This document shows, in pieces, positions 1 through 64,000 of a stretch of DNA of 64,000 bases; position 1 is the first letter of the stretch, and each line of letters starts with the position of its first letter. The position numbers and the translations under genes were made by a program. This stretch comes from a virus: IMG/VR virus record IMGVR_UViG_3300034284_002648, positions 16,258 to 80,257 of that record, one strand, 5' to 3'. Under the pieces are notes generated by a model, which was given only the letters and a program-made list of their open reading frames with translations, was not told the origin of the DNA and ran no database searches.

Positions 1-2
1 CA

Positions 3-611
3 ACAAACACATTTACTCCAACAAACACATCAACACCAACCAACACACCAAGCTTTTCGCCTACCAATACCGTAACACCCAGTAATACTCCTACCAATAC
101 AGTCACTCCAACATATACTGCTACTCCAACACCCAGTCCGAGATATGTGAATGTTCTAAGTGTAGAACAGTCAAATAAATCGGCTATAGTAGGACTATCT
201 GCTACTGGTTCTTGGACACAAACATTTACAAATAATATTTTTGGTAGATTATCTAGAATAGAAACTATGTTTGTTGGATTATATAGTGGTACAGGTACAG
301 TGCAAATTTACAGTGGACAACCAGGTAATAATATGACACTATTACATAGCCAAAGTGTCAATATTCAGGCCAGTAATTCTTATCAATATAATACTTGGGA
401 TATTACTTCTGGAATTAATATCAATTTAATACCAGGATCTACATATACTATTAAATTTATGCCAAATAATGATTTACCAGATCCATACGGTATGGTAATT
501 AGTTTAAATAATCAATATATTGGAGGAGCTTTCTGTGAGGATGATTCGTGTATTAAGAAGGATAGAGATCTGGTGTTTAGGGTTTATGTAGGGGTGTTAG
601 CCACATCCTAG
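3..611 (+). CDS. 5'-truncated Thr/Pro-repeat protein with a C-terminal beta-sandwich (lectin/adhesin-like) domain
   Basis: The frame of the 147..611 ORF is open to the window edge (TNTFTPTNTSTPTNTPSFSPTNTV...PTPSPRYVNVL), so GTG147 is internal. The C-terminal domain (QTFT...IYSGQPG...LIPGSTYTI...YIGG...DLVFRVYV) looks all-beta. Confidence 0.75.
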   Translation, partial: TNTFTPTNTSTPTNTPSFSPTNTVTPSNTPTNTVTPTYTATPTPSPRYVNVLSVEQSNKSAIVGLSATGSWTQTFTNNIFGRLSRIETMFVGLYSGTGTVQIYSGQPGNNMTLLHSQSVNIQASNSYQYNTWDITSGININLIPGSTYTIKFMPNNDLPDPYGMVISLNNQYIGGAFCEDDSCIKKDRDLVFRVYVGVLATS

Positions 612-622
612 GAGAAAAATAG

Positions 623-3600
623 ATGATCGAATTTGTACAAATTATAAATGGATCAATTAATCGTGGTGTATTACCATCCCTTAATGGAGCAGTATTAACA
701 TCTTATAATCCTCACGGATGTAATGCTGCGGTATTTGATTATTTTTTGGTAATAACTGGTCAAGACGGAGTATCAAATCGCAGAGAGATATTCCTATTTA
801 CAATCAACCACAATACATTTGGTGCTGTTAATATTGGTGGAAAAATCTATGCCCCATACGGAGGAAATACTCCCGCTAAAGAGACATTTGTTGGACTACC
901 TATTCCACTAAGCGGTGAAAGATATTTCATAGATGTTAGACCAAATAGACTAACACCAAATCCACACTGGGCTATGAATCTATGTATATCTGGAAATGGT
1001 TTGGCGTTTACCAAAGATGGTGTTACCGCTGGTTTATGTGCAGCTCCACTAGGAACTATTACACAACCATTACCAACCCCACCTCCAACATCTACTCCTA
1101 CTCCTACTCCTACAACAATCATATCTCAATGTAAATATAATTTAACTATCAACCCAAAAACCCATGGACCAAATACTCCATTAGATACTGGCGTTGATAT
1201 AGATATAACAAATGGTAGAAATATCCGACTAGTAATAGGTACTATTGGAACGATAGATTCTAGTTTTGGTACTCCAAGCGGACCCAATGGACTTCCAAAC
1301 ACCGTTGGACCTAATTATATATTTGAAAGACAGTCGTTGTTGGGTAAAATAGGAATGAATGGAACCCCATTCAAGGTAGGAACATCATATAATAATATAC
1401 CAACAACAAGCGGTAGACTCTACTTGTTTGTAGATTTATCTTCTCCGAGTTTTGCTACAGGCAGTTTTTTATCGTCCATCAGTTACGGCTTTACACCCTG
1501 CATAAGTCAAACACCAACATCTACAGCAACTCCAACAACCACCCCTCCATCTACACCATGTATATTTAATAATAGTATACTTAGTAATAGTAGTTTTGAG
1601 AATGGGGTTACAGATTGGGATAAATATGCTGTTAATTTAGCTCCAAATAAAGGTAAAATAGCTTTATCTTTACCTATGAATGGAACTAATGGTTCACAAA
1701 ATTTCTTAGATACTAGCCCAGAGGGAAAAACGGTAAAAGTATACGAAGACGCGACAATCAGTACTCTTAACTATAGAGTTGGAGGATCCAGCGCCTATTT
1801 CAACCAATCTGCTATAATTAAAGATTCAATAGTATGCAATAATTTTTATTTAGAGGCCAACAAATCTGGATTTTTTAATACAGGTGTTTATTTTAATACA
1901 GGAGAAAATATTTTTATCTCCAGTGAAGGCTGTGCTACATTTAATGGAACGAATCCTTTTTCAGGAGGATATATTAATGGTGTTATAGTTGATTCTGCTA
2001 ATCCAACACTGGGTTCAGTATCAAACAATAATAATGTTATATCTTTTGGAAAGACATATTCTGGTAAAGCTCTATCATCTGGCTACCTATTTTTAGGAAT
2101 AAATGATTCGTTCTATGGAGATAATACTGGAGGATATTGTGTATGTGTGAAAAAAGATATCCTGGACCCAGACTGTAACAGCATAACTAATAGTCCTAAT
2201 AAATTTATAGATCAAACAAAATGTAAACAAAATATTCAGAATTGGATTTATCTAGATGATAGTCAAGATTGGGATTTTATTTGTAGCGGAGATTTTACGC
2301 TTGAGATGTGGATCAATTTTGATGATGTGTCAAAAGTTATAGGTATCTGTGGACAATCAGACGGACCATTATTAAATAATAAATGGGGACTATATTATAA
2401 TGGAACATCCACAACAAATGTTGTTAACGTTGGACATATAGGTATATTAATTGGAGATAAAACATTCTCTTCATCTATTAGCGTACCATGGAAACCTATT
2501 ACTGGAAGATGGTATAATTTAGCAATTACTAGAGAAGATAATAATTGGAAATTCTTTATAGATGGACTACAAATAGGTTCAACAGTTATCTCATCTCTTA
2601 GACCGGGAAGATCATTAGGACAACTAAGAATAGGCGCAGACGGCGAAAATTTTGCCAGATTTAGTGGATTCATGAATAGTTTTAGGATAGTCAAAGGGTA
2701 TGTTGCTTATAAGAATAATTTCATTCCGTCTACTACCCCACTTACAAATAATCTTCCTATCACTGTCAGCAATGCTGATGTTGATTCTGTTGTAGATGGA
2801 AACGAATGCTTGTTACTAAATGCCGATGGATGGGTGTCCCAATCTTTCTTAGCTAGTCCTGGCCAAAGATATATTTTAAGATTTAAATATAGCTCAGATA
2901 TAGCTAATAAAAATATTCTTTTGCCTACACCTACCGTTACTCCAAGTATAACTCCATCTAGAAGAAACTTTACCCCATCAAATTTATTAGATCAACAAAT
3001 TACTGTTGGTAGTGGTCCAGTCGATTTAGTTTCTGATCCAATAAACCGTAAATTATATGTTGCTAATTCTCTAAGTAATAATATTAGTGTAATAGATCCA
3101 TATTCATATAAAACATTGAATACATTCGACACAGGAGCTGGACAGTGGACATCGGTAGTATCTGGTGGCGTGGTGAATACTGCTCCCGGAAAATTTGCCA
3201 AAACATCCGGCAGTAATAACTGGAATGCTCAGGTATACTCCAATGAAGGGTTCGTAAGAAGCGCATACTGCTCCGCTCGTGCATCACAAACCAATGCCGG
3301 TATAATGTTTGGTCTAACCTCTGACCCAAAAGCAGATGCTGATTTTACTGATATAAATTATTGTTGGTATTTTAATTCTAATGGAATTTTAGAAATTTAT
3401 GAAAATAATGTCAGTAGAGGAGGTTTCGGAACATATACAACTTCTACTGTTGTATCCATTACATATGACGGAAATAATATTATATATGCAAAAGACGGAG
3501 CAGTACAGAGAACCGTCAGTCGTCCAATAGGCAGCGCATTATTTTTAGATAGCAGTTTCTTCAACGTTTCATCCGAATTAAATGCTGTTACATTCGCCCC

Positions 3601-6600
3601 ATCCGTTACAGGACAAGGTGGACCAGTAGCACTAGGAATTAATAAGAAAACTAACAAGCTGTATATAGCCAATAATACTAGTAATATGGTTACTATTATA
3701 GATACTAATACAGATGCTTTTATTGGTAGTATAAATATAAATGATGGGCCAAAAAATATAACAGTAGATGATATATTAAATAAGGTTTATGTATCTACAG
3801 ATACATCTGTTGTTGTGTTAGACGGATATAATGATAAAGTTTTATATATTATTAATTGCAGACAATATAATGCTAAACCAGGTAAAGTTGTTTTAGATAC
3901 ATCCTTAAATAGGGTTTTTGTTCTATTAGATCAACCATCATATAGTAACAGCACACCCTCCCTCCTATATTTTGATGGTAATAGTAATGTTACACCCACC
4001 ATTAATACTATCATATCCGAACCATTAAAAGACTTCTATATAGACTCTACATCAAATACCCTACACGCAACATTTAAGTTTACAGGATATGGAAAAGATA
4101 ATCAACTATTTAAATTGAATACTCTGAGTACGAATAAGTCCTTGTCTGCTGAATGTTTCTTGTCAGGAACAACCAAGCTTATGGTTTCTGGCTTAGACCT
4201 AATATATGATCAGGCTACTGGTAGAACTTATCTATATGACAGATCAACAAATACACTATACTTAACATATTCATCTAACATAACTTCTTCGACCAAGAAA
4301 GTATTTGTTACTTCAGGTATAGTTTATGCTGGCTCTTTTATTAAGATTAACGAGGTTTACGACGATCCTAGATTAATTTTTATTAATAGCAGTAATTCTA
4401 GAATATTCTTTGTTAATGTGCCTAATCAGTTACCACTATCGGTTTCTTTAGACACTGTTTCCACAGGAAATAGACCAATTGATGGAGATATCAATCCTTT
4501 AACACTGAAGGCATATATAACTAATTTTAATAGCGAAGATATAACAATAGTAACAGGATTAACTAATAATCCGATTACTTCTGTCTCTAGACAATCTGTT
4601 AATGTTGGTAAAAATCCAAGAGCATCAGCTATCAATAAAAACACCAATAAGATCTATGTATCCCTGATTACCACAAGTCAAATAGCAGTAATAAATGGAT
4701 CCACAGATACAGTTGAACAATATATTAGCGTTAATAAATTTCCCAAATATATAACAGTCGATCACGCCCTAAATCGCATATATGTTTCCACCGCCTCAAC
4801 AATAGATATTATAGATTGTACAACCAACACAATAATAGCATCTATTCCCCATAATTTATCTGCTGGACAATTAGGCAAAGCCATAATTGATTCAAATGCC
4901 AGAAGAGTCTTTTTCATGGTGGATTACACATCATTACTTAATCCTGCTAATGGTAGCTACTCTGTAGTCGCAGACCCCAACGACCCATCATTGCTCTATT
5001 TTGATACTAATTTTACATCTGTTCCAAATTTAGCAAGTATTAATTATGGTCCAATAAGTGATTTCTTTATTGATGAATTTTTTAATAATTTATACGCTAT
5101 TCCTTTCAATGATACAACAACATCTTTCTTAAGAATCAACACTGTTACCTTAGCCAATAGTACCTCTCCAAATATTCTCGATCCAAATAATAAACCAATT
5201 CAAATTGGGAATTCATTGTTATATTACAATACCGTTTCCAGCAGAGTTATACTACACGATCCCGATGCTCAAATTATTTATACATTCTATTCTTTAGCTC
5301 TTAGTGGAACAACAGATATTAAGACGAATGTATACTTAAATAATGTTATAAATATTAGATCTCTATTTATTAATACTGCATATGATGATAATAAAGTATA
5401 TCTATTAAATAGTGACTATGATAGAATTAATATCGCTGATCCATCAACCGTATTGAATGTCACATTTACTCCAACTCCGACTAGGGCAACGGCCACACCA
5501 ACGCCAACGCCTACAATTACACCCCCAAACAATGCTAAAAATCTTATAGTTGCTATAGGTTCGGATAGTGGTTCTACATTATGGAAAAATCCAACATCAG
5601 AATTTGATCCGGTAGTAGGCTTGACACAGACCGTATTTAGCTATAACCCAGATATTTATCCAAACCATTCATTAAATAATGTTGTTTGGACTGAAGGCGT
5701 TGTATTATACACACCAGCAACCCCATCTAATAGAATAGTATTCAAGACAACTTCAGGTAACATTTTACTGGATTCTATCAATATTTGTGGACAACTAAAT
5801 ATTACCAAAACACCAACACCAACCAATACGATAACACCAAGCATCACACCCACCAAAACACCAACAAGTAGCGTTACACCTAGCGTTACTCCAACCATAT
5901 ATACCGACCCATCGTTAAATATTAAACACTATCTTGGTGTTAGTAGAAAAAAGCGCCTATATAGCTGGGGATTGAATAGTAATGGAGAATTAGGTCAAGG
6001 AGACACTATTTCTCGTATCACCCCAACCCTATTTAGGGTCCCAGGATGGAAAAGAGTCATAAGCAACCCATACTTCTTAACTGCATCACCATCCAAGGAT
6101 ATCGGCAATTTATGGTACGGCATCAAAAATAATTATACTTTATGGGAATGGAGAGAAAAATCACCTTCTACCCTTGATGGTGAATTGCTGTTCGTTACTC
6201 CTAATGTCTATAGTTTTGTTTATAAGAATGCAAGTTCTATATACTATATTCATAGCGATTCTCGTAAGCTATATAGTTATGACTTAATACAGTATCAAAG
6301 AAGCTATCAGCCAATTATAGATGAAAAAGTTTATGATGTAGTAAGCATAGCTCCAAATTTCTTTGCTGTTTTATATGATGGCGAAACAGATTTATTAATC
6401 CGCATCAATGGTGAAGATAGCTTTTTGAAATTCAACAAAGATGAATACCTACAATTATCAGCAAATAGTAATGGCACCCTCTTTGCTATAAAAAATGATA
6501 ACAAGCTCTATGCATTAGGCAATAATACTAATGGTCAAATAGGTAATAATAGTAAACAATATATACAATTTTTAACTAAAATTGGTAATATGTCATGGAA

Positions 6601-7735
6601 ATTTATAAGTAGTGGACAAAAACACACCCTTGCTATTAATACAGATGGTAATCTATATGGCTGGGGAGATAATTTCTATGGTCAACTTGGAGACGGAACT
6701 GCAAGAGAAAGACTTGTTCCAACAGCGTCGGTGAATACATCTACGGATTGGACAGAAGTTTTTGCAGGCACGACCTATTCTCTTGGTAAACAATCTAGTA
6801 ATGTTTTATATGGCTGGGGTCAAAATAATGAATATATGTTAGGCCTCTTCCCTCCAACAACAAGCAACATATCTGCACCAACAGCACTATTAGGTTATTG
6901 GACGGACATTACATTATCTAGCAATAGTGTTTTTGCTCTTGGAGAACCACCACCAACACCCACACCATCAGTTACAACTACAGTAACTCCATCTATTACT
7001 CCAACAAAAACACCAACACAAACACCAACAACCAGCAATACTCCTACTAAGACACCAACATGTACAGGTACTTCGACCCCGACAAATACTGCTACTCCTA
7101 CTAATACTGTAACAAATAGTGCAACACCCACTAATACTCCTACTCCCACATTAACCGGTACTGTAACTGTAACACCAACCGTATCTAATACGCCAACAAA
7201 TACAGCTACTCCAACTAATACTGCAACTCCTACAGTAACAAGAACTCCAACAAATACGCCAACTAACACAATCACTCCAAGTAGTACTAGTACGCAAACT
7301 CCTACAAATACTCTAACAAATACTCCAACAAATAGTGTCACTCCTAGTATTACTCCAACCATGACTCCCACTCAGACTATGACAAACACTCTGACAAATT
7401 CACCAACACCAACTATCACTCCATCAACAAGTCCATTGCTTACTGTATTTTTCTATTATATTTCTGAAAGCCAATCTGATATTTGTAATAATAAAGAGGC
7501 CAATACAGTTAGAGTTATTAGTGTATACGATAGAGATAATAGTTTACAGTCTGGATCTTTTATATACAAAGATAAATATGCAAATACAAAATGGGTATTT
7601 AATGATTTAGAAACTATACTAAATACCAGCGCCCCTGTAATATATATGTTAGAGCTAAGTTCTAATAAATTATCTACACTTATTGCAGATAATAATGGAT
7701 ATGCTATAATAGATGAACAAGACATTAGTTGCTAA
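623..7735 (+). CDS. Giant multidomain virion adhesin/fibre protein (PA-IL-like x2, LamG/ConA-like, split CBM-like, YVTN propeller x2, RCC1 repeats, PT tracts)
   Basis: 2370 aa with an AGGAG RBS upstream. LamG motifs [10 protein letters not shown] / WYNLAITRE / [13 protein letters not shown]; YVTN-type KLYVANS, KLYIANN, KAYITNF; RCC1-type [30 protein letters not shown]; long TPT tracts. Confidence 0.8.
6945..7435 (+). repeat. Coding Thr/Pro low-complexity tract (ACN-CCN-ACN-AAY degenerate repeats)
   Basis: About 160 aa of TPT/TNT. Similar tracts lie at 3-146, 8025-8145, 8710-8885, 9185-9530, 12445-12730, 15585-15925 and 33384-35066. Confidence 0.9.
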
Positions 7736-7753
7736 TAGAATTGATTATAATAT

Positions 7754-9814
7754 ATGCTATACAATATAAATTTATCACAATATAATTTATGTCATACATT
7801 AACCACCACTACAGTAGATATAGATACTACTGATATAAGTGTTGGTAACTATCTATATAAAACAAATAATATTCCTTTTTTATGGACAGAATTAAGAGCT
7901 ATAAGCTCATTATTTGCCACATCTAGAAGTTTCTATCTCAATAGAACCAATGATACGACCACCATACAAGTAAAAGAAGACTTGACAAATGGCTATGCAT
8001 TAATTGTGGAAGTCAACGCAACATGTCCTACTCAAACTCCTACTCCGTCCATTACAGCATCCAATACTCCCACACCAACTAATACGCCAACACCCACTAA
8101 TACTAGAACGCCCACAAGAACCCCAACTGTTACACCTAGTCCTCCTTTAAATAGATATTTATATTATGTCTCATCTAATTTAGAAGATGTTTGCTATAAT
8201 AGATCTTCTACAGTAGTTAATCCTATCAGTCTGTTCGATATTAATTCAACCCTAGAAATAGGGTCTTTCATATATAAAAACTCATCAGCTACTAGCAGAT
8301 GGTTATTTAGTGAACTCACCACAAGATTAGGTGTTGTGGTATCTAAACTATATTTAATTCAGAGTAGTACAGGTTTGGTGGCCAGTATAATTTCTGGAAC
8401 GGGTGGCTTTGCCGTCGTCGATGCAGACAACATACAATGTCCTGCTATGCAAATGTCAGATGAAACATATTTATTATGTCATACAAATTCATATGTTAAT
8501 GTACAAATCAGCACAAAAAGTTTAGCAATCAGCAATTATATTTATAAGAATAATGGTATAGATAATTGGACTTGGACAGAGTTAGTGGCATTGGATCCAT
8601 CTTTTTCTGGTGCTGTAAAATTATTCTTAAAAAGGAATAACTATATTATACGTATAGAGCAAGACATAGCAACAGACTATGCTGTTATTACAGATACAAC
8701 CACCATATGTCCAACACAAACACCTACTCCAACCAGAACATCTACACCAACTATAAGTGTAAGTCCGACAGTATCAGTCACACCATCTAATAGCAACACT
8801 CCTACTCCGAGCATTACTCTAAGTCGCACACCAACAAACACCCCTACTCCATCATATTCTCCTACTCCAACACCTACAGCAACAGACCCATTGAATGGAG
8901 TATACTATTATCTTTCTAATGATTCTTATGCTTTATGTCATAATAATCCTGGTAAAATAATTTTAGTTTATGATAATAACGGTATACTAAATATTGGAGA
9001 AATATTATATCAAACATCAAATGCTTTAGATATTTGGATGTATAGTGAGCTATTAACACTATTAGGTTTACTATCATCTGATGAACTATATATTAGAAGA
9101 CAAATAGGTGCTTCAACAACAACCTACAAGATAATATCTAATCAGAATGGGGAATCAGAAGTTGCAGATATTCAAGTTTGTGTTACACAAACGCCAACAC
9201 CAACTCCAACGAACACTCAAACACCCACTAATACTCAAACACCAACACAAACACTTACTAGTACTCCTACAAATACAAATACTCCTACTACTAGTGAGAC
9301 CCCAACAAACACACCTACCAATACAAATACTCCTACAATGACGGAGACACCAACCAACACACCTACACCAACTAATACGGCCACACCAACTATAACAACT
9401 ACTCAAACACCAACTAATACTAGTACCCCAAGCGAAACACCAACTAATACCCCAACACCAACCAACACATCAACAGTAACTCCTACTGCCACAACAACTA
9501 GTACCACTACAGTTACTCCTTCTCCAACAGCTATTTATATTTATAAAGCGATAAATATGAAAATTAATAGAGTAATTATTGGACATAATTATAAAGTAGA
9601 ATTGTCTACAGACGATATTGGATTGGCCAAGGTTGAACCATCCATAATAACATTTACAGGAACTTATGATCCTCAAAATATAGCATTTAAAATAGGGTTC
9701 TCTGCTGCTTTAGCTACCATTATATTAAATGCCAAAGTAACAGATTTAGATACAAATATGATAGAATATAATACTGTATTTATTAAATGTAATGAAATAC
9801 AAGATTGTTATTAA
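7754..9814 (+). CDS. PT-rich structural protein with four Cys-bounded ~90-aa repeat domains and a C-terminal Ig-like domain
   Basis: 686 aa. Four repeats of C...G.(Y/F/I)(I/L)Y(K/Q)...W..(T/S)EL...(L/F)Y(L/I)...YA.I...C separated by TPT tracts. Confidence 0.7.
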   Translation: MLYNINLSQYNLCHTLTTTTVDIDTTDISVGNYLYKTNNIPFLWTELRAISSLFATSRSFYLNRTNDTTTIQVKEDLTNGYALIVEVNATCPTQTPTPSITASNTPTPTNTPTPTNTRTPTRTPTVTPSPPLNRYLYYVSSNLEDVCYNRSSTVVNPISLFDINSTLEIGSFIYKNSSATSRWLFSELTTRLGVVVSKLYLIQSSTGLVASIISGTGGFAVVDADNIQCPAMQMSDETYLLCHTNSYVNVQISTKSLAISNYIYKNNGIDNWTWTELVALDPSFSGAVKLFLKRNNYIIRIEQDIATDYAVITDTTTICPTQTPTPTRTSTPTISVSPTVSVTPSNSNTPTPSITLSRTPTNTPTPSYSPTPTPTATDPLNGVYYYLSNDSYALCHNNPGKIILVYDNNGILNIGEILYQTSNALDIWMYSELLTLLGLLSSDELYIRRQIGASTTTYKIISNQNGESEVADIQVCVTQTPTPTPTNTQTPTNTQTPTQTLTSTPTNTNTPTTSETPTNTPTNTNTPTMTETPTNTPTPTNTATPTITTTQTPTNTSTPSETPTNTPTPTNTSTVTPTATTTSTTTVTPSPTAIYIYKAINMKINRVIIGHNYKVELSTDDIGLAKVEPSIITFTGTYDPQNIAFKIGFSAALATIILNAKVTDLDTNMIEYNTVFIKCNEIQDCY

Positions 9815-9825
9815 AAGGACATTTT

Positions 9826-10050
9826 ATGGCTATTAAAAATATATCATTGTCTGATGTTGCAGATAAACTAGTTGTCAGTAGTATGAACATTAACGATAGT
9901 TCATTGACGGAAAGAAAAAACAACATCTTTTCAACAGCATCATACTATTTATTCTCAATTAATAAACCAGCTTTTGCTATAGAACTAGCAGAGAACATCA
10001 ATCCTGTAACTTTCAGTCCGTCTAGAGACTCTCCACCTTTGTCTACATAA
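9826..10050 (+). CDS. Small hypothetical protein (74 aa)
   Basis: An AAAGGA RBS precedes ATG9826 (MAIKNISL...), a better start than the TTG9805 in the track. The ORF fills the gap between two large genes. Confidence 0.6.
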   Translation: MAIKNISLSDVADKLVVSSMNINDSSLTERKNNIFSTASYYLFSINKPAFAIELAENINPVTFSPSRDSPPLST

Positions 10051-10051
10051 T

Positions 10052-12772
10052 ATGATCACCAATAATCTTCAAATTTATAGCTGGACATATGGATATTATA
10101 TCGACAGTATCACTAATAAAAAATTATCTATCGGTGATATTGTTAGATATAAAAATATCAATAATAATAAAGTATTATTTAATAATACAATAAATGTTGT
10201 TTCCAAACCGGCTGGTGGAGGCGAGATAGTAGGAGATATTATTCAGGATTATAATGGTATATTTGAAGATAATGATATATTAGATGAAAGTAGACAATAT
10301 ATCAAAATACCTTTTGATGAATTAACAAATATTATTGATATAGAAATCAATGCCGATATTTTTTCTGATATTTATAATGTTGAAGGAAAAGCACAGAGTA
10401 GTTTACCAACAGATAAATCCTCATATTTATCTTTATATCTATATGATGGTACCGAAATAAAAATAAGTATTACCGATTTTATTTATTCTGATACTAATAA
10501 AATTACAGTTAATTTACCGTCTACTATATATTATGTTAAAGAAATTAGATTCTATGGACCAAGACCACAGAAAAAACAAGCAATAGGATCTTCTATAGAA
10601 CCCAATATCAATATTTCTGCTGAATATCACCAGTCTCAAGATGGTATTATTAGGAATTGGGGTTATGAGCCAGAACTCTATAACATAGATACCACCACCT
10701 TTAGATTAACAGATCCATCACTTAATGGTAGAAATAACTTAATTTTTAAAGAAAATATTTTAACTAATTTTCAAAATTATACTAGATCAAGATATAATCC
10801 ACTAAATATTTCTTCTAATAACTCACTAATAAATATCGATACAAATAGTAGTCTGACAGTATCCAAGTCTGCTCAAACATATGGTGCTCTATTTGGATAT
10901 TTAGAATTAATATCTACAGATAGTACTAATACCTCTAATATATTTTTAAAAAATGTTACATTTAATTCTCCTGCATATTTTTACAATATCAATGAAAACC
11001 TCATACCTCCAAAAGATCCCACTATTGTTGATGGAGGATTATATCTAGTTAATCCTCAAGATAAAACACAAAAACAAAGAGTTGTACATTTATTTTCTCG
11101 AAATTGGAATTCATATTTGGATTCTCTTGACGATAACTGGGTGAATGATGCTATTGTACTAGCCAATAATTTAAATAGATCCTCTGTTATATCTCCATAT
11201 TTTAATTTGGATGATTTTGAATTTTTAGATACATATGAAGCAACTCCTGTGAGATTAACACATCTTAATATAACAGTGGATACTGAAAAACCAACACCTA
11301 CGCCGACGCAAACACCAGATAGTACGTTAACTCCTACTCCCACACCAACACAAACCATAACACCATCCGTTTCAGCGCCTCCTATTAAATCTGGATACGT
11401 TTATGTTTGGGGAACAAATGGCTATAATGATGAACAAATAATTAATCCTGTTCAAATAGACCAAGATAACAACTTCGTTGGTATCAATTTATCATTCACC
11501 AACATATTCACAGGCTTAAACCACCTGATCGCATCAAGACAAGACAAGATATTATTCCCAATTAAAGACAATCGTTCTTCTCAGCTAGGTCTTCCTTTTT
11601 CAGATAATATTAAACAATTAAATAAACTTAATACTGTAATAAGTACTATTAATAGTAGATGGAAAAATGTATCCATAGGTGATGACTTCACATATCTGCT
11701 CAATAATGACAATGAAGTTTATAGATGGGGATCAAACCGTTTTGGTCAATTAGACTCCACATACAATCAATTACCTCTACCAACTCAACTTATACTAGAT
11801 AATACATTTTATTTCTTAGACGTATCTTGTGCCAAAACACACGCTTTTGTTATAGATAATTTTGGTTCTTTGTATGTTTGCGGAAGTATAGATGGGTATA
11901 GTTTTAGTAAGTTTACCAAATATAATAATGAAAACTGGATTAAGATTTTTACTAACGAAACCCATACCTTTGGAATCAAGCCTAATGACACAGCACTATA
12001 TGTACTCAGAGGAAAAGTAGCATCAGATGTATTATCATTTAATCATACTCCACAAATTATAGATCATAATATAGAAAATTATAGGAGTATAGATGCTGGA
12101 GATAGTCATTTATTAGTTATTAAACAAGACGGATCTTTATGGGTTTTTGGAAATAATGATTATGGTCAATTAGGTACAGGAGATAATGATTCTGTATATG
12201 ATAGATTAATAACAAAAGATACTTATCAAAATTGGGTTAAAGTAGCCGCTGGAAGCAGACATTCGTTGGCAATAAACACTATTGGGGTATTATATGGTTG
12301 GGGATCTGGACAAGATTACCAGTTTGGTTTTGTTCAAAACGACTTTAATATACCAACATTAATTTGGGGAGGTAATTGGATAGATATATCGGCTAAGGGT
12401 AATTTAAATGGAGCTATAGCTGGGGATTATATATTCCAAGAGTTAACCACTCAAACCCCAACACCCACTCCTACTAATACCTCAACTCCGACTATCACAC
12501 CAAGTATTAGTGATACGCCACCTCCAACACCTCCACCACCATCACAATCGGCAACAACAACAAGAACTCCAACACCAACAGCAACACCAACAAGAACCAG
12601 TACTCAAACTCCAACCCCAACTCCAACACAACCGATATTCCTATTCAAGATTATAGATGTTTTACCAGTTACACCACCACCAACACCGTCACAAACACCA
12701 CCACCGGTATCACCCAGCGCATCTCCGCCTGTGGAAGTGTATGATTTTACAGCACTATCATTTATAGTATAG
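10052..12772 (+). CDS. RCC1/BLIP-II repeat beta-propeller protein with PT linkers (putative virion/fibre)
   Basis: VYVWGTNG, VYRWGSNRFGQL, LWVFGNNDYGQLGTG and KVAAGSRHSLAI...LYGWGSG motifs; PT tracts flank the propeller. Confidence 0.8.
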   Translation: MITNNLQIYSWTYGYYIDSITNKKLSIGDIVRYKNINNNKVLFNNTINVVSKPAGGGEIVGDIIQDYNGIFEDNDILDESRQYIKIPFDELTNIIDIEINADIFSDIYNVEGKAQSSLPTDKSSYLSLYLYDGTEIKISITDFIYSDTNKITVNLPSTIYYVKEIRFYGPRPQKKQAIGSSIEPNINISAEYHQSQDGIIRNWGYEPELYNIDTTTFRLTDPSLNGRNNLIFKENILTNFQNYTRSRYNPLNISSNNSLINIDTNSSLTVSKSAQTYGALFGYLELISTDSTNTSNIFLKNVTFNSPAYFYNINENLIPPKDPTIVDGGLYLVNPQDKTQKQRVVHLFSRNWNSYLDSLDDNWVNDAIVLANNLNRSSVISPYFNLDDFEFLDTYEATPVRLTHLNITVDTEKPTPTPTQTPDSTLTPTPTPTQTITPSVSAPPIKSGYVYVWGTNGYNDEQIINPVQIDQDNNFVGINLSFTNIFTGLNHLIASRQDKILFPIKDNRSSQLGLPFSDNIKQLNKLNTVISTINSRWKNVSIGDDFTYLLNNDNEVYRWGSNRFGQLDSTYNQLPLPTQLILDNTFYFLDVSCAKTHAFVIDNFGSLYVCGSIDGYSFSKFTKYNNENWIKIFTNETHTFGIKPNDTALYVLRGKVASDVLSFNHTPQIIDHNIENYRSIDAGDSHLLVIKQDGSLWVFGNNDYGQLGTGDNDSVYDRLITKDTYQNWVKVAAGSRHSLAINTIGVLYGWGSGQDYQFGFVQNDFNIPTLIWGGNWIDISAKGNLNGAIAGDYIFQELTTQTPTPTPTNTSTPTITPSISDTPPPTPPPPSQSATTTRTPTPTATPTRTSTQTPTPTPTQPIFLFKIIDVLPVTPPPTPSQTPPPVSPSASPPVEVYDFTALSFIV

Positions 12773-12782
12773 GATTAATTAT

Positions 12783-15700
12783 ATGGCACTAGTAGATCCA
12801 GTAGTAGACAATAGCTTAGTATACATGATTTCAAATGGTAGACAGAATTTACATATTCTGAATACAAGAAATCAAATAGATGATATCAACCTTAATGGTT
12901 TAGCAGAGACTATAACTGTGGGTGGTGTTCAATATGCAGCTAAGAGAATATATAGTGTTATAGTATATAGTGGTGAAGTATTGGCTGGCGGAGATTTTGG
13001 ACTTAAAAAATGGAATGTATCTACTAGAAGATGGGAAAAATATGCAACATTTACTGGCGGAATTAGTAGTCTAATTAATAAAGGATTATTTCCTAATAGC
13101 GTACTTGGTATGAAAGTTTATAATGGTAAACTTTATATCTTTGGTAATTTTGTAGATAGCCTTGTTGGTAATTCTGCATCCTCAGTTACTTCAAGATATC
13201 TAGTTATATACAATGGATCCTTTTTTGAACCAGTAGCGGGCGCGAACAGTCTGCCGATTATCAACTTATCTAATTATGGACTATTGAGCAAATCAACAAC
13301 TAACTTTGCATTAAATGATAATATTTTTTCTTTCTACGTATATAACAACAATATTTATATTTTAGATAAAGGCATATTTACTGGAAAATCAACGCTACAG
13401 GATATTGTAAGAACAGATGCCGGTGCAGATATAGCTAATGATGGAACAACGCTAATTTATTATTTATTAGATGGTTCCTCAACCGTTGCTACAAAAAAAA
13501 TTAATGGACAGGTACTGAACGATTATCAAATAGACAATACTCTCTACATCACATCTGCTGTTAAAAAAACAGGATCAGAATATCAACAAAATATATTTTC
13601 TTCTATTAACTTAGAAACATCAGAAATTTCTAGAGGTAACGAAATATTTCTTGGTACTACTTATGCATCTGTAATAGGAGACGTATTTACTAATTACAAC
13701 GTAGAATCCAACTCTACATCATCAGCCGCAAGCAATAAATGCACTAAATTTTTGAAACAAAATGATGTAAGTTTTAGAAAAATTCATAATGGAATTTCTA
13801 TACAAAATGGAACATATGAACAAACTAAATCTGCAATTTTAATAGACACAAATAATAATCTATGGGCTTTGAAATCACCTTGGGTAGAAACCAATATTAA
13901 TGCAGCATATTATGTGCCACTTTCTCAAGAAACACAATATAAGCTATTTGTAAGATATAATTTAGATTATGGTCCACTAAAACTTAATGGCAGAATATCA
14001 GATGCGGTAATGGGCTTAGATACTGTAGCGATACTAACAAATTCTGGAGAAATTTATATTTGGGGGAAAAATAGTCATGGACAATTAGGTCCAGATATTC
14101 CTATTGGATCAACAATAGATTCTCCGGTGAAAGTTTTTGGGTCTGGATATAAAAAACTATACGTTTGTGACAATACCTACTACGCATTAAAAGATGATGA
14201 CACGCTATTTGCTTGGGGACAAAGCACTACCGATTTAGGTGGACAATTGATTCCTGGAGTAGCTGGTAATGCTGTTCTACCTGTACAGATAGAAATACCT
14301 ATTGGAACGAATGATACCCCAATCAACAGAACAGGAGTCAGTAGTGTAGCGGATGAGATGGGTAGTTTTTGGAGTAGTATTAGTCCATCTCCTGTTGGTG
14401 TGTATGCTATTGATAAAACTGGACTACTATTCTTTTGGGGAGGTCCAGAAGGAACATCCTCATATCCTATTACTAGAACAGTTTCTGGTAATTCTGAAAC
14501 ACATACAGGACTATTTGATATAGATAATATTAGGCCGGTACCAAAACCTTCTGAACCAGGAAAAGCCGTTTTGATAGGTTGTCCAGCATTCACTAATGAT
14601 CAAACCCCTGTCACAGGAGATCCCGGTAAATATACGTCAATATCCCATGATAGTTGCTGGTATAATCAAATATATAACTTTAACTTTTCTATATTATCAA
14701 ATTCCACAGGCGTTCAAAGCAATATATATAGTTTGCTCAATAAGTCTATTAATGCTAATTTAATTTTTGTTAGTAGTTTTGTAGCCTATACATATGTTAT
14801 TAATGACAAGTCATATTCTTCTATATGGCATAAGAATTTTCTTAATGATGAAACGAATGAAAACTCTCTAGGTCAAATTAGAACATCCACATGGCTCAAA
14901 ACATCTGAAGTACCATCGTATGTAATCAATTTACCAATACCTCAAGCAAAAACGCTGGCTGCTGGAAATGCATACGAGCTAAATCTAAACAGCAATCAGT
15001 CAAAACAATTGGTAATCAAGTTTAGATTCAATAATAAGCCTTATTGGACTATTAATAGTGTTGGTGGTGTCAGTATCCTCGGAGGTATCAATTCCAACTC
15101 ATCAAATTTGACGAATATCCGCCTTTGTTCTATAGATTCTTCTGATAGTTTGAGAATAGATACTGGAGCACCAGTTAAATACGACTATATTACAAAAACC
15201 AAAAAATGGAATTTTACTAATCAGTATTATGCTTTGGACCAAAATGGCGAACTATACGGACTTCCATATTCTGGTTATATAGGAACATCCAATAGATATC
15301 CTTTTACTCTTCCGTTTAAGTATTATATAAATGCTGAAAATAATAATTTTACCGGCGCTACCACACTATTTGACATAAACAATTCTTATATTTCTGATAT
15401 TATCATTAATAATAATCGATTGATTATCGGTGGATATATACCTAATGGAAATAGCTTTTATTCATATAAGAGTTTAGCAATATATGATTTGGAACAGAAT
15501 GCTGTTGTTAATCTATCTATTGATCCTACATCTTTAATTAGTACAGTAATTAATAATCTAGTTCCTCAATCAGAATGGGTTCAACCACCTCCTCCACCAA
15601 GCCCAACTCCAACACCGACACAAACACCCACGATGAGTATTACTCCATCTAATACTCCAACAATAAGTCTCAGTCCAACAAATACTGTCAGTCCTACTAA

Positions 15701-16040
15701 CACTAGAACGCCAACTTTAACAATTAGCGAAACTCCAACTTTAACACCAACTATTAGTCAAACACCAACACTAACTCCCACTATAACATCTACCAGAACA
15801 CCTCAGCCAACCCCAACTAGAACACCCACAAGAACAGTGTCGGCAACTCCAACAAATACCAGAACTCCGACACCCACTCCTACTCAGACTCAAACAATGA
15901 CTCCTACTAATAGTCCTAGTCCCAGGAATTCATGGGATATTGATGGTCAACAAATTGTCTTCACAGATGCCGAAAGAAATGCTGTTGGTCTGAATTGTGC
16001 TTGTATAGCAGAAGAAACAGCTGCTAGAGAGGGAAGATAA
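12783..16040 (+). CDS. Beta-propeller/RCC1-repeat protein with a C-terminal PT tract (putative virion/fibre)
   Basis: IYIWGKNSHGQLG and LFAWGQ RCC1 motifs; N-terminal VLAGGDF / LYIFGNF propeller blades with a matching LIIGGY blade near the C-terminus; TPT tract at ~15585-15925. Confidence 0.7.
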   Translation: MALVDPVVDNSLVYMISNGRQNLHILNTRNQIDDINLNGLAETITVGGVQYAAKRIYSVIVYSGEVLAGGDFGLKKWNVSTRRWEKYATFTGGISSLINKGLFPNSVLGMKVYNGKLYIFGNFVDSLVGNSASSVTSRYLVIYNGSFFEPVAGANSLPIINLSNYGLLSKSTTNFALNDNIFSFYVYNNNIYILDKGIFTGKSTLQDIVRTDAGADIANDGTTLIYYLLDGSSTVATKKINGQVLNDYQIDNTLYITSAVKKTGSEYQQNIFSSINLETSEISRGNEIFLGTTYASVIGDVFTNYNVESNSTSSAASNKCTKFLKQNDVSFRKIHNGISIQNGTYEQTKSAILIDTNNNLWALKSPWVETNINAAYYVPLSQETQYKLFVRYNLDYGPLKLNGRISDAVMGLDTVAILTNSGEIYIWGKNSHGQLGPDIPIGSTIDSPVKVFGSGYKKLYVCDNTYYALKDDDTLFAWGQSTTDLGGQLIPGVAGNAVLPVQIEIPIGTNDTPINRTGVSSVADEMGSFWSSISPSPVGVYAIDKTGLLFFWGGPEGTSSYPITRTVSGNSETHTGLFDIDNIRPVPKPSEPGKAVLIGCPAFTNDQTPVTGDPGKYTSISHDSCWYNQIYNFNFSILSNSTGVQSNIYSLLNKSINANLIFVSSFVAYTYVINDKSYSSIWHKNFLNDETNENSLGQIRTSTWLKTSEVPSYVINLPIPQAKTLAAGNAYELNLNSNQSKQLVIKFRFNNKPYWTINSVGGVSILGGINSNSSNLTNIRLCSIDSSDSLRIDTGAPVKYDYITKTKKWNFTNQYYALDQNGELYGLPYSGYIGTSNRYPFTLPFKYYINAENNNFTGATTLFDINNSYISDIIINNNRLIIGGYIPNGNSFYSYKSLAIYDLEQNAVVNLSIDPTSLISTVINNLVPQSEWVQPPPPPSPTPTPTQTPTMSITPSNTPTISLSPTNTVSPTNTRTPTLTISETPTLTPTISQTPTLTPTITSTRTPQPTPTRTPTRTVSATPTNTRTPTPTPTQTQTMTPTNSPSPRNSWDIDGQQIVFTDAERNAVGLNCACIAEETAAREGR

Positions 16041-16044
16041 GTAC

Positions 16045-16057
16045 GGTGTATAATACT
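16045..16057 (+). promoter_or_regulatory. Putative promoter element GGTGTATAATACT
   Basis: Intergenic, contains TATAAT, and lies ~25 nt upstream of the AAGGA RBS/ATG16083. Related motifs occur at 44032-44044, 60921-60930 and 62611-62622 (- strand). Confidence 0.55.
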
Positions 16058-16082
16058 TTGAACAATTAAGGAATATATAATT

Positions 16083-16946
16083 ATGGCTAATTTTAAAGTT
16101 AATTTCATTACTAATAGCAAAGTAATCAATTTTACCAATTGCTGTTGTCCAAATCTTATAAATGTTGTTTGTAGAGACTTAGAATTGGGACAAAAGTATT
16201 ATGTATCGTTTGATGATACCCCAACATATAGAGCCCAAGTTTTTCCTGCAAAATACTCGTTTATAGCACAAGCACAGGTTGTAGGATTTAAAATTATCAA
16301 TGGTGGACTCAACTATACTTCTACTCCAACCATAACTATAACGGGCGGAGGAGCGTCTACAAATGCTAGGGCTACAGTTACTCTCACAGAAAAAACTTTC
16401 GCCAATAATGTTAAAACAAAAACTATTACTGCTATAAATCTGATAGATCCAGGTAGCGGCTATACCAGTATGCCAACTGTTACTATTACAGGAGGTGGTG
16501 GTAAGGATGCGGTTATTAAACCTATTTTAGGTAATGTAGTAAAAAATTTAACCTTTTTTGTAGCGTTTGGATGTAATGAAAAAAGTATGCCAATTCCTAC
16601 TCCGTATCCAAGCAATACTCCTACACTTACTCCTACTCCAACACTCACTCAAACTCCAACACTTACACCTACTCCAACATCAATATCTTTGGAGATATTA
16701 CCATCTAATATTACTACATATACATCTCCTTTAGGTCAAACTATTACGCTAGAAGATTACTTTACTGATAGGACTACTTATCCTGTTAGGGTATATTATG
16801 GTGTTACAGGTCAAAGTGTTGTGGTACCTCCAGATTATGATTATGCTGTTTTCATTAAGGGTGACGGAACTGTTACAGATAGTGCTGTTGTTCCTGGAAC
16901 TAATATTTCTTTTAAGAGTCAAATTTTATTAGGAAAAGGTATTTAA
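16083..16946 (+). CDS. Structural protein with a GxGY-TxxPTxTITGGG repeat insertion and a PT linker
   Basis: Two repeats, NGGLNYTSTPTITITGGGA and DPGSGYTSMPTVTITGGGG, of the type seen in large myovirus baseplate/virion proteins. Confidence 0.65.
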   Translation: MANFKVNFITNSKVINFTNCCCPNLINVVCRDLELGQKYYVSFDDTPTYRAQVFPAKYSFIAQAQVVGFKIINGGLNYTSTPTITITGGGASTNARATVTLTEKTFANNVKTKTITAINLIDPGSGYTSMPTVTITGGGGKDAVIKPILGNVVKNLTFFVAFGCNEKSMPIPTPYPSNTPTLTPTPTLTQTPTLTPTPTSISLEILPSNITTYTSPLGQTITLEDYFTDRTTYPVRVYYGVTGQSVVVPPDYDYAVFIKGDGTVTDSAVVPGTNISFKSQILLGKGI

Positions 16947-16982
16947 AATAAGACTATAAACAAATTAAGATAGAGGAAACAG

Positions 16983-18818
16983 ATGCCAGGACCGATTGTA
17001 AACCCAAGAACAGGTCAAAATTCAGCGTGTATAGACGTTAGATTCGCACATAGCGGATTAAATGCAGACCTCAAGCTAGGTGCTGCTCCACTAGTCTCTA
17101 TCAATAGGGATTTTTTGCAAGATGGTGCTGGAACTATAATCGGCGTTAATACAAAAATTAATTTATCAGGACAAATTAGACCTAGTGGTACTCAACTTGG
17201 TTTTACAGAACTTCTTAAGAGAGAAAAAAGATTAAGAGATCTATTCTCTTATGGTGCTGGTGATTTTGAAATCATCAAAGAGGGTAGTGTTATATTTAGC
17301 GGAATAAACGCTAAAGTTTTATCATATTCTACAGAAAAGTCTGATAATAACTGGGTCATGAGTATGGGATATTCTGTAGACCTTGAATTTTATGAATCTG
17401 TACGCGCTCCCGGAGAAGGAAATCCAGAATATAGAGTTACAAGTATTAGTGAAGGATGGTCGATAGAACCGCTAGAAGACTATATTTATACTATTATACA
17501 AACCCCAGCATCTGATCCAGACCCAGATTCAAATGGGGGCCAGTCTCAAATAGAAGGAGTTCCACAATTTAGAGTCACCAGAAAACTATCTGCTGTTGGT
17601 GTGCCTAAAAATGGTTTTTATTCGCATTTTGACAAAAATAGAAATAACGATTCTGAATATAATTTTAGAAATACCACACAGAAACCTAGTGATGATGCAT
17701 ATCTTCAAGCAAAAAAATGGGTAGACGATAGATTAAAACTTCCTTTTAATAAAACCGATAATACAGATGGGAGATATACTGTATTATTAAGCAATTCAGA
17801 TGCTTCTTCTGGTAGTATGTTTAGTACTTTTAGCGATTTATATTTATATAATCATACCAGAAATATTAATTATAGTATTACGGACGGTTCTTATGAGGTT
17901 AGTGATAGTTGGTTAGCCTTAAACAAGGCAGCTAAATTTACAGAAGATTTTACCATAGAAACATCAACAGATAATAAAAATATTAGAACAGTTAAAGTAC
18001 AAGGAACTATTAATGGTTTACAAATTACTCAAGGTAATTTATATATGGAGAAAGATAGTTTAAAAGTTCCGTATAGTGGGGATGGGAATATATATCTTAG
18101 TGGATATAATGTTGGTGGTGAAACCTATAATGATATTATGCCAGAAAAATATAATAATGCTTTCTCAGGATGGATATACGACGTTAAACCGGCACTATAC
18201 AAAAGAGCTTGTTTAGCAATTAATAGTAGAGATAGAACACAGCCTTGGTATCCGTCTACTCCTGGTTTGTTACCTCCTGGAAATCCTGTTTTTAGAACAG
18301 AGAATGTTTTAAACTATATTCCAATATCTACATCAGAAAATCATGACTTATTCAATGGAACCGTATCATATACTTATGAATATAATAATATCGTTAAAAT
18401 AATTAGCGGTGTAATTTCCGAATCATACAGAATAAATACCACCGGTCCAACAGACAGTGTTGCTGAACTTTTTGTTCTCAACCGTCCACTTGGGCCAGTA
18501 TTACAATCTTTAGGCACAAAAACAAGCACAACTAAGAAGATAGAAGTGGAATTGGTTTTGGTTCCACCAACTAGTATAGCTGGTTTTTCTTTAGATGATC
18601 CTAGTTGCCCAGTTGGCATAGGAACTTATGTATTTAATAAATGTGAAGAATTTATAGATGCACAACAACCTACAGAAGAATCAGGAAATGGTATGATAGT
18701 TTCTGTTAAAAGTGATACATATAGCTGGAGTCCAACAGACGGAAGATATACCAGAAACAAAGAATGGCTGTATCAGCCCTGTTATAAAGATGGACATCCT
18801 TATCAGTTTATGAGGTAA
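16983..18818 (+). CDS. Putative tail/baseplate structural protein (paralog 1)
   Basis: 611 aa with a GAGG RBS; full-length similarity to 18822..20777; located in the structural arm. Confidence 0.6.
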   Translation: MPGPIVNPRTGQNSACIDVRFAHSGLNADLKLGAAPLVSINRDFLQDGAGTIIGVNTKINLSGQIRPSGTQLGFTELLKREKRLRDLFSYGAGDFEIIKEGSVIFSGINAKVLSYSTEKSDNNWVMSMGYSVDLEFYESVRAPGEGNPEYRVTSISEGWSIEPLEDYIYTIIQTPASDPDPDSNGGQSQIEGVPQFRVTRKLSAVGVPKNGFYSHFDKNRNNDSEYNFRNTTQKPSDDAYLQAKKWVDDRLKLPFNKTDNTDGRYTVLLSNSDASSGSMFSTFSDLYLYNHTRNINYSITDGSYEVSDSWLALNKAAKFTEDFTIETSTDNKNIRTVKVQGTINGLQITQGNLYMEKDSLKVPYSGDGNIYLSGYNVGGETYNDIMPEKYNNAFSGWIYDVKPALYKRACLAINSRDRTQPWYPSTPGLLPPGNPVFRTENVLNYIPISTSENHDLFNGTVSYTYEYNNIVKIISGVISESYRINTTGPTDSVAELFVLNRPLGPVLQSLGTKTSTTKKIEVELVLVPPTSIAGFSLDDPSCPVGIGTYVFNKCEEFIDAQQPTEESGNGMIVSVKSDTYSWSPTDGRYTRNKEWLYQPCYKDGHPYQFMR

Positions 18819-18821
18819 AAT

Positions 18822-20777
18822 ATGCCTGGCCCATTAATATCTAATATAAATAATACTAATAATAATGTTACTATATTATCTCATCCTAGTGATAACACTG
18901 GATCTCCAAGAGATGAAAAAATAGATGTATTTTTTTGTGGCAGTGGTTTCCATAAAGATTTGGAACTTGGCCCAACACCGTTAATGACTATAACAAGAGA
19001 ATTTATTAAAGACGGCGCCGGTTCTTATATTGGTATTAATAATAAGATTAATTTAACTGGAAAAATATACAACAGTGGAACTCCTGGAATAATTGATATT
19101 CTGGATGTGAAAGAAAAAAATCTTAAAGATCTCATAAGAAAAGGGGTAGGAGATTTAGAAATTAGAGGGAATAATGGAGGTAATAATCTTTTAGGAGATA
19201 AGGCTGGGAAAAATGCTAAAGTTGTAAGCTATTCTATAGATAAAACCCCAGATCAATGGGTTTATAGTGCAGACTACTCTATCGATTTTGCTTACTACGA
19301 ATCTATCGCTAAATCCAACTATAGGGTTAGTAGCGTAACAGAATCATGGTCTTTGGAACCTTTAGGAGAATTGGTATATTTGGCATTAAATAAACCAGTA
19401 GCAAAAAGATCAGAAACAGAACCATCATCTGCAACATCAATGAATAATGTGATGGTTACTGGCTTACCACAGTTTAGATTAACTAGAAAGTTGGCTGCTG
19501 TTGGAGTCAGAGGAGAAAAATTTATCTCCCATGATAAAAGTTCTAGACATGAATTTAATACTCAATCTTCTGCTGACGAAGACAGAGGAGAAAATGATGC
19601 TTATTTGCAAGCTAAAAAGTGGATAGAAGATAGACTAGATCTACCATTTAATACATCCTATAATAGTAAAGGAGATTATACAACCAAAGTATCCTCTGCT
19701 TATAACATAAGTAGTTTTACTAACTTATTTGTTTGTAATCATACTAGAAATATTAGTTTTAGTATTACTGACGGATCTTACGAAGTAAATGATACTTGGC
19801 TAGCATTACCTAGTGGGGTTAGACACACAGAAGAATTTACTATAGAAAGCTCAACAGATGAAAAATTTATCAAAACAGTAAAAGTACAAGGAATGATTAA
19901 AGGACTACATGTTCCTGTTAGTAATGTTGTAACACAAAATACTAATATTCCTCAATTAGATGATGCAAAAATAGATCTTGCCAAATATAAACAGAGTGGT
20001 TCATCTGGTAGTGTTGGGGGTAAAGCTTTTAAATCAGAAAAATATAACAATGCACTAGATGCTTGGATAGATGATATTAAGCCTAGTTTATATACTAGGG
20101 CTTGTTTGGCGCTTAGAAGTCCTGATAGAACACAAGATTATTTTCCACCAGGATACAATGGAGGAACTGCACCACCAGGAAATCCAGCGTTCAGAAAAGA
20201 GAACCTATTAAATATTATACCAATTTCATCTTCAGAATCTCATGACACTCTTAAAGGAGCAATAGGATATACTTATGAATATAATAATGCTACTAAAATT
20301 TTTAGTGGTGTGATAGCAGAAAGTGTTAGTATAGATACTACTGGTCCAGCTAATCAAATGGCCGAAATCTTTGTTCTAGGTAGGCCGCTTGGTCCTGTTA
20401 TTCAAGATTTAGGCACCAAAACATCATGTACAAAAAGTGTCAATATAGAATTAATTATACCTCCTCCAACAACAGCAGCAGCCTTTAATATGAAAAATAA
20501 TAGCTGTCCAGTATGGACAGGTGGATATATATTTCAGACTTGTGAAGCTATTATAGAGGGGCAGAAACCATATGGTCAAAGATTGGGTACTGGTACAAAC
20601 TTGCCAGATTCTCAAACAAAAGGCGTTTATACTAATACTTTAGGCCCTTTTAATGGAGATGTTTTTGTTAAATCTGATACATATTCTTGGAATCCTTCAG
20701 AAGGACGCTATACAAGAAATGTTGAATGGATTTATCAACCAAGGGCAGGACAGTTTAACTTTTTAAGATTAGGATAA
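18822..20777 (+). CDS. Putative tail/baseplate structural protein (paralog 2)
   Basis: 651 aa. Shares motifs with the upstream gene (AYLQAKKW, NHTRNI..SITDGSYEV.D.W, KYNNA...W, VKSDTYSW.P..GRYTRN.EW.YQP). Confidence 0.6.
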   Translation: MPGPLISNINNTNNNVTILSHPSDNTGSPRDEKIDVFFCGSGFHKDLELGPTPLMTITREFIKDGAGSYIGINNKINLTGKIYNSGTPGIIDILDVKEKNLKDLIRKGVGDLEIRGNNGGNNLLGDKAGKNAKVVSYSIDKTPDQWVYSADYSIDFAYYESIAKSNYRVSSVTESWSLEPLGELVYLALNKPVAKRSETEPSSATSMNNVMVTGLPQFRLTRKLAAVGVRGEKFISHDKSSRHEFNTQSSADEDRGENDAYLQAKKWIEDRLDLPFNTSYNSKGDYTTKVSSAYNISSFTNLFVCNHTRNISFSITDGSYEVNDTWLALPSGVRHTEEFTIESSTDEKFIKTVKVQGMIKGLHVPVSNVVTQNTNIPQLDDAKIDLAKYKQSGSSGSVGGKAFKSEKYNNALDAWIDDIKPSLYTRACLALRSPDRTQDYFPPGYNGGTAPPGNPAFRKENLLNIIPISSSESHDTLKGAIGYTYEYNNATKIFSGVIAESVSIDTTGPANQMAEIFVLGRPLGPVIQDLGTKTSCTKSVNIELIIPPPTTAAAFNMKNNSCPVWTGGYIFQTCEAIIEGQKPYGQRLGTGTNLPDSQTKGVYTNTLGPFNGDVFVKSDTYSWNPSEGRYTRNVEWIYQPRAGQFNFLRLG

Positions 20778-20790
20778 TAGGAGATAGATA

Positions 20791-23700
20791 ATGTCGTTAG
20801 CAAGAACTAATACTAGACCAGATACTAATAGTTTTGTAAAGAAAACTATACCACAAACTTTGTTTTTGGGGGCTAGTGTTTCTAACTTTACAACAAACCT
20901 TGGATGGGGAGCACAAGCGTCTTCTCTATCTATTAATATGGTCAACGACACATCTGGATGTGCTCCACTTACCCAAATATCTATGACAGGACAAGCTGGT
21001 TCTAATTTTAATGATGAAAATCATTATTATGATACTGAAGATGGAGATAGTTTATATGTTGGAAGAGACCCTAGTACTGGACGAGGTATTCTATACGGGA
21101 AAATTCATCATAGATGGAGTACAGATAAGAAACAATTTGTTTCTATATATCATAGAGATAAAGATCCAGGATTTTTAGGACTTAAAAATACTTGGGGAGG
21201 AGAAAACCCAGGATATGATATTACTGGAACCCCTGTATACTTTAGGTCTGGTGATTTTGAATACTGTGGCTTGGTTAAAAATTGGGATCATACTGTGGGA
21301 ACTGGTGGAGGTACAACATCGGTTACCATAGAAAGTCCAGCATCTTTACTGGCAAATTCATATGTTATTGTTGGAGAATATGCTGGATCAATTTTTTCTA
21401 GATCAACATCTACAGCCAGTATAGGCGCACCAAGAAATTATGTTGGTTCTGCTGTTGATTATACTCCAGATGTTGGTAAAGGAACAATTCATAATTTATT
21501 TAATGCTTTTGGATTTTTAGAATCTTTTTCTTTTGGATATTCTGATTCTAATGATCAAGGTATGCCCATATCGTATATTATTAATGCCTTACAGGTCTTA
21601 ACAAGCGAAAAAGATAAGGCAAGCAAGGGGGCCTATAGTCCTTTTGGTAGAATTATAGGTAGAGCAGCTATGACTAGCGATCAAGCATTTTGCGGCTCTA
21701 GTTTTTATACCGGACATGGATTATTTCCTAGTGTAGCTGGATCTAATGGCGAATATTATCATGAATATATATTGGATTTATCAGAATTGCCCCGTCCAAA
21801 CAATATGTTAAGGATGGCCGGTCCTGTAATAAGTATTTTAGATTTGGTATCAGAAGTTTGCGAAATAACATCACGAGACTTTTTCGTTGAGTTGATGCCC
21901 GCTGCTGATGAAAATGGTAATGTGTTACCAACCATAAAGATTAGAACAGTAAATAGATATTCTCAGCCAATTCCAAATCAAGTTAGAAATGTAGTAAATA
22001 GTATATCGAATACTTATGCTCTTAGCAATGTAACCTATGGTCAAGAATCTGGAGAAGCATTAAATAGAACGATGCTTATAGGTGGACCACAACAAAGATT
22101 ATATCAAGCAAAAAATTATAGATTGGCATATACCCAATGCAATTATGTACTAGACCCATCAGCTAATAAGGTTGTTAATTTTTACTCCTACAATCAATCA
22201 AAATATAGGACACCTAGTTTTGCTTCTACAAGATTAGCACTTAATAGCAACGCTGTTGCTAGCGACTACTCATGGTTGATAGCAGACGATGAACTTGTCA
22301 AAGAAAATGTTGATAATTTAAGAACAACATCAACATCTACTGAATTTTTAGACACAACTAATGGTCCTGGTGTTGGAGGATTAATAGGCGGAGGCGGTAA
22401 TAAAGTTGGTAATTATAGAGAAGATAAATCATACAACCCTATTCCTGCTGGAACATTTGCCCCTACTCTTGGAGGTTCTCCAGCCACAAACTTTCAAGCA
22501 AGATGGATTCCACTGTTTGAAGATATTATAGCTCCATTTTATGGATTTGAATTTGAAGATCAATCTGCCGATACTAGTGGATTACCAGAAGAAAGTTTAA
22601 AGCGACCACGCAAAGTATTTTTAGATAGTTTTACAGGTCAACAAGTTGTGGTTTTTGATATAGGTGAATTACCTCCGTTGAGATATGGTATTAGTACATT
22701 GTACTCTGGAACGAAATTTGTTGTTACAGAAACCGAAATGAGAGCCGCACTCGCCGGTTTTGACAACTTGATACTGTACTATGCTTCAAAAACATACAAA
22801 CCAGATCTAATCTTAATGTTACAGAAAACATATATAGACAATAGACTATCTGTAGTATCATCTAATGAAGGACCTATGGCTATGGGTGCCTGGGGTATGG
22901 TCGAAGATGAAAATGCAGCAGATACAGAAGGATACCCAACAAATGTATTTGCCGACCAAGATGAAGAGGTAAACGTTACCAACTTATTACTGAGCAAATC
23001 TTTTACAGAAGACTTAATGAGTATACATGCTTTTATATCGGATATTGCTTCTAAGTACTATGGCAAATCGTATACTGTTAAACTTCCAGGAATAAGAGGA
23101 TATAGAGACTGGAGTAGTGGAGGTAATCAACAAGTTGGAGAAGATTCTCAAGGAAGACCTATTTATGTTTGGGCCGGATCTCCAAAAGTATACTATGATT
23201 ATCAGGTAGCATCTGATGGAGCATGGGAAGAGCCAGGTAACTATATCGACGATAATATAATTGTTGGATCTGTAGACTCTTATCATTTAATGGATGAAAC
23301 AGGTAAAATATTACCCGTATTAGGATATAATGCTTCTGATAATTTTGATCATACAGCTTACAAGATGTGTGCCGATAGTACATTGACCCAAGCCGCCTAT
23401 CGTTCAAGAAAAGAGAGTCCTGTTTTTGGAATAGAATTATATAGTATGCAGGCTGTTGAGTTTCAGGATTGCGACACGGCCAAATTTTATTATCCGTCTG
23501 TAGACCTAAGTGGTGTTTCACAAGACGTATTATTAGTAGATAATAAAGATACAATAAAAAATCCTTATGGTATAGGTAGTAATATTGCTCCAGGATATGG
23601 CAGAAAGGCTTATGTAAAATCAGCTGTAAGAAATGATTTATATTTTAAAGACGCTAGTACATTCTTTGACCCTAAAGTAATAATAGACTCTCCCGGCATC

Positions 23701-26547
23701 TTTTTAAATAGTAGTAGTCTGGAATATACTCAAGATCCTAATAGAACTGTGGTATCTAATGCAGCACTAGAAGATCTTCTTATCTATATGTATAGCACAC
23801 CAGCTAATTTACAAATACTGGATGTTATTAGAGTATGGTCATCCAGATTAAGTCATATGTATAATGGATATCTACTAAGAACAAAACACAAAAAATCCGA
23901 ATCTGCTCAAATGGTAGAATTAGCACCTAAAGCTGCCCAACCATTTTTTGCTGCTGTTCCTATTAAAAGCAATAAATTTGTTTACGGTCCATGGACAGAT
24001 TATCCGCATCAATATAAAAACATTATATTTCCTGGCGCAACCAATCAGGATAATATGGTAAGAAATTTATTAAACGGTATTCGTGTAGAGGTGGATCCAG
24101 AAATGGTTCCTTGGAATTATGGCGGGTCATCACTGCTAGATAAAGCAGCTATGTTAAAGATCTATCAGGGTCAAACATATCAAAATGTTATAGAGTCTGG
24201 ATCATTTGAAATTCCCGGATTGCCAGTATTTGGTTTGGGTGGCAGATTTTCAGCCCCATATGCTACTAAAAATTATAGTAATCAATATTTTATATTACAA
24301 ACAGATTATTATGAGTATACAGATGCTGATGGTAATACTACACAATATAATTTTAATTATTTACAAGATCAAAATTTTAATGATACAAATCCAGTTTTGA
24401 GTAACCTTCAAATCAATGTATCAGAAAGTAAAATTTCAACATCTTATTCTTTGAAAGTGTATTCAAAACCACTCAGTAGATTTAATAAAGAAGCTGCGGA
24501 TAGACTAAAGAAAATAGCCAAACAAAATCTAGCATTATCACAAAGAAACTCTACAGCTACTAAAAAATTAATTGGTGAACAAATTAAAGCTTTACAAAGT
24601 TCAATAGGTAAAAGAGAGAGTGGTGCTTCTGGATGGTCTAGTGAGGGGGCTTCTAAGAAATTAATGGGATGGAGCCCAGTAAGATTGATTATTGGCAGTG
24701 CAGAATATCATTCTTCTCCACCTACAAAAATAGCCGCTCGAACCACTAGAACAAATATTAGAAACTCTCAGAATAGTGCTACTCCAGGAACAGGAACCAC
24801 AGGACAAGCAAATAATACTAACGTAACAACAAAAACATATGAGGGTTCCAGAGGTGACTGGGATATTAATGCTTCATTCAATGGTAATAATAGTAATGTT
24901 CCTTGGGATCAAGCTAACGGCCCAATAAATACCATGCTTAAGGATCTGAGACATTATGCCACTATCAATATACATCAATTAAAAGAAAGAGGCTTGGACG
25001 AAAAAGATAACTATGGAGATAAAGCCATAATGAGCTTAGACGGCCTATTATCTCCTGTATCATTTTACCCAACGAGATACAATTCTTGTTATAGTATAGC
25101 AAAATGGCCAAGATCAAAATGTCCAGTATGTTGTGGTAGTAAAACTATGACCGAGAATATTAAAAACTATAGTAGTAATACTGAAGTATCTGTTACTAAG
25201 GTTTGTGAGTATTGTTATGATGATGCAAATACAAAAGCAAAAAATACTCTACCCAAGAAAAGAAACAGTAATTTAGCACTTCCTCCTTATGTTACCGTAA
25301 GAAATACTTCTGATACCAATATACTTGGTATAAATGCAGACCAATATAATCTAAACAAGGTTAGTGATGCAACTATTAATGTATTTAGTTTACAGCCGGT
25401 TTTACAAAGCACTGGCGATTTTGCCAACCCGAATGCTCAAGCTACTGACAAAAAAAGACACTCTATTAGTGCTGTTGGTCGAGGTGGTGTTCATCATGGA
25501 GAAACCATAGGTGGAGTAACAGATCTAATTATCAAAAATAATATAGAGAATAATTATTATGGTGTAAATCCAGATTTTTATGGTGAAACAGACATAAGAC
25601 TTCAGCAGTATTTACAATCTTGTGGAGATGCTGCTTCTAGCATAGCAGGAAACTGCGGATATCTGCAATATCCATTGAATAATAGATTTATAGGACTTAG
25701 AGGCCCAATTATGGTTCATGGTTGGGGATATGATACCGATGGGTATCCAGTACCTAATGCGGCCGAAGAACCTAAATTTGTTAATGATAAGGGTATGTTT
25801 AAAAGGCATAAAAAAAAGAAAAGTACTTATGCTGATGGTACAGACATTTTGGATGCTGATGGTAATAATGTTTATGAAGATGATTATGATCATCCGGGAG
25901 ATTATCCAGGAGGATCAATTGCTGCAAATGATTTGGGTAGTGTGATTAGTAAAAGTCAATATTGGGTTAATAATAAGTGGACTAGACCAGTACGAAGCGA
26001 TAAGTTTTATTTAAACTGGGGGGAAAGACCTGACCTATGGCCTGTTGGACCTATTGATTTAAGATGGGACAAGGAGAGAAAGGTTTGGGTGACACCACAA
26101 CCAAAAATTTATAAGAATGTATATATAACACTAGAAGAAGATTTAGTTACAGTACAAAATCCAGAAGATACACTCAAGCCTTGTAGGGGATTTATTACAG
26201 ACTTAGAATATGATACAACGTCTGATACTAGTAGAAAATTGGTATTTGTCGTAGATAAATCAGGATATACTGCTCCAAGAGGAGCAAAATTATTATGTAT
26301 GTATAATGCAGATAGCGGTTTTTATGAGGTATTGAGCAAACCTACATTTACAGCTTTTGGAACAATACAAGCTGATGGATCATCAGCAGTATTAGTATTA
26401 ACATATATGCAGAGCAGAAATAGAAATATAGATGCCAATACTGTGAGTGTTAATTTTAGTAACCCATTTGGGTTTAGTGTGTCATCGGACCAAAAAGGAT
26501 TATTTATGTATATGGACAGTTCATGGAACCTTATAGCAACACATTAA
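20791..26547 (+). CDS. Large tail/baseplate hub-like structural protein
   Basis: 1918 aa with an AGGAG RBS. The N-terminal FLGASVSNF...GWG...SLSINMVND and G.PVYFR.GDFEYCGLV resemble hub-type modules. Internal CxxC/CxxC knuckle. Function is inferred from context. Confidence 0.55.
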   Translation: MSLARTNTRPDTNSFVKKTIPQTLFLGASVSNFTTNLGWGAQASSLSINMVNDTSGCAPLTQISMTGQAGSNFNDENHYYDTEDGDSLYVGRDPSTGRGILYGKIHHRWSTDKKQFVSIYHRDKDPGFLGLKNTWGGENPGYDITGTPVYFRSGDFEYCGLVKNWDHTVGTGGGTTSVTIESPASLLANSYVIVGEYAGSIFSRSTSTASIGAPRNYVGSAVDYTPDVGKGTIHNLFNAFGFLESFSFGYSDSNDQGMPISYIINALQVLTSEKDKASKGAYSPFGRIIGRAAMTSDQAFCGSSFYTGHGLFPSVAGSNGEYYHEYILDLSELPRPNNMLRMAGPVISILDLVSEVCEITSRDFFVELMPAADENGNVLPTIKIRTVNRYSQPIPNQVRNVVNSISNTYALSNVTYGQESGEALNRTMLIGGPQQRLYQAKNYRLAYTQCNYVLDPSANKVVNFYSYNQSKYRTPSFASTRLALNSNAVASDYSWLIADDELVKENVDNLRTTSTSTEFLDTTNGPGVGGLIGGGGNKVGNYREDKSYNPIPAGTFAPTLGGSPATNFQARWIPLFEDIIAPFYGFEFEDQSADTSGLPEESLKRPRKVFLDSFTGQQVVVFDIGELPPLRYGISTLYSGTKFVVTETEMRAALAGFDNLILYYASKTYKPDLILMLQKTYIDNRLSVVSSNEGPMAMGAWGMVEDENAADTEGYPTNVFADQDEEVNVTNLLLSKSFTEDLMSIHAFISDIASKYYGKSYTVKLPGIRGYRDWSSGGNQQVGEDSQGRPIYVWAGSPKVYYDYQVASDGAWEEPGNYIDDNIIVGSVDSYHLMDETGKILPVLGYNASDNFDHTAYKMCADSTLTQAAYRSRKESPVFGIELYSMQAVEFQDCDTAKFYYPSVDLSGVSQDVLLVDNKDTIKNPYGIGSNIAPGYGRKAYVKSAVRNDLYFKDASTFFDPKVIIDSPGIFLNSSSLEYTQDPNRTVVSNAALEDLLIYMYSTPANLQILDVIRVWSSRLSHMYNGYLLRTKHKKSESAQMVELAPKAAQPFFAAVPIKSNKFVYGPWTDYPHQYKNIIFPGATNQDNMVRNLLNGIRVEVDPEMVPWNYGGSSLLDKAAMLKIYQGQTYQNVIESGSFEIPGLPVFGLGGRFSAPYATKNYSNQYFILQTDYYEYTDADGNTTQYNFNYLQDQNFNDTNPVLSNLQINVSESKISTSYSLKVYSKPLSRFNKEAADRLKKIAKQNLALSQRNSTATKKLIGEQIKALQSSIGKRESGASGWSSEGASKKLMGWSPVRLIIGSAEYHSSPPTKIAARTTRTNIRNSQNSATPGTGTTGQANNTNVTTKTYEGSRGDWDINASFNGNNSNVPWDQANGPINTMLKDLRHYATINIHQLKERGLDEKDNYGDKAIMSLDGLLSPVSFYPTRYNSCYSIAKWPRSKCPVCCGSKTMTENIKNYSSNTEVSVTKVCEYCYDDANTKAKNTLPKKRNSNLALPPYVTVRNTSDTNILGINADQYNLNKVSDATINVFSLQPVLQSTGDFANPNAQATDKKRHSISAVGRGGVHHGETIGGVTDLIIKNNIENNYYGVNPDFYGETDIRLQQYLQSCGDAASSIAGNCGYLQYPLNNRFIGLRGPIMVHGWGYDTDGYPVPNAAEEPKFVNDKGMFKRHKKKKSTYADGTDILDADGNNVYEDDYDHPGDYPGGSIAANDLGSVISKSQYWVNNKWTRPVRSDKFYLNWGERPDLWPVGPIDLRWDKERKVWVTPQPKIYKNVYITLEEDLVTVQNPEDTLKPCRGFITDLEYDTTSDTSRKLVFVVDKSGYTAPRGAKLLCMYNADSGFYEVLSKPTFTAFGTIQADGSSAVLVLTYMQSRNRNIDANTVSVNFSNPFGFSVSSDQKGLFMYMDSSWNLIATH

Positions 26548-26551
26548 TAAT

Positions 26552-29500
26552 ATGATAAATAAAGATTACGGAAGTTGTAATTTATTTAAAACCGAAATAT
26601 ATGATAATCTACAACCATTTTATATATACTATGATAATGGAGGATCTTTAAGTTCCAGGTTCGGAACATCTTCTCAGTCGCTATATATCAATAATATGTC
26701 ACAAATGACACAGTTAATTGATAGCTCAGTAGAAGAAGAAGTATGGGCTCCAGCTTTCGCTTATGCCGCTTCTACAACACAAATGCCTTATTTAGAAGGT
26801 GCAGCTAATAGAAAACCTGTTCTTGGATTTAATCAATTTTTTGTACTGAGCAACCCTTCTTTTAAAGATATGTCTATAGAAAACAATATTAAGGTTGGAG
26901 TAGACTGGTTTTTGAACGATGTGTTGAACAGCGATATAACACCAAACAATGGAGTAATGTTTTGGTATAAAAAAAGAGGAGAGAGATCATCTACATCCAC
27001 CCTAGAAAACATGGCTGTAGGAGAGTGGATTTACGCATCCACCGCTTTTAATGTTAAATCTATTAATAATAAGACCTTATCGATACCAGCAGGACAAATT
27101 TGTGTAAAATTAAACAATAAAGAATTACAAGTATTACCTATTAATAAGATTACTAAGGGTAATCAACAAATCTCCAGAGCAATTTATCTACATAAATCAG
27201 TAGCCTCAGACCCTGAACCATATAATCCACTCGGTACTCAAAACAATATTTATGAACCAACAAAAATCAATCTAGAAACAAGTACTAATAAACCATCCTC
27301 ATGGTCTCTTTATGAAGACTATAACTATTTAAATGTTAATGGATCTTACTATAGTATTCATATCAGTGAAGGAGACTACTTTTCTTATTTTAATAGCTCA
27401 AATCAAACAGATCATTTTTTATCTTTTAATTTGATGCCAATATATAGAACCATATATAATAATTTATTGAATATAACAGGACTATCGAGCCTTAGTTCCC
27501 AGCAAGCTAAAAAATTAAGAGAATTAGCATACGTACTTGCAACAGGACCACAAAACGATAAAGTTACATTTAATGTTAATGGATATAATCCAACCAGCTA
27601 TATTAGTTCAATAACTTCTTATATCAATAGTAGTACTTATTCAGTAACAGACGTTCAAAATATTTGTAAAAATATATATAAAGAAATAAAAGATTTAGAA
27701 AAAAATAGAACATATAATACATCATTAGTACCATATAAAATAAATCTTAGTGATCTTAATGATAATTTTTCTAAAGTACCCAATGATATTTTTCACAAAC
27801 TTGTTTCTAAATATGGCTTATACTTAAGACTTGCTGGAGATAATGCCAAAATCACTGTTAATAAATTATTAAGATGGAAAGAGAGTAAAAAATCTAATAA
27901 TTATGTTGGAGGTCCTAATATTTCTATTGATGCTAGATTTATATATTGGACATCAAACAGAGATATTACAAATGAAGCAGTTTCTAGACCAACCCCAGGA
28001 AATGTTGGACACCCATATTATGATCAGCATATTCAAGCTGGTCCTATGAAAATAGAAACAGATGTTGGTAATCAAGTGGTTTATTTCAAAAGTGTAGAAA
28101 CCGGTAGCGAACAAGCAACTATAAAAGCTGGTATAATTAAACCATCTCAAAATCCCAGAATTAATACTTCAGAATCTTCTTATTTGTTGTTGCCAGAAAT
28201 CAAATATTGCATGTTTTATAAACAGGGTGGTTTTAAAATTATTAGCAGTACCTGTTATATAGATGAAAATGTTGGACAAGCTAGTATGTATAATGGTAAA
28301 CTTGATGGTAAACCCATCTTCTTGAAGATAGATAAGTTATCATCAAAATGGAATTCTGGCACTAACAAAGAATATAATTTCGACAACAGCGATCCCGACG
28401 AATATAAAAAACCATCGATTAAATTTAAAATATACAATAGTAATGATGTTATTAAAATAGATAGTTTATATATCAATTTTATAAGATACAAAGAAGATAC
28501 CCTATGTCAATGTGAATCTTTTTATAAAGAAATTATAAACAGAAGTGAAAACTACACTAAAGAAATCGGAGTAAATAGATTTTTAGGTATCGATATATTT
28601 GAACAAACACCAAAAAGAGTTGGTTTTGGTAGAGCAGGATATTGTGATAATGTTTATCTGGGCAGGGTAAAAAATATGGTTGCTGGTGTTGAAATAGAAG
28701 AAACTTCTAGTGCAGGCGTTCCTGGCGTATCAACCAGATTCGCCCCTCCTATTTTAGCGTATGGAGGCTATGACGCTTCTATTGTATCGGAATTAGGGGT
28801 TAAATTACCTAGTCATCCTATGCCGGGAGAAAAACTACCAACATTAAATACTAGAAACCCAAACTATATTGATGAAACTAAGTGTTACGAAAGAAGCGGA
28901 TTTGTTCAAGATAGTTCCTATTTCACACATACATCAGACAATAGTTCATCAGATAACCTAATTGGAAGTACAGTTTTTGAAAAGGGCTTCTTTCATCCAC
29001 ACAAGGGATGGATATCCGAAGCTAATTCTCTATATAATAATTTCAAAAATAAAACAGCTGTTACTAGCTATAAACCACATAAAAAATCTAGATTTGTATT
29101 CAAGGGTGTTGGATTTCTATTTGATAGTGACCTGTCATATTCCAGCACCATATCAATAAATAAAGGAAGTCAAAAAACAACAATTGATGAATTTTCTCCT
29201 CAAACAGCCATTAGAGATATTGGATCATTTTTATCTAAATATTCATCAGAATATATTACTGAAGAATGTATTCCTTACAAAGGAAAAAGGGATGAGAACG
29301 GTAAATTTATCAATAACACAGAGCAGTTTAAAGATAATAGTTGTGACAATAATTATCAGCCTAAAGTTGAGCATCTAATATACCCACTCAAAGATGCTGC
29401 TACAGGAGTAGAGATAGTACCTACTGCTGATATAGATAATTTAAGAATAAAAGATATAGAGGTTAAACTTAATTTTATTAATTTCGATAATATACAAGAT

Positions 29501-32500
29501 ATTAAACTTACTCTCAAATATACTGGAACTGCTGGAACAGATACTAGACCAAGTAGTTATTATGGCATGGTTTCATCTTCCCCGTTTCCGTCAGCAGAAA
29601 CAGGAGTAAATAATTACATCAATGCTTTAATTAGTCAGCATCCATCGGACACTATTATTCTATTAAATAAAGAACATATTAAACAATATGGTAGTGAATT
29701 TGTTTTAAGATTTTCTGATTATGCTGATCCTCACACCTTTGGAAATCCAACTAATGGAGGCACAGAAATAAGTCATAGTGCATTACTGAATAATGGGTTA
29801 TCAGACGGTGGCGTTATCCACCCATCGTTTAAGCCAGATGGGTACACTGACCAACAAGCACAACTTTATAGAGAAATATTAAACAACTATAATGTATGCA
29901 TCATAAATAACAAATTTAGAAAATGGTATGGGTCTCAACTCATTGGAAGCAAATTTGTTTTAGAGGTTGAATTAGTTAATAAATATACCAAAAATAATTA
30001 TGGAAACATTAAAGACTTGCACCTTAAAAATAATAAGGAGTATGATCTTTTAAAATCTAATATTGCTAGAAATTCTATATGTAATTGGGAATTAATCATA
30101 GACACATACAAGACCACGGATGCTGCACACAGGAAAGAGCAAAGATTAAATATCAACCACCCGGCGGCTGAACATATAGATTATACCAGAACAGATACGT
30201 CTGTTAATGCAACAGGATCATCATATTCTGATGGATATAACTTTTTAGGTGATTTCACAGATAGAAAATTCATGATCCCACCGGTCAATATGAATGCTCC
30301 ACACCAATATCTAATAGACTATAACTCTTGTGTCTATCCTGATAGAACTTTAAATAATTTTGGTTTTTCTAGACTGGAAGAGAATGGACTAAGATATATC
30401 TATCAGGCATTTAATTTATTCTCTATGGGTATTGGGGCTGCGGTTGGTTTTGCTGCTGCTGGAGGATTAACTGGGGCATTTGTGGGAGGAACGCTTTTTG
30501 GAACAGCCTCTTCTTTAGCAGTTAGTTCTATTGTAAATTATTTTGGTAGTCTAAGAAGAACTAGACTTGTAGATGCATATGATAACAGTTTTTATGACCC
30601 ATATTATGATGATTATGGGTATGGTGTTCCAGATAGAGCACTGGTAGAGATATCTACAGACGGTGGATACAAATGGTATACTTTTGATGCAAAAATATTC
30701 AAATATAATCAAACTTGCTCTCCCATCTATAAACCTTTAACTGTAACATATACAGGAGCAGGAGATTCGTCAAAAGATACGTGTTCAAAATTAAGCGTCA
30801 GCACAGCGCCAGATACACCGTCAGAATCTGACCCCATTAAAATTGATCCAGATACTTTCTATATGCCTGAATCTTTTATTTTTACAGGCAAATATATAAA
30901 AGCTAAAGAATTGTATATTAGAAAAAATATCAAACTATTAGATAGTAGACCAAATATATCGAATATATCTAACTTATTTATTGGACAAAATACATATGAC
31001 AAAGATAGTACGGTATGTATAGAATTACCAAATGTAAAACCATTCTATTATCTTAAGAGTGGTACTACAACTATTTCTGAATCTATAGATCTTATACATT
31101 ACGATAGTACTGGCTTTGGTTATAGAAATAAAAGAACTATTACAGCTAATAACATTGCTGTTTTAAACAAAGACAATCAATATAATACATATATCTTATT
31201 AAATGATCTAGATTTTAAAAATAAATTAGAAAAATATCCTAATACAAAAATTATAGCACAAAAAACTAATGCTAGTAATAGATTAGCCGTCATACTGAAT
31301 AATGGAGGTAATTATTTAACATTAGCTTCTATTAAAAATAATAGTTCAAATATTTTTACTCCAGATTATACAATGCCGGTTTATGGTGAGGGTGCTTGGG
31401 GAAGAGGAACTGCTTCTATACAGTTAATGCCAGCTAAAAAAATAGCCTTTGCTGCTGATTACGATTTGTCAAATTATGCTATAGGATATAGTCACAATAG
31501 ATATGTTGGAAGACTACATATAAAAGGTCCAACAAGCAGCAGTGTTGTTAGTACAAGTTATTTGAATATAGGATTATTCGATAATGTTAATGGATGGCCA
31601 CTGTATAAAAATCTAGATAAGTATAATTTATATCCTAATTTAAGCGATAATACAAATTATCCGTATAAGGGCATAAGTGATCTTAACTCAATTTTTTGTC
31701 TATATACTAATACCGAAATTAGTGGTTTAAAAAATTCTGAACTCAATTATGGTGGTTCAATAACCCTATTGGATCATCTTATACAGGCTCCAGTTGGATC
31801 TAATGAGAACGCTAATCTAGCTGGATATCGTGTAGAAGCCATATATAGTGCTAATCAGATAGAGGGCAGTAGTTGCTGGGGAGGTCATTATTGTGATAGG
31901 GCTAAATTTAATATTTATATTAATGGGGTTTTCTTATTTGTTGCCAATTTAAACAATGAAACACAGGGTTCTGCACCTAATCCTCCATTAGATAATGGAG
32001 TAGGACTTGATTCATCTGATAGATACGCATTTCATATTATAACAGAAGAAGAAGCTAGTGAAATAGCAAGAGTAAGCACTGAAGATATAACAATATCATA
32101 TTCACCAACAGCAGACAATACCAATCCACACAGTAATATTACATGGATCAGGGTTTTGACACCAGAGGGACAAGAAGTTACTAGTACTTGTGCCGATAAT
32201 ACAGGACTATCAACTAAAATTCTACCATATGACGATAATAAATATTGGATAAGTATAGATAAAGATCAATATGGTAGCTATAGCAGAACTACATCTATTA
32301 AAGTTTTAGATAAAATAGAATACTCTTGTAGTGAACCTAGAACTATGCCGGGTGGATTAAATTGTAAAAATATTTGTGGTATTTCTAGGAACTATGGATC
32401 AACCATAGGGGTGGGAGATGACGGTGTAACATGGACACCTAATATTACAACACCTTTAGAGATTATGAAGGTTCAAGCTAAATCAACAGCTTTTGATCAA

Positions 32501-33376
32501 ATAATCGCACAATCAGACACTCCTGCAACAGCAATATTTACAAATGTACAAGCTGATGCCCATAAAGCTGCAATAGCCACCAAATATCCTCAAGTTCAGT
32601 GGACAAAATTAATTATTTCCAGGCCAGATGTTAGAGTATCTTGTGGTAATAGCAATGGAGATACAGTAATGTTTATTAAAGAACATTATTGGATACCTAA
32701 AAATACAGATGGAGATTCTAGTAGCTATGCTACTTTAGGAGTAAAAGCTTCAACAATATTAGATTCAGCTTCTAATATAATGGTTAGATTTAGATATAAT
32801 ACAAGAAAATTGCGACATGTAGATAATTTCTTGAAGAAATATATTATTTCTCCAAATGGTAGCGTGGCCTATGGTGGCATAGGGGGTACTGATGAACTAC
32901 CAATTAAGAATAGTTTTTATTCATGGTTTTGCAACTATATAGATAGAGGAACCAATACTTTGAATACTGTTGTGCCTCCATACTATATGATGTTGAACGA
33001 AATGATTTTTAGAGGATTTTTCGGTAGTGCTGATGGTTTGGAATTTAAGACATCAACTCTTAAAACCCAATATCCTCACGAATGGATTCCATATGAATAC
33101 GACAATTCCATCACTTGCAATAATTCTGAATTTGAAGATAGCGTATTTATAGCAGGATTGCATAATTTAGATAAGTTAGGATATAGATTAAGATGTTGGC
33201 TGTTATCCAAATTAGTCGATACGCCATATGATAAGAAGAAGATAGTATCAAGATGTTTGGCCTATATGCAGAATCTTGGTGGTCCTGGAATAGTACCAGA
33301 TAAAAAAACTTTTGATAGGTTGTACGAAACTAAAGATCCTCAACTTAATACTTTAAGACAAACATTTATGGGTTAG
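26552..33376 (+). CDS. Giant putative tail-tip/virion protein with a proprotein-convertase P-domain-like region and a Gly/Ala-rich hydrophobic segment
   Basis: 2274 aa. IKDIEVKLNF...DIKLTL...CNWELII (P-domain-like, ~29440-30100); hydrophobic FSMGIGAAVGFAAAGGLTGAFVGGTLFG at ~30410-30545. Confidence 0.55.
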   Translation: MINKDYGSCNLFKTEIYDNLQPFYIYYDNGGSLSSRFGTSSQSLYINNMSQMTQLIDSSVEEEVWAPAFAYAASTTQMPYLEGAANRKPVLGFNQFFVLSNPSFKDMSIENNIKVGVDWFLNDVLNSDITPNNGVMFWYKKRGERSSTSTLENMAVGEWIYASTAFNVKSINNKTLSIPAGQICVKLNNKELQVLPINKITKGNQQISRAIYLHKSVASDPEPYNPLGTQNNIYEPTKINLETSTNKPSSWSLYEDYNYLNVNGSYYSIHISEGDYFSYFNSSNQTDHFLSFNLMPIYRTIYNNLLNITGLSSLSSQQAKKLRELAYVLATGPQNDKVTFNVNGYNPTSYISSITSYINSSTYSVTDVQNICKNIYKEIKDLEKNRTYNTSLVPYKINLSDLNDNFSKVPNDIFHKLVSKYGLYLRLAGDNAKITVNKLLRWKESKKSNNYVGGPNISIDARFIYWTSNRDITNEAVSRPTPGNVGHPYYDQHIQAGPMKIETDVGNQVVYFKSVETGSEQATIKAGIIKPSQNPRINTSESSYLLLPEIKYCMFYKQGGFKIISSTCYIDENVGQASMYNGKLDGKPIFLKIDKLSSKWNSGTNKEYNFDNSDPDEYKKPSIKFKIYNSNDVIKIDSLYINFIRYKEDTLCQCESFYKEIINRSENYTKEIGVNRFLGIDIFEQTPKRVGFGRAGYCDNVYLGRVKNMVAGVEIEETSSAGVPGVSTRFAPPILAYGGYDASIVSELGVKLPSHPMPGEKLPTLNTRNPNYIDETKCYERSGFVQDSSYFTHTSDNSSSDNLIGSTVFEKGFFHPHKGWISEANSLYNNFKNKTAVTSYKPHKKSRFVFKGVGFLFDSDLSYSSTISINKGSQKTTIDEFSPQTAIRDIGSFLSKYSSEYITEECIPYKGKRDENGKFINNTEQFKDNSCDNNYQPKVEHLIYPLKDAATGVEIVPTADIDNLRIKDIEVKLNFINFDNIQDIKLTLKYTGTAGTDTRPSSYYGMVSSSPFPSAETGVNNYINALISQHPSDTIILLNKEHIKQYGSEFVLRFSDYADPHTFGNPTNGGTEISHSALLNNGLSDGGVIHPSFKPDGYTDQQAQLYREILNNYNVCIINNKFRKWYGSQLIGSKFVLEVELVNKYTKNNYGNIKDLHLKNNKEYDLLKSNIARNSICNWELIIDTYKTTDAAHRKEQRLNINHPAAEHIDYTRTDTSVNATGSSYSDGYNFLGDFTDRKFMIPPVNMNAPHQYLIDYNSCVYPDRTLNNFGFSRLEENGLRYIYQAFNLFSMGIGAAVGFAAAGGLTGAFVGGTLFGTASSLAVSSIVNYFGSLRRTRLVDAYDNSFYDPYYDDYGYGVPDRALVEISTDGGYKWYTFDAKIFKYNQTCSPIYKPLTVTYTGAGDSSKDTCSKLSVSTAPDTPSESDPIKIDPDTFYMPESFIFTGKYIKAKELYIRKNIKLLDSRPNISNISNLFIGQNTYDKDSTVCIELPNVKPFYYLKSGTTTISESIDLIHYDSTGFGYRNKRTITANNIAVLNKDNQYNTYILLNDLDFKNKLEKYPNTKIIAQKTNASNRLAVILNNGGNYLTLASIKNNSSNIFTPDYTMPVYGEGAWGRGTASIQLMPAKKIAFAADYDLSNYAIGYSHNRYVGRLHIKGPTSSSVVSTSYLNIGLFDNVNGWPLYKNLDKYNLYPNLSDNTNYPYKGISDLNSIFCLYTNTEISGLKNSELNYGGSITLLDHLIQAPVGSNENANLAGYRVEAIYSANQIEGSSCWGGHYCDRAKFNIYINGVFLFVANLNNETQGSAPNPPLDNGVGLDSSDRYAFHIITEEEASEIARVSTEDITISYSPTADNTNPHSNITWIRVLTPEGQEVTSTCADNTGLSTKILPYDDNKYWISIDKDQYGSYSRTTSIKVLDKIEYSCSEPRTMPGGLNCKNICGISRNYGSTIGVGDDGVTWTPNITTPLEIMKVQAKSTAFDQIIAQSDTPATAIFTNVQADAHKAAIATKYPQVQWTKLIISRPDVRVSCGNSNGDTVMFIKEHYWIPKNTDGDSSSYATLGVKASTILDSASNIMVRFRYNTRKLRHVDNFLKKYIISPNGSVAYGGIGGTDELPIKNSFYSWFCNYIDRGTNTLNTVVPPYYMMLNEMIFRGFFGSADGLEFKTSTLKTQYPHEWIPYEYDNSITCNNSEFEDSVFIAGLHNLDKLGYRLRCWLLSKLVDTPYDKKKIVSRCLAYMQNLGGPGIVPDKKTFDRLYETKDPQLNTLRQTFMG

Positions 33377-33383
33377 TTAATAG

Positions 33384-35069
33384 ATGTCCACTCCAACACC
33401 AACTAAAACCATAACTAGTACGCCTACTAATACCAGAACACCTAGTAAAACACCAACAAATACCGTAACTAGTACTCACACATCAACTGCTACTCCAACC
33501 TGTACTTCTACAAATACTCCCACACCAAGTATAACAAATACTGCTACAGGTACATCTACACCTACTCCAACTAATACTCGTAGTGTTACTCCAACTAGAA
33601 CACCTTCTAGGACGCCTACAAAAACACCTACATCAACACCAACCCAAACGCCTACAGCTACGCCCACCCCAACAAACACCAAGACGCCAACAAGAACACT
33701 TACTTCAACCCCCACTAATACGACTACCCCATCAAATACTTGTACTAATTCTGCTACTCCAACAAATACATCGACAACCAATAAAGTTTATATTTGCACC
33801 ACTCGTACCAATACTCCAACAGCATCATCTACATCAACTGTTACGCCAACACCAACCCCATCGATTACAGCCAGTAATAGTCCAACACCATCGGTAACAG
33901 CTACTAATACTAGAACTCCATCCAGAACCCCAACTAATACTCCAACTAATTCTCCTACTAATACAGTAACTAATTCCCCTACCTCTAGCATAACTCCAAG
34001 CATTACTCCTTCTATAACAACAACAAATACGCCTAGTCCTACCAATTTACCAATTCAATATTTTACTGGTCCTAAATTAGCTGAAGGAGAGACCACCCTA
34101 CAATATAAAGGAAAATTTGTATTTACTGCTGGTCCAGATAGTTCTGGTATTGTTCAATGGGTTGGTAGTAGTCTAAGGGGTAGTGGTAAATTGCTTGCAT
34201 TAGATTCTAACAATGCTGTTACTAATATAGAACTATCTAAAGAATATGGCGTTATCAATGAATCCATTACTATTGTTCCTTCAGAAACTACAGAAGACTG
34301 TACCGATGGTGAAGGTCCAGGATGTTATGCGGTAGAACTTAGGTGGCCAGTTAAATGTCAGCCAGTAGGTGAATTATTAATACCATTTACTGTTGAGAGG
34401 GCTGTCCCTCCTCCGACACCTAGCATTTCTGTAACACCAACAATAACAACATCATTATCACCATCTGTTACAAAAACAAATACTCCAAGTATTAGCCCAA
34501 GTATTAGTTTGACTCCTAGTAATACTCCATCTAATAGTCCAACTTGTACACCCACGAAAACTAGTACTCCCACTATGTCAAATACTAGGACTAACACACC
34601 CACCCCAACACAGACTGCTAGTTCTACTTGTACTCCAACTCCAACCGAGACGCCCTATTTTAATTGTGAACTACAAGAAGCCCCATATCCAGACCCAATT
34701 GTATATGATGATATAACTCAAGATCTAGTTATATTCGGAGATGTAAATTTTAGCACACCCACACCGACTAGTACTATAACATCGACTATAACAGCAACAC
34801 CCACGCTCACTAAATCTCCCACACCATCAAATACCAGTACCCCACCTGTTACTAGAACAGCAACACCAACGCCGACACCCACCAAAACCGGTACTCCTGC
34901 CCCAACTCATACTAGAACGCCAACAAAAACACCAACCCAAACACCTAGCAATACTTCTAGCTTAACTCCAACAAGAACATGCACACCTACGAATAGCGTA
35001 ACTAGAACTCCTACCAGAACACCCACTACTACAACAACTAAAACGCCAACGCCAACTAAGACAGTATAA
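33384..35069 (+). CDS. Mucin-like Thr/Pro/Ser-rich protein with a small central beta domain
   Basis: 561 aa, mostly TPT/TNT/TRT/TKT repeats. Globular islands at ~34045-34405 and ~34655-34750. No signal peptide. Confidence 0.7.
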
Positions 35070-35086
35070 ATAGGAGAGATTTAATT

Positions 35087-35506
35087 ATGGAAATAAATAT
35101 AGATTTATTAGATATATTTTGTGAATTTGAACATAAAGACGATAATACTTATGTGTGCAAATTATGCAATAATAGAATGTCTTATGTTTCTAAGGATGGT
35201 GAGATTCCTAAAATACCATGCGTAACAAAGTTATCCAAACCCATTCCTGTTCCGAAAGTTCAACATCAACAACCAGCTTTACACAAGAAGATTTTTAATT
35301 TTATTGTTGCAGTATATAATCATATACGTAATGGTGGTAAGAGAACCACGCTAGAAGAAAGAACCAAGCGATTGAACATATGCACTGGATGCGAATACTA
35401 TGATGGTATAGCATGTACCAAATGCGGATGTCCAATCACTAGGTATCAACAATATATTAGTAAGCTAGACTGGAAAGATCAAAAGTGTCCAATCGGTAAG
35501 TGGTAA
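35087..35506 (+). CDS. Cys-rich metal-binding phage protein (DUF6171-like C-terminus)
   Basis: AGGAG RBS; RLNICTGCE...CTKCGCP...KCPIGKW C-terminal motif. Confidence 0.65.
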   Translation: MEINIDLLDIFCEFEHKDDNTYVCKLCNNRMSYVSKDGEIPKIPCVTKLSKPIPVPKVQHQQPALHKKIFNFIVAVYNHIRNGGKRTTLEERTKRLNICTGCEYYDGIACTKCGCPITRYQQYISKLDWKDQKCPIGKW

Positions 35507-35511
35507 TATGA

Positions 35512-35856
35512 TTACTTTTTCTTACCTTTATTATCAGACTCTTCTTTCTGCCACTTATGCCAGCCTTTATTAGGTAGCCAATTCCCTTCATCGTCTTTTC
35601 TCTTCGGAAAAAGAGTACCACCCTTTTTATGCTGACCAAATGCTAGAACGGCACCGCAATCATTGCATCGTAATTCATAGTAGTCATTACTGTCTACATT
35701 TCTAACCACGAATCTTAAATTGGTGCTTCCACATAGTCCACACTTTTCTTCAGCGAAAATTTCCTGAATAGTGGCTAGTTCCTTAAAGATTTCCTTTTGA
35801 CCAGATCCCTCTAGTTCGAACTCTAGTCTATCTCCTACTTTGTACTTAACTTTCAT
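35512..35856 (-). CDS. Zn-ribbon protein of unknown function
   Basis: CGLCGS...CNDCGA; GAGG RBS; last gene of the - arm. Confidence 0.7.
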   Translation of the reverse strand: MKVKYKVGDRLEFELEGSGQKEIFKELATIQEIFAEEKCGLCGSTNLRFVVRNVDSNDYYELRCNDCGAVLAFGQHKKGGTLFPKRKDDEGNWLPNKGWHKWQKEESDNKGKKK

Positions 35857-35864
35857 TTTTCACC

Positions 35865-36578
35865 TCATGGTTTCCAATTTTCTGAATATCCCAAAAGACT
35901 TTCTGGAATATCAGAAATGTTTTGTTGATGTTTAGATAACTCTCTTATAATAGAGACAGCATCATCATGCATCAAGCTCTTAACATTATTTTCATTGAAT
36001 CCAAGTTTATTAATTAGTGATAATGTATTAATATTTAAGCGTTTTGACATAACGTCTATAAAGTTAATTTGATTATTACTGATTTTACTAACACTATCAC
36101 CAGTAGGATCATCTTCAAGATTTGTGGCCAATTCTTCCGCAGCCACTACTTTTCTTAGCTTTAGAGCCCTTCTTAATGCTCTACCTTCAGCCCTAGTTTC
36201 TGCAACGGCAACCGGATGATTTCGATAAGTTTTATCGCAATTACCCCAATAAACGTCTGCCGCCCCGCTTACTGTACGACAACGGTTTAAATCATCGGTC
36301 TCGACACCCTTATCATTTAAAACGTAGCTTATGGTGTGTACCACGGTGGCTCTTTTTTCATTTGAAGGCTCAGGATTCTGTACCACATCGCTGGTAGACT
36401 GGATAACAGAACAATTCAGAGCAATCTCAAAAATTCGCCTAAGTCCATCGGTTGTTGGATTGCCATCAATCTTTTCATCATCAGATAATAGACCTAGAAC
36501 ATAATCATTCCATTCTAAGTCATTTGGCCCAATTTTCTTCGTTTCAGTAGATTCTACAACTTTCTCTTTTTTGACCAT
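35865..36578 (-). CDS. Rad52/Sak-like single-strand annealing recombinase
   Basis: AVAETRAEGRALRRAL helix motif typical of Rad52-superfamily phage annealases, plus a C-terminal ISNNQINFI motif. Confidence 0.55.
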   Translation of the reverse strand: MVKKEKVVESTETKKIGPNDLEWNDYVLGLLSDDEKIDGNPTTDGLRRIFEIALNCSVIQSTSDVVQNPEPSNEKRATVVHTISYVLNDKGVETDDLNRCRTVSGAADVYWGNCDKTYRNHPVAVAETRAEGRALRRALKLRKVVAAEELATNLEDDPTGDSVSKISNNQINFIDVMSKRLNINTLSLINKLGFNENNVKSLMHDDAVSIIRELSKHQQNISDIPESLLGYSENWKP

Positions 36579-36579
36579 T

Positions 36580-37383
36580 TTAGTCTCCTAGTTCTATAAT
36601 CCTATTATTATTTGATGATTTATTATTTAGTTGATCAAGAGCAGATCGTAAATCTTGATATATTAAACTTGCTCTAGATTCAGAAAAATCCTTAGTTTGT
36701 TTTATCCTTATCAAGCTCCAACCCTTACCCAATATCAAGCCGGTTTTTTTGTTGTCGTATTTTTGATTTCTTTGTAAAGATTCATCGCCCCAAACAGGCT
36801 CGAAATGAGATGGGCCGTCAACTTCTATTGCCGTATTCATTGTAGGGAGGAAAATGTCTATTTGCAACTTGGTATTTACAAGAACTTGTTCTTTGTGAAA
36901 TTCAGCTTTGTATCCATCTGATATGAGTGCCTTAAAGAGAAATTTCTCTAATTTAGAACCTGTTTTACTAGCATCTCTAACTGCTTGGTTTGCTTTTTTT
37001 AGAATGTTATCTTTTGTATTATCGTCTAAAGATTCCCACGCTAATCTAGCCTTTTCTTTTCTTTCTTTTATTTCTTTATCAGATAATGAGTCCCAAGATT
37101 TTAGAACACCCATACCTATCTTTTGTTTGGTGTCCTCGTCTCGTTCTTTGCCCTTTGTCGGATGCTTATGCTTACCAGTAGACAAAGCATTTTTTTGAGC
37201 CTCAGACTTAGTACGAATATCTATATTGAGCCTTTTGGCATCTCTCCTTATTTTGTTGGCATATGTGCCATAAATAGCAGCAATATCAGCAAAGCTTTTA
37301 TTTTGATTAAGATAAAGATCTTTTAATATTTTTTCTTTGTCACTATCACTAAGTAGTGAATATGATGTTTTTGAAGTTTTCAT
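36580..37383 (-). CDS. DUF559/Vsr-like PD-(D/E)XK endonuclease with N-terminal HTH and NUMOD3-like repeats (possible free-standing homing endonuclease)
   Basis: LQIDIFLP...AIEVDGPSHF...DNKK...GWSLIRI; N-terminal KSFADIAAIYG HTH and KGKERDEDTKQKIG. Confidence 0.7.
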   Translation of the reverse strand: MKTSKTSYSLLSDSDKEKILKDLYLNQNKSFADIAAIYGTYANKIRRDAKRLNIDIRTKSEAQKNALSTGKHKHPTKGKERDEDTKQKIGMGVLKSWDSLSDKEIKERKEKARLAWESLDDNTKDNILKKANQAVRDASKTGSKLEKFLFKALISDGYKAEFHKEQVLVNTKLQIDIFLPTMNTAIEVDGPSHFEPVWGDESLQRNQKYDNKKTGLILGKGWSLIRIKQTKDFSESRASLIYQDLRSALDQLNNKSSNNNRIIELGD

Positions 37384-37822
37384 ATGATAATACTTCCATA
37401 ACTCCTATTGGTTTTTTGTTCCAGCATCTCTGATATATGTTGTAAATATTATAGTTTTGTGCAATAACTGAAATTTTTTCATTTTCCGCATAGATATTTC
37501 TTAAATCAAAATGATTAACCTGGGCATAATTCATCCATTCTGGGTGTTGTAGAAAATAATATATCTGGTCTATCCCTGGAAAATTTTTAACTATATCTAT
37601 AACCTCTAGATCAAAGACAAATAATCTACCTTGCCAAAACTTAGCTTCCGATAGTGGCAATATAGGCATATTTAATTTATTAGTATTGATACTATTATTA
37701 TATGTAAAACATAGATATTGATTAACAGGATCATTCTGTATTAATTCTAGAAATAAATTATGAAGATTATTGTATATATGATTGTTTGATACTATGAAGC
37801 CAATATCTTTATTAATTGCCAT
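37349..37822 (-). CDS. Hypothetical protein, possible degenerate GT-B N-terminal domain
   Basis: Likely start MAINKDIGF at 37822, overlapping the upstream gene end. Rossmann-like alternation of strands and helices; part of the GT cluster. Confidence 0.45.
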   Translation of the reverse strand: MAINKDIGFIVSNNHIYNNLHNLFLELIQNDPVNQYLCFTYNNSINTNKLNMPILPLSEAKFWQGRLFVFDLEVIDIVKNFPGIDQIYYFLQHPEWMNYAQVNHFDLRNIYAENEKISVIAQNYNIYNIYQRCWNKKPIGVMEVLSYENFKNIIFTT

Positions 37823-38441
37823 AAAATTCTTTCTTAATATATTCATTTATATCTGTGATATTTTGATCATGATGAACACTAGTTACTTCTCCAGAGTCCA
37901 TATCAATATATGACGCACCACATAATAGACTCTCGTTTTTATATATATTATTTTTCCCAACAATATATTTATATGAAGAGAAGATAAATGCCTTTTGATG
38001 CTCTAGCAATGTTCCGAGATTCATAGGGTGTTTTATATTGGGATTATTAAACATATGAACTACTCTTGTATCACATAATTTTAGAATATTCTCTGGTAAT
38101 TCATTGATATTATCAAGTAATATAGCGATATCATTACTTTTTTCCATAGAGTATTTTCTGAAAATTTCAGTATTTACCACATGAAATAAACTATCATTAT
38201 CTATGATAAAAATGGATTTTTCTTTATCTGTAGCAGCAGTATAGAATGCTTTGACTTCCATGCTATTAAAATCATGTTCGCTTACACAAATACGATACGG
38301 CTGGATAATATCGTAAGCTTTAAAAATTTCTTTCATATCTATAACATAGACATCAACATTATTCTTATGGTGATACATTGCTATTTTAAGATTATCAAGA
38401 AGTCTGCTATTGCTTTTGGATACAATAATCTTATTATTCAT
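37812..38441 (-). CDS. Degenerate GT-B/CgeB-like glycosyltransferase-related protein
   Basis: VNTEIFRK and IFSSYKYIV...NESLLCGASYI echo the GT-B 'vd...F' and 'Ea.acG' motifs. Confidence 0.45.
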   Translation of the reverse strand: MNNKIIVSKSNSRLLDNLKIAMYHHKNNVDVYVIDMKEIFKAYDIIQPYRICVSEHDFNSMEVKAFYTAATDKEKSIFIIDNDSLFHVVNTEIFRKYSMEKSNDIAILLDNINELPENILKLCDTRVVHMFNNPNIKHPMNLGTLLEHQKAFIFSSYKYIVGKNNIYKNESLLCGASYIDMDSGEVTSVHHDQNITDINEYIKKEFYGN

Positions 38442-39121
38442 ATAAAAATTTTAGCCTTATTAATGTCTTTGATATGATTTATTTTTGTTATCTGTGTTTT
38501 GGGAATCATTACCTTGTCAAAACTAACAGATCTTTCCAAAAGCTTGTTAACTAATTCAAAGAAAAATAGTGTTTTTAGTTCGTGGGGCAATAACATATCT
38601 TTTACAATAGACATTGTTTCATTGTTAAGGTAGATGCACTCAGACCACAAAACAGGCAGATCATAAAACAAATACTCTATAGAGTTCTGATCGGCACAAC
38701 CTATATTAAAGTTGTTTTTTTTACCCTTAATCAAGAAAATGGAATTATTTGATTTATTAAAGTTTTTAGCAAAATTAAATTTTGTTATAATACCATTATT
38801 AATAAAGATAGCTCCATTATTATTTTCTTTTTGTCTGATATAGGATACAACCGAAGTCATCTGACCACTAGTGTCGTATTGTTTATTTTCGAGTATTGAT
38901 ATGTTTTTAGGAGAAATTATTTTTGATGTTAGAATAGTTTTTTTAATTCTATCAGACTCAAAACCCGTGAGTAAATAGATGTGATTATTTTTATAAACTG
39001 ACCTAAGAATAGAAATCTGATGTTCTATCAGGGTTTTGCCCCTGATTGTTATTAGTGCTTTTGGGCCAAAAGATTTCATACCTTTGGTTATTTCAGGTAT
39101 AATCATTACTATATCAGTCAT
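38438..39121 (-). CDS. Sugar/choline-phosphate nucleotidyltransferase-like protein (NTP_transferase/LicC-like), divergent
   Basis: KGMKSFGPKALITIRGKTLIEHQI...LLTGFESDRI...LENKQYDTSGQMTSV...KINHIKDI. The canonical AAGxGxR glycine loop is missing. Confidence 0.65.
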   Translation of the reverse strand: MTDIVMIIPEITKGMKSFGPKALITIRGKTLIEHQISILRSVYKNNHIYLLTGFESDRIKKTILTSKIISPKNISILENKQYDTSGQMTSVVSYIRQKENNNGAIFINNGIITKFNFAKNFNKSNNSIFLIKGKKNNFNIGCADQNSIEYLFYDLPVLWSECIYLNNETMSIVKDMLLPHELKTLFFFELVNKLLERSVSFDKVMIPKTQITKINHIKDINKAKIFI

Positions 39122-39845
39122 TATATAACACTAATTTGCACCCCGGATTATCTATAAAAAATGTATCTGTATCATAAAAAAACTTAGCTTTGTCACCACC
39201 AAGAATATTGTATGTGTCGTATGTCATAAATAGACCATCTAGAGCAGAGGTACTTTTCATATAAACGCCATAACTATGGTTGATCACAGATTCTGTATGA
39301 ATTGTGTTCATAATATCGTCTAAGCTATTAAAAGAATCCTCTGTGGCTATATATAAGAATGAATTAGATTCATGCTTATTAACGACAACATCTACCCCAG
39401 AAATAATAGATATTACTTCATCTATGTGTGGCAGTATTTTATTAACTTTCCATGGAACTTTTATTTGTTGCTCAAAACTATGAACTGTCAAACCATCTAC
39501 ATTTTTACCAAAACATATTATATTTTTTGGATAAAAACTAGATTTATTAACTTTATCTATAATATATGATATTGATTGATTGATTGTATCAAAATTTATA
39601 ACTAGCGTATAATAAATTTTATTCTTAGCAAATATATAGTCTATAATTTCTTGTTTATTGACTTTATCTTTATAAGTTTCTAATGTATTTTTGCCAAAAG
39701 CATATGAGCAACTGTAATTGCAGATGGTTTTGTTCTCGGAATCTACCAATATTTCAGGGTTATTTATTGCGTCCGGTATATCAAAAAAACACCACTTATC
39801 TTCTGAATTAAATATACATTTTTTACAATCGGTTGTATTATTCAT
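39114..39845 (-). CDS. Hypothetical protein with a Cys-rich N-terminus and a possible GT-A-like domain
   Basis: CKKCIF..CFF..CNYSC, then YTLVINFD...SSFYPKNIICF reminiscent of a GT2 N-terminus. Confidence 0.4.
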   Translation of the reverse strand: MNNTTDCKKCIFNSEDKWCFFDIPDAINNPEILVDSENKTICNYSCSYAFGKNTLETYKDKVNKQEIIDYIFAKNKIYYTLVINFDTINQSISYIIDKVNKSSFYPKNIICFGKNVDGLTVHSFEQQIKVPWKVNKILPHIDEVISIISGVDVVVNKHESNSFLYIATEDSFNSLDDIMNTIHTESVINHSYGVYMKSTSALDGLFMTYDTYNILGGDKAKFFYDTDTFFIDNPGCKLVLYND

Positions 39846-40228
39846 CAGTAGTTAATTTTCTTTAGTGTTAATGCTATTTTAAAATTTTCTTCTATCATCT
39901 TATATAGAACTATCTTTGGTTCTAGAGACACAATAAAATTAATAATAGTCATAGGTTCAGTATAAAATTCTATAGTTTGTAGGAGCTTTAGGCCAGTTTC
40001 AACATCTATAGTATCTTTACATAGCGCATCAATAATCTTAGAATAATCTATAATTTTAACTACTAGCTCACCATCTTGTCTTAATTTTTCTAGTAATAAA
40101 TTGATTGTCGGTATTTTTTTATCTTTCTCTATACAATCAATATCTTCAAGAACTATAGCTAATTGAGAAAAATCAGCAATATTGTTTAATGTATTAATGT
40201 TGTTTTTATTAATAGATAATAGATTCAT
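39845..40228 (-). CDS. Truncated class I SAM methyltransferase-like protein
   Basis: LEDIDCIEKD...LLLEKLRQDGELVVKIID matches the C-terminal half of class I MTases; no GxG SAM motif. Confidence 0.4.
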   Translation of the reverse strand: MNLLSINKNNINTLNNIADFSQLAIVLEDIDCIEKDKKIPTINLLLEKLRQDGELVVKIIDYSKIIDALCKDTIDVETGLKLLQTIEFYTEPMTIINFIVSLEPKIVLYKMIEENFKIALTLKKINY

Positions 40229-40965
40229 AATTTAATTACCTTAGATAGTATTTTAGAGAATGTGGCAAAGTCATAATTTATTTTGGTATTATTTGCATGA
40301 CTAATGTTGGAGGGTACGATTCTTTGATTTTTTAGAATATCAATGGATGATATTGTTGAGCAACCAGCCGATAAAGCGACGATATTATCAATATAATTTT
40401 TGTATACAACAAGATTATAGTCAGCTAGACTGTTGATTAAACTATAATAGTCTTTATGAGATGAAAAGTCAATCACATCTATATTAGTCTGTTTAAGTAT
40501 GTGAGCTATATCTTTATAATTATTATTGTCAATAATTAATACTCTATCTCTTTTTGCAGATGGGTTTGATATTTTAATTTTAGGCAGAGCTATGTTTATA
40601 TTTGTGTCAAATAAATCATTGTTTGATTCGATAAGATTGATTATTGTAAATTTTTGTAGCCTATTTTTGATAAGAAAAATATCTTCTTTTTTCATGTAAG
40701 AAATGTCTGAATGTATAAATACAACTTTATCGTGCTCGCCAGACATGTAATAATTTTGATATGAATCAGACATAATATATGATTGATAGTTATTAATTAA
40801 TACCGATTTTAGAGTAAGGTATTCAGACACATCTGAATTATTTATTCTGATAATTTTTTCTCCAAAAGCATGGTCTATTAATAGATCAAAAGATGAACCA
40901 TTATTAATATAATGTATTAAAGAATTATTATTTTTACAATAGAGTTTATTATATAGCTTATTCAT
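40225..40965 (-). CDS. Degenerate GT-B-like protein
   Basis: LINSLADYNLVV...IVALSAGCSTIS resembles the GT4 'eAmaaG.pvi' motif without the Glu. Confidence 0.4.
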   Translation of the reverse strand: MNKLYNKLYCKNNNSLIHYINNGSSFDLLIDHAFGEKIIRINNSDVSEYLTLKSVLINNYQSYIMSDSYQNYYMSGEHDKVVFIHSDISYMKKEDIFLIKNRLQKFTIINLIESNNDLFDTNINIALPKIKISNPSAKRDRVLIIDNNNYKDIAHILKQTNIDVIDFSSHKDYYSLINSLADYNLVVYKNYIDNIVALSAGCSTISSIDILKNQRIVPSNISHANNTKINYDFATFSKILSKVIKL

Positions 40966-41855
40966 ACAATGATCTTAGATATGCCTGTGGATTTATCATT
41001 TGAGTAAATTTGATTCATAGATTTGTTTTCAATAGGAAATACATTTTTAAGTTTTTGATAGAGGTCGTGATCATCAAACTTATGGAAAAAATTGCAGCCA
41101 CTATCAAACTTAAATAGTTTATTATGATAAGAAACTGTTTCTATCTCATATCTCTTGTCTAAATTGTATTTTCCTATAATTCTTTTTCTTAGACTTAAAG
41201 CATAATAATATTCTAGATCAGATACAAAAACCGTGTTCATTTGCAACAAACAGTCAATTGTATTAATAATAGACATTCTAATATTATCATCGATAGTATC
41301 GTTAATGGATAGTATAATTTTAGATGATGACGGATCTATGTTCAATTGTCTATTAATATCCTCAATATATGAGAGTGTTTGATTTGTATCTTCGGATTCT
41401 ATACCTAATAATAAAATAATATTATTTTGATGTTTGCTAGATTCATAAAAAACAGATATTAAATCCTTCAAGATACCTATGTCTTGTTTAAAATTTAAAA
41501 TACATCCATACTTATAAAATTTATTAAATGCATTACTAATTTTTAAAGAGTCATTATTTGGCTTAAGATACATATTAAGTTTTATGCACTCTATGCCGTT
41601 GTTGTCTAATATATCTTTATGAAAATCATTTGATACACAAACATGTGACACTAATTTGTATGATATTGGAAAATATAAATTTGTAACGCATGGAATATTA
41701 GGTATTAAAATATTTTGTTTATATTCTCTAGCTACAAAAATCTTGTTATAGTATGAAAATTGTAGAACGGTTTGTTGCGAAGGTTTTGCTTCTTCAACCA
41801 ACTTGTCTGAAAAATAAGAAAACTTATCTCTAATGAGTAACAGATTGCTATTCAT
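40962..41855 (-). CDS. Degenerate GT-B-like protein
   Basis: KYGCILNF...LISVFYE...IILLL...MSIINTIDCLL...YYALSLRKRII parallels the GT4 C-terminal domain. Confidence 0.45.
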   Translation of the reverse strand: MNSNLLLIRDKFSYFSDKLVEEAKPSQQTVLQFSYYNKIFVAREYKQNILIPNIPCVTNLYFPISYKLVSHVCVSNDFHKDILDNNGIECIKLNMYLKPNNDSLKISNAFNKFYKYGCILNFKQDIGILKDLISVFYESSKHQNNIILLLGIESEDTNQTLSYIEDINRQLNIDPSSSKIILSINDTIDDNIRMSIINTIDCLLQMNTVFVSDLEYYYALSLRKRIIGKYNLDKRYEIETVSYHNKLFKFDSGCNFFHKFDDHDLYQKLKNVFPIENKSMNQIYSNDKSTGISKIIV

Positions 41856-43540
41856 GCGTGTGATTCTTTTATATGTGCGTATTCTATGAAATCTTCATTA
41901 ATCTTATTGTTATTTTTTATAAAGCTTACAATAGTATTATTATTACGAATAATTGTATTAAAATATTCAATTGCATCTTTCCATGAGTATGGAACAACTT
42001 TCTGATTATCGTTTTGATAACCCTGCGTCAGCTTTTGTAGTATATTTAATATAAAGTATGAGTCTATCGTATGGGTGCCATTTAAATAATTTGTACAGAT
42101 ATGTTGTAGCTTGGCTAGGTCAGGATCTTTTGAGCTATTGATAAGTTCTAGAGATAGAGGAGAATGTATTTTCCAGTCCTTTATTTGTTCATATTTATTG
42201 ATAGGATCTTGTTGTTTTTGTTCAAAAAGCTTAGTGAGTCTATTTTCCCATTTCAATATAATATTTTCCCAATTAAAATGTTTAATACATAATTCTCTGG
42301 TTTTTATTCTCTGTTGGAACTTCATCGGGTTGGGTATGTGGATATAGTCATAAAGTATATTAACTAAACTGTCATTATCTGGATAAGCTCTATATGCTTC
42401 TGTTTCCAGCTCTTTAAACATTGTTGCAATATTAACCGGATATGCATTGAGCTTGGATACTATATCCTCCATAGCACTATATGGAATCGTTACTATCGGA
42501 ACACCACAAGCAGCAGCTTCAACTTGAGGCATACCAAATCCTTCACATATAGAATATTGGATATAAAGATCGAAAGCGTTGTATATACCAACTAACTGCT
42601 CCTGTGTTACTCCAGCAGTAACAGAAGGAAAAGTAGCATGATTATTACAATATATGCAATTTCTTGTTGAGCCGCTATAGACATCAGCAAAAACCTTATT
42701 GCAATTTTTGCACGTATATGTCAATAGTACCTTATTTAATAATCTATTCTCTTTCAATAAAGACGGTATATTCCAGCCCAAATAGTCTGGATAACCAGTA
42801 TGTAAATACAAGAATACCTTGTTTGCAAAAGGAGACTGTTCTTTTTCAAGTCTATCAACCAGTAATCTAAACGATTTAATTAATTCTGGTATTAATTTTC
42901 TTTTTTGATTTCTCATTACAGAGCCAAGAACAATACTGTCTGTAGGTATTGATAGTGATGCCTTGGAGGCATTAGTGTCGAGCATTGTATATTTTTGAGT
43001 ATCTATACCCGGAGAAGCTGTATCTACATAGTTGATTGTATTATTTGTTTGTTGTAACAAAATATCTCTAGCCCAATCAGAGTATGTAAAAATAGAATCA
43101 GCACCAGAATAAGTATCAAGCCACATCTCTTGTTGAGGATATGAATCCACAGTTGGCATAAGCATCCAATGATAACATTTCCTCATAGGAGAGAATGCTT
43201 GATAGGAATTCATCCAATAATCTCTGATATCAATAACTACATCTGGCTGAAAATCTAAAAGAGTTTTTTCAAATCTCCATCTACCAAATGCATTTTCTGC
43301 ATTAGCAGAGTATTCTTGAAATCTACTATCGTTGCTTTTAACAGCATTAGCATAGTATCTCCAGGATATGTCTTTATCTCTAGGATCATTGACAAAACCA
43401 TAGCAAGCCAATTCTGCCACATGAAATAGTGGATTTGAATGTAGTCTACTTAATAGTTCTTTTCCGTATACAGAATATCCGGTACTTAAAAAACTAGCTT
43501 CATTACATAACAAAATTTTCAGCCGCTGTTTTGTATTCAT
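41852..43540 (-). CDS. GT4-family (GT-B) glycosyltransferase with a Zn-knuckle insertion
   Basis: STGYSVYG; GSVMRNQKRK; YNAFDLYIQYSICEGFGMPQVEAAACGVPIV (intact EX7E); CKNC...CIYC insertion. Confidence 0.9.
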   Translation of the reverse strand: MNTKQRLKILLCNEASFLSTGYSVYGKELLSRLHSNPLFHVAELACYGFVNDPRDKDISWRYYANAVKSNDSRFQEYSANAENAFGRWRFEKTLLDFQPDVVIDIRDYWMNSYQAFSPMRKCYHWMLMPTVDSYPQQEMWLDTYSGADSIFTYSDWARDILLQQTNNTINYVDTASPGIDTQKYTMLDTNASKASLSIPTDSIVLGSVMRNQKRKLIPELIKSFRLLVDRLEKEQSPFANKVFLYLHTGYPDYLGWNIPSLLKENRLLNKVLLTYTCKNCNKVFADVYSGSTRNCIYCNNHATFPSVTAGVTQEQLVGIYNAFDLYIQYSICEGFGMPQVEAAACGVPIVTIPYSAMEDIVSKLNAYPVNIATMFKELETEAYRAYPDNDSLVNILYDYIHIPNPMKFQQRIKTRELCIKHFNWENIILKWENRLTKLFEQKQQDPINKYEQIKDWKIHSPLSLELINSSKDPDLAKLQHICTNYLNGTHTIDSYFILNILQKLTQGYQNDNQKVVPYSWKDAIEYFNTIIRNNNTIVSFIKNNNKINEDFIEYAHIKESHA

Positions 43541-43559
43541 TATTTGTTGATATATATAT

Positions 43560-43594
43560 GAAAAAGGGCTATGTTATTAGCATAGCCCTCTTTC
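43560..43594 (-). terminator. Rho-independent terminator downstream of ssb
   Basis: - strand AGGGCTATG-CTAATAA-CATAGCCCT-TTTTC: a 9-bp perfect stem followed by a U-tract. Confidence 0.8.
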
Positions 43595-43615
43595 AAACAC
43601 ACTATTCCTAGTTTA

Positions 43616-43990
43616 TTAGAAAGCTACCGATTCTTCTTCCTTTGACTCGCTCTTCTTTGAAGACAGCTTAGTAATCTTAGAGAAATTATTTACGCGAATC
43701 TTTAGAGATGAATGCTTAACACCATCCTTTTCCCAAGAATCATTTCTAATAGAACCTTCTACTAGAACTAGATCGCCCTTCTTAAAGGACTTGCCGATAA
43801 TCTCCGCTCCAGTATCCCATGCTTCGCAAGGAATAAAAGACGTAATCTTATCCTTTGATCCATTTGCCTTGGTATATTCTCTAGAAGTCGCAACAGTAAA
43901 GTTAACAACTGAAGTTTCCTTACCATTACTGCTGATCGACCTTAGTTCCGGATCTCTTGCTAAATTTCCACGAATAATAACAATATTCAT
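43616..43990 (-). CDS. ssb: Single-stranded DNA-binding protein
   Basis: MNIVIIRGNLARDPELR...NFTVAT...CEAW...KKGDLVLVEGSIR..SWEKDG; acidic tail EEESVAF; AAGGAG RBS. Confidence 0.95.
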   Translation of the reverse strand: MNIVIIRGNLARDPELRSISSNGKETSVVNFTVATSREYTKANGSKDKITSFIPCEAWDTGAEIIGKSFKKGDLVLVEGSIRNDSWEKDGVKHSSLKIRVNNFSKITKLSSKKSESKEEESVAF

Positions 43991-44036
43991 CGTTTTGAAC
44001 TCCTTGTTTAAAAACCAAATGTCCCAACACTACAGT

Positions 44037-44064
44037 ATTATACAAATGGCTGACACCGAGTCAA
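44037..44064 (-). promoter_or_regulatory. Sigma70-like promoter for ssb (TTGACT-N16-TATAAT)
   Basis: -35 at 44064-44059 and -10 at 44042-44037, ~47 nt upstream of the ssb ATG. Confidence 0.7.
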
Positions 44065-45677
44065 GCCATAGGTACATAACATTTTTCTACGATCAAGTCG
44101 CTTTTCTTGAAGGACTTGGCTCCTTTAAAAATCAGAATGTTTCCATCAAATAGCTGATTTCTGTATAACGATAGCTGTTCTGTAAAAAATATAACAGAGT
44201 CTATATAGCCGGTGCTATCGGTTATACTAACAAATGCCATTTCATTACCCTTATTTTTCCCATTCTTAATCTTAATCACATTAACATTATCAATTTCACC
44301 AGCGACAATAATATTTTTTCTGTCGGAATCTTTGAACTCTTTACATGTTGTATTAGTCATACTTATATCGTATGAATCTACTTTTGAATAGGTTAGATTT
44401 ATTCCGAGCAGGTTGCTTTCATTATCACAGACCCACTCTATTTTGTCATCCAAAGAAAATGGAGGCTTGATAAGAGAAGAAATTAAACCTTGTAATATAT
44501 TTTTACGATTTTGAGTTAGTTTTGGTTTCTTGACCAAAATATTCATTAGCTGTAAAGTATTGAACTGAGAGACATCAATTGATCTTAAATATTCTATCTC
44601 TTTGCTTGTTAGCTCACTCATAATCTCGTATTCAAAAAGCATAGAGGTTCTAGTTTTAGTAATATAACTGAATGCCCCACTACATATCAAAGCTTTTGCA
44701 GCGGTAGAATTGATATTTACTAATAGATTAAGCAGTATTTCTGACCATGTAAGATGCTGTATGTCTAAATTTTTAGATAGATCCACAATCTTTTTATAAA
44801 CCGAGTCGCCCACACCCTTTATGTCTGTAAGACCAAAGTGTATTTTGTTGTTATGGATTACAAAAAATTGATTCAACAATCTATAATCTGGTACACAGAT
44901 TTCTATATCCATATCTGTGGCATTTTTCACCAACTCTTTGATTTCTTGCTGGGGGTCTATTTTATCTTTTGCATATTTGAGATACGAAGCAAAGAAAATC
45001 TTAGGGAAGTGTGCTTTACTATATGCTGATAAATATGCGTTAATAGCATAGCTTACGGCGTGAGATTTATTAAATGAGTATCGTTGAGATTTTTCAATCC
45101 AACTAAAAATTTGTTCAGCTTCATTTTCTGATGCTAAATTAGTTTTTTTGCACCCCTCTATAAATATCTTCTTAAGTTTTGCCATCTCTTCTGGTTTTTT
45201 CTTACCAATAGCTTTTCTTAACTGATCAGCTTCTTGAAGATCAAAACCAGCAATTTTCTGAGCTATTTCCATAGCCTGTTCTTGATATACCATCTCTCCG
45301 AAGGTGGTCTTAAGAATTGGCTCTAGGGCTGGATTAAAATAGTCTATAGATTCTTGGCCATTCTTTTTATCTATAAAGTGATTACTAACAGTTTTACCAT
45401 CTCTAATAGCTTCCAAACATCCCGGTCTCATAATACTAATAAGAGCAGAAAGTTCTTCTATATTTGAGGGTTTGAGTTTTCTGGCCATGCTTTGCCCTAG
45501 GCGTGATTCTAGCTGAAAACATCCTTTGGTATTGCCAGAAGACAACATTTCCCAAGTTCTACTGCATTCAAAATTTATGGCATCCATATTAATTGAAAAA
45601 TCAATTTTTGGCATACCATCAGTGGATTTGTCGATAATAGGGAATCGACAACCACAATCAAATGTATAATATTCCAT
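44061..45677 (-). CDS. dnaE: DNA polymerase III alpha, C-terminal half (fingers, HhH, OB)
   Basis: GCFQLES, MRPGCL, GEMVYQEQAM, ADQLRKAIGKKK, YSFNKSHAVSYA, GLTDIKGVG, MAFVSITDSTG. Confidence 0.93.
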   Translation of the reverse strand: MEYYTFDCGCRFPIIDKSTDGMPKIDFSINMDAINFECSRTWEMLSSGNTKGCFQLESRLGQSMARKLKPSNIEELSALISIMRPGCLEAIRDGKTVSNHFIDKKNGQESIDYFNPALEPILKTTFGEMVYQEQAMEIAQKIAGFDLQEADQLRKAIGKKKPEEMAKLKKIFIEGCKKTNLASENEAEQIFSWIEKSQRYSFNKSHAVSYAINAYLSAYSKAHFPKIFFASYLKYAKDKIDPQQEIKELVKNATDMDIEICVPDYRLLNQFFVIHNNKIHFGLTDIKGVGDSVYKKIVDLSKNLDIQHLTWSEILLNLLVNINSTAAKALICSGAFSYITKTRTSMLFEYEIMSELTSKEIEYLRSIDVSQFNTLQLMNILVKKPKLTQNRKNILQGLISSLIKPPFSLDDKIEWVCDNESNLLGINLTYSKVDSYDISMTNTTCKEFKDSDRKNIIVAGEIDNVNVIKIKNGKNKGNEMAFVSITDSTGYIDSVIFFTEQLSLYRNQLFDGNILIFKGAKSFKKSDLIVEKCYVPMA

Positions 45678-45680
45678 ACT

Positions 45681-46382
45681 TTATATGTTTGCTATATTAA
45701 AAGAATTCCTAAATTTTACTTTGGATGCTAATTTCCTATGCAGTTTCAAAAATCGAATTAGAATTTCAGCAGTGTCTTTTACATCTTTCAAAGCATCATG
45801 AGCACCCTCTTTACTAATACCAAGATAATCTCTTACATCATCTAGAGTATAGCTTTTAAGTTCTTTAGATCCTTCAAACCAATAAAATATAAGATTCATG
45901 ATATCTATAACATCTCTTGGATAAAAAAGAGAAGAATTCCCTTCTTTATTCAAGTTTTTATATTTAGTGCTTAGATTTTGAACAATCTTTAAGTCAAACC
46001 TATTGATATTGTAGCCCGCTGCTATCGGTGCAGTAAAGCAGGATTTTCTTTCTGAACGAATATGATACATCTCTAAATAAGATGTAAACATCTTCCATCC
46101 CGCCTCCTGTTTTGGAAAAGATTTCCAAGAATTAAGAATATCATCTTTGGATGATCCTCTAACCTTAGCATGAAAATCTAAAACATCAGAATCCTCATAC
46201 GCATAGCTACTATTTTTTTCCAGAGCATCTGGTCTTAGATTGATATTAAATTCGGAATCTGGTATGATTTCTAATTTAAATGGATCTACGATAATAGCAG
46301 CTATTTGTACAGGACTACAAACATTCGGATCCTTGCCATCTGTCTCAAGGTCGAAGACACAAATTTTTTGATTATTAGCCAT
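45681..46382 (-). CDS. dnaQ: DEDDh 3'-5' exonuclease (DnaQ/epsilon-like)
   Basis: ExoI FDLETDG, ExoII GYNINRFD, ExoIII HDALKD. Confidence 0.85.
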   Translation of the reverse strand: MANNQKICVFDLETDGKDPNVCSPVQIAAIIVDPFKLEIIPDSEFNINLRPDALEKNSSYAYEDSDVLDFHAKVRGSSKDDILNSWKSFPKQEAGWKMFTSYLEMYHIRSERKSCFTAPIAAGYNINRFDLKIVQNLSTKYKNLNKEGNSSLFYPRDVIDIMNLIFYWFEGSKELKSYTLDDVRDYLGISKEGAHDALKDVKDTAEILIRFLKLHRKLASKVKFRNSFNIANI

Positions 46383-46560
46383 TAATTACCACTGCTGTTC
46401 CTGGTGCGAAAAAAGTCTTATTGCCTGTGTTAGCCGTATCCTCTGCATTATAAGATTTGCAGCAACTAACCTTAATTAACTCTATCTTTCTGTATGTGGT
46501 GTCTGATCCTGGTACTTTAAACTCTTGACCAACACCTAGTTCAGAAAATAGTTTGTTCAT
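46375..46560 (-). CDS. Small hypothetical protein (61 aa) between the dnaE halves
   Basis: Strong GGAGGT RBS before ATG46560 (MNKLFSELGVGQEF...KVSCCKSYNAED...); overlaps both neighbouring genes. Confidence 0.65.
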   Translation of the reverse strand: MNKLFSELGVGQEFKVPGSDTTYRKIELIKVSCCKSYNAEDTANTGNKTFFAPGTAVVING

Positions 46561-48430
46561 AACTACCTCCATTTTTCAATAGTGTGCTTACTGTCATTAC
46601 TTTATCTAACATTGCTACGCCCAAAATATCGAATTTGATTATACCCAATGTTTCCAAATCTTGCATTTCCATGCCAGCTATTTGTTGTTTATTTTTAGTA
46701 TCATAGACCATAGGACAAATACTCCCTAGTCTTTGATCCGATATAACAATACCAGCAGCATGTTTGGACTGATTCACTTTTGTCCCTTCTAGCCTAATGG
46801 CTTGTTCAAACCTTTTTGCTAGAGGGCCAGACAGAGAGCCATCCTCATTAATATAACACCAATTCTTCAGTTTGTCAACATTATTTTCTAAGGCCCACTG
46901 GATTATCGACGCTTCTCCGTATTCCTCTTTCATTTCTTGAAGTTCGTCAGCTATTTTGGCTTCGTCTGGTATATTTTTTGTAATTGAATTCATTTCGTCA
47001 AAACTTATATCGCCATACACTCGGAGAACATCTTTTAGAGCACCCCTACCCTTAAGAGTATTGAAAGTGATCATTTGCGAAACATTTTCAACACCATATC
47101 TATTCTTAATGTAGTTGATAACATCCTCTCTCTTATTAATAGGGACGTCAACATCAATATCTGGCATCGAAATTCTATCTTTAGTATTTCTACCAGCATT
47201 ATAAAATCTTTCAAAGATCAGATTATATTTTAATGGATCAATACTGGTTATACCTATGAGATATGAAACCAGACATCCTGCTGCCGAACCACGACCGGGA
47301 CCGGGTAACCACCCCTTATTCCTCACAAAATTCACTATATCGGACACTATTAAAAAGTAGCTAGACAGACCAGCACCCTGTAAAACAGAGAGTTCGTATT
47401 TGATTCTATCTGTGTATTCGCCTTGCTTATCCTTATCTATAACATTGGCGATTTTATCCCTCCAGCCGTTTCTACATAGTTGTCTAAGAAATTCATCTGG
47501 ATCATTACCTTCGCATTCAAATGGAGGCAACATTGGTCTATGAGATATATCATAATCTTCACACATACTATCTACTAGATTAGTATTCTCTATCTCTTCT
47601 GAGGTATGAATAGACGACATTTCTTCTGGAGACAATATATAATAATTATCTGAAATGAAAAATGTAGACATTGGAACAGATTCATGGTTGACTATTTTCC
47701 TGTTAATGTCTGTAAATGTTGTCTTTAGATTATTGCATAATAATATTCGTTGATCTATAGCGTCATCTTTTTCAGAGTAATGTGCGTCTGGTGTGCATAT
47801 CACTTTAGTATTAGTTTTTTTACCCAGTTCCCTAATACAATCGGTTAATGTTTTCTGGACCGGGTTATGTATTTGATCCATTAATTGGGCCTCAAGAAAA
47901 AAATTATCTTTTCCAAAAGCATTCTTCAGAACAGAGATTTTTTGTTCTGCGATAGAATACCAGCCTGGATCAATTTTATCGTTTTCTAAAATATGGTTGG
48001 CTATATATGACCCTAAGTGTCCACAGAATCCTACAAGATTACCGTCCAAGAACTCTGATAGTGTTTCTATACTAAGTCTTGGTTTTCGATAAAAATAATC
48101 TTCTCTATTTGATTCCGAAATAATTTTAATAAGTTGTTGCCAACCCTTTAAATTTTTTGCCAGAACCAAAAAATGGTGTGTAGAAGATTCTTTGTCTTTA
48201 ACAGATGGGTGACTATCTGATATATAGAGTTCGCACCCCAAGATTGGTTTGATTCCAGATTTCTTGAGAGTATTATGAAACTGGACGGCACCAGCAATAT
48301 TGCCGTGATCAGTTAAGGCACAAGAGGATACTCCTATTTTTTTACATCTCTCAGCTATCTGATTTGGTTTACTTAGTCCATCCAATAGGCTGTAGTGCGA
48401 ATGTACATGTAATGGTATATAATTTTTCAT
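46541..48430 (-). CDS. dnaE: DNA polymerase III alpha, N-terminal half (PHP, palm, thumb)
   Basis: HVHSHYSLLDG, TDHGN, PDAHY, GPGRGSAAG, MPDIDVD, SKHAAGIVIS, KFDILG; all three catalytic Asp are present. Confidence 0.95.
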   Translation of the reverse strand: MKNYIPLHVHSHYSLLDGLSKPNQIAERCKKIGVSSCALTDHGNIAGAVQFHNTLKKSGIKPILGCELYISDSHPSVKDKESSTHHFLVLAKNLKGWQQLIKIISESNREDYFYRKPRLSIETLSEFLDGNLVGFCGHLGSYIANHILENDKIDPGWYSIAEQKISVLKNAFGKDNFFLEAQLMDQIHNPVQKTLTDCIRELGKKTNTKVICTPDAHYSEKDDAIDQRILLCNNLKTTFTDINRKIVNHESVPMSTFFISDNYYILSPEEMSSIHTSEEIENTNLVDSMCEDYDISHRPMLPPFECEGNDPDEFLRQLCRNGWRDKIANVIDKDKQGEYTDRIKYELSVLQGAGLSSYFLIVSDIVNFVRNKGWLPGPGRGSAAGCLVSYLIGITSIDPLKYNLIFERFYNAGRNTKDRISMPDIDVDVPINKREDVINYIKNRYGVENVSQMITFNTLKGRGALKDVLRVYGDISFDEMNSITKNIPDEAKIADELQEMKEEYGEASIIQWALENNVDKLKNWCYINEDGSLSGPLAKRFEQAIRLEGTKVNQSKHAAGIVISDQRLGSICPMVYDTKNKQQIAGMEMQDLETLGIIKFDILGVAMLDKVMTVSTLLKNGGSYEQTIF

Positions 48431-49470
48431 TCAACGCTTCCTGGTGCTTTGTACTTACCAACAGCATATCCCGGAACGGTGTATTCGTCAACCACCGCAT
48501 CTATGCCCTTTAATTCGATGTCGTGCTTAACTTGTTCACACTTGGTCATAAAACTATCTTTTTGACAAGTTTGATTATCTCTGTATTCTATTACTGGTAG
48601 TATTTGAGAATTTTCGAAAGTAGTTTTACCATAGTGACATAATTTACTACACATCCAGCTTTTGTTTAATCTTGGTTTTCTTGTTTTCTTGATAATTTCA
48701 AATTTATCCCTAAGCATAGCTTCTGTTTTTGGTAAATCAGATTTATCAAAATAAACACTAAAAGCTCCACCGTCATTGATAAAAAATATTGTCACCATAA
48801 TATTATCTATATGAGGATATAGTTTTTGAACAGCATAGTGATAAATTCTAAGCTGTGGATCATCCTCAAGTTTTTCTTGTGTCTTTTCTTGACCGGTTGC
48901 CCAGTTCAATCTTCTGCCTGTTTTCCAGTCTACTATCTCAAAAGTATTTTTATCAATCTGAGTGATAAGATCTATTGTACCCTTTATGGCCAGATCGCCT
49001 TCTAAGATACCATCAGATGTATTATACTTATATTTAGCCCAAGGCTTGTCTATAACTATATCAAAATGTTGTTCGGGACAAACTATGTGTCTGTTTCTTG
49101 GATCAAACATACCATTATTATAAGAAATGGCTTTATTTACCCATAGTTTACAGTCTGAGAAATCTTTTTCTGTCCACTTGTGATGATTAAATTTACTGGT
49201 ATAGTAATCATATACATCTTTGGTAATCACATCAAGATTATACTGATTGATATCGACAGATCCTACAACATCGTCTTCAAATACACTGATCTTTTTTTGT
49301 TCATTATGTTTTATTAAAGCCAATATTTCGAGTACTTTATGTACTATGGTTCCTTTGTCGGCTTTTTGGTTACTAGGACCCCTATAGCCTAAAACATATT
49401 CAAAAAAGTATTGTTGTTCACACATTGAATGTGTGTTATAGGACGAACTCCTAAAGTATGTAATTATAAT
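48427..49470 (-). CDS. PD-(D/E)XK exonuclease, Cas4/AddB/RecB-like
   Basis: KGTIVHKVLE, KGTIDLI, IVDWKTG, QLRIYHYA, and Cys residues at both termini. The frame is open upstream of ATG49425 to ATT49470, which has an AAGGA RBS. Confidence 0.85.
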   Translation of the reverse strand: MIITYFRSSSYNTHSMCEQQYFFEYVLGYRGPSNQKADKGTIVHKVLEILALIKHNEQKKISVFEDDVVGSVDINQYNLDVITKDVYDYYTSKFNHHKWTEKDFSDCKLWVNKAISYNNGMFDPRNRHIVCPEQHFDIVIDKPWAKYKYNTSDGILEGDLAIKGTIDLITQIDKNTFEIVDWKTGRRLNWATGQEKTQEKLEDDPQLRIYHYAVQKLYPHIDNIMVTIFFINDGGAFSVYFDKSDLPKTEAMLRDKFEIIKKTRKPRLNKSWMCSKLCHYGKTTFENSQILPVIEYRDNQTCQKDSFMTKCEQVKHDIELKGIDAVVDEYTVPGYAVGKYKAPGSVE

Positions 49471-50102
49471 TGTAGTATTCCTTTATTATTTAGAAATTTC
49501 TGTATGGTATCATTTTTTTCTTCTATTGTCATAGATGTATTATCCAAAACAAAATCAAACTTGGACCAGTCGAAAAAACACTGGTCTAATGCAGACTCAC
49601 TCTCTGAGTTCGATTTGAACGGATCTTTTGTAAGTCGTATTACTAACCCACCACTATTTTGGATGGCCTCTACTTCGTTTGGAAATCTGCAATCTGCAAC
49701 AAGCGCTATATCTATGTTTTCAGATTTTATCTTATGAATAGTTGCAGCTGACCAAACATCTCTTTTTATTTGTCTAAATATACCAGTTCCTACAAATTCC
49801 ATTACTTGTCTAGCTGTCATAAATCCACTGTCATGATATTCATTATTCCAAGTCCATGTAATATCATAGCCCGGCATATCTTTCCATCTTAGTGATGTAA
49901 GGGTATTTTTATCGTCATCACTACCATAACACTGCTCATAAGTTAATCCTAGTATATTAATACATATATCCTGTTTCAGAGGGTCTGCAAAGCTATATAC
50001 CTTACAAGATAAATTAGGATAATGTTGCTTAACTAAAAGTTGAATATAATCACAGGCCGTACTTTTACCGGACTGTTTCCTACCTGCCATGGCTATTATC
50101 AT
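49464..50102 (-). CDS. Deoxynucleoside monophosphate kinase (T4 gp1-like)
   Basis: AGRKQSGKST P-loop, SFADPLK, TARQVMEFVGT, ADCRFPNE. Confidence 0.88.
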   Translation of the reverse strand: MIIAMAGRKQSGKSTACDYIQLLVKQHYPNLSCKVYSFADPLKQDICINILGLTYEQCYGSDDDKNTLTSLRWKDMPGYDITWTWNNEYHDSGFMTARQVMEFVGTGIFRQIKRDVWSAATIHKIKSENIDIALVADCRFPNEVEAIQNSGGLVIRLTKDPFKSNSESESALDQCFFDWSKFDFVLDNTSMTIEEKNDTIQKFLNNKGILQL

Positions 50103-51262
50103 TTGATACTCGATATTTGTGGAATAATACTGTTTTTGATTTCGTCTACAGATAATTCACCAACATCAGGCCCATCAAATGTTGGAGAATATATACGATA
50201 TATTTTTTTACACTTCTCTGTGATTTGTTTACATGCCTTTTGACCAGCATCATCGTTGTCCATGAGTAGTATAATATTCATGGCTCCGGATGAATCAATC
50301 AAAAGTTTTTGCTTGTCGCTCATGGATGAACCAAATATTGCTACACTATTATGAATTCCTGCTTCTTCTAGTCTCCAAACATTTCCAGGACTTTCAACAA
50401 GAATAATGTTTTTGGTTTTCTGAATATGGTCTTTTGCAAACCAGAAGTTGTACAAATGCTCTTGTGACTTAAACCCAAAATTATGCTTCCACTTACAATA
50501 TTTCCAAGCATCTTCTTTACTTGGACAAGAATCATCTGGATTGTGGTAATTTTTACACTTTGAACATGAATTAAATATACTCCTACCAGTACAGCCTATA
50601 ATGTATTTCCCATCAATTGAATATACTGGAACAACAATCCTATTGTGCATCTCTTTCTTTGGATTATCACAAAGTCCAACATCATATTTGTTTAATACTT
50701 CTTTAGTATATCCTCTTGAAAGATAATAGTTAGCCGGTATCTGTAATGATTGTCTAACTTGTGCTTTGGTAATTTTAGACAATGGATTAGCAGATGTTGT
50801 TGACTGCTTGACATTCTCTACTATTCTAGCAAATGTTGTTTTTTCAGTATCAGATCTGGATATCTTGATATCTTTTATAGATTTGTTCAATAATGATAGA
50901 CAAAAATCTACCGCTTCTTGAAAGGATGCAGTCGGATCACCATTCTGTGTCCAGCCATATTTGGTTCTAGATAAAACCCCTCTGACAAAACCTATAATAG
51001 AACTTTTAAAAATGTCATCACAATTGTGTGTGCGACATTTCCAATTACCTCTGTAATAGTCTCCAGTATGATAAATATTTATAGCCGAAGCATTATCTCC
51101 ACCATGTATAGGGCAAGACATGGTTATCATTTTATTTGACATTTTATAATCAGGAATGTCTAAGGCTGTTAGTAACTCTTCTATGTTATCACATGTTTGA
51201 TCACAAACAACCTTTAGTTTTTGCTGATTATACGAATGGAATTTCTGTGTCATTGTTTTCAT
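50099..51262 (-). CDS. dnaG: DnaG-type DNA primase
   Basis: CPIH...WKC..HNC Zn finger; HNRIVVPV; TOPRIM LVESPGNV...MDNDDAG. Confidence 0.88.
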   Translation of the reverse strand: MKTMTQKFHSYNQQKLKVVCDQTCDNIEELLTALDIPDYKMSNKMITMSCPIHGGDNASAINIYHTGDYYRGNWKCRTHNCDDIFKSSIIGFVRGVLSRTKYGWTQNGDPTASFQEAVDFCLSLLNKSIKDIKISRSDTEKTTFARIVENVKQSTTSANPLSKITKAQVRQSLQIPANYYLSRGYTKEVLNKYDVGLCDNPKKEMHNRIVVPVYSIDGKYIIGCTGRSIFNSCSKCKNYHNPDDSCPSKEDAWKYCKWKHNFGFKSQEHLYNFWFAKDHIQKTKNIILVESPGNVWRLEEAGIHNSVAIFGSSMSDKQKLLIDSSGAMNIILLMDNDDAGQKACKQITEKCKKIYRIYSPTFDGPDVGELSVDEIKNSIIPQISSIK

Positions 51263-52688
51263 TGTTATCGTCTACAATAAATCCGTCTTGTTTTTTGTTG
51301 CTTGAACTTTTCAATTCTAGTTTTGTTTTACCTTCTGTGATCTTTGCACACCAACCCTTCATATGACAATTAATATAGTCATTATCGTCAAGACCACCAC
51401 CATGTCTGCTAATTAGGGGTACTAATTTTCTATTGCCACTAGCCGGTCCATCTTCAGCAATTTCTTCATCAGACTTTCTTTTGAAGATAGTAAAATTACT
51501 ACACAACCATATGATTCTATCTGAACCAGAAGCGGTATCAGTAGACTCCTTGGTTATACCATCCCTATTTAGCTGGATAAAGGCGACTACGGGTATTTTA
51601 TACCTTACCGCAAAGTTATGCAAGCTTGTCATCATGAATCCTAGCACTTGGTATTCCTTCATATCTTGTGATATACCAGCCGAATCCATTAACTTCAAAT
51701 AATCATAAAATATAACACAGTCTTTAGCGGTTCCATCTGGGTTGAGCCCCACTTCTTTGACAAGCCATCTTCTCATTATTGACAGCTGATCTTCAAATGG
51801 CTTACCAGCAATACTTTTATGATATAGCTTACTGTTTTTAATAGCTTCTATAGCCTTGGATATTTTCATCTTCTTGTCTGGAGACTCTGCAAATTTACCA
51901 GTTTCTATAGCATTGATTTCTATTTCTGTCATCATGGCTAATAGTCTATGGATATGATCTTCTTTTGTCATTTCAGTATCCATGTTCAATACTGGTATGC
52001 CTCGTTGGGCTATATTCGCACCCATATTATCAGACAATAGCGTTTTACCGGTCTTGGGTCTTGCTGCTATAACATTAACAGTACCTTTTCTTAAACCTCC
52101 ACCTATGGATTGATCATAGATGGGGAATCCTGTGGGAATACCAACTTGATCAATTTTATGTAGTTCAAGTTGTTCTACATACTCTTCTAGAGAGTTTCCT
52201 ATATTTTCTGGTCCGGTATCACTATCTACTAGTAGTGAAGAAAAGTTAAAAATACTATCTTCAGCAATACCAACTATAGAAGAGATTGCTTCATTTCCAG
52301 TTATATCTAGAATTTTTTCTTGAGCTAGTTCTAATTGTTTTCTCAATAGTCTAGCTATTTCTAGCTTACGAATTTTTGCAGCAAATTTTCTAACATTATC
52401 TAGACTTACTGGAAAATCTATTACTGCCTTTAGATGTTGTGTCTCTTCTTTTTTACTAAGTATGTGAGCGACACCTATCTCCTGTGCTATAGAATAAATG
52501 GAGGCTATATCTATTGTAGCCTGATTATTTTCGCACAGCGTTTTGAGACATTTAAATATAATACTGTTACTATCAATTGTAAAGGAAGTATCCTGAACAA
52601 TATCTGCTACGTCTAAATATGCATCTTGCCCATATGTGCAAATGCCTGCTAGTACCGCTCTTTCTGCGGCAGGATCAGCTAAAATCAT
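51228..52688 (-). CDS. dnaB: DnaB-like replicative helicase
   Basis: AERAVLAG, GIPTGF, ARPKTGKT (Walker A), DTEM, FYDYLKLM, FIQLNR. Confidence 0.93.
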   Translation of the reverse strand: MILADPAAERAVLAGICTYGQDAYLDVADIVQDTSFTIDSNSIIFKCLKTLCENNQATIDIASIYSIAQEIGVAHILSKKEETQHLKAVIDFPVSLDNVRKFAAKIRKLEIARLLRKQLELAQEKILDITGNEAISSIVGIAEDSIFNFSSLLVDSDTGPENIGNSLEEYVEQLELHKIDQVGIPTGFPIYDQSIGGGLRKGTVNVIAARPKTGKTLLSDNMGANIAQRGIPVLNMDTEMTKEDHIHRLLAMMTEIEINAIETGKFAESPDKKMKISKAIEAIKNSKLYHKSIAGKPFEDQLSIMRRWLVKEVGLNPDGTAKDCVIFYDYLKLMDSAGISQDMKEYQVLGFMMTSLHNFAVRYKIPVVAFIQLNRDGITKESTDTASGSDRIIWLCSNFTIFKRKSDEEIAEDGPASGNRKLVPLISRHGGGLDDNDYINCHMKGWCAKITEGKTKLELKSSSNKKQDGFIVDDNNENNDTEIPFV

Positions 52689-52691
52689 AAA

Positions 52692-53186
52692 TTACCCCAA
52701 CTTTGAATGAGATGATGCTATCTTTGTTTTTTGTATTGACAATAAAATATCGGATAAGTTTTTAATATTTCCTGCTAAGTATTGTAGTCTGTCGCTTCGT
52801 TGTTTCGCATATTTTTTGATTTTATTAAGGGCTAATGCTTTATCATTATTTTTTATAGCTTGAAGAGATTTTTCCATATATCCATATCCCTTATAATTGT
52901 TTATTTCATCAGCTATAACATCTTTGATAGTTTCTTCAGACCAATTCAATCTTGCTATTTCCCTGTTAAGGGTTCGTTGAACATGAAAAGAGAATTGGGC
53001 TAAACGATATGCTATTTGAGCGCAATCTTCCGGAGTTAGTTTTTCTAAAACATCTCTGTTCATTGTTAAGTAGCTCTGAAGTTCTGTTTCAGAAAAAGCG
53101 TCTGATTTGTACTTTTCAAATCCTATGCTCTGTTCATACTCATCAAGAATCGTGTCCCAGGATTCAACTTGTTCTTTGGTATTCAT
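52692..53186 (-). CDS. UvsY-like recombination mediator (putative)
   Basis: Helical 164-aa protein near recA. The C-terminal AIKNNDKALALNK...IKNLSDILLSIQKTK resembles the T4 UvsY C-terminal helix pattern. Confidence 0.45.
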   Translation of the reverse strand: MNTKEQVESWDTILDEYEQSIGFEKYKSDAFSETELQSYLTMNRDVLEKLTPEDCAQIAYRLAQFSFHVQRTLNREIARLNWSEETIKDVIADEINNYKGYGYMEKSLQAIKNNDKALALNKIKKYAKQRSDRLQYLAGNIKNLSDILLSIQKTKIASSHSKLG

Positions 53187-53586
53187 TTAAAATCCTTTGT
53201 GTCCACTGATCTATACTTTCATTGAATGGCAATTCGATATATACTATATCATTTATACGACACCATTCCATTTTATCTCTATCTCTCTTTTTATGCTTCA
53301 TAAATCCTAATTGATTAGAATGATAGTGTGCAACAAATTTATAATGTTGTTCACCATGTACTTCAATACAGAATTTAATTAAGGGCAAATAAAAGTCTAG
53401 ATAGAGAGTTTCTGACTTTCGAAGTATTATAGGTACTTCTTCGAGTGCCACCAAGGTCGGAAAAATATTCTTGATCACACCCCTAGCCTGAACGTGTAAG
53501 CTAGATTTATTTGCCAATTTACTATGAGCCATATTACCAATAAGTTGCCAATTGTGAGAATTGCCGTCTAAATCCTTTACTAGCAT
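53164..53586 (-). CDS. DUF559/Vsr-like endonuclease
   Basis: LYLDFYLP...IEVHGEQHY...RDRDKMEWCRINDI. Confidence 0.75.
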   Translation of the reverse strand: MLVKDLDGNSHNWQLIGNMAHSKLANKSSLHVQARGVIKNIFPTLVALEEVPIILRKSETLYLDFYLPLIKFCIEVHGEQHYKFVAHYHSNQLGFMKHKKRDRDKMEWCRINDIVYIELPFNESIDQWTQRILNEYQRTS

Positions 53587-54593
53587 TTGATACCCATCAT
53601 GTTTTTAACTTCGTTATATAACTTATCATAAGCTTCTGGATTATCTAGAATGTATTGTCTGACTTTTTCCAAACCTTGAAGTTTTGGTTTGGCTTCTAAA
53701 AAGTCGAGGGTATACCAAGCACCACCCTTATTAATTAACCCCATATCAGATGCTAATACAATAAGTTCTGTATGCTTGTCAATACCTTGTCCATATCTTA
53801 AATATGATGTAATTGTCCCTCCTGGCGGTCCAAGAGCAGAACATACAACTTGCCACGTTATTTCTTGACCTATTTGATTCCCATCAGCACCAAGAGTCCA
53901 TGGGCTGAAACTTTTGGCTCGTAATTTAATATCTGTTTGATATGCTATAGCCTGACCAGACTTCTCTTTGAACTCTGCACCATAGCCTGTGGGATTGCCC
54001 ATTAAATGAGTGATACCTATGACTATATTTTTATTTACAGGAATAACATTAGCAACCTTTCTGCAAAATTTTGCTAATAATTTAGCACCGTCTGCTCTTT
54101 GCATTTTATCCATATCGGATGTAATTTCTGCTTCTGTACATAAAGCAGAATATGAGTCTATGATTATTACTGACCCTGGTTCTTCATTAATAATTCTTTC
54201 TGCTATTTGAAGATATTCTTCGGCATGTAAAATTTTTCCCTGTTGAGATCCTATAACTTCAAACCTAGATAAATCTAATCCCGGTATGCCTTCAAGATCT
54301 CTTTTTTTCAATCTACCTTCAATATTTAGGTAGTACACAACTCGTGGCTTTTTAAGATCGCCCTGATATTCTTTTTTTTGTGCTGTCGCACAGAAGGACA
54401 AAGACGTTGTGGTTTTGCCGCATTTGGGTTGTCCGGTTAAAACAACAAAACTACCTTCTGGGATACCACCATTTAAAATAACGTCCAGAGCAGGGCTTAC
54501 AGGAATGACCAGAGATGGCTTATCCACCACAGCACTTCCCGATAAAATGATATCAGAACCAAAATCCTTGATGACACCTTCTTTAAGACCCAT
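53580..54593 (-). CDS. recA: RecA/UvsX-like recombinase
   Basis: LDVILNGGIPEG, GQPKCGKTT, IIIDSYSAL, GQGID, KGGAWY, QGLEKV. Confidence 0.92.
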   Translation of the reverse strand: MGLKEGVIKDFGSDIILSGSAVVDKPSLVIPVSPALDVILNGGIPEGSFVVLTGQPKCGKTTTSLSFCATAQKKEYQGDLKKPRVVYYLNIEGRLKKRDLEGIPGLDLSRFEVIGSQQGKILHAEEYLQIAERIINEEPGSVIIIDSYSALCTEAEITSDMDKMQRADGAKLLAKFCRKVANVIPVNKNIVIGITHLMGNPTGYGAEFKEKSGQAIAYQTDIKLRAKSFSPWTLGADGNQIGQEITWQVVCSALGPPGGTITSYLRYGQGIDKHTELIVLASDMGLINKGGAWYTLDFLEAKPKLQGLEKVRQYILDNPEAYDKLYNEVKNMMGIKC

Positions 54594-55002
54594 TTTCTAT
54601 ATCCTCTAATTTTGATAAAATATTTTTTTTCAGATTGATCGTTTGCCTATGAGAAACATCTTCTTTGCGCTCAAATTTTTTGGTCAAAACATCATTTTCC
54701 TCTTCGAGCAATTTGGCTTCTTGTTCAATTATAGGAATCAGATGAGGCGCTCGCAAGGAGTAGATTCTTTCTGTTTTCGGGTTGTTCATAGCCCTTATAA
54801 CAGGTTTTTCTCCGTATTCTTTAATGAGCTTGTTTGCTGTTGCTATTTGATTACGAAAAAAAGCTGACCACTTTTTATTAGTCCAAAATCTATAATGCAA
54901 ATCCTGCTTATCCATTTTGGCTTTTTTCTCACAAATCATTTCTGTTATGTATTGTGCAGCAGAAACGAATTTGTCATTGGAATATCTAGATGGGTACTTC
55001 AT
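54583..55002 (-). CDS. Hypothetical protein
   Basis: 139-aa ORF that overlaps both neighbours in the operon. Confidence 0.7.
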   Translation of the reverse strand: MKYPSRYSNDKFVSAAQYITEMICEKKAKMDKQDLHYRFWTNKKWSAFFRNQIATANKLIKEYGEKPVIRAMNNPKTERIYSLRAPHLIPIIEQEAKLLEEENDVLTKKFERKEDVSHRQTINLKKNILSKLEDIENGS

Positions 55003-55355
55003 ACCTTGTCTGTTTTTAGTACTTCTTTACTTGCTGACGTTAGTGCTTCTTGTAGGTGTTTGTCGAATAGTTCGATAAATTTATCAAAGTCTTCTTTTGC
55101 TGGTAATGGGATGTAATAATTTTTTTCTACCAGTTTTGGAATCTTATAGGATTGACCCTTTTCGTTTAATGATAGTACTTGAAATACGATCTTGGTAAAG
55201 ATTTCGTGTTGGTAATCGGTATGTTTCTCTTCTTCTTCAAACAGTTCACCGTATGCCCCACGAAAATAAACGTCTTTGTCTTTCTGTTTATCTTCTATGA
55301 ATTTAGAAATTATTTCTTCTATCTGTTCTTTTTCAGTTTTCTGTTGTTCTTCCAT
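54999..55355 (-). CDS. Hypothetical acidic protein
   Basis: Likely start MEEQQK at ATG55355, just after the upstream stop and with an AGGA RBS. Confidence 0.6.
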   Translation of the reverse strand: MEEQQKTEKEQIEEIISKFIEDKQKDKDVYFRGAYGELFEEEEKHTDYQHEIFTKIVFQVLSLNEKGQSYKIPKLVEKNYYIPLPAKEDFDKFIELFDKHLQEALTSASKEVLKTDKV

Positions 55356-55359
55356 AATA

Positions 55360-55740
55360 TTATCCTGGTGATGTCGAACAATTATTACACTTATATCTTT
55401 CTCTAGAGTCAACCATATTGGCGCTTATTTTTTCGGTTTTATTACACACTCTGCATGTAACTTCCACAAAGTCAACAGGTCTATTCCTTGCAGTAGGGGG
55501 GTATTTGCATAATTTTTTATCTATTTCTATATCTTCTTTATGCATATTTGCTTCTGGCATATCAGCAAACTTATTTACTCTTTTCTTTTTGTTGTTAAAT
55601 TTTTTGCTGCTATCCTTTATTGGATCTTCGGGCAAAGTATCTTCATTTTCGTCATTGTCTTCTTCTGGAAGTAGAGACGAAAGTAGTGATATTAATTCTT
55701 GTAATTTTTTTGGATCTTTGGCCAGCTTTTGTAAATCCAT
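55360..55740 (-). CDS. Hypothetical protein with a C-terminal Zn ribbon
   Basis: CRVC...CNNC. Confidence 0.65.
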   Translation of the reverse strand: MDLQKLAKDPKKLQELISLLSSLLPEEDNDENEDTLPEDPIKDSSKKFNNKKKRVNKFADMPEANMHKEDIEIDKKLCKYPPTARNRPVDFVEVTCRVCNKTEKISANMVDSRERYKCNNCSTSPG

Positions 55741-55743
55741 ATA

Positions 55744-56115
55744 TTATTCCTTTTTCTTTTTTGCCTCACTAGGAACAAAAATTCCATTCATATATCTATT
55801 ATTTTTTGGATTGGCTGGTGGAGCATTCTTTTTAACAGCATCATTGTATTCCGAAGCGTCTTTCGTCATAATAGATACAGTATTGGTTTTTTTACCCATT
55901 GTTGTATTAATCATGAGACTTTTAGATCTACTTGATGTTGGTTCTTGAGCAGTTTTAACCGCAGGACCATCTTTATTAACAGCATTAAATTGTTCTAGAA
56001 CTTTAGACACCTGATCTATACTAAGCTTAAGTTCTTGAGCTATTTCTTCTTTAGTTTTATTTTGTTGAGCCAGCCAGTTTATAGCATATGTATTAGCTTT
56101 ACTTATTCTTGCCAT
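55744..56115 (-). CDS. HTH-containing putative DNA-binding protein
   Basis: KTKEEIAQELKLSIDQVSKVL HTH pattern. Confidence 0.6.
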   Translation of the reverse strand: MARISKANTYAINWLAQQNKTKEEIAQELKLSIDQVSKVLEQFNAVNKDGPAVKTAQEPTSSRSKSLMINTTMGKKTNTVSIMTKDASEYNDAVKKNAPPANPKNNRYMNGIFVPSEAKKKKE

Positions 56116-56525
56116 TATATCATCTCCCTTTCTGCATTGTTAAGCCACGATTCATTTTTTGTTTTGAGAAAATTTAGATACATATCAAATATCTTTGGGC
56201 TAACATCTTTATACCTTGTTTGTTCTTTACAAACCCTATTGATAAACTGATGTTGTTGATTATCTTGATATGTGCCTATTGGATTATATAGCTTACCTCT
56301 AGAATCCAATTTAACATAATACCTAGTAGAGTTATTATCTGGTATATATATTGATTTAGCATATGTATTTTCATTCTCTTCTTTAGTTCTAGGATTAAAC
56401 TCTTTATCTTGATAGTCTTCGCTACCAATAATGGTAAAATAGCTTTCTGTTCTTGGTTTGTCCACTTTTGGTTTTTGAGACTGGAAAATACAGCTACTAT
56501 CTAATTTATTTATTCTGTGTTCCAT
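56115..56525 (-). CDS. Hypothetical protein, paralog of 56863..57270
   Basis: Shared motifs Y.T.IG.ED, YAK, LYNPI, FI..VCK, IFD.Y..FL.TKN..WL..A.RE. Confidence 0.7.
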   Translation of the reverse strand: MEHRINKLDSSCIFQSQKPKVDKPRTESYFTIIGSEDYQDKEFNPRTKEENENTYAKSIYIPDNNSTRYYVKLDSRGKLYNPIGTYQDNQQHQFINRVCKEQTRYKDVSPKIFDMYLNFLKTKNESWLNNAEREMI

Positions 56526-56863
56526 TTTATTTTACCCTTTGATTTTTTCATTCTACTCATGCCTGATGGCAATTCTTTTTTCGGAGCTTCGTCTTTATAA
56601 CTATTGTGTTTCTTATAGAGTGCTATTTTTTGATCATCGCTCATTCTTTCACTATTTCTATTAGCTAAATGTCCTATTGTTTTTATTTCACTATCTGATA
56701 GTCTAACAGATGTATTTAGAGTAGATAGATCGTCATGATAACATCTTGAAGTATTTTTGCTACCGCAAGATTCACACTTAACATTTTCTTTATATTCTCT
56801 AATAGAACATACTATTTCAAATTTATTTTCGCACTTACTGCAAAGATATGTATAACAAGGCAT
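56510..56863 (-). CDS. FmdB-family Zn-ribbon putative regulator
   Basis: MPCYTYLCSKCENKFE...CESCGS. Confidence 0.8.
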   Translation of the reverse strand: MPCYTYLCSKCENKFEIVCSIREYKENVKCESCGSKNTSRCYHDDLSTLNTSVRLSDSEIKTIGHLANRNSERMSDDQKIALYKKHNSYKDEAPKKELPSGMSRMKKSKGKIKWNTE

Positions 56864-57270
56864 TACTTAATTTCTCTCTGCGCTTCCGTGAGCCATTGAA
56901 TATTTTTTGTTCTTAAAAATGTGATATATTTATCGAATATTGCTTGATTCACTTCTATAAAACGATCATTGTTTTTACATACTGAATCTATAAAACTTGG
57001 TTTGGAGCTTTTCACAGAATATAGTTGTATTGGATTATACAGTGTTTTATTGGGTAATACCTTAATATAAAATGAGTATCCAACAGATTCATTATTGAAT
57101 GTATTAGACTGAAAAGCTTTTGGCAATTTATTTTTAACAGCCTTAGCGTAGACAAAATTATCTTGAATTTTTTTGCATGGATTTCCGCTTTCATCAAGAA
57201 AGTCTTCATTGCCAATTAGGGTATAGTAAATTGATTCTTTGGTGTCGTTTTTTATTTTATGAATGTTCAT
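56863..57270 (-). CDS. Hypothetical protein, paralog of 56115..56525
   Basis: Likely start MNIHKIK at ATG57270, in an ATGA overlap with the HNH gene stop. Confidence 0.7.
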   Translation of the reverse strand: MNIHKIKNDTKESIYYTLIGNEDFLDESGNPCKKIQDNFVYAKAVKNKLPKAFQSNTFNNESVGYSFYIKVLPNKTLYNPIQLYSVKSSKPSFIDSVCKNNDRFIEVNQAIFDKYITFLRTKNIQWLTEAQREIK

Positions 57271-57851
57271 GATAAATATGCGGCTGGCAAATATAAAGTC
57301 CACTCTTCCGGTATTTCTTCCTTTATCTTAGAGAGATATGACTTCAATGGCAAGTACTTTGCGGTTTTAGTTGGTCTATATGGTAAATTTAATAATGGCA
57401 TATTAGCTTGTTTGGGTGTTTTACTCCCCTTTTTCCTATTACACGCTAAACATGCAGTCACTATATTTGTCCAATTAGTAGGTGTTCCATTAGAATAGTC
57501 CCACTGTGATTTTGGTATAACATGATCATATGTTAATTGGGCCATATCTTTATATTCGCCACAATATTGACATGTGTGATCATCTCTAATAAATAAATTT
57601 TTTCTTGAAAAATTAACTACCAGATGATTATACTTTTTATATCTTGAGGTTTTAGCAATACATGGGACGGGAAATCTCTTACCGTTTGGGGCATTGATAA
57701 AGTCATTCTTATAAAAATCTAATATTTCTATACCAACGTTTTTATTATAAGAATTTTTGATAGACCATATTAATGCCTTTCTCCAAGATATAACGCACAT
57801 TGGCGAGTAATCAGCATTTAGTACTAAACATTTTTTATGGTTTACGCTCAT
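57267..57851 (-). CDS. HNH endonuclease (McrA-like)
   Basis: LVLNADYSP; RDDHTCQYCG; TYDHVIPKS; WTNIVTACLACNRKKG. Confidence 0.9.
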   Translation of the reverse strand: MSVNHKKCLVLNADYSPMCVISWRKALIWSIKNSYNKNVGIEILDFYKNDFINAPNGKRFPVPCIAKTSRYKKYNHLVVNFSRKNLFIRDDHTCQYCGEYKDMAQLTYDHVIPKSQWDYSNGTPTNWTNIVTACLACNRKKGSKTPKQANMPLLNLPYRPTKTAKYLPLKSYLSKIKEEIPEEWTLYLPAAYLS

Positions 57852-58572
57852 AATTATCTAGTCTGGCTAATATACCTGCTATGATTGGATTTCTTACAAT
57901 ATCAGAAGATTCTAATTTAGCAAACCCAATACCCTCTAGTGATTCTAGTGCATTGATCATCTCTATGAATCCACCTTGTAGATGTCTCATAAGATCAGAC
58001 TGACCAACGTCACCAGTTAAGACTAGCTTACTTTCTCTACCGACTCTAGTTAGTAACATTTTTAATTGTTCATATGAAGCATTTTGACACTCATCTGCTA
58101 CAATAAAACAATTATGAAAATTGCGACCTCTCATCAAACCTAGAGGTACAATTTCTATCTTATTATTCGTCTTCAATGAAATATATTGAGCTGTATTAAT
58201 AAAATAGTTAACTTCGTCTAAGATGGGTAATAGGTACGGATGTAATTTTTCTTCTGCTGTTCCTGGTAAATAACCGATTTTTTCTCCTGCTTCTATAACT
58301 GGTCTAGTAATAATAATTTTTTTAACTTTTTCTTCTAATAGGTATTCCAAAGCCATACCGATAGCTATATGTGTTTTACCACTACCAGCCAAGCCTTGGC
58401 AAAAGGTAATAGTATTTTCTGCTATAGTTCTGATATAGTCTTTTTGATTTTCACTTCTAGGTTTTAACCTATTTCTATAACCGTCTCCAATAGATTGTAT
58501 ATTACCACCAAGGTCTTTTGTTAAATCAATAGCTTTATTATTTTTTCTTTTGTTTTTGTTATTTTTTCTCAA
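57835..58572 (-). CDS. phoH: PhoH-family ATPase
   Basis: GLAGSGKT, TRPVIEAGEKIGYLPG, MRGRNF, DECQN, GDVGQSD, DIVRNP. Likely TTG start at 58572 after AAAGGT. Confidence 0.93.
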   Translation of the reverse strand: MRKNNKNKRKNNKAIDLTKDLGGNIQSIGDGYRNRLKPRSENQKDYIRTIAENTITFCQGLAGSGKTHIAIGMALEYLLEEKVKKIIITRPVIEAGEKIGYLPGTAEEKLHPYLLPILDEVNYFINTAQYISLKTNNKIEIVPLGLMRGRNFHNCFIVADECQNASYEQLKMLLTRVGRESKLVLTGDVGQSDLMRHLQGGFIEMINALESLEGIGFAKLESSDIVRNPIIAGILARLDNYERKP

Positions 58573-58595
58573 TGTGGATACCTTTATGAATAAAG

Positions 58596-60794
58596 TTAAA
58601 TTAGACAAGCGCCGCCAGCGCAACTAATTTCCTCTATTCCGGCAGTATTATCCTCTGTCTCAGCCAGTTGCGTATAATCGACTTTCTTAAAACTATCGAA
58701 TAGATCACAATAAATTTTCCAATTATAAACATCTTTCATACAATAGGTGAGTCTTCTGACGTCTCCATCAAAATACTTACCAGCAAAATTTTTCATTTTG
58801 GTAACGAACTTAAGCTTATTTTCAGAATCATTTTCTTTTGCTTGGTTCATAGATACATAATCACATGCTGCCCATAGATTATTATCAAAAGCATTTAAAC
58901 CAAGTTCTATCAGTCCAGAACACCACAGAGCCGCATCTCCATACTCCTTCACTATTTCTCTACTAGTATATACAGTAGTAAATGGTGCTTGAGGATAGTC
59001 TTTGTCTCCGCTTTGAGGTATTAAACTAATACCAGCAAAATATTTTCGATTATCATAAATGTATTTAGTAACATCCTTCCATTCATCTGGTTTAACAGTA
59101 ACGGTATTACTTACATTATGACTCAGATATTCTTGTGTGCAAAGAGATCTGTTTTTACCAGAGTACACCCAATTTTTCTGTGTTTCCTTTACAATAGTTA
59201 ACATTTCAACCGCAGGCAGTTGATTCTTTAACTTTGCTCCATCTGGAACCTCTATGGGGAACTTGATTACTTCGTCAGTATTATTTGCTGACCAAGAAGA
59301 TCTTTCGCAGGCTTGGGGGTTTAACTTTTTAAAGTGTTGGTACGGTGCCTCTAAAACATTGGCCTGTACGTGTCTTATATATCGTTTAGCATGGTGAGGA
59401 TGAATACCAGACGAAGTACCAAGCATACTAGAAGAAGTTCCTTCTGGTTTGAGGCAAGTAACTCTGGCAGCTTGATTGATATTGATCTTTTTTGATAGTT
59501 CTTTGTTAGTTTCTACAGCGATTTTGGCACCTTGCTTTAATACGTTTTCTGTTAAAACTATGTCGTGCTTTTCCATAATCCCGGTCAAAGAAACACCTAG
59601 TAGTGCTTCTCTCTGGAAGATTTTTTGACTAATTTCTCCCAGATATTCAAGGTTGGTAAATCCTGCTTGCAGTGTGCCAATAATGGCTGCTGCTTTGCAT
59701 CTTTCATAAAAATCATTTTCGTCTGTAACAGATGAACAGTTGATGGTTGATAGATTACACCCTTGCCAACCGGACTCACCAGTTTCTTCGTCCACCGGCC
59801 ACATACCAACTTCTACACATGGATTAAATGTCATTTCTGTTGAATCACTCCATATGAATCCTGGTTCCCCAAACTCCTTGACACTTTCCATCAATGCTTT
59901 GAATTCGTCAAATGATGTACTATCTTTTAAAAGAAGAGCTGAATTATTGCTTCTTGCTCTTTGTGGATTTTCCATATACCAATTACCTGTTTTGGCTTTT
60001 GCCATTTCTTCATCATCAGCACTAAATAGAGCTAATGATGCGCTTCTTCTAACGCCGCCAGATAATACAGCATCACTGCTATGCATAATAATATCGTATG
60101 CATCAATAGGTCTTAGTTTTTTCTGACCGCTAGCAACGCATCTGTCTAAAAGTGCCCTAATCTTTTCAAGACCATTTTGTAGTGGCTCAAATCCCGGAGC
60201 CTTACCAACACCAGAAGATAGTTTGGCACCTTTACCTCTAATATTAGAGTAATCAAATACTACATATTGATCTTTGTACTTCTTAAACTTTTCTTCGCTA
60301 GCTTTAGTAAAGTAGGAACTTAGCAATGCTCCAAGAGCATCTGACCATCCTTCGATACTATCTTCTATTATATACTTAATGCCAGTATCTTGATCTTTTT
60401 TTGCTTGAGAAAGTGTTGGCAATTTAGCAACATGGTGTTTTTGCACACTAAAGCCTGTGCCACTACCGCACAATAATAGCCAGAAACACTCTTGGAAAAA
60501 TCTGAGGCGATCACAATACGAACTTGTGCAATTATATATCTTTGCATTTCTTTTTAAGATTGGTTCCCCGCCAAATTGTAATGCTCTTTGAGAACCTAGG
60601 ATTTTCTTTTTGTACATCATATCATATGCCCAATCAATATCTGGGCCTATATTTTTGTCTGCATATTTGGTATGCATCATATCTCTAACTCTATCGACTG
60701 CTTCTTTCCAAGTTTCTCTTCTATTCTTATCTTCTATCCAACGGGCATATTTACTAACAAATGTATAATTCTGTAACTCTTGTAAAGCAGACAT
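58596..60794 (-). CDS. nrdJ: Class II (adenosylcobalamin-dependent) ribonucleotide reductase, monomeric RTPR type
   Basis: YNCT, GSGTGFSV, GGVRRSA, NPCVE, CNLS, KPEGTSS, C-terminal CAGGAC; no nrdB in the window. Confidence 0.9.
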   Translation of the reverse strand: MSALQELQNYTFVSKYARWIEDKNRRETWKEAVDRVRDMMHTKYADKNIGPDIDWAYDMMYKKKILGSQRALQFGGEPILKRNAKIYNCTSSYCDRLRFFQECFWLLLCGSGTGFSVQKHHVAKLPTLSQAKKDQDTGIKYIIEDSIEGWSDALGALLSSYFTKASEEKFKKYKDQYVVFDYSNIRGKGAKLSSGVGKAPGFEPLQNGLEKIRALLDRCVASGQKKLRPIDAYDIIMHSSDAVLSGGVRRSASLALFSADDEEMAKAKTGNWYMENPQRARSNNSALLLKDSTSFDEFKALMESVKEFGEPGFIWSDSTEMTFNPCVEVGMWPVDEETGESGWQGCNLSTINCSSVTDENDFYERCKAAAIIGTLQAGFTNLEYLGEISQKIFQREALLGVSLTGIMEKHDIVLTENVLKQGAKIAVETNKELSKKININQAARVTCLKPEGTSSSMLGTSSGIHPHHAKRYIRHVQANVLEAPYQHFKKLNPQACERSSWSANNTDEVIKFPIEVPDGAKLKNQLPAVEMLTIVKETQKNWVYSGKNRSLCTQEYLSHNVSNTVTVKPDEWKDVTKYIYDNRKYFAGISLIPQSGDKDYPQAPFTTVYTSREIVKEYGDAALWCSGLIELGLNAFDNNLWAACDYVSMNQAKENDSENKLKFVTKMKNFAGKYFDGDVRRLTYCMKDVYNWKIYCDLFDSFKKVDYTQLAETEDNTAGIEEISCAGGACLI

Positions 60795-60918
60795 AGACTC
60801 TCCTATAAGTTCTTAATAAAGAAATGTGTAGATAACACAGGTCGTATTAAAGATAGAAAATTTTGTTTTCATTCTGTGTTACCGTTATAATCCATTGATT
60901 CAACGTATTGTATTTACT

Positions 60919-61386
60919 TCATAATACACCAGCAACATCTTTCAGCCAAGAAAGATCTGCATTAACTTTGTGAATTTCCATTTTGCTCATTGACATAAAA
61001 ATATCAAATCTTTTTTGTGCTTCTTCATCAAATAAATGTGTTCCATGATCATCTATCATATAGACCTTTTTAATTCCTTCTTGCCATAATGCTATGATAC
61101 AATCATTGCAACATTGGCCAGTGACATATGCTATTCCATTATCTGGTCTAACAACACAATTAGACAGAGCATTTCTTTCAGAGTGTACCATCCACGGATA
61201 TTTATCTGGTCTAGATGTGGGTAGTTTAGAATCATCTAAACCTCTAGGGAAACCATTATAACCAACACCCAAAATTCTATTATTAGAGTCTGTTATTACA
61301 CAACCATGTTTTGTGTGTATATCATGACTACGTTGAGCGACTATTTTAGCTAGTCCTAAAAAATAATTAATCCAGTCTGGTCGCAT
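60919..61386 (-). CDS. dCMP deaminase (ComEB/dCMP deaminase family)
   Basis: GVGYNGFPRG, HSERNAL, CCNDC Zn motifs. Confidence 0.9.
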   Translation of the reverse strand: MRPDWINYFLGLAKIVAQRSHDIHTKHGCVITDSNNRILGVGYNGFPRGLDDSKLPTSRPDKYPWMVHSERNALSNCVVRPDNGIAYVTGQCCNDCIIALWQEGIKKVYMIDDHGTHLFDEEAQKRFDIFMSMSKMEIHKVNADLSWLKDVAGVL

Positions 61387-61389
61387 TTC

Positions 61390-61635
61390 CTATTTTTCTA
61401 GCAATTTTTTGTAAAAAACTAAAGATGCAGTGGCTCCTACCACTCCCATCAATATTCCGGCTGGTTGAAGAGGCGTCATGCCCAACAGGTATGTTATTGT
61501 ACCTCCTGCATACGATCCTGCAACCCCTAAAGCTATTGTTTTTACAAAACCAAAGTTTTCTTCTCCAGGAACTAAAGTTTTTGCTATTGATCCAACAAAA
61601 ATGCCATATACACACCATACTAAAAGACTAAACAT
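61390..61635 (-). CDS. GlsB/YeaQ/YmgE (transglycosylase-associated) small membrane protein
   Basis: Three TM helices; GIFVGSIAKTLVPG...TIALGVAGSYAGG...MGVVGA. Confidence 0.85.
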   Translation of the reverse strand: MFSLLVWCVYGIFVGSIAKTLVPGEENFGFVKTIALGVAGSYAGGTITYLLGMTPLQPAGILMGVVGATASLVFYKKLLEK

Positions 61636-62032
61636 TTGCTGCCTCCACTAGGGTTTGAATCTCATCCTTGGTTAATGTTTCTCCTACATCTAATATTGCA
61701 TTTAATAAAGATAATGAATATTTATTATAATCTTCTTTATTCAATTCTCTTCTAAGAATTTTTTTGATTCTCATTTTCGTGAACCATCCACGATGTACGC
61801 TATAATGTTTGATTTCTGATCCATATAGATCACACTTATCTGTTAATGAATAATTTCCAGATAATTTATTTTTATTGCATTCTTGTAATATTCTTATACA
61901 AGTTAATATTATACTAATCATCATTAGTATTGTAATAATTGCAAATCCGCACCTATCATTATTTGATCTGGAAATAGAAGATTTTTCTAGTACTTTAATA
62001 GCAATACTTTTTAACTTCTCATTATTTTCCAT
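61628..62032 (-). CDS. Single-TM membrane protein
   Basis: Hydrophobic FAIITILMMISIILTCI segment. Confidence 0.65.
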   Translation of the reverse strand: MENNEKLKSIAIKVLEKSSISRSNNDRCGFAIITILMMISIILTCIRILQECNKNKLSGNYSLTDKCDLYGSEIKHYSVHRGWFTKMRIKKILRRELNKEDYNKYSLSLLNAILDVGETLTKDEIQTLVEAANV

Positions 62033-62033
62033 A

Positions 62034-62390
62034 TTATTTTACTCTTTGTTTAGGTAGAGGACAAACACCATTTGGACAATTGTTTTTTGATGGTGGTTGA
62101 GGTGCTGGAGTTATGGATTTAATAGGTCCAATTGATATAATACTTGGATTTTGTTTTTCTGGTTCGCAATATGTACATTCAATTTTTTTAATGCCATCAC
62201 CGCTCATATACCAGCCCTTACCAACACAAACTGGACAGTCTTTTCTGTTATATTTTTTATTAGTTTCGCCAACATGCTTGGCTTTTATAATACCTCCAGC
62301 CACGACTACTGGGGCAGTTGTAGAACCATAGTAATGAGATTGAGAAAACCACAATCCTACACATAATAATGCTACTGATAATTTATTCAT
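62034..62390 (-). CDS. Secreted/membrane-anchored protein with a DnaJ-like Zn knuckle and a CPNGVCP tail
   Basis: N-terminal signal-like MNKLSVALLCVGLWF; CPVCVGKG...CTYC; C-terminal CPNGVCP. Confidence 0.65.
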   Translation of the reverse strand: MNKLSVALLCVGLWFSQSHYYGSTTAPVVVAGGIIKAKHVGETNKKYNRKDCPVCVGKGWYMSGDGIKKIECTYCEPEKQNPSIISIGPIKSITPAPQPPSKNNCPNGVCPLPKQRVK

Positions 62391-62584
62391 TTTTTATTTC
62401 TCCATGGTAGAATATTATCTACTATATTTTTTATAGGTCTTGGTCTGTTCGGTTTGGGAACATCCACTTTGGGTTTTGGAGAAAACTTTTTCTGAGTTTT
62501 ATTAAACAGCGCAGCTAGTCTTTCAATGATACTAATGATCATATTGATGACAGCTCTAATTTCGAGTCTTTCTCTTAAATTCAT
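62387..62584 (-). CDS. Small basic amphipathic protein
   Basis: 65 aa; GAGG RBS; ATGA overlap with the next gene. Confidence 0.6.
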   Translation of the reverse strand: MNLRERLEIRAVINMIISIIERLAALFNKTQKKFSPKPKVDVPKPNRPRPIKNIVDNILPWRNKK

Positions 62585-62647
62585 TATTACCTCAAATAAA
62601 AAGATGTATATATTAATACACCAATTTTATTTAGGATCTGTTTTGAA

Positions 62648-63574
62648 TTATAGATATGTTTCGAAGCCGTAGTCTGGTAATTTCTGTAGAGGAAAACCGT
62701 CGAAACCACTAAAGGCATACGAACCATTTTGGCTTAACATACCAGCAGCCACGTCGGCATGGATTAAAAATGAGCCCTCTGGAATTGGACCCCATTCTGG
62801 ATGTCCTCCGTCGTTCCATTTGCCCCAACTATTTTGTACAAGAAATGCTGGTTCACCATTTGTGTCATCACAAGCAATCCATGCCATGCAATGTCCCCAG
62901 CTTCCAGATTGTTTAGCAAAACCTTTCTTGTCTCTTGTACTGCTAAAACCATAATTGCTACATACTGCTAATCCATAACCATTAGCTAAAGCATCTCTTG
63001 CTTCTTCTACTGTTCTAATTAGTGAGGCTGTTCGTATTTGATGATCATTCGCTAGATCTAATACCTTGTCTGGTAATCCTCTTCCTCCCCAACTAGCACC
63101 TAGATTACCATTATATTTAGTAAAATCAGCAATACCTGGATAATTTTTTCTAACAACTATACCACCAACCTTACTCACAAATTCAGCGGCTCTAGCACAA
63201 CTCATACCTTGTCCAGAAAAGCCCCTGTATCCGTATATTGCTTCGGTTGCACCTTTTGCAACCCAGTCTTCTCTCTCATTTCCAATATCTATTTCTACTG
63301 CTCTGGTTACGTCACAAGCATTGCGTGTTCCATGACTAACACAATCCCCAGTAGTTTGTCTTTCATTGTATGGATTTTTATCAAATTTTAAAACACTTTT
63401 GAATGGTGTTGAAAGTTTGCCTTTGCCTGTACCGCTTATTCTTCTACTAGCATCTCCAAATAATGGATATTTGGATGTTTCCATCAAATGATCATATACA
63501 TGTTGTTCCCAAATACATCCAGAAAATCCTTTACGATAATTATCGTATAATTCTTTAGGGGTATAGCGTGGCAT
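62648..63574 (-). CDS. Papain-like (C1-type) cysteine peptidase
   Basis: Q-TTGD-C-VSHG (oxyanion Gln and catalytic Cys), GHCMAW (His), QNSWG (Asn). Confidence 0.85.
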   Translation of the reverse strand: MPRYTPKELYDNYRKGFSGCIWEQHVYDHLMETSKYPLFGDASRRISGTGKGKLSTPFKSVLKFDKNPYNERQTTGDCVSHGTRNACDVTRAVEIDIGNEREDWVAKGATEAIYGYRGFSGQGMSCARAAEFVSKVGGIVVRKNYPGIADFTKYNGNLGASWGGRGLPDKVLDLANDHQIRTASLIRTVEEARDALANGYGLAVCSNYGFSSTRDKKGFAKQSGSWGHCMAWIACDDTNGEPAFLVQNSWGKWNDGGHPEWGPIPEGSFLIHADVAAGMLSQNGSYAFSGFDGFPLQKLPDYGFETYL

Positions 63575-63999
63575 TACTTACTACTTTCATTACAAGCCCA
63601 AGCTAATGCATTAAAAGCATCCACAGCTTTTGCTCTTAGCTCTGGAGATAATAATATCTGATCTTCACCGATACTAGTAACAACAACTGCTTTTGCCGCA
63701 CTAGGTAAGCTAGAATATTTGCCTTTGATATCTAGTTTTAACATAACTCCAGCCAAACCATTTGCCTGACGGATATCTTCTGTATTTTTAATAACCATAT
63801 CTTCTCCATCAAGTTCTACTAATTTAGCAACATCTATATATAGATCTCTTAGCCTTCTAGCATCGGCCTTATGATCAACAACGGAGTTTAGTACCTTAAT
63901 AACTTCTTCAGCAGCAACCTTAAGTGCTTCATTAGATGGGGCAGGTAGTTCAAGAACATCTACCGCTACAGGTCTTGGCCTAAAACCATTAGATAGATC
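63574..63999 (-). CDS. 5'-truncated hypothetical protein
   Basis: The frame of the 63574..63798 ORF is open to the window edge (DLSNGFRPRPVAVDVLELPAPSNEALK...DMVIKNTEDIRQAN). Confidence 0.7.
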   Translation of the reverse strand, partial: DLSNGFRPRPVAVDVLELPAPSNEALKVAAEEVIKVLNSVVDHKADARRLRDLYIDVAKLVELDGEDMVIKNTEDIRQANGLAGVMLKLDIKGKYSSLPSAAKAVVVTSIGEDQILLSPELRAKAVDAFNALAWACNESSK

Positions 64000-64000
64000 T

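Follow-up and report, generated by a model that had tools for sequence, protein, structure and literature searches.

The 64,000-nucleotide stretch analyzed here (the window; bases 16258 to 80257 of an 80,257-bp IMG/VR contig) comes from a large, uncultured, aquatic phage and encodes a series of fiber- or adhesin-like proteins with long Thr/Pro-rich spacers, which may be O-glycosylated by soluble phage enzymes. We hold this reading tentatively, a little short of an even chance, with a GT60-type enzyme found in relatives as the likeliest initiator instead of the GT4 glycosyltransferase encoded in the window. The general idea that cytoplasmic phage enzymes O-glycosylate Thr/Pro spacers of virion proteins is plausible from gene content. 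Of the initial annotation, which had proposed phage-encoded O-glycosylation of extended stalks, this much stands, in that a GT60 gene tracks TPxT tracts in relatives; its choice of the window's GT4 cluster as the enzyme does not.

The contig represents about half a genome (DTR relatives measure 200 to 244 kb). Its nearest relative, G001, is gene-for-gene colinear with it and has a GT4 that is 71% identical; an identical GT4 is present on a 203,525-bp contig, and a metagenome scan returned only relatives at 72 to 78%, on short contigs. No close relative was found in INPHARED (Megablast gave 0 matches, and identity was at most 34% for DnaE and at most 24% for TerL), and the moraphage clade (PMC12619734) was rejected as a match, being a different, PolB-encoding clade. 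In the DTR relative G008, genes for TerL, portal, and an MCP-like protein lie upstream of the giant and tract proteins on the same strand. Homologues of TerL, portal, and MCP are missing from G001 and G012 despite CheckV values of at least 90%. Because CheckV completeness is thus unreliable in this clade, we used synteny at the GT60 site as the criterion for absence of that gene.

Tracts were defined using a 30-aa sliding window with T+P+S of at least 60% and T of at least 30%. With this filter, seven plus-strand ORFs in the window carry tracts of the form (T-P-T-x)n totaling 1,371 residues, in line with the earlier claim of at least seven plus-strand genes and more than 1,000 residues; over the whole contig, 2,180 of 26,588 encoded residues (8%) are tract. 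The DNA motif for TPTxTP, ACNCCNACNNNNACNCCN, occurs 81 times on the plus strand of the 80-kb contig and 0 times on the minus strand or in a shuffle. Repetitiveness of the tracts at the DNA level is weak, and their lengths and positions are preserved in orthologues of merely 37 to 40% identity. The spacers thus appear to be under amino-acid-level selection, probably serving as extended linkers. No signal peptide or transmembrane segment was found in the tract or cluster proteins (no hydrophobic 19-mer above KD 1.6), as had been asserted for the tract proteins, and the enzymes and candidate acceptors therefore share one compartment.

The structural arm, entirely on the plus strand, begins with the 3' end of a 1,768-aa ORF (3..611) that starts upstream of the window and has a TPT tract in its N-terminal 54 window residues. 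It is followed by a 2,370-aa multidomain protein (623..7735) that combines RCC1 propeller repeats and a Laminin_G_3 lectin domain with five TPT tracts totaling 350 residues, and by a 686-aa protein (7754..9814) in which three tracts (265 residues) separate repeat modules of ~100 aa. Two RCC1-repeat proteins come next: one of 906 aa (10052..12772) with two tracts totaling 126 residues (141 in the G001 orthologue), and one of 1,085 aa (12783..16040) with a single 119-residue tract near its C terminus (125 in the G001 orthologue). The expected lectin and propeller heads are therefore present, with Laminin_G_3 in one tract protein and RCC1 repeats in three. Beyond a 287-aa protein (16083..16946) with a 57-residue tract lie four large tract-free proteins (611, 651, 1,918, and 2,274 aa; 16983..33376), which are 63 to 76% identical to their G001 orthologues and gave no Pfam matches; the largest of the four is conserved in 51 of the 80 IMG/VR loci surveyed. 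The 561-aa protein (33384..35069) had been described as nearly all mucin-like, a slight overstatement: 400 of its residues (71%) are tract, and residues 230 to 371 form a non-tract core of ~140 aa. Its slot is variable, with protein-level homologues in only 2 of 80 loci and tract-rich ORFs of 287 to 729 aa filling the slot in ~9. The last gene of the arm encodes a 139-aa Cys-rich protein (35087..35506) and is conserved in 50 of 80 loci.

From this organization, we infer that the arm constitutes the distal end of the late structural module and that its products are beads-on-a-string fibers or adhesins of the virion, in which RCC1 propellers, a ConA-like lectin, and small Cys-bounded sandwiches would be the folded modules, kept apart by (T-P-T-x)n spacers. 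Two large relatives with 0 matches to the DNA motif, which therefore looked TPT-free, have poly-Thr linkers at the protein level; in the poly-Thr subclade to which such linkers belong, TTTTTDAP takes the place of TPxT.

The putative glycosylation cluster lies on the minus strand, with a gap of ~1.8 kb between the end of the arm (35506) and the end of the first cluster gene (37349), close to the ~2 kb first reported. It is an operon consisting of an EX7E-intact GT4 followed by seven fast-evolving genes (p1 to p7), most of whose members have lost their catalytic signatures. The operon is strictly syntenic and was found in 80 of 80 IMG/VR relatives, whatever their linker type or load; we therefore rejected the idea that the cluster is a mobile island. 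It adjoins the end of the structural arm yet is transcribed with the replication arm: SSB (43616..43990, minus strand) is the first gene of a replication block (SSB, split DnaE, exonuclease, primase, and DnaB) that lies upstream of GT4 in every case. A hydrophobic-segment scan found no membrane protein in the operon, and there is no positive evidence for the host surface, one of the substrates suggested earlier.

The GT4 gene (41852..43540, minus strand) encodes a 562-aa protein with an intact catalytic motif, in line with the first description of an intact GT4. It scores 43.4 bits against PF00534 (Glycos_transf_1; cut-off, 26.4), with the match limited to residues 308 to 362, and the EX7E motif (E333-x7-E341) is invariant across 24 homologues of 49 to 86% identity. 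The protein also has a 4-Cys Zn-ribbon insert (C277, C280, C295, and C298) and a C-terminal extension of ~130 aa. More than 2,400 homologues were found, with at least 345 loci in IMG/VR. The match in a PDB profile search was confined to the EX7E region, and the nearest solved relatives by sequence (BshA, MshA-type, and sucrose-phosphate-synthase-like enzymes) are all small-molecule transferases. Group 1 GT genes of cyanophages S-CBS4 and S-EIVl were rejected as counterparts on the basis of 22 to 23% identity and other gene contexts.

The remaining operon genes, all on the minus strand, partly bear out the earlier description of GT-B/GT-A-like, NTP-transferase-like, and MTase-like members. GT-B/GT-A-like genes are supported by predicted structure. 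The 297-aa p1 (40962..41855) has a predicted GT-B fold (pLDDT, 87.6) with 168 PDB matches at an E value of ≤1e-3, the best being 3oy2 (8e-8). Among these are TarM, BshA, and PimA, as well as two enzymes that transfer O-GlcNAc to proteins (SdgB and GtfA) and two GT-B proteins without catalytic activity (Asp1 and Gap1), with TM-scores of ~0.5 for the last four; for this predicted model, the matches are generic to GT4. The EX7E motif of p1 is lost in the window and in most of the clade, together with an 11-residue deletion, and is kept (PSYGEAFCRPAAEAL) only in L024, L027, L040, L063, L079, and L080, that is, in the poly-Thr subclade plus L079. The 243-aa p4 (39114..39845), missing from several sublineages, has an N-terminal 4-Cys cluster and a predicted GT-A/nucleotidyltransferase-like fold (pLDDT, 90.6; match to GtrB, 5ekp, E value of 1e-5). 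The NTP-transferase-like assignment holds in part: p5 (227 aa; 38438..39121) matches NTP_transf_3 with an E value of 2e-5, and its 25.2 bits fall just below the 27-bit cut-off; a P-loop-like PEITKGMKS.GSK motif replaces the GxGxR motif. No support for an MTase-like gene in the cluster came from Pfam, PHROGs, or PDB profiles.

The other members are p3 (127 aa) and p2 (246 aa), at 39845..40965, and p7 (165 aa) and p6 (209 aa), at 37349..38441, the latter pair being syntenic in all loci. A weak GT-B C-domain-like motif is present in p2, and p6 shares one (Y..EA..CG) with GT4; comparison of p2 and p6 with GT4 by hhalign gave only a 36- to 39-column motif match, which is a lead and not a result. 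For p6 and p7, neither Pfam scans of member sequences nor PDB profile searches produced a match, and profile searches with p1, p2, and p5 returned almost nothing from the PDB sequences. An ESM Atlas suggestion that p6 is a P-loop ATPase was rejected, as no Walker A motif was found. Three strongly conserved genes (35512..37383) end the minus-strand operon: p10 (114 aa, Zn ribbon, 80% identity), p9 (237 aa, 68% identity), and p8 (267 aa, NUMOD3/HNH-like DNA-binding matches, 62% identity), which are probably not sugar enzymes.

Because the operon is invariant over linker type and load, its co-occurrence with tracts within the clade, which had been proposed as a check, is uninformative. Outside the clade, we examined 26 TPxT-selected phage contigs of at least 50 kb each, of which only 2 carry the operon, and four GT60-bearing genomes of 217 to 324 kb have 28 to 143 TPxT motif matches and no A1-type GT4. 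In this wider sense, long tracts do occur without the GT cluster, which the initial annotation had named as grounds for refutation, and the claimed link between the two does not hold.

GT60 (PF11397) appears to follow TPxT tracts better than the window's GT4 operon does, both inside and outside the clade. It is present, with E values of 1e-56 to 1e-65, in all eight large TPxT-bearing relatives (G001, G003, G006, G008, G013, G017, G020, and G021). Altogether, G001 (there also with 1e-74) and 12 further relatives carry the gene, which scores 250 bits on PF11397. GT60 is the family of protist mucin-type polypeptide alpha-GlcNAc-transferases, which are protein specific and act on Thr-rich tracts (PMC8724618). 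None was found in the 80,257-bp contig; in G001, it heads an operon ~29 kb past the point matching the contig end, and we extrapolate its presence in the source phage from this relative. The G001 protein is soluble, without a hydrophobic segment, and its operon encodes three methyltransferases (FkbM and two RMNT_CmcI-like). The metal-binding D-x-H motif (D102-S103-H104) is the same in all 7 GT60 proteins compared, which come from relatives in the clade. In these relatives, the GT60 operon is 40 to 50 kb from the structural genes and not adjacent to the tract genes. GT60 is absent at the syntenic site of the poly-Thr subclade, including G012, where the flanks of the site abut; this in-clade contrast between GT60 and TPxT amounts to a single phylogenetic split. 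G082 was rejected as a tract-bearing clade member without GT60, since its contig stops near the expected site and it is therefore uninformative.

In the model we favor, the spacers would probably be O-glycosylated in the cytoplasm, most likely initiated by a GT60-type polypeptide GlcNAc-transferase whose operon also supplies sugar O-methyltransferase-like proteins. The clade-universal GT4 operon, in which one catalytically intact GT4 is accompanied by degenerate proteins of GT-B, GT-A-like, and nucleotidyltransferase-like types, may elongate these glycans, play a supporting part in their synthesis, or act on another target. A broader form of this model is more doubtful: many large aquatic phages would have their own mucin-type O-glycosylation, with GT60, methyltransferases, and GTs placing methylated glycans on (TPTx)n, the GT4 operon serving as an elongation or chaperone complex, and p1 initiating in poly-Thr lineages without GT60.

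We consider it rather unlikely that the tracts are instead unglycosylated, proline-stiffened extended spacers that set fiber reach, with the GTs acting elsewhere, for example on small molecules, precursors of the host envelope, or proteins of the capsid or tail. Many bacterial proteins use PT linkers without glycans, and six TPxT-selected records that CheckV rates as near-complete (93 to 100%) have neither GT60 nor the GT4 operon, so tracts do not need GT60. The small-molecule transferases closest to GT4 and the many additional GTs of the relatives (GT2, GT11, and more GT4) also fit such a role. Against it, the protein-specific GT60 occurs in 11 of the 26 TPxT-selected contigs, although the gene is rare overall (at least 575 loci among 2.9 million IMG/VR contigs). 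Members of the poly-Thr subclade also have a GT2 gene immediately after a gene for a poly-Thr protein.

It is less likely still that the window's GT4 and the seven downstream genes O-glycosylate the TPT tracts, with the degenerate GT-B proteins as acceptor-binding partners. GtfA and GtfB O-GlcNAcylate serine-rich-repeat adhesins, GtfB being the acceptor-binding partner of GtfA, and the GT4 enzymes SdgA and SdgB modify SD-repeat proteins. As in those systems, a cytoplasmic GT4 here lies beside a GT-B paralogue that is catalytically degenerate, and long low-complexity repeats of hydroxy amino acids are the candidate acceptors; unlike them, the phage lacks both an accessory Sec system and signal peptides, and its tracts are Thr/Pro rather than Ser rich. 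The intact EX7E of GT4, the SdgB, GtfA, Asp1, and Gap1 matches of p1, the solubility of all the proteins, and the joint presence of the operon and some kind of Thr-rich linker in every clade genome examined are consistent with this scheme, and the catalytically intact p1 of the GT60-less subclade (and L079) hints that the two systems are interchangeable. However, the operon is constant whatever the linker, most TPxT-selected contigs (24 of 26) and the four large TPxT-rich GT60 genomes lack it, the p1 matches extend to TarM, BshA, and PimA, and the operon belongs to the replication arm, where SSB and DnaE precede it, and not to the structural genes.

Glycosylation of phage DNA by the operon, yielding hypermodified bases that evade restriction, is very improbable: the operon does follow immediately after SSB and DnaE in a replication and nucleotide-metabolism arm that also carries dNMP kinase, dCMP deaminase, and RNR, and the GT4 N-domain has a PC4-like ssDNA-binding match, but this spans ~40 residues and is probably chance, and DNA, previously listed as an alternative substrate, is disfavored because no ThyA-family hydroxymethylase (PF00303) or C5 DNA methyltransferase (PF00145) was found in the contig and four large relatives (the set G000, G003, G008, G012, and G020; Tet_JBP, PF12851, likewise gave no match there, with the positive control silent too), and three of the four relatives have an ordinary ThyX.

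The favored GT60-based model has partial parallels in known systems. In the mycobacteriophages Che8, Corndog, and Myrna, glycans on capsid and tail-tube C termini were detected by mass spectrometry, according to summaries (PMC12619734 and PMC10877033) of Freeman et al. 2023. As described there, soluble phage-encoded GTs, whose genes are accompanied by those of methyltransferases, act in the cytoplasm on structural proteins of the same phage, as is proposed here; the acceptors proposed here differ in being long internal mucin-like (TPTx)n spacers of fiber-like proteins, and the enzyme families are GT60 plus a GT4 pseudoenzyme operon. Protist GT60 enzymes (CAZy; Dictyostelium and T. cruzi) initiate mucin-type O-GlcNAc and are mostly Golgi membrane proteins (PMC8724618). 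The relatives' GT60 keeps the D-x-H motif, and Thr/Pro-rich repeats are acceptors in protists and candidate acceptors here; unlike the protist enzymes, the phage proteins are soluble, and the gene is in relatives, with none found on the window's contig. The glycosylated fibrils of Megavirinae and the chlorovirus capsid depend on virus-encoded sugar-nucleotide and GT machinery, and their glycans are chemically characterized (PMC10117803 and PMC5408694). The best p1 fold match, 3oy2, is the chlorovirus GT B736L, but the gene families of these giant viruses of eukaryotes are different.

In the literature searched, experimental evidence that phages glycosylate their own particles comes from a few mycobacteriophages only. 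If the spacers are sugar coated, an abundant group of uncultured freshwater and marine phages would do so too, with chemistry taken over from the mucin synthesis of protists or common to both. A coat of methylated glycans on the (TPTx)n spacers would form a stiff, protease-resistant brush, with a bearing on protease resistance, adhesion to particles or hosts, and evasion of recognition, and these phages would be a source of new soluble protein O-glycosyltransferases with simple repeat acceptors. The GT4 operon itself, one apparently active GT4 conserved with seven degenerate enzyme folds, would be a clean natural case of selected pseudoenzymes.

The window (bases 16258 to 80257 of one viral contig of 80,257 bp; GC content, ~34%) carries a run of very large ORFs on the + strand (3-35506) and, from 43.6 kb onward, a replication and nucleotide metabolism arm on the − strand. 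The latter encodes SSB, a split DnaE, a PD-(D/E)XK nuclease, dNMP kinase, primase, DnaB, RecA, PhoH, a class II RNR, and dCMP deaminase. The two DnaE ORFs (629 and 538 aa) have a DnaQ-like exonuclease gene between them (44061-48430), an arrangement kept in 80 of 80 related IMG/VR loci at 61 to 73% identity. No close relative was found in INPHARED, and megablast returned nothing; INPHARED entries reach no more than 34% identity to DnaE-N and 24% to the TerL of a relative. The nearest large relative, G001, is colinear gene for gene with the window's contig. CheckV rates the linear contigs of G001 and of a second relative, G012, as near complete (94% and 100%, respectively). The DTR genome G008 has a block with TerL, portal, and MCP (45-57 kb in that genome) to which neither contig has homologues, so CheckV values for this clade run too high.

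Using a compositional filter over 30-aa stretches, we detected 1,371 Thr/Pro tract residues across seven + strand ORFs. Hydrophobic segments and signal peptides were looked for in the tract proteins and in the cluster proteins discussed below, and none was found in any of them, bearing out the initial annotation, which had described Thr/Pro tracts in at least seven + strand ORFs lacking an obvious signal peptide. The tracts follow the pattern (T-P-T-x)n, where x is mostly N, S, K, R, Q, V, or I, and account for 8% of the residues encoded by the whole contig. Across that contig, the back-translated TPTxTP motif occurs 81 times on one strand and not at all on the other strand or in a shuffled sequence. 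The tracts space folded modules apart; RCC1 repeats are present in three proteins, a ConA-like Laminin_G_3 domain in one, and a repeated ~100-aa module in a 686-aa protein, while in the 561-aa protein, tracts make up 71% of the length and surround a core of ~140 aa. Considering that the tracts are only weakly repetitive at the DNA level and that their length is similar in orthologues at 37 to 40% identity, their composition looks selected rather than the product of recent slippage. In G008, TerL, portal, and an MCP-like gene precede the giant proteins and the tract proteins on one and the same strand, a gene order that would place the tract proteins at the distal end of a late structural module. 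In G012 (L081-L089), the structural arm contains single ORFs of 7,794 aa (47422-70806) and 4,126 aa (22848-35228), which are very large for phage proteins. Relatives also encode collagen-like proteins of ~1,050 to 1,090 aa, composed largely of G-x-Q/G-S-x triplets (G008, 39352-42627; G012, 13299-16448), with a Pfam Collagen match (E value of 6e-53) among the G012 ORFs.

The predicted glycosyltransferase GT4 (41852-43540, − strand) scores above the Pfam threshold and has an invariant EX7E motif and a four-Cys insert. Its family is very large and well conserved (>2,400 homologues; 345 IMG/VR loci), and in all 80 loci fetched, the gene lies directly behind SSB and DnaE. A GT4 of identical sequence is encoded on a contig of 203,525 bp. 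The genes that follow it on the same strand (37349-41855) are, in order, p1 (typically ~330 aa), p2 (~290 aa), p3 (~138 aa), p4 (~250 aa), p5 (~225 aa), p6 (~240 aa), and p7 (~152 aa). Because this order and these sizes are the same in all 80 loci, save that p4 is missing in some lineages, the low-GC stretch is a fast-evolving conserved operon; the shared synteny rules out a mobile island. In one lineage, a TAA stop separates the first ~431 residues of GT4 from its C-terminal extension of ~130 aa (G039, 136381-138063; protein P0015), so the extension is either separable as its own polypeptide or dispensable. At residues 79 to 120, the GT4 profile matches the PC4-type single-stranded DNA-binding proteins 6ycs and 1pcf (E value of 4e-4) through a common IDIR[DE]YWM stretch, a match that is probably due to chance, even though the gene adjoins SSB.

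The initial annotation had read this region as a glycosylation cluster. Alongside GT4, p1 has a predicted GT-B fold (pLDDT of 87.6), p4 is GT-A/nucleotidyltransferase-like (pLDDT of 90.6; best match, GtrB), and p5 is NTP-transferase-like with a borderline score. No methyltransferase-like member was confirmed. The best fold match of p1 is chlorovirus B736L, followed by TarM, SdgB, GtfA, Asp1, and Gap1. One subclade and locus L079 are the only places where p1 still has its canonical EX7E; the p1 of the window, like that of most relatives, has lost it and shows an 11-residue deletion as well. All that p2 and p6 have in common with GT4 is a short GT-B C-domain motif. Three strongly conserved genes (35512-37383) lie between p7 and the structural arm, which ends convergently with the operon. 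At 62 to 80% identity, this trio is conserved far above the sugar-fold genes; one member has NUMOD3/HNH-like DNA-binding matches, and another has a TFIIB-like Zn ribbon. Rather than belonging to the sugar module, the three may act in regulation or recombination.

It had been proposed that the GT4 cluster may O-glycosylate the tracts and that the two be compared for co-occurrence across related phages. A scan of 37 whole records gave 0 to 107 TPxT matches per record, with zero matches in one monophyletic subclade. As at least four proteins of G012, a zero-scoring record, have linkers of the poly-Thr type ("TTTTTDAP") in place of TPxT tracts, every clade genome examined has both the GT4 operon and Thr-rich linkers; neither varies, and their co-occurrence within the clade is thus uninformative. 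Outside the clade, among 26 contigs of at least 50 kb chosen only by the TPTxTPTxTP motif, the GT4 operon was present in 2 and GT60, a gene matching the polypeptide α-GlcNAc-transferase family PF11397 (PMC8724618), in 11. Four GT60-bearing genomes of 217 to 324 kb have 28 to 143 TPxT matches and no GT4 of the window's type (A1). Taken with the 26-contig sample, these genomes indicate that Thr/Pro tracts are common without the window's cluster, which is not the enzyme set that the comparative data favor.

PF11397 was detected in all eight large TPxT-bearing relatives (E values of 1e-56 to 1e-65), three of them DTR-complete genomes, whereas the poly-Thr subclade lacks it; this in-clade contrast amounts to one evolutionary event. 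The GT60 site is fixed between conserved flanks in G008 and G001, and these flanks abut in G012, making the absence there syntenic. The G001 protein (E value of 1e-74) is soluble and keeps a D-S-H motif, and its gene (101055-102332) heads an operon (99431-106659) with one FkbM and two CmcI-like methyltransferases, ~29 kb past the point where the window's contig ends; that contig has no GT60 in its 80 kb. Further genes of GT1 type (at 80.8 and 94.7 kb) and GT2 type (at 93.7 and 97.6 kb) adjoin this operon, forming a large second sugar region in G001 (80-98 kb) beyond the reach of the window's contig. In G012, of the poly-Thr subclade, a GT2-family gene (4971-5828; E value of 3.5e-9) directly follows the gene for a 981-aa protein with a 95-residue TTTTTDAP tract, and one GT11 and two Methyltransf_24 genes are also encoded. 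Six tract-selected records rated near complete by CheckV have no GT60. On these comparisons, GT60 appears strongly enriched with Thr/Pro tracts, the outside-clade count coming from tract-selected contigs, but not obligatory.

A serious rival is that the tracts are plain, unglycosylated linkers. Modification of the host surface by the GT4 operon is without positive evidence, as the operon contains no membrane protein. Action of a phage glycosyltransferase on DNA is disfavored: the window's contig and four large relatives encode no ThyA-family hydroxymethylase or C5 methyltransferase, three of those relatives have an ordinary ThyX, and a Tet_JBP search, its control silent, was also negative.

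The only published experimental precedent that we found for a glycan-coated phage is mycobacteriophage virion glycosylation. The GT4 operon, in which one predicted-active enzyme is followed by a series of degenerate folds, is a conserved module of interest in itself. As an idea, a glycan-coated phage remains plausible and gains indirect support from the distribution of GT60, in place of the GT4 cluster to which it was originally tied.
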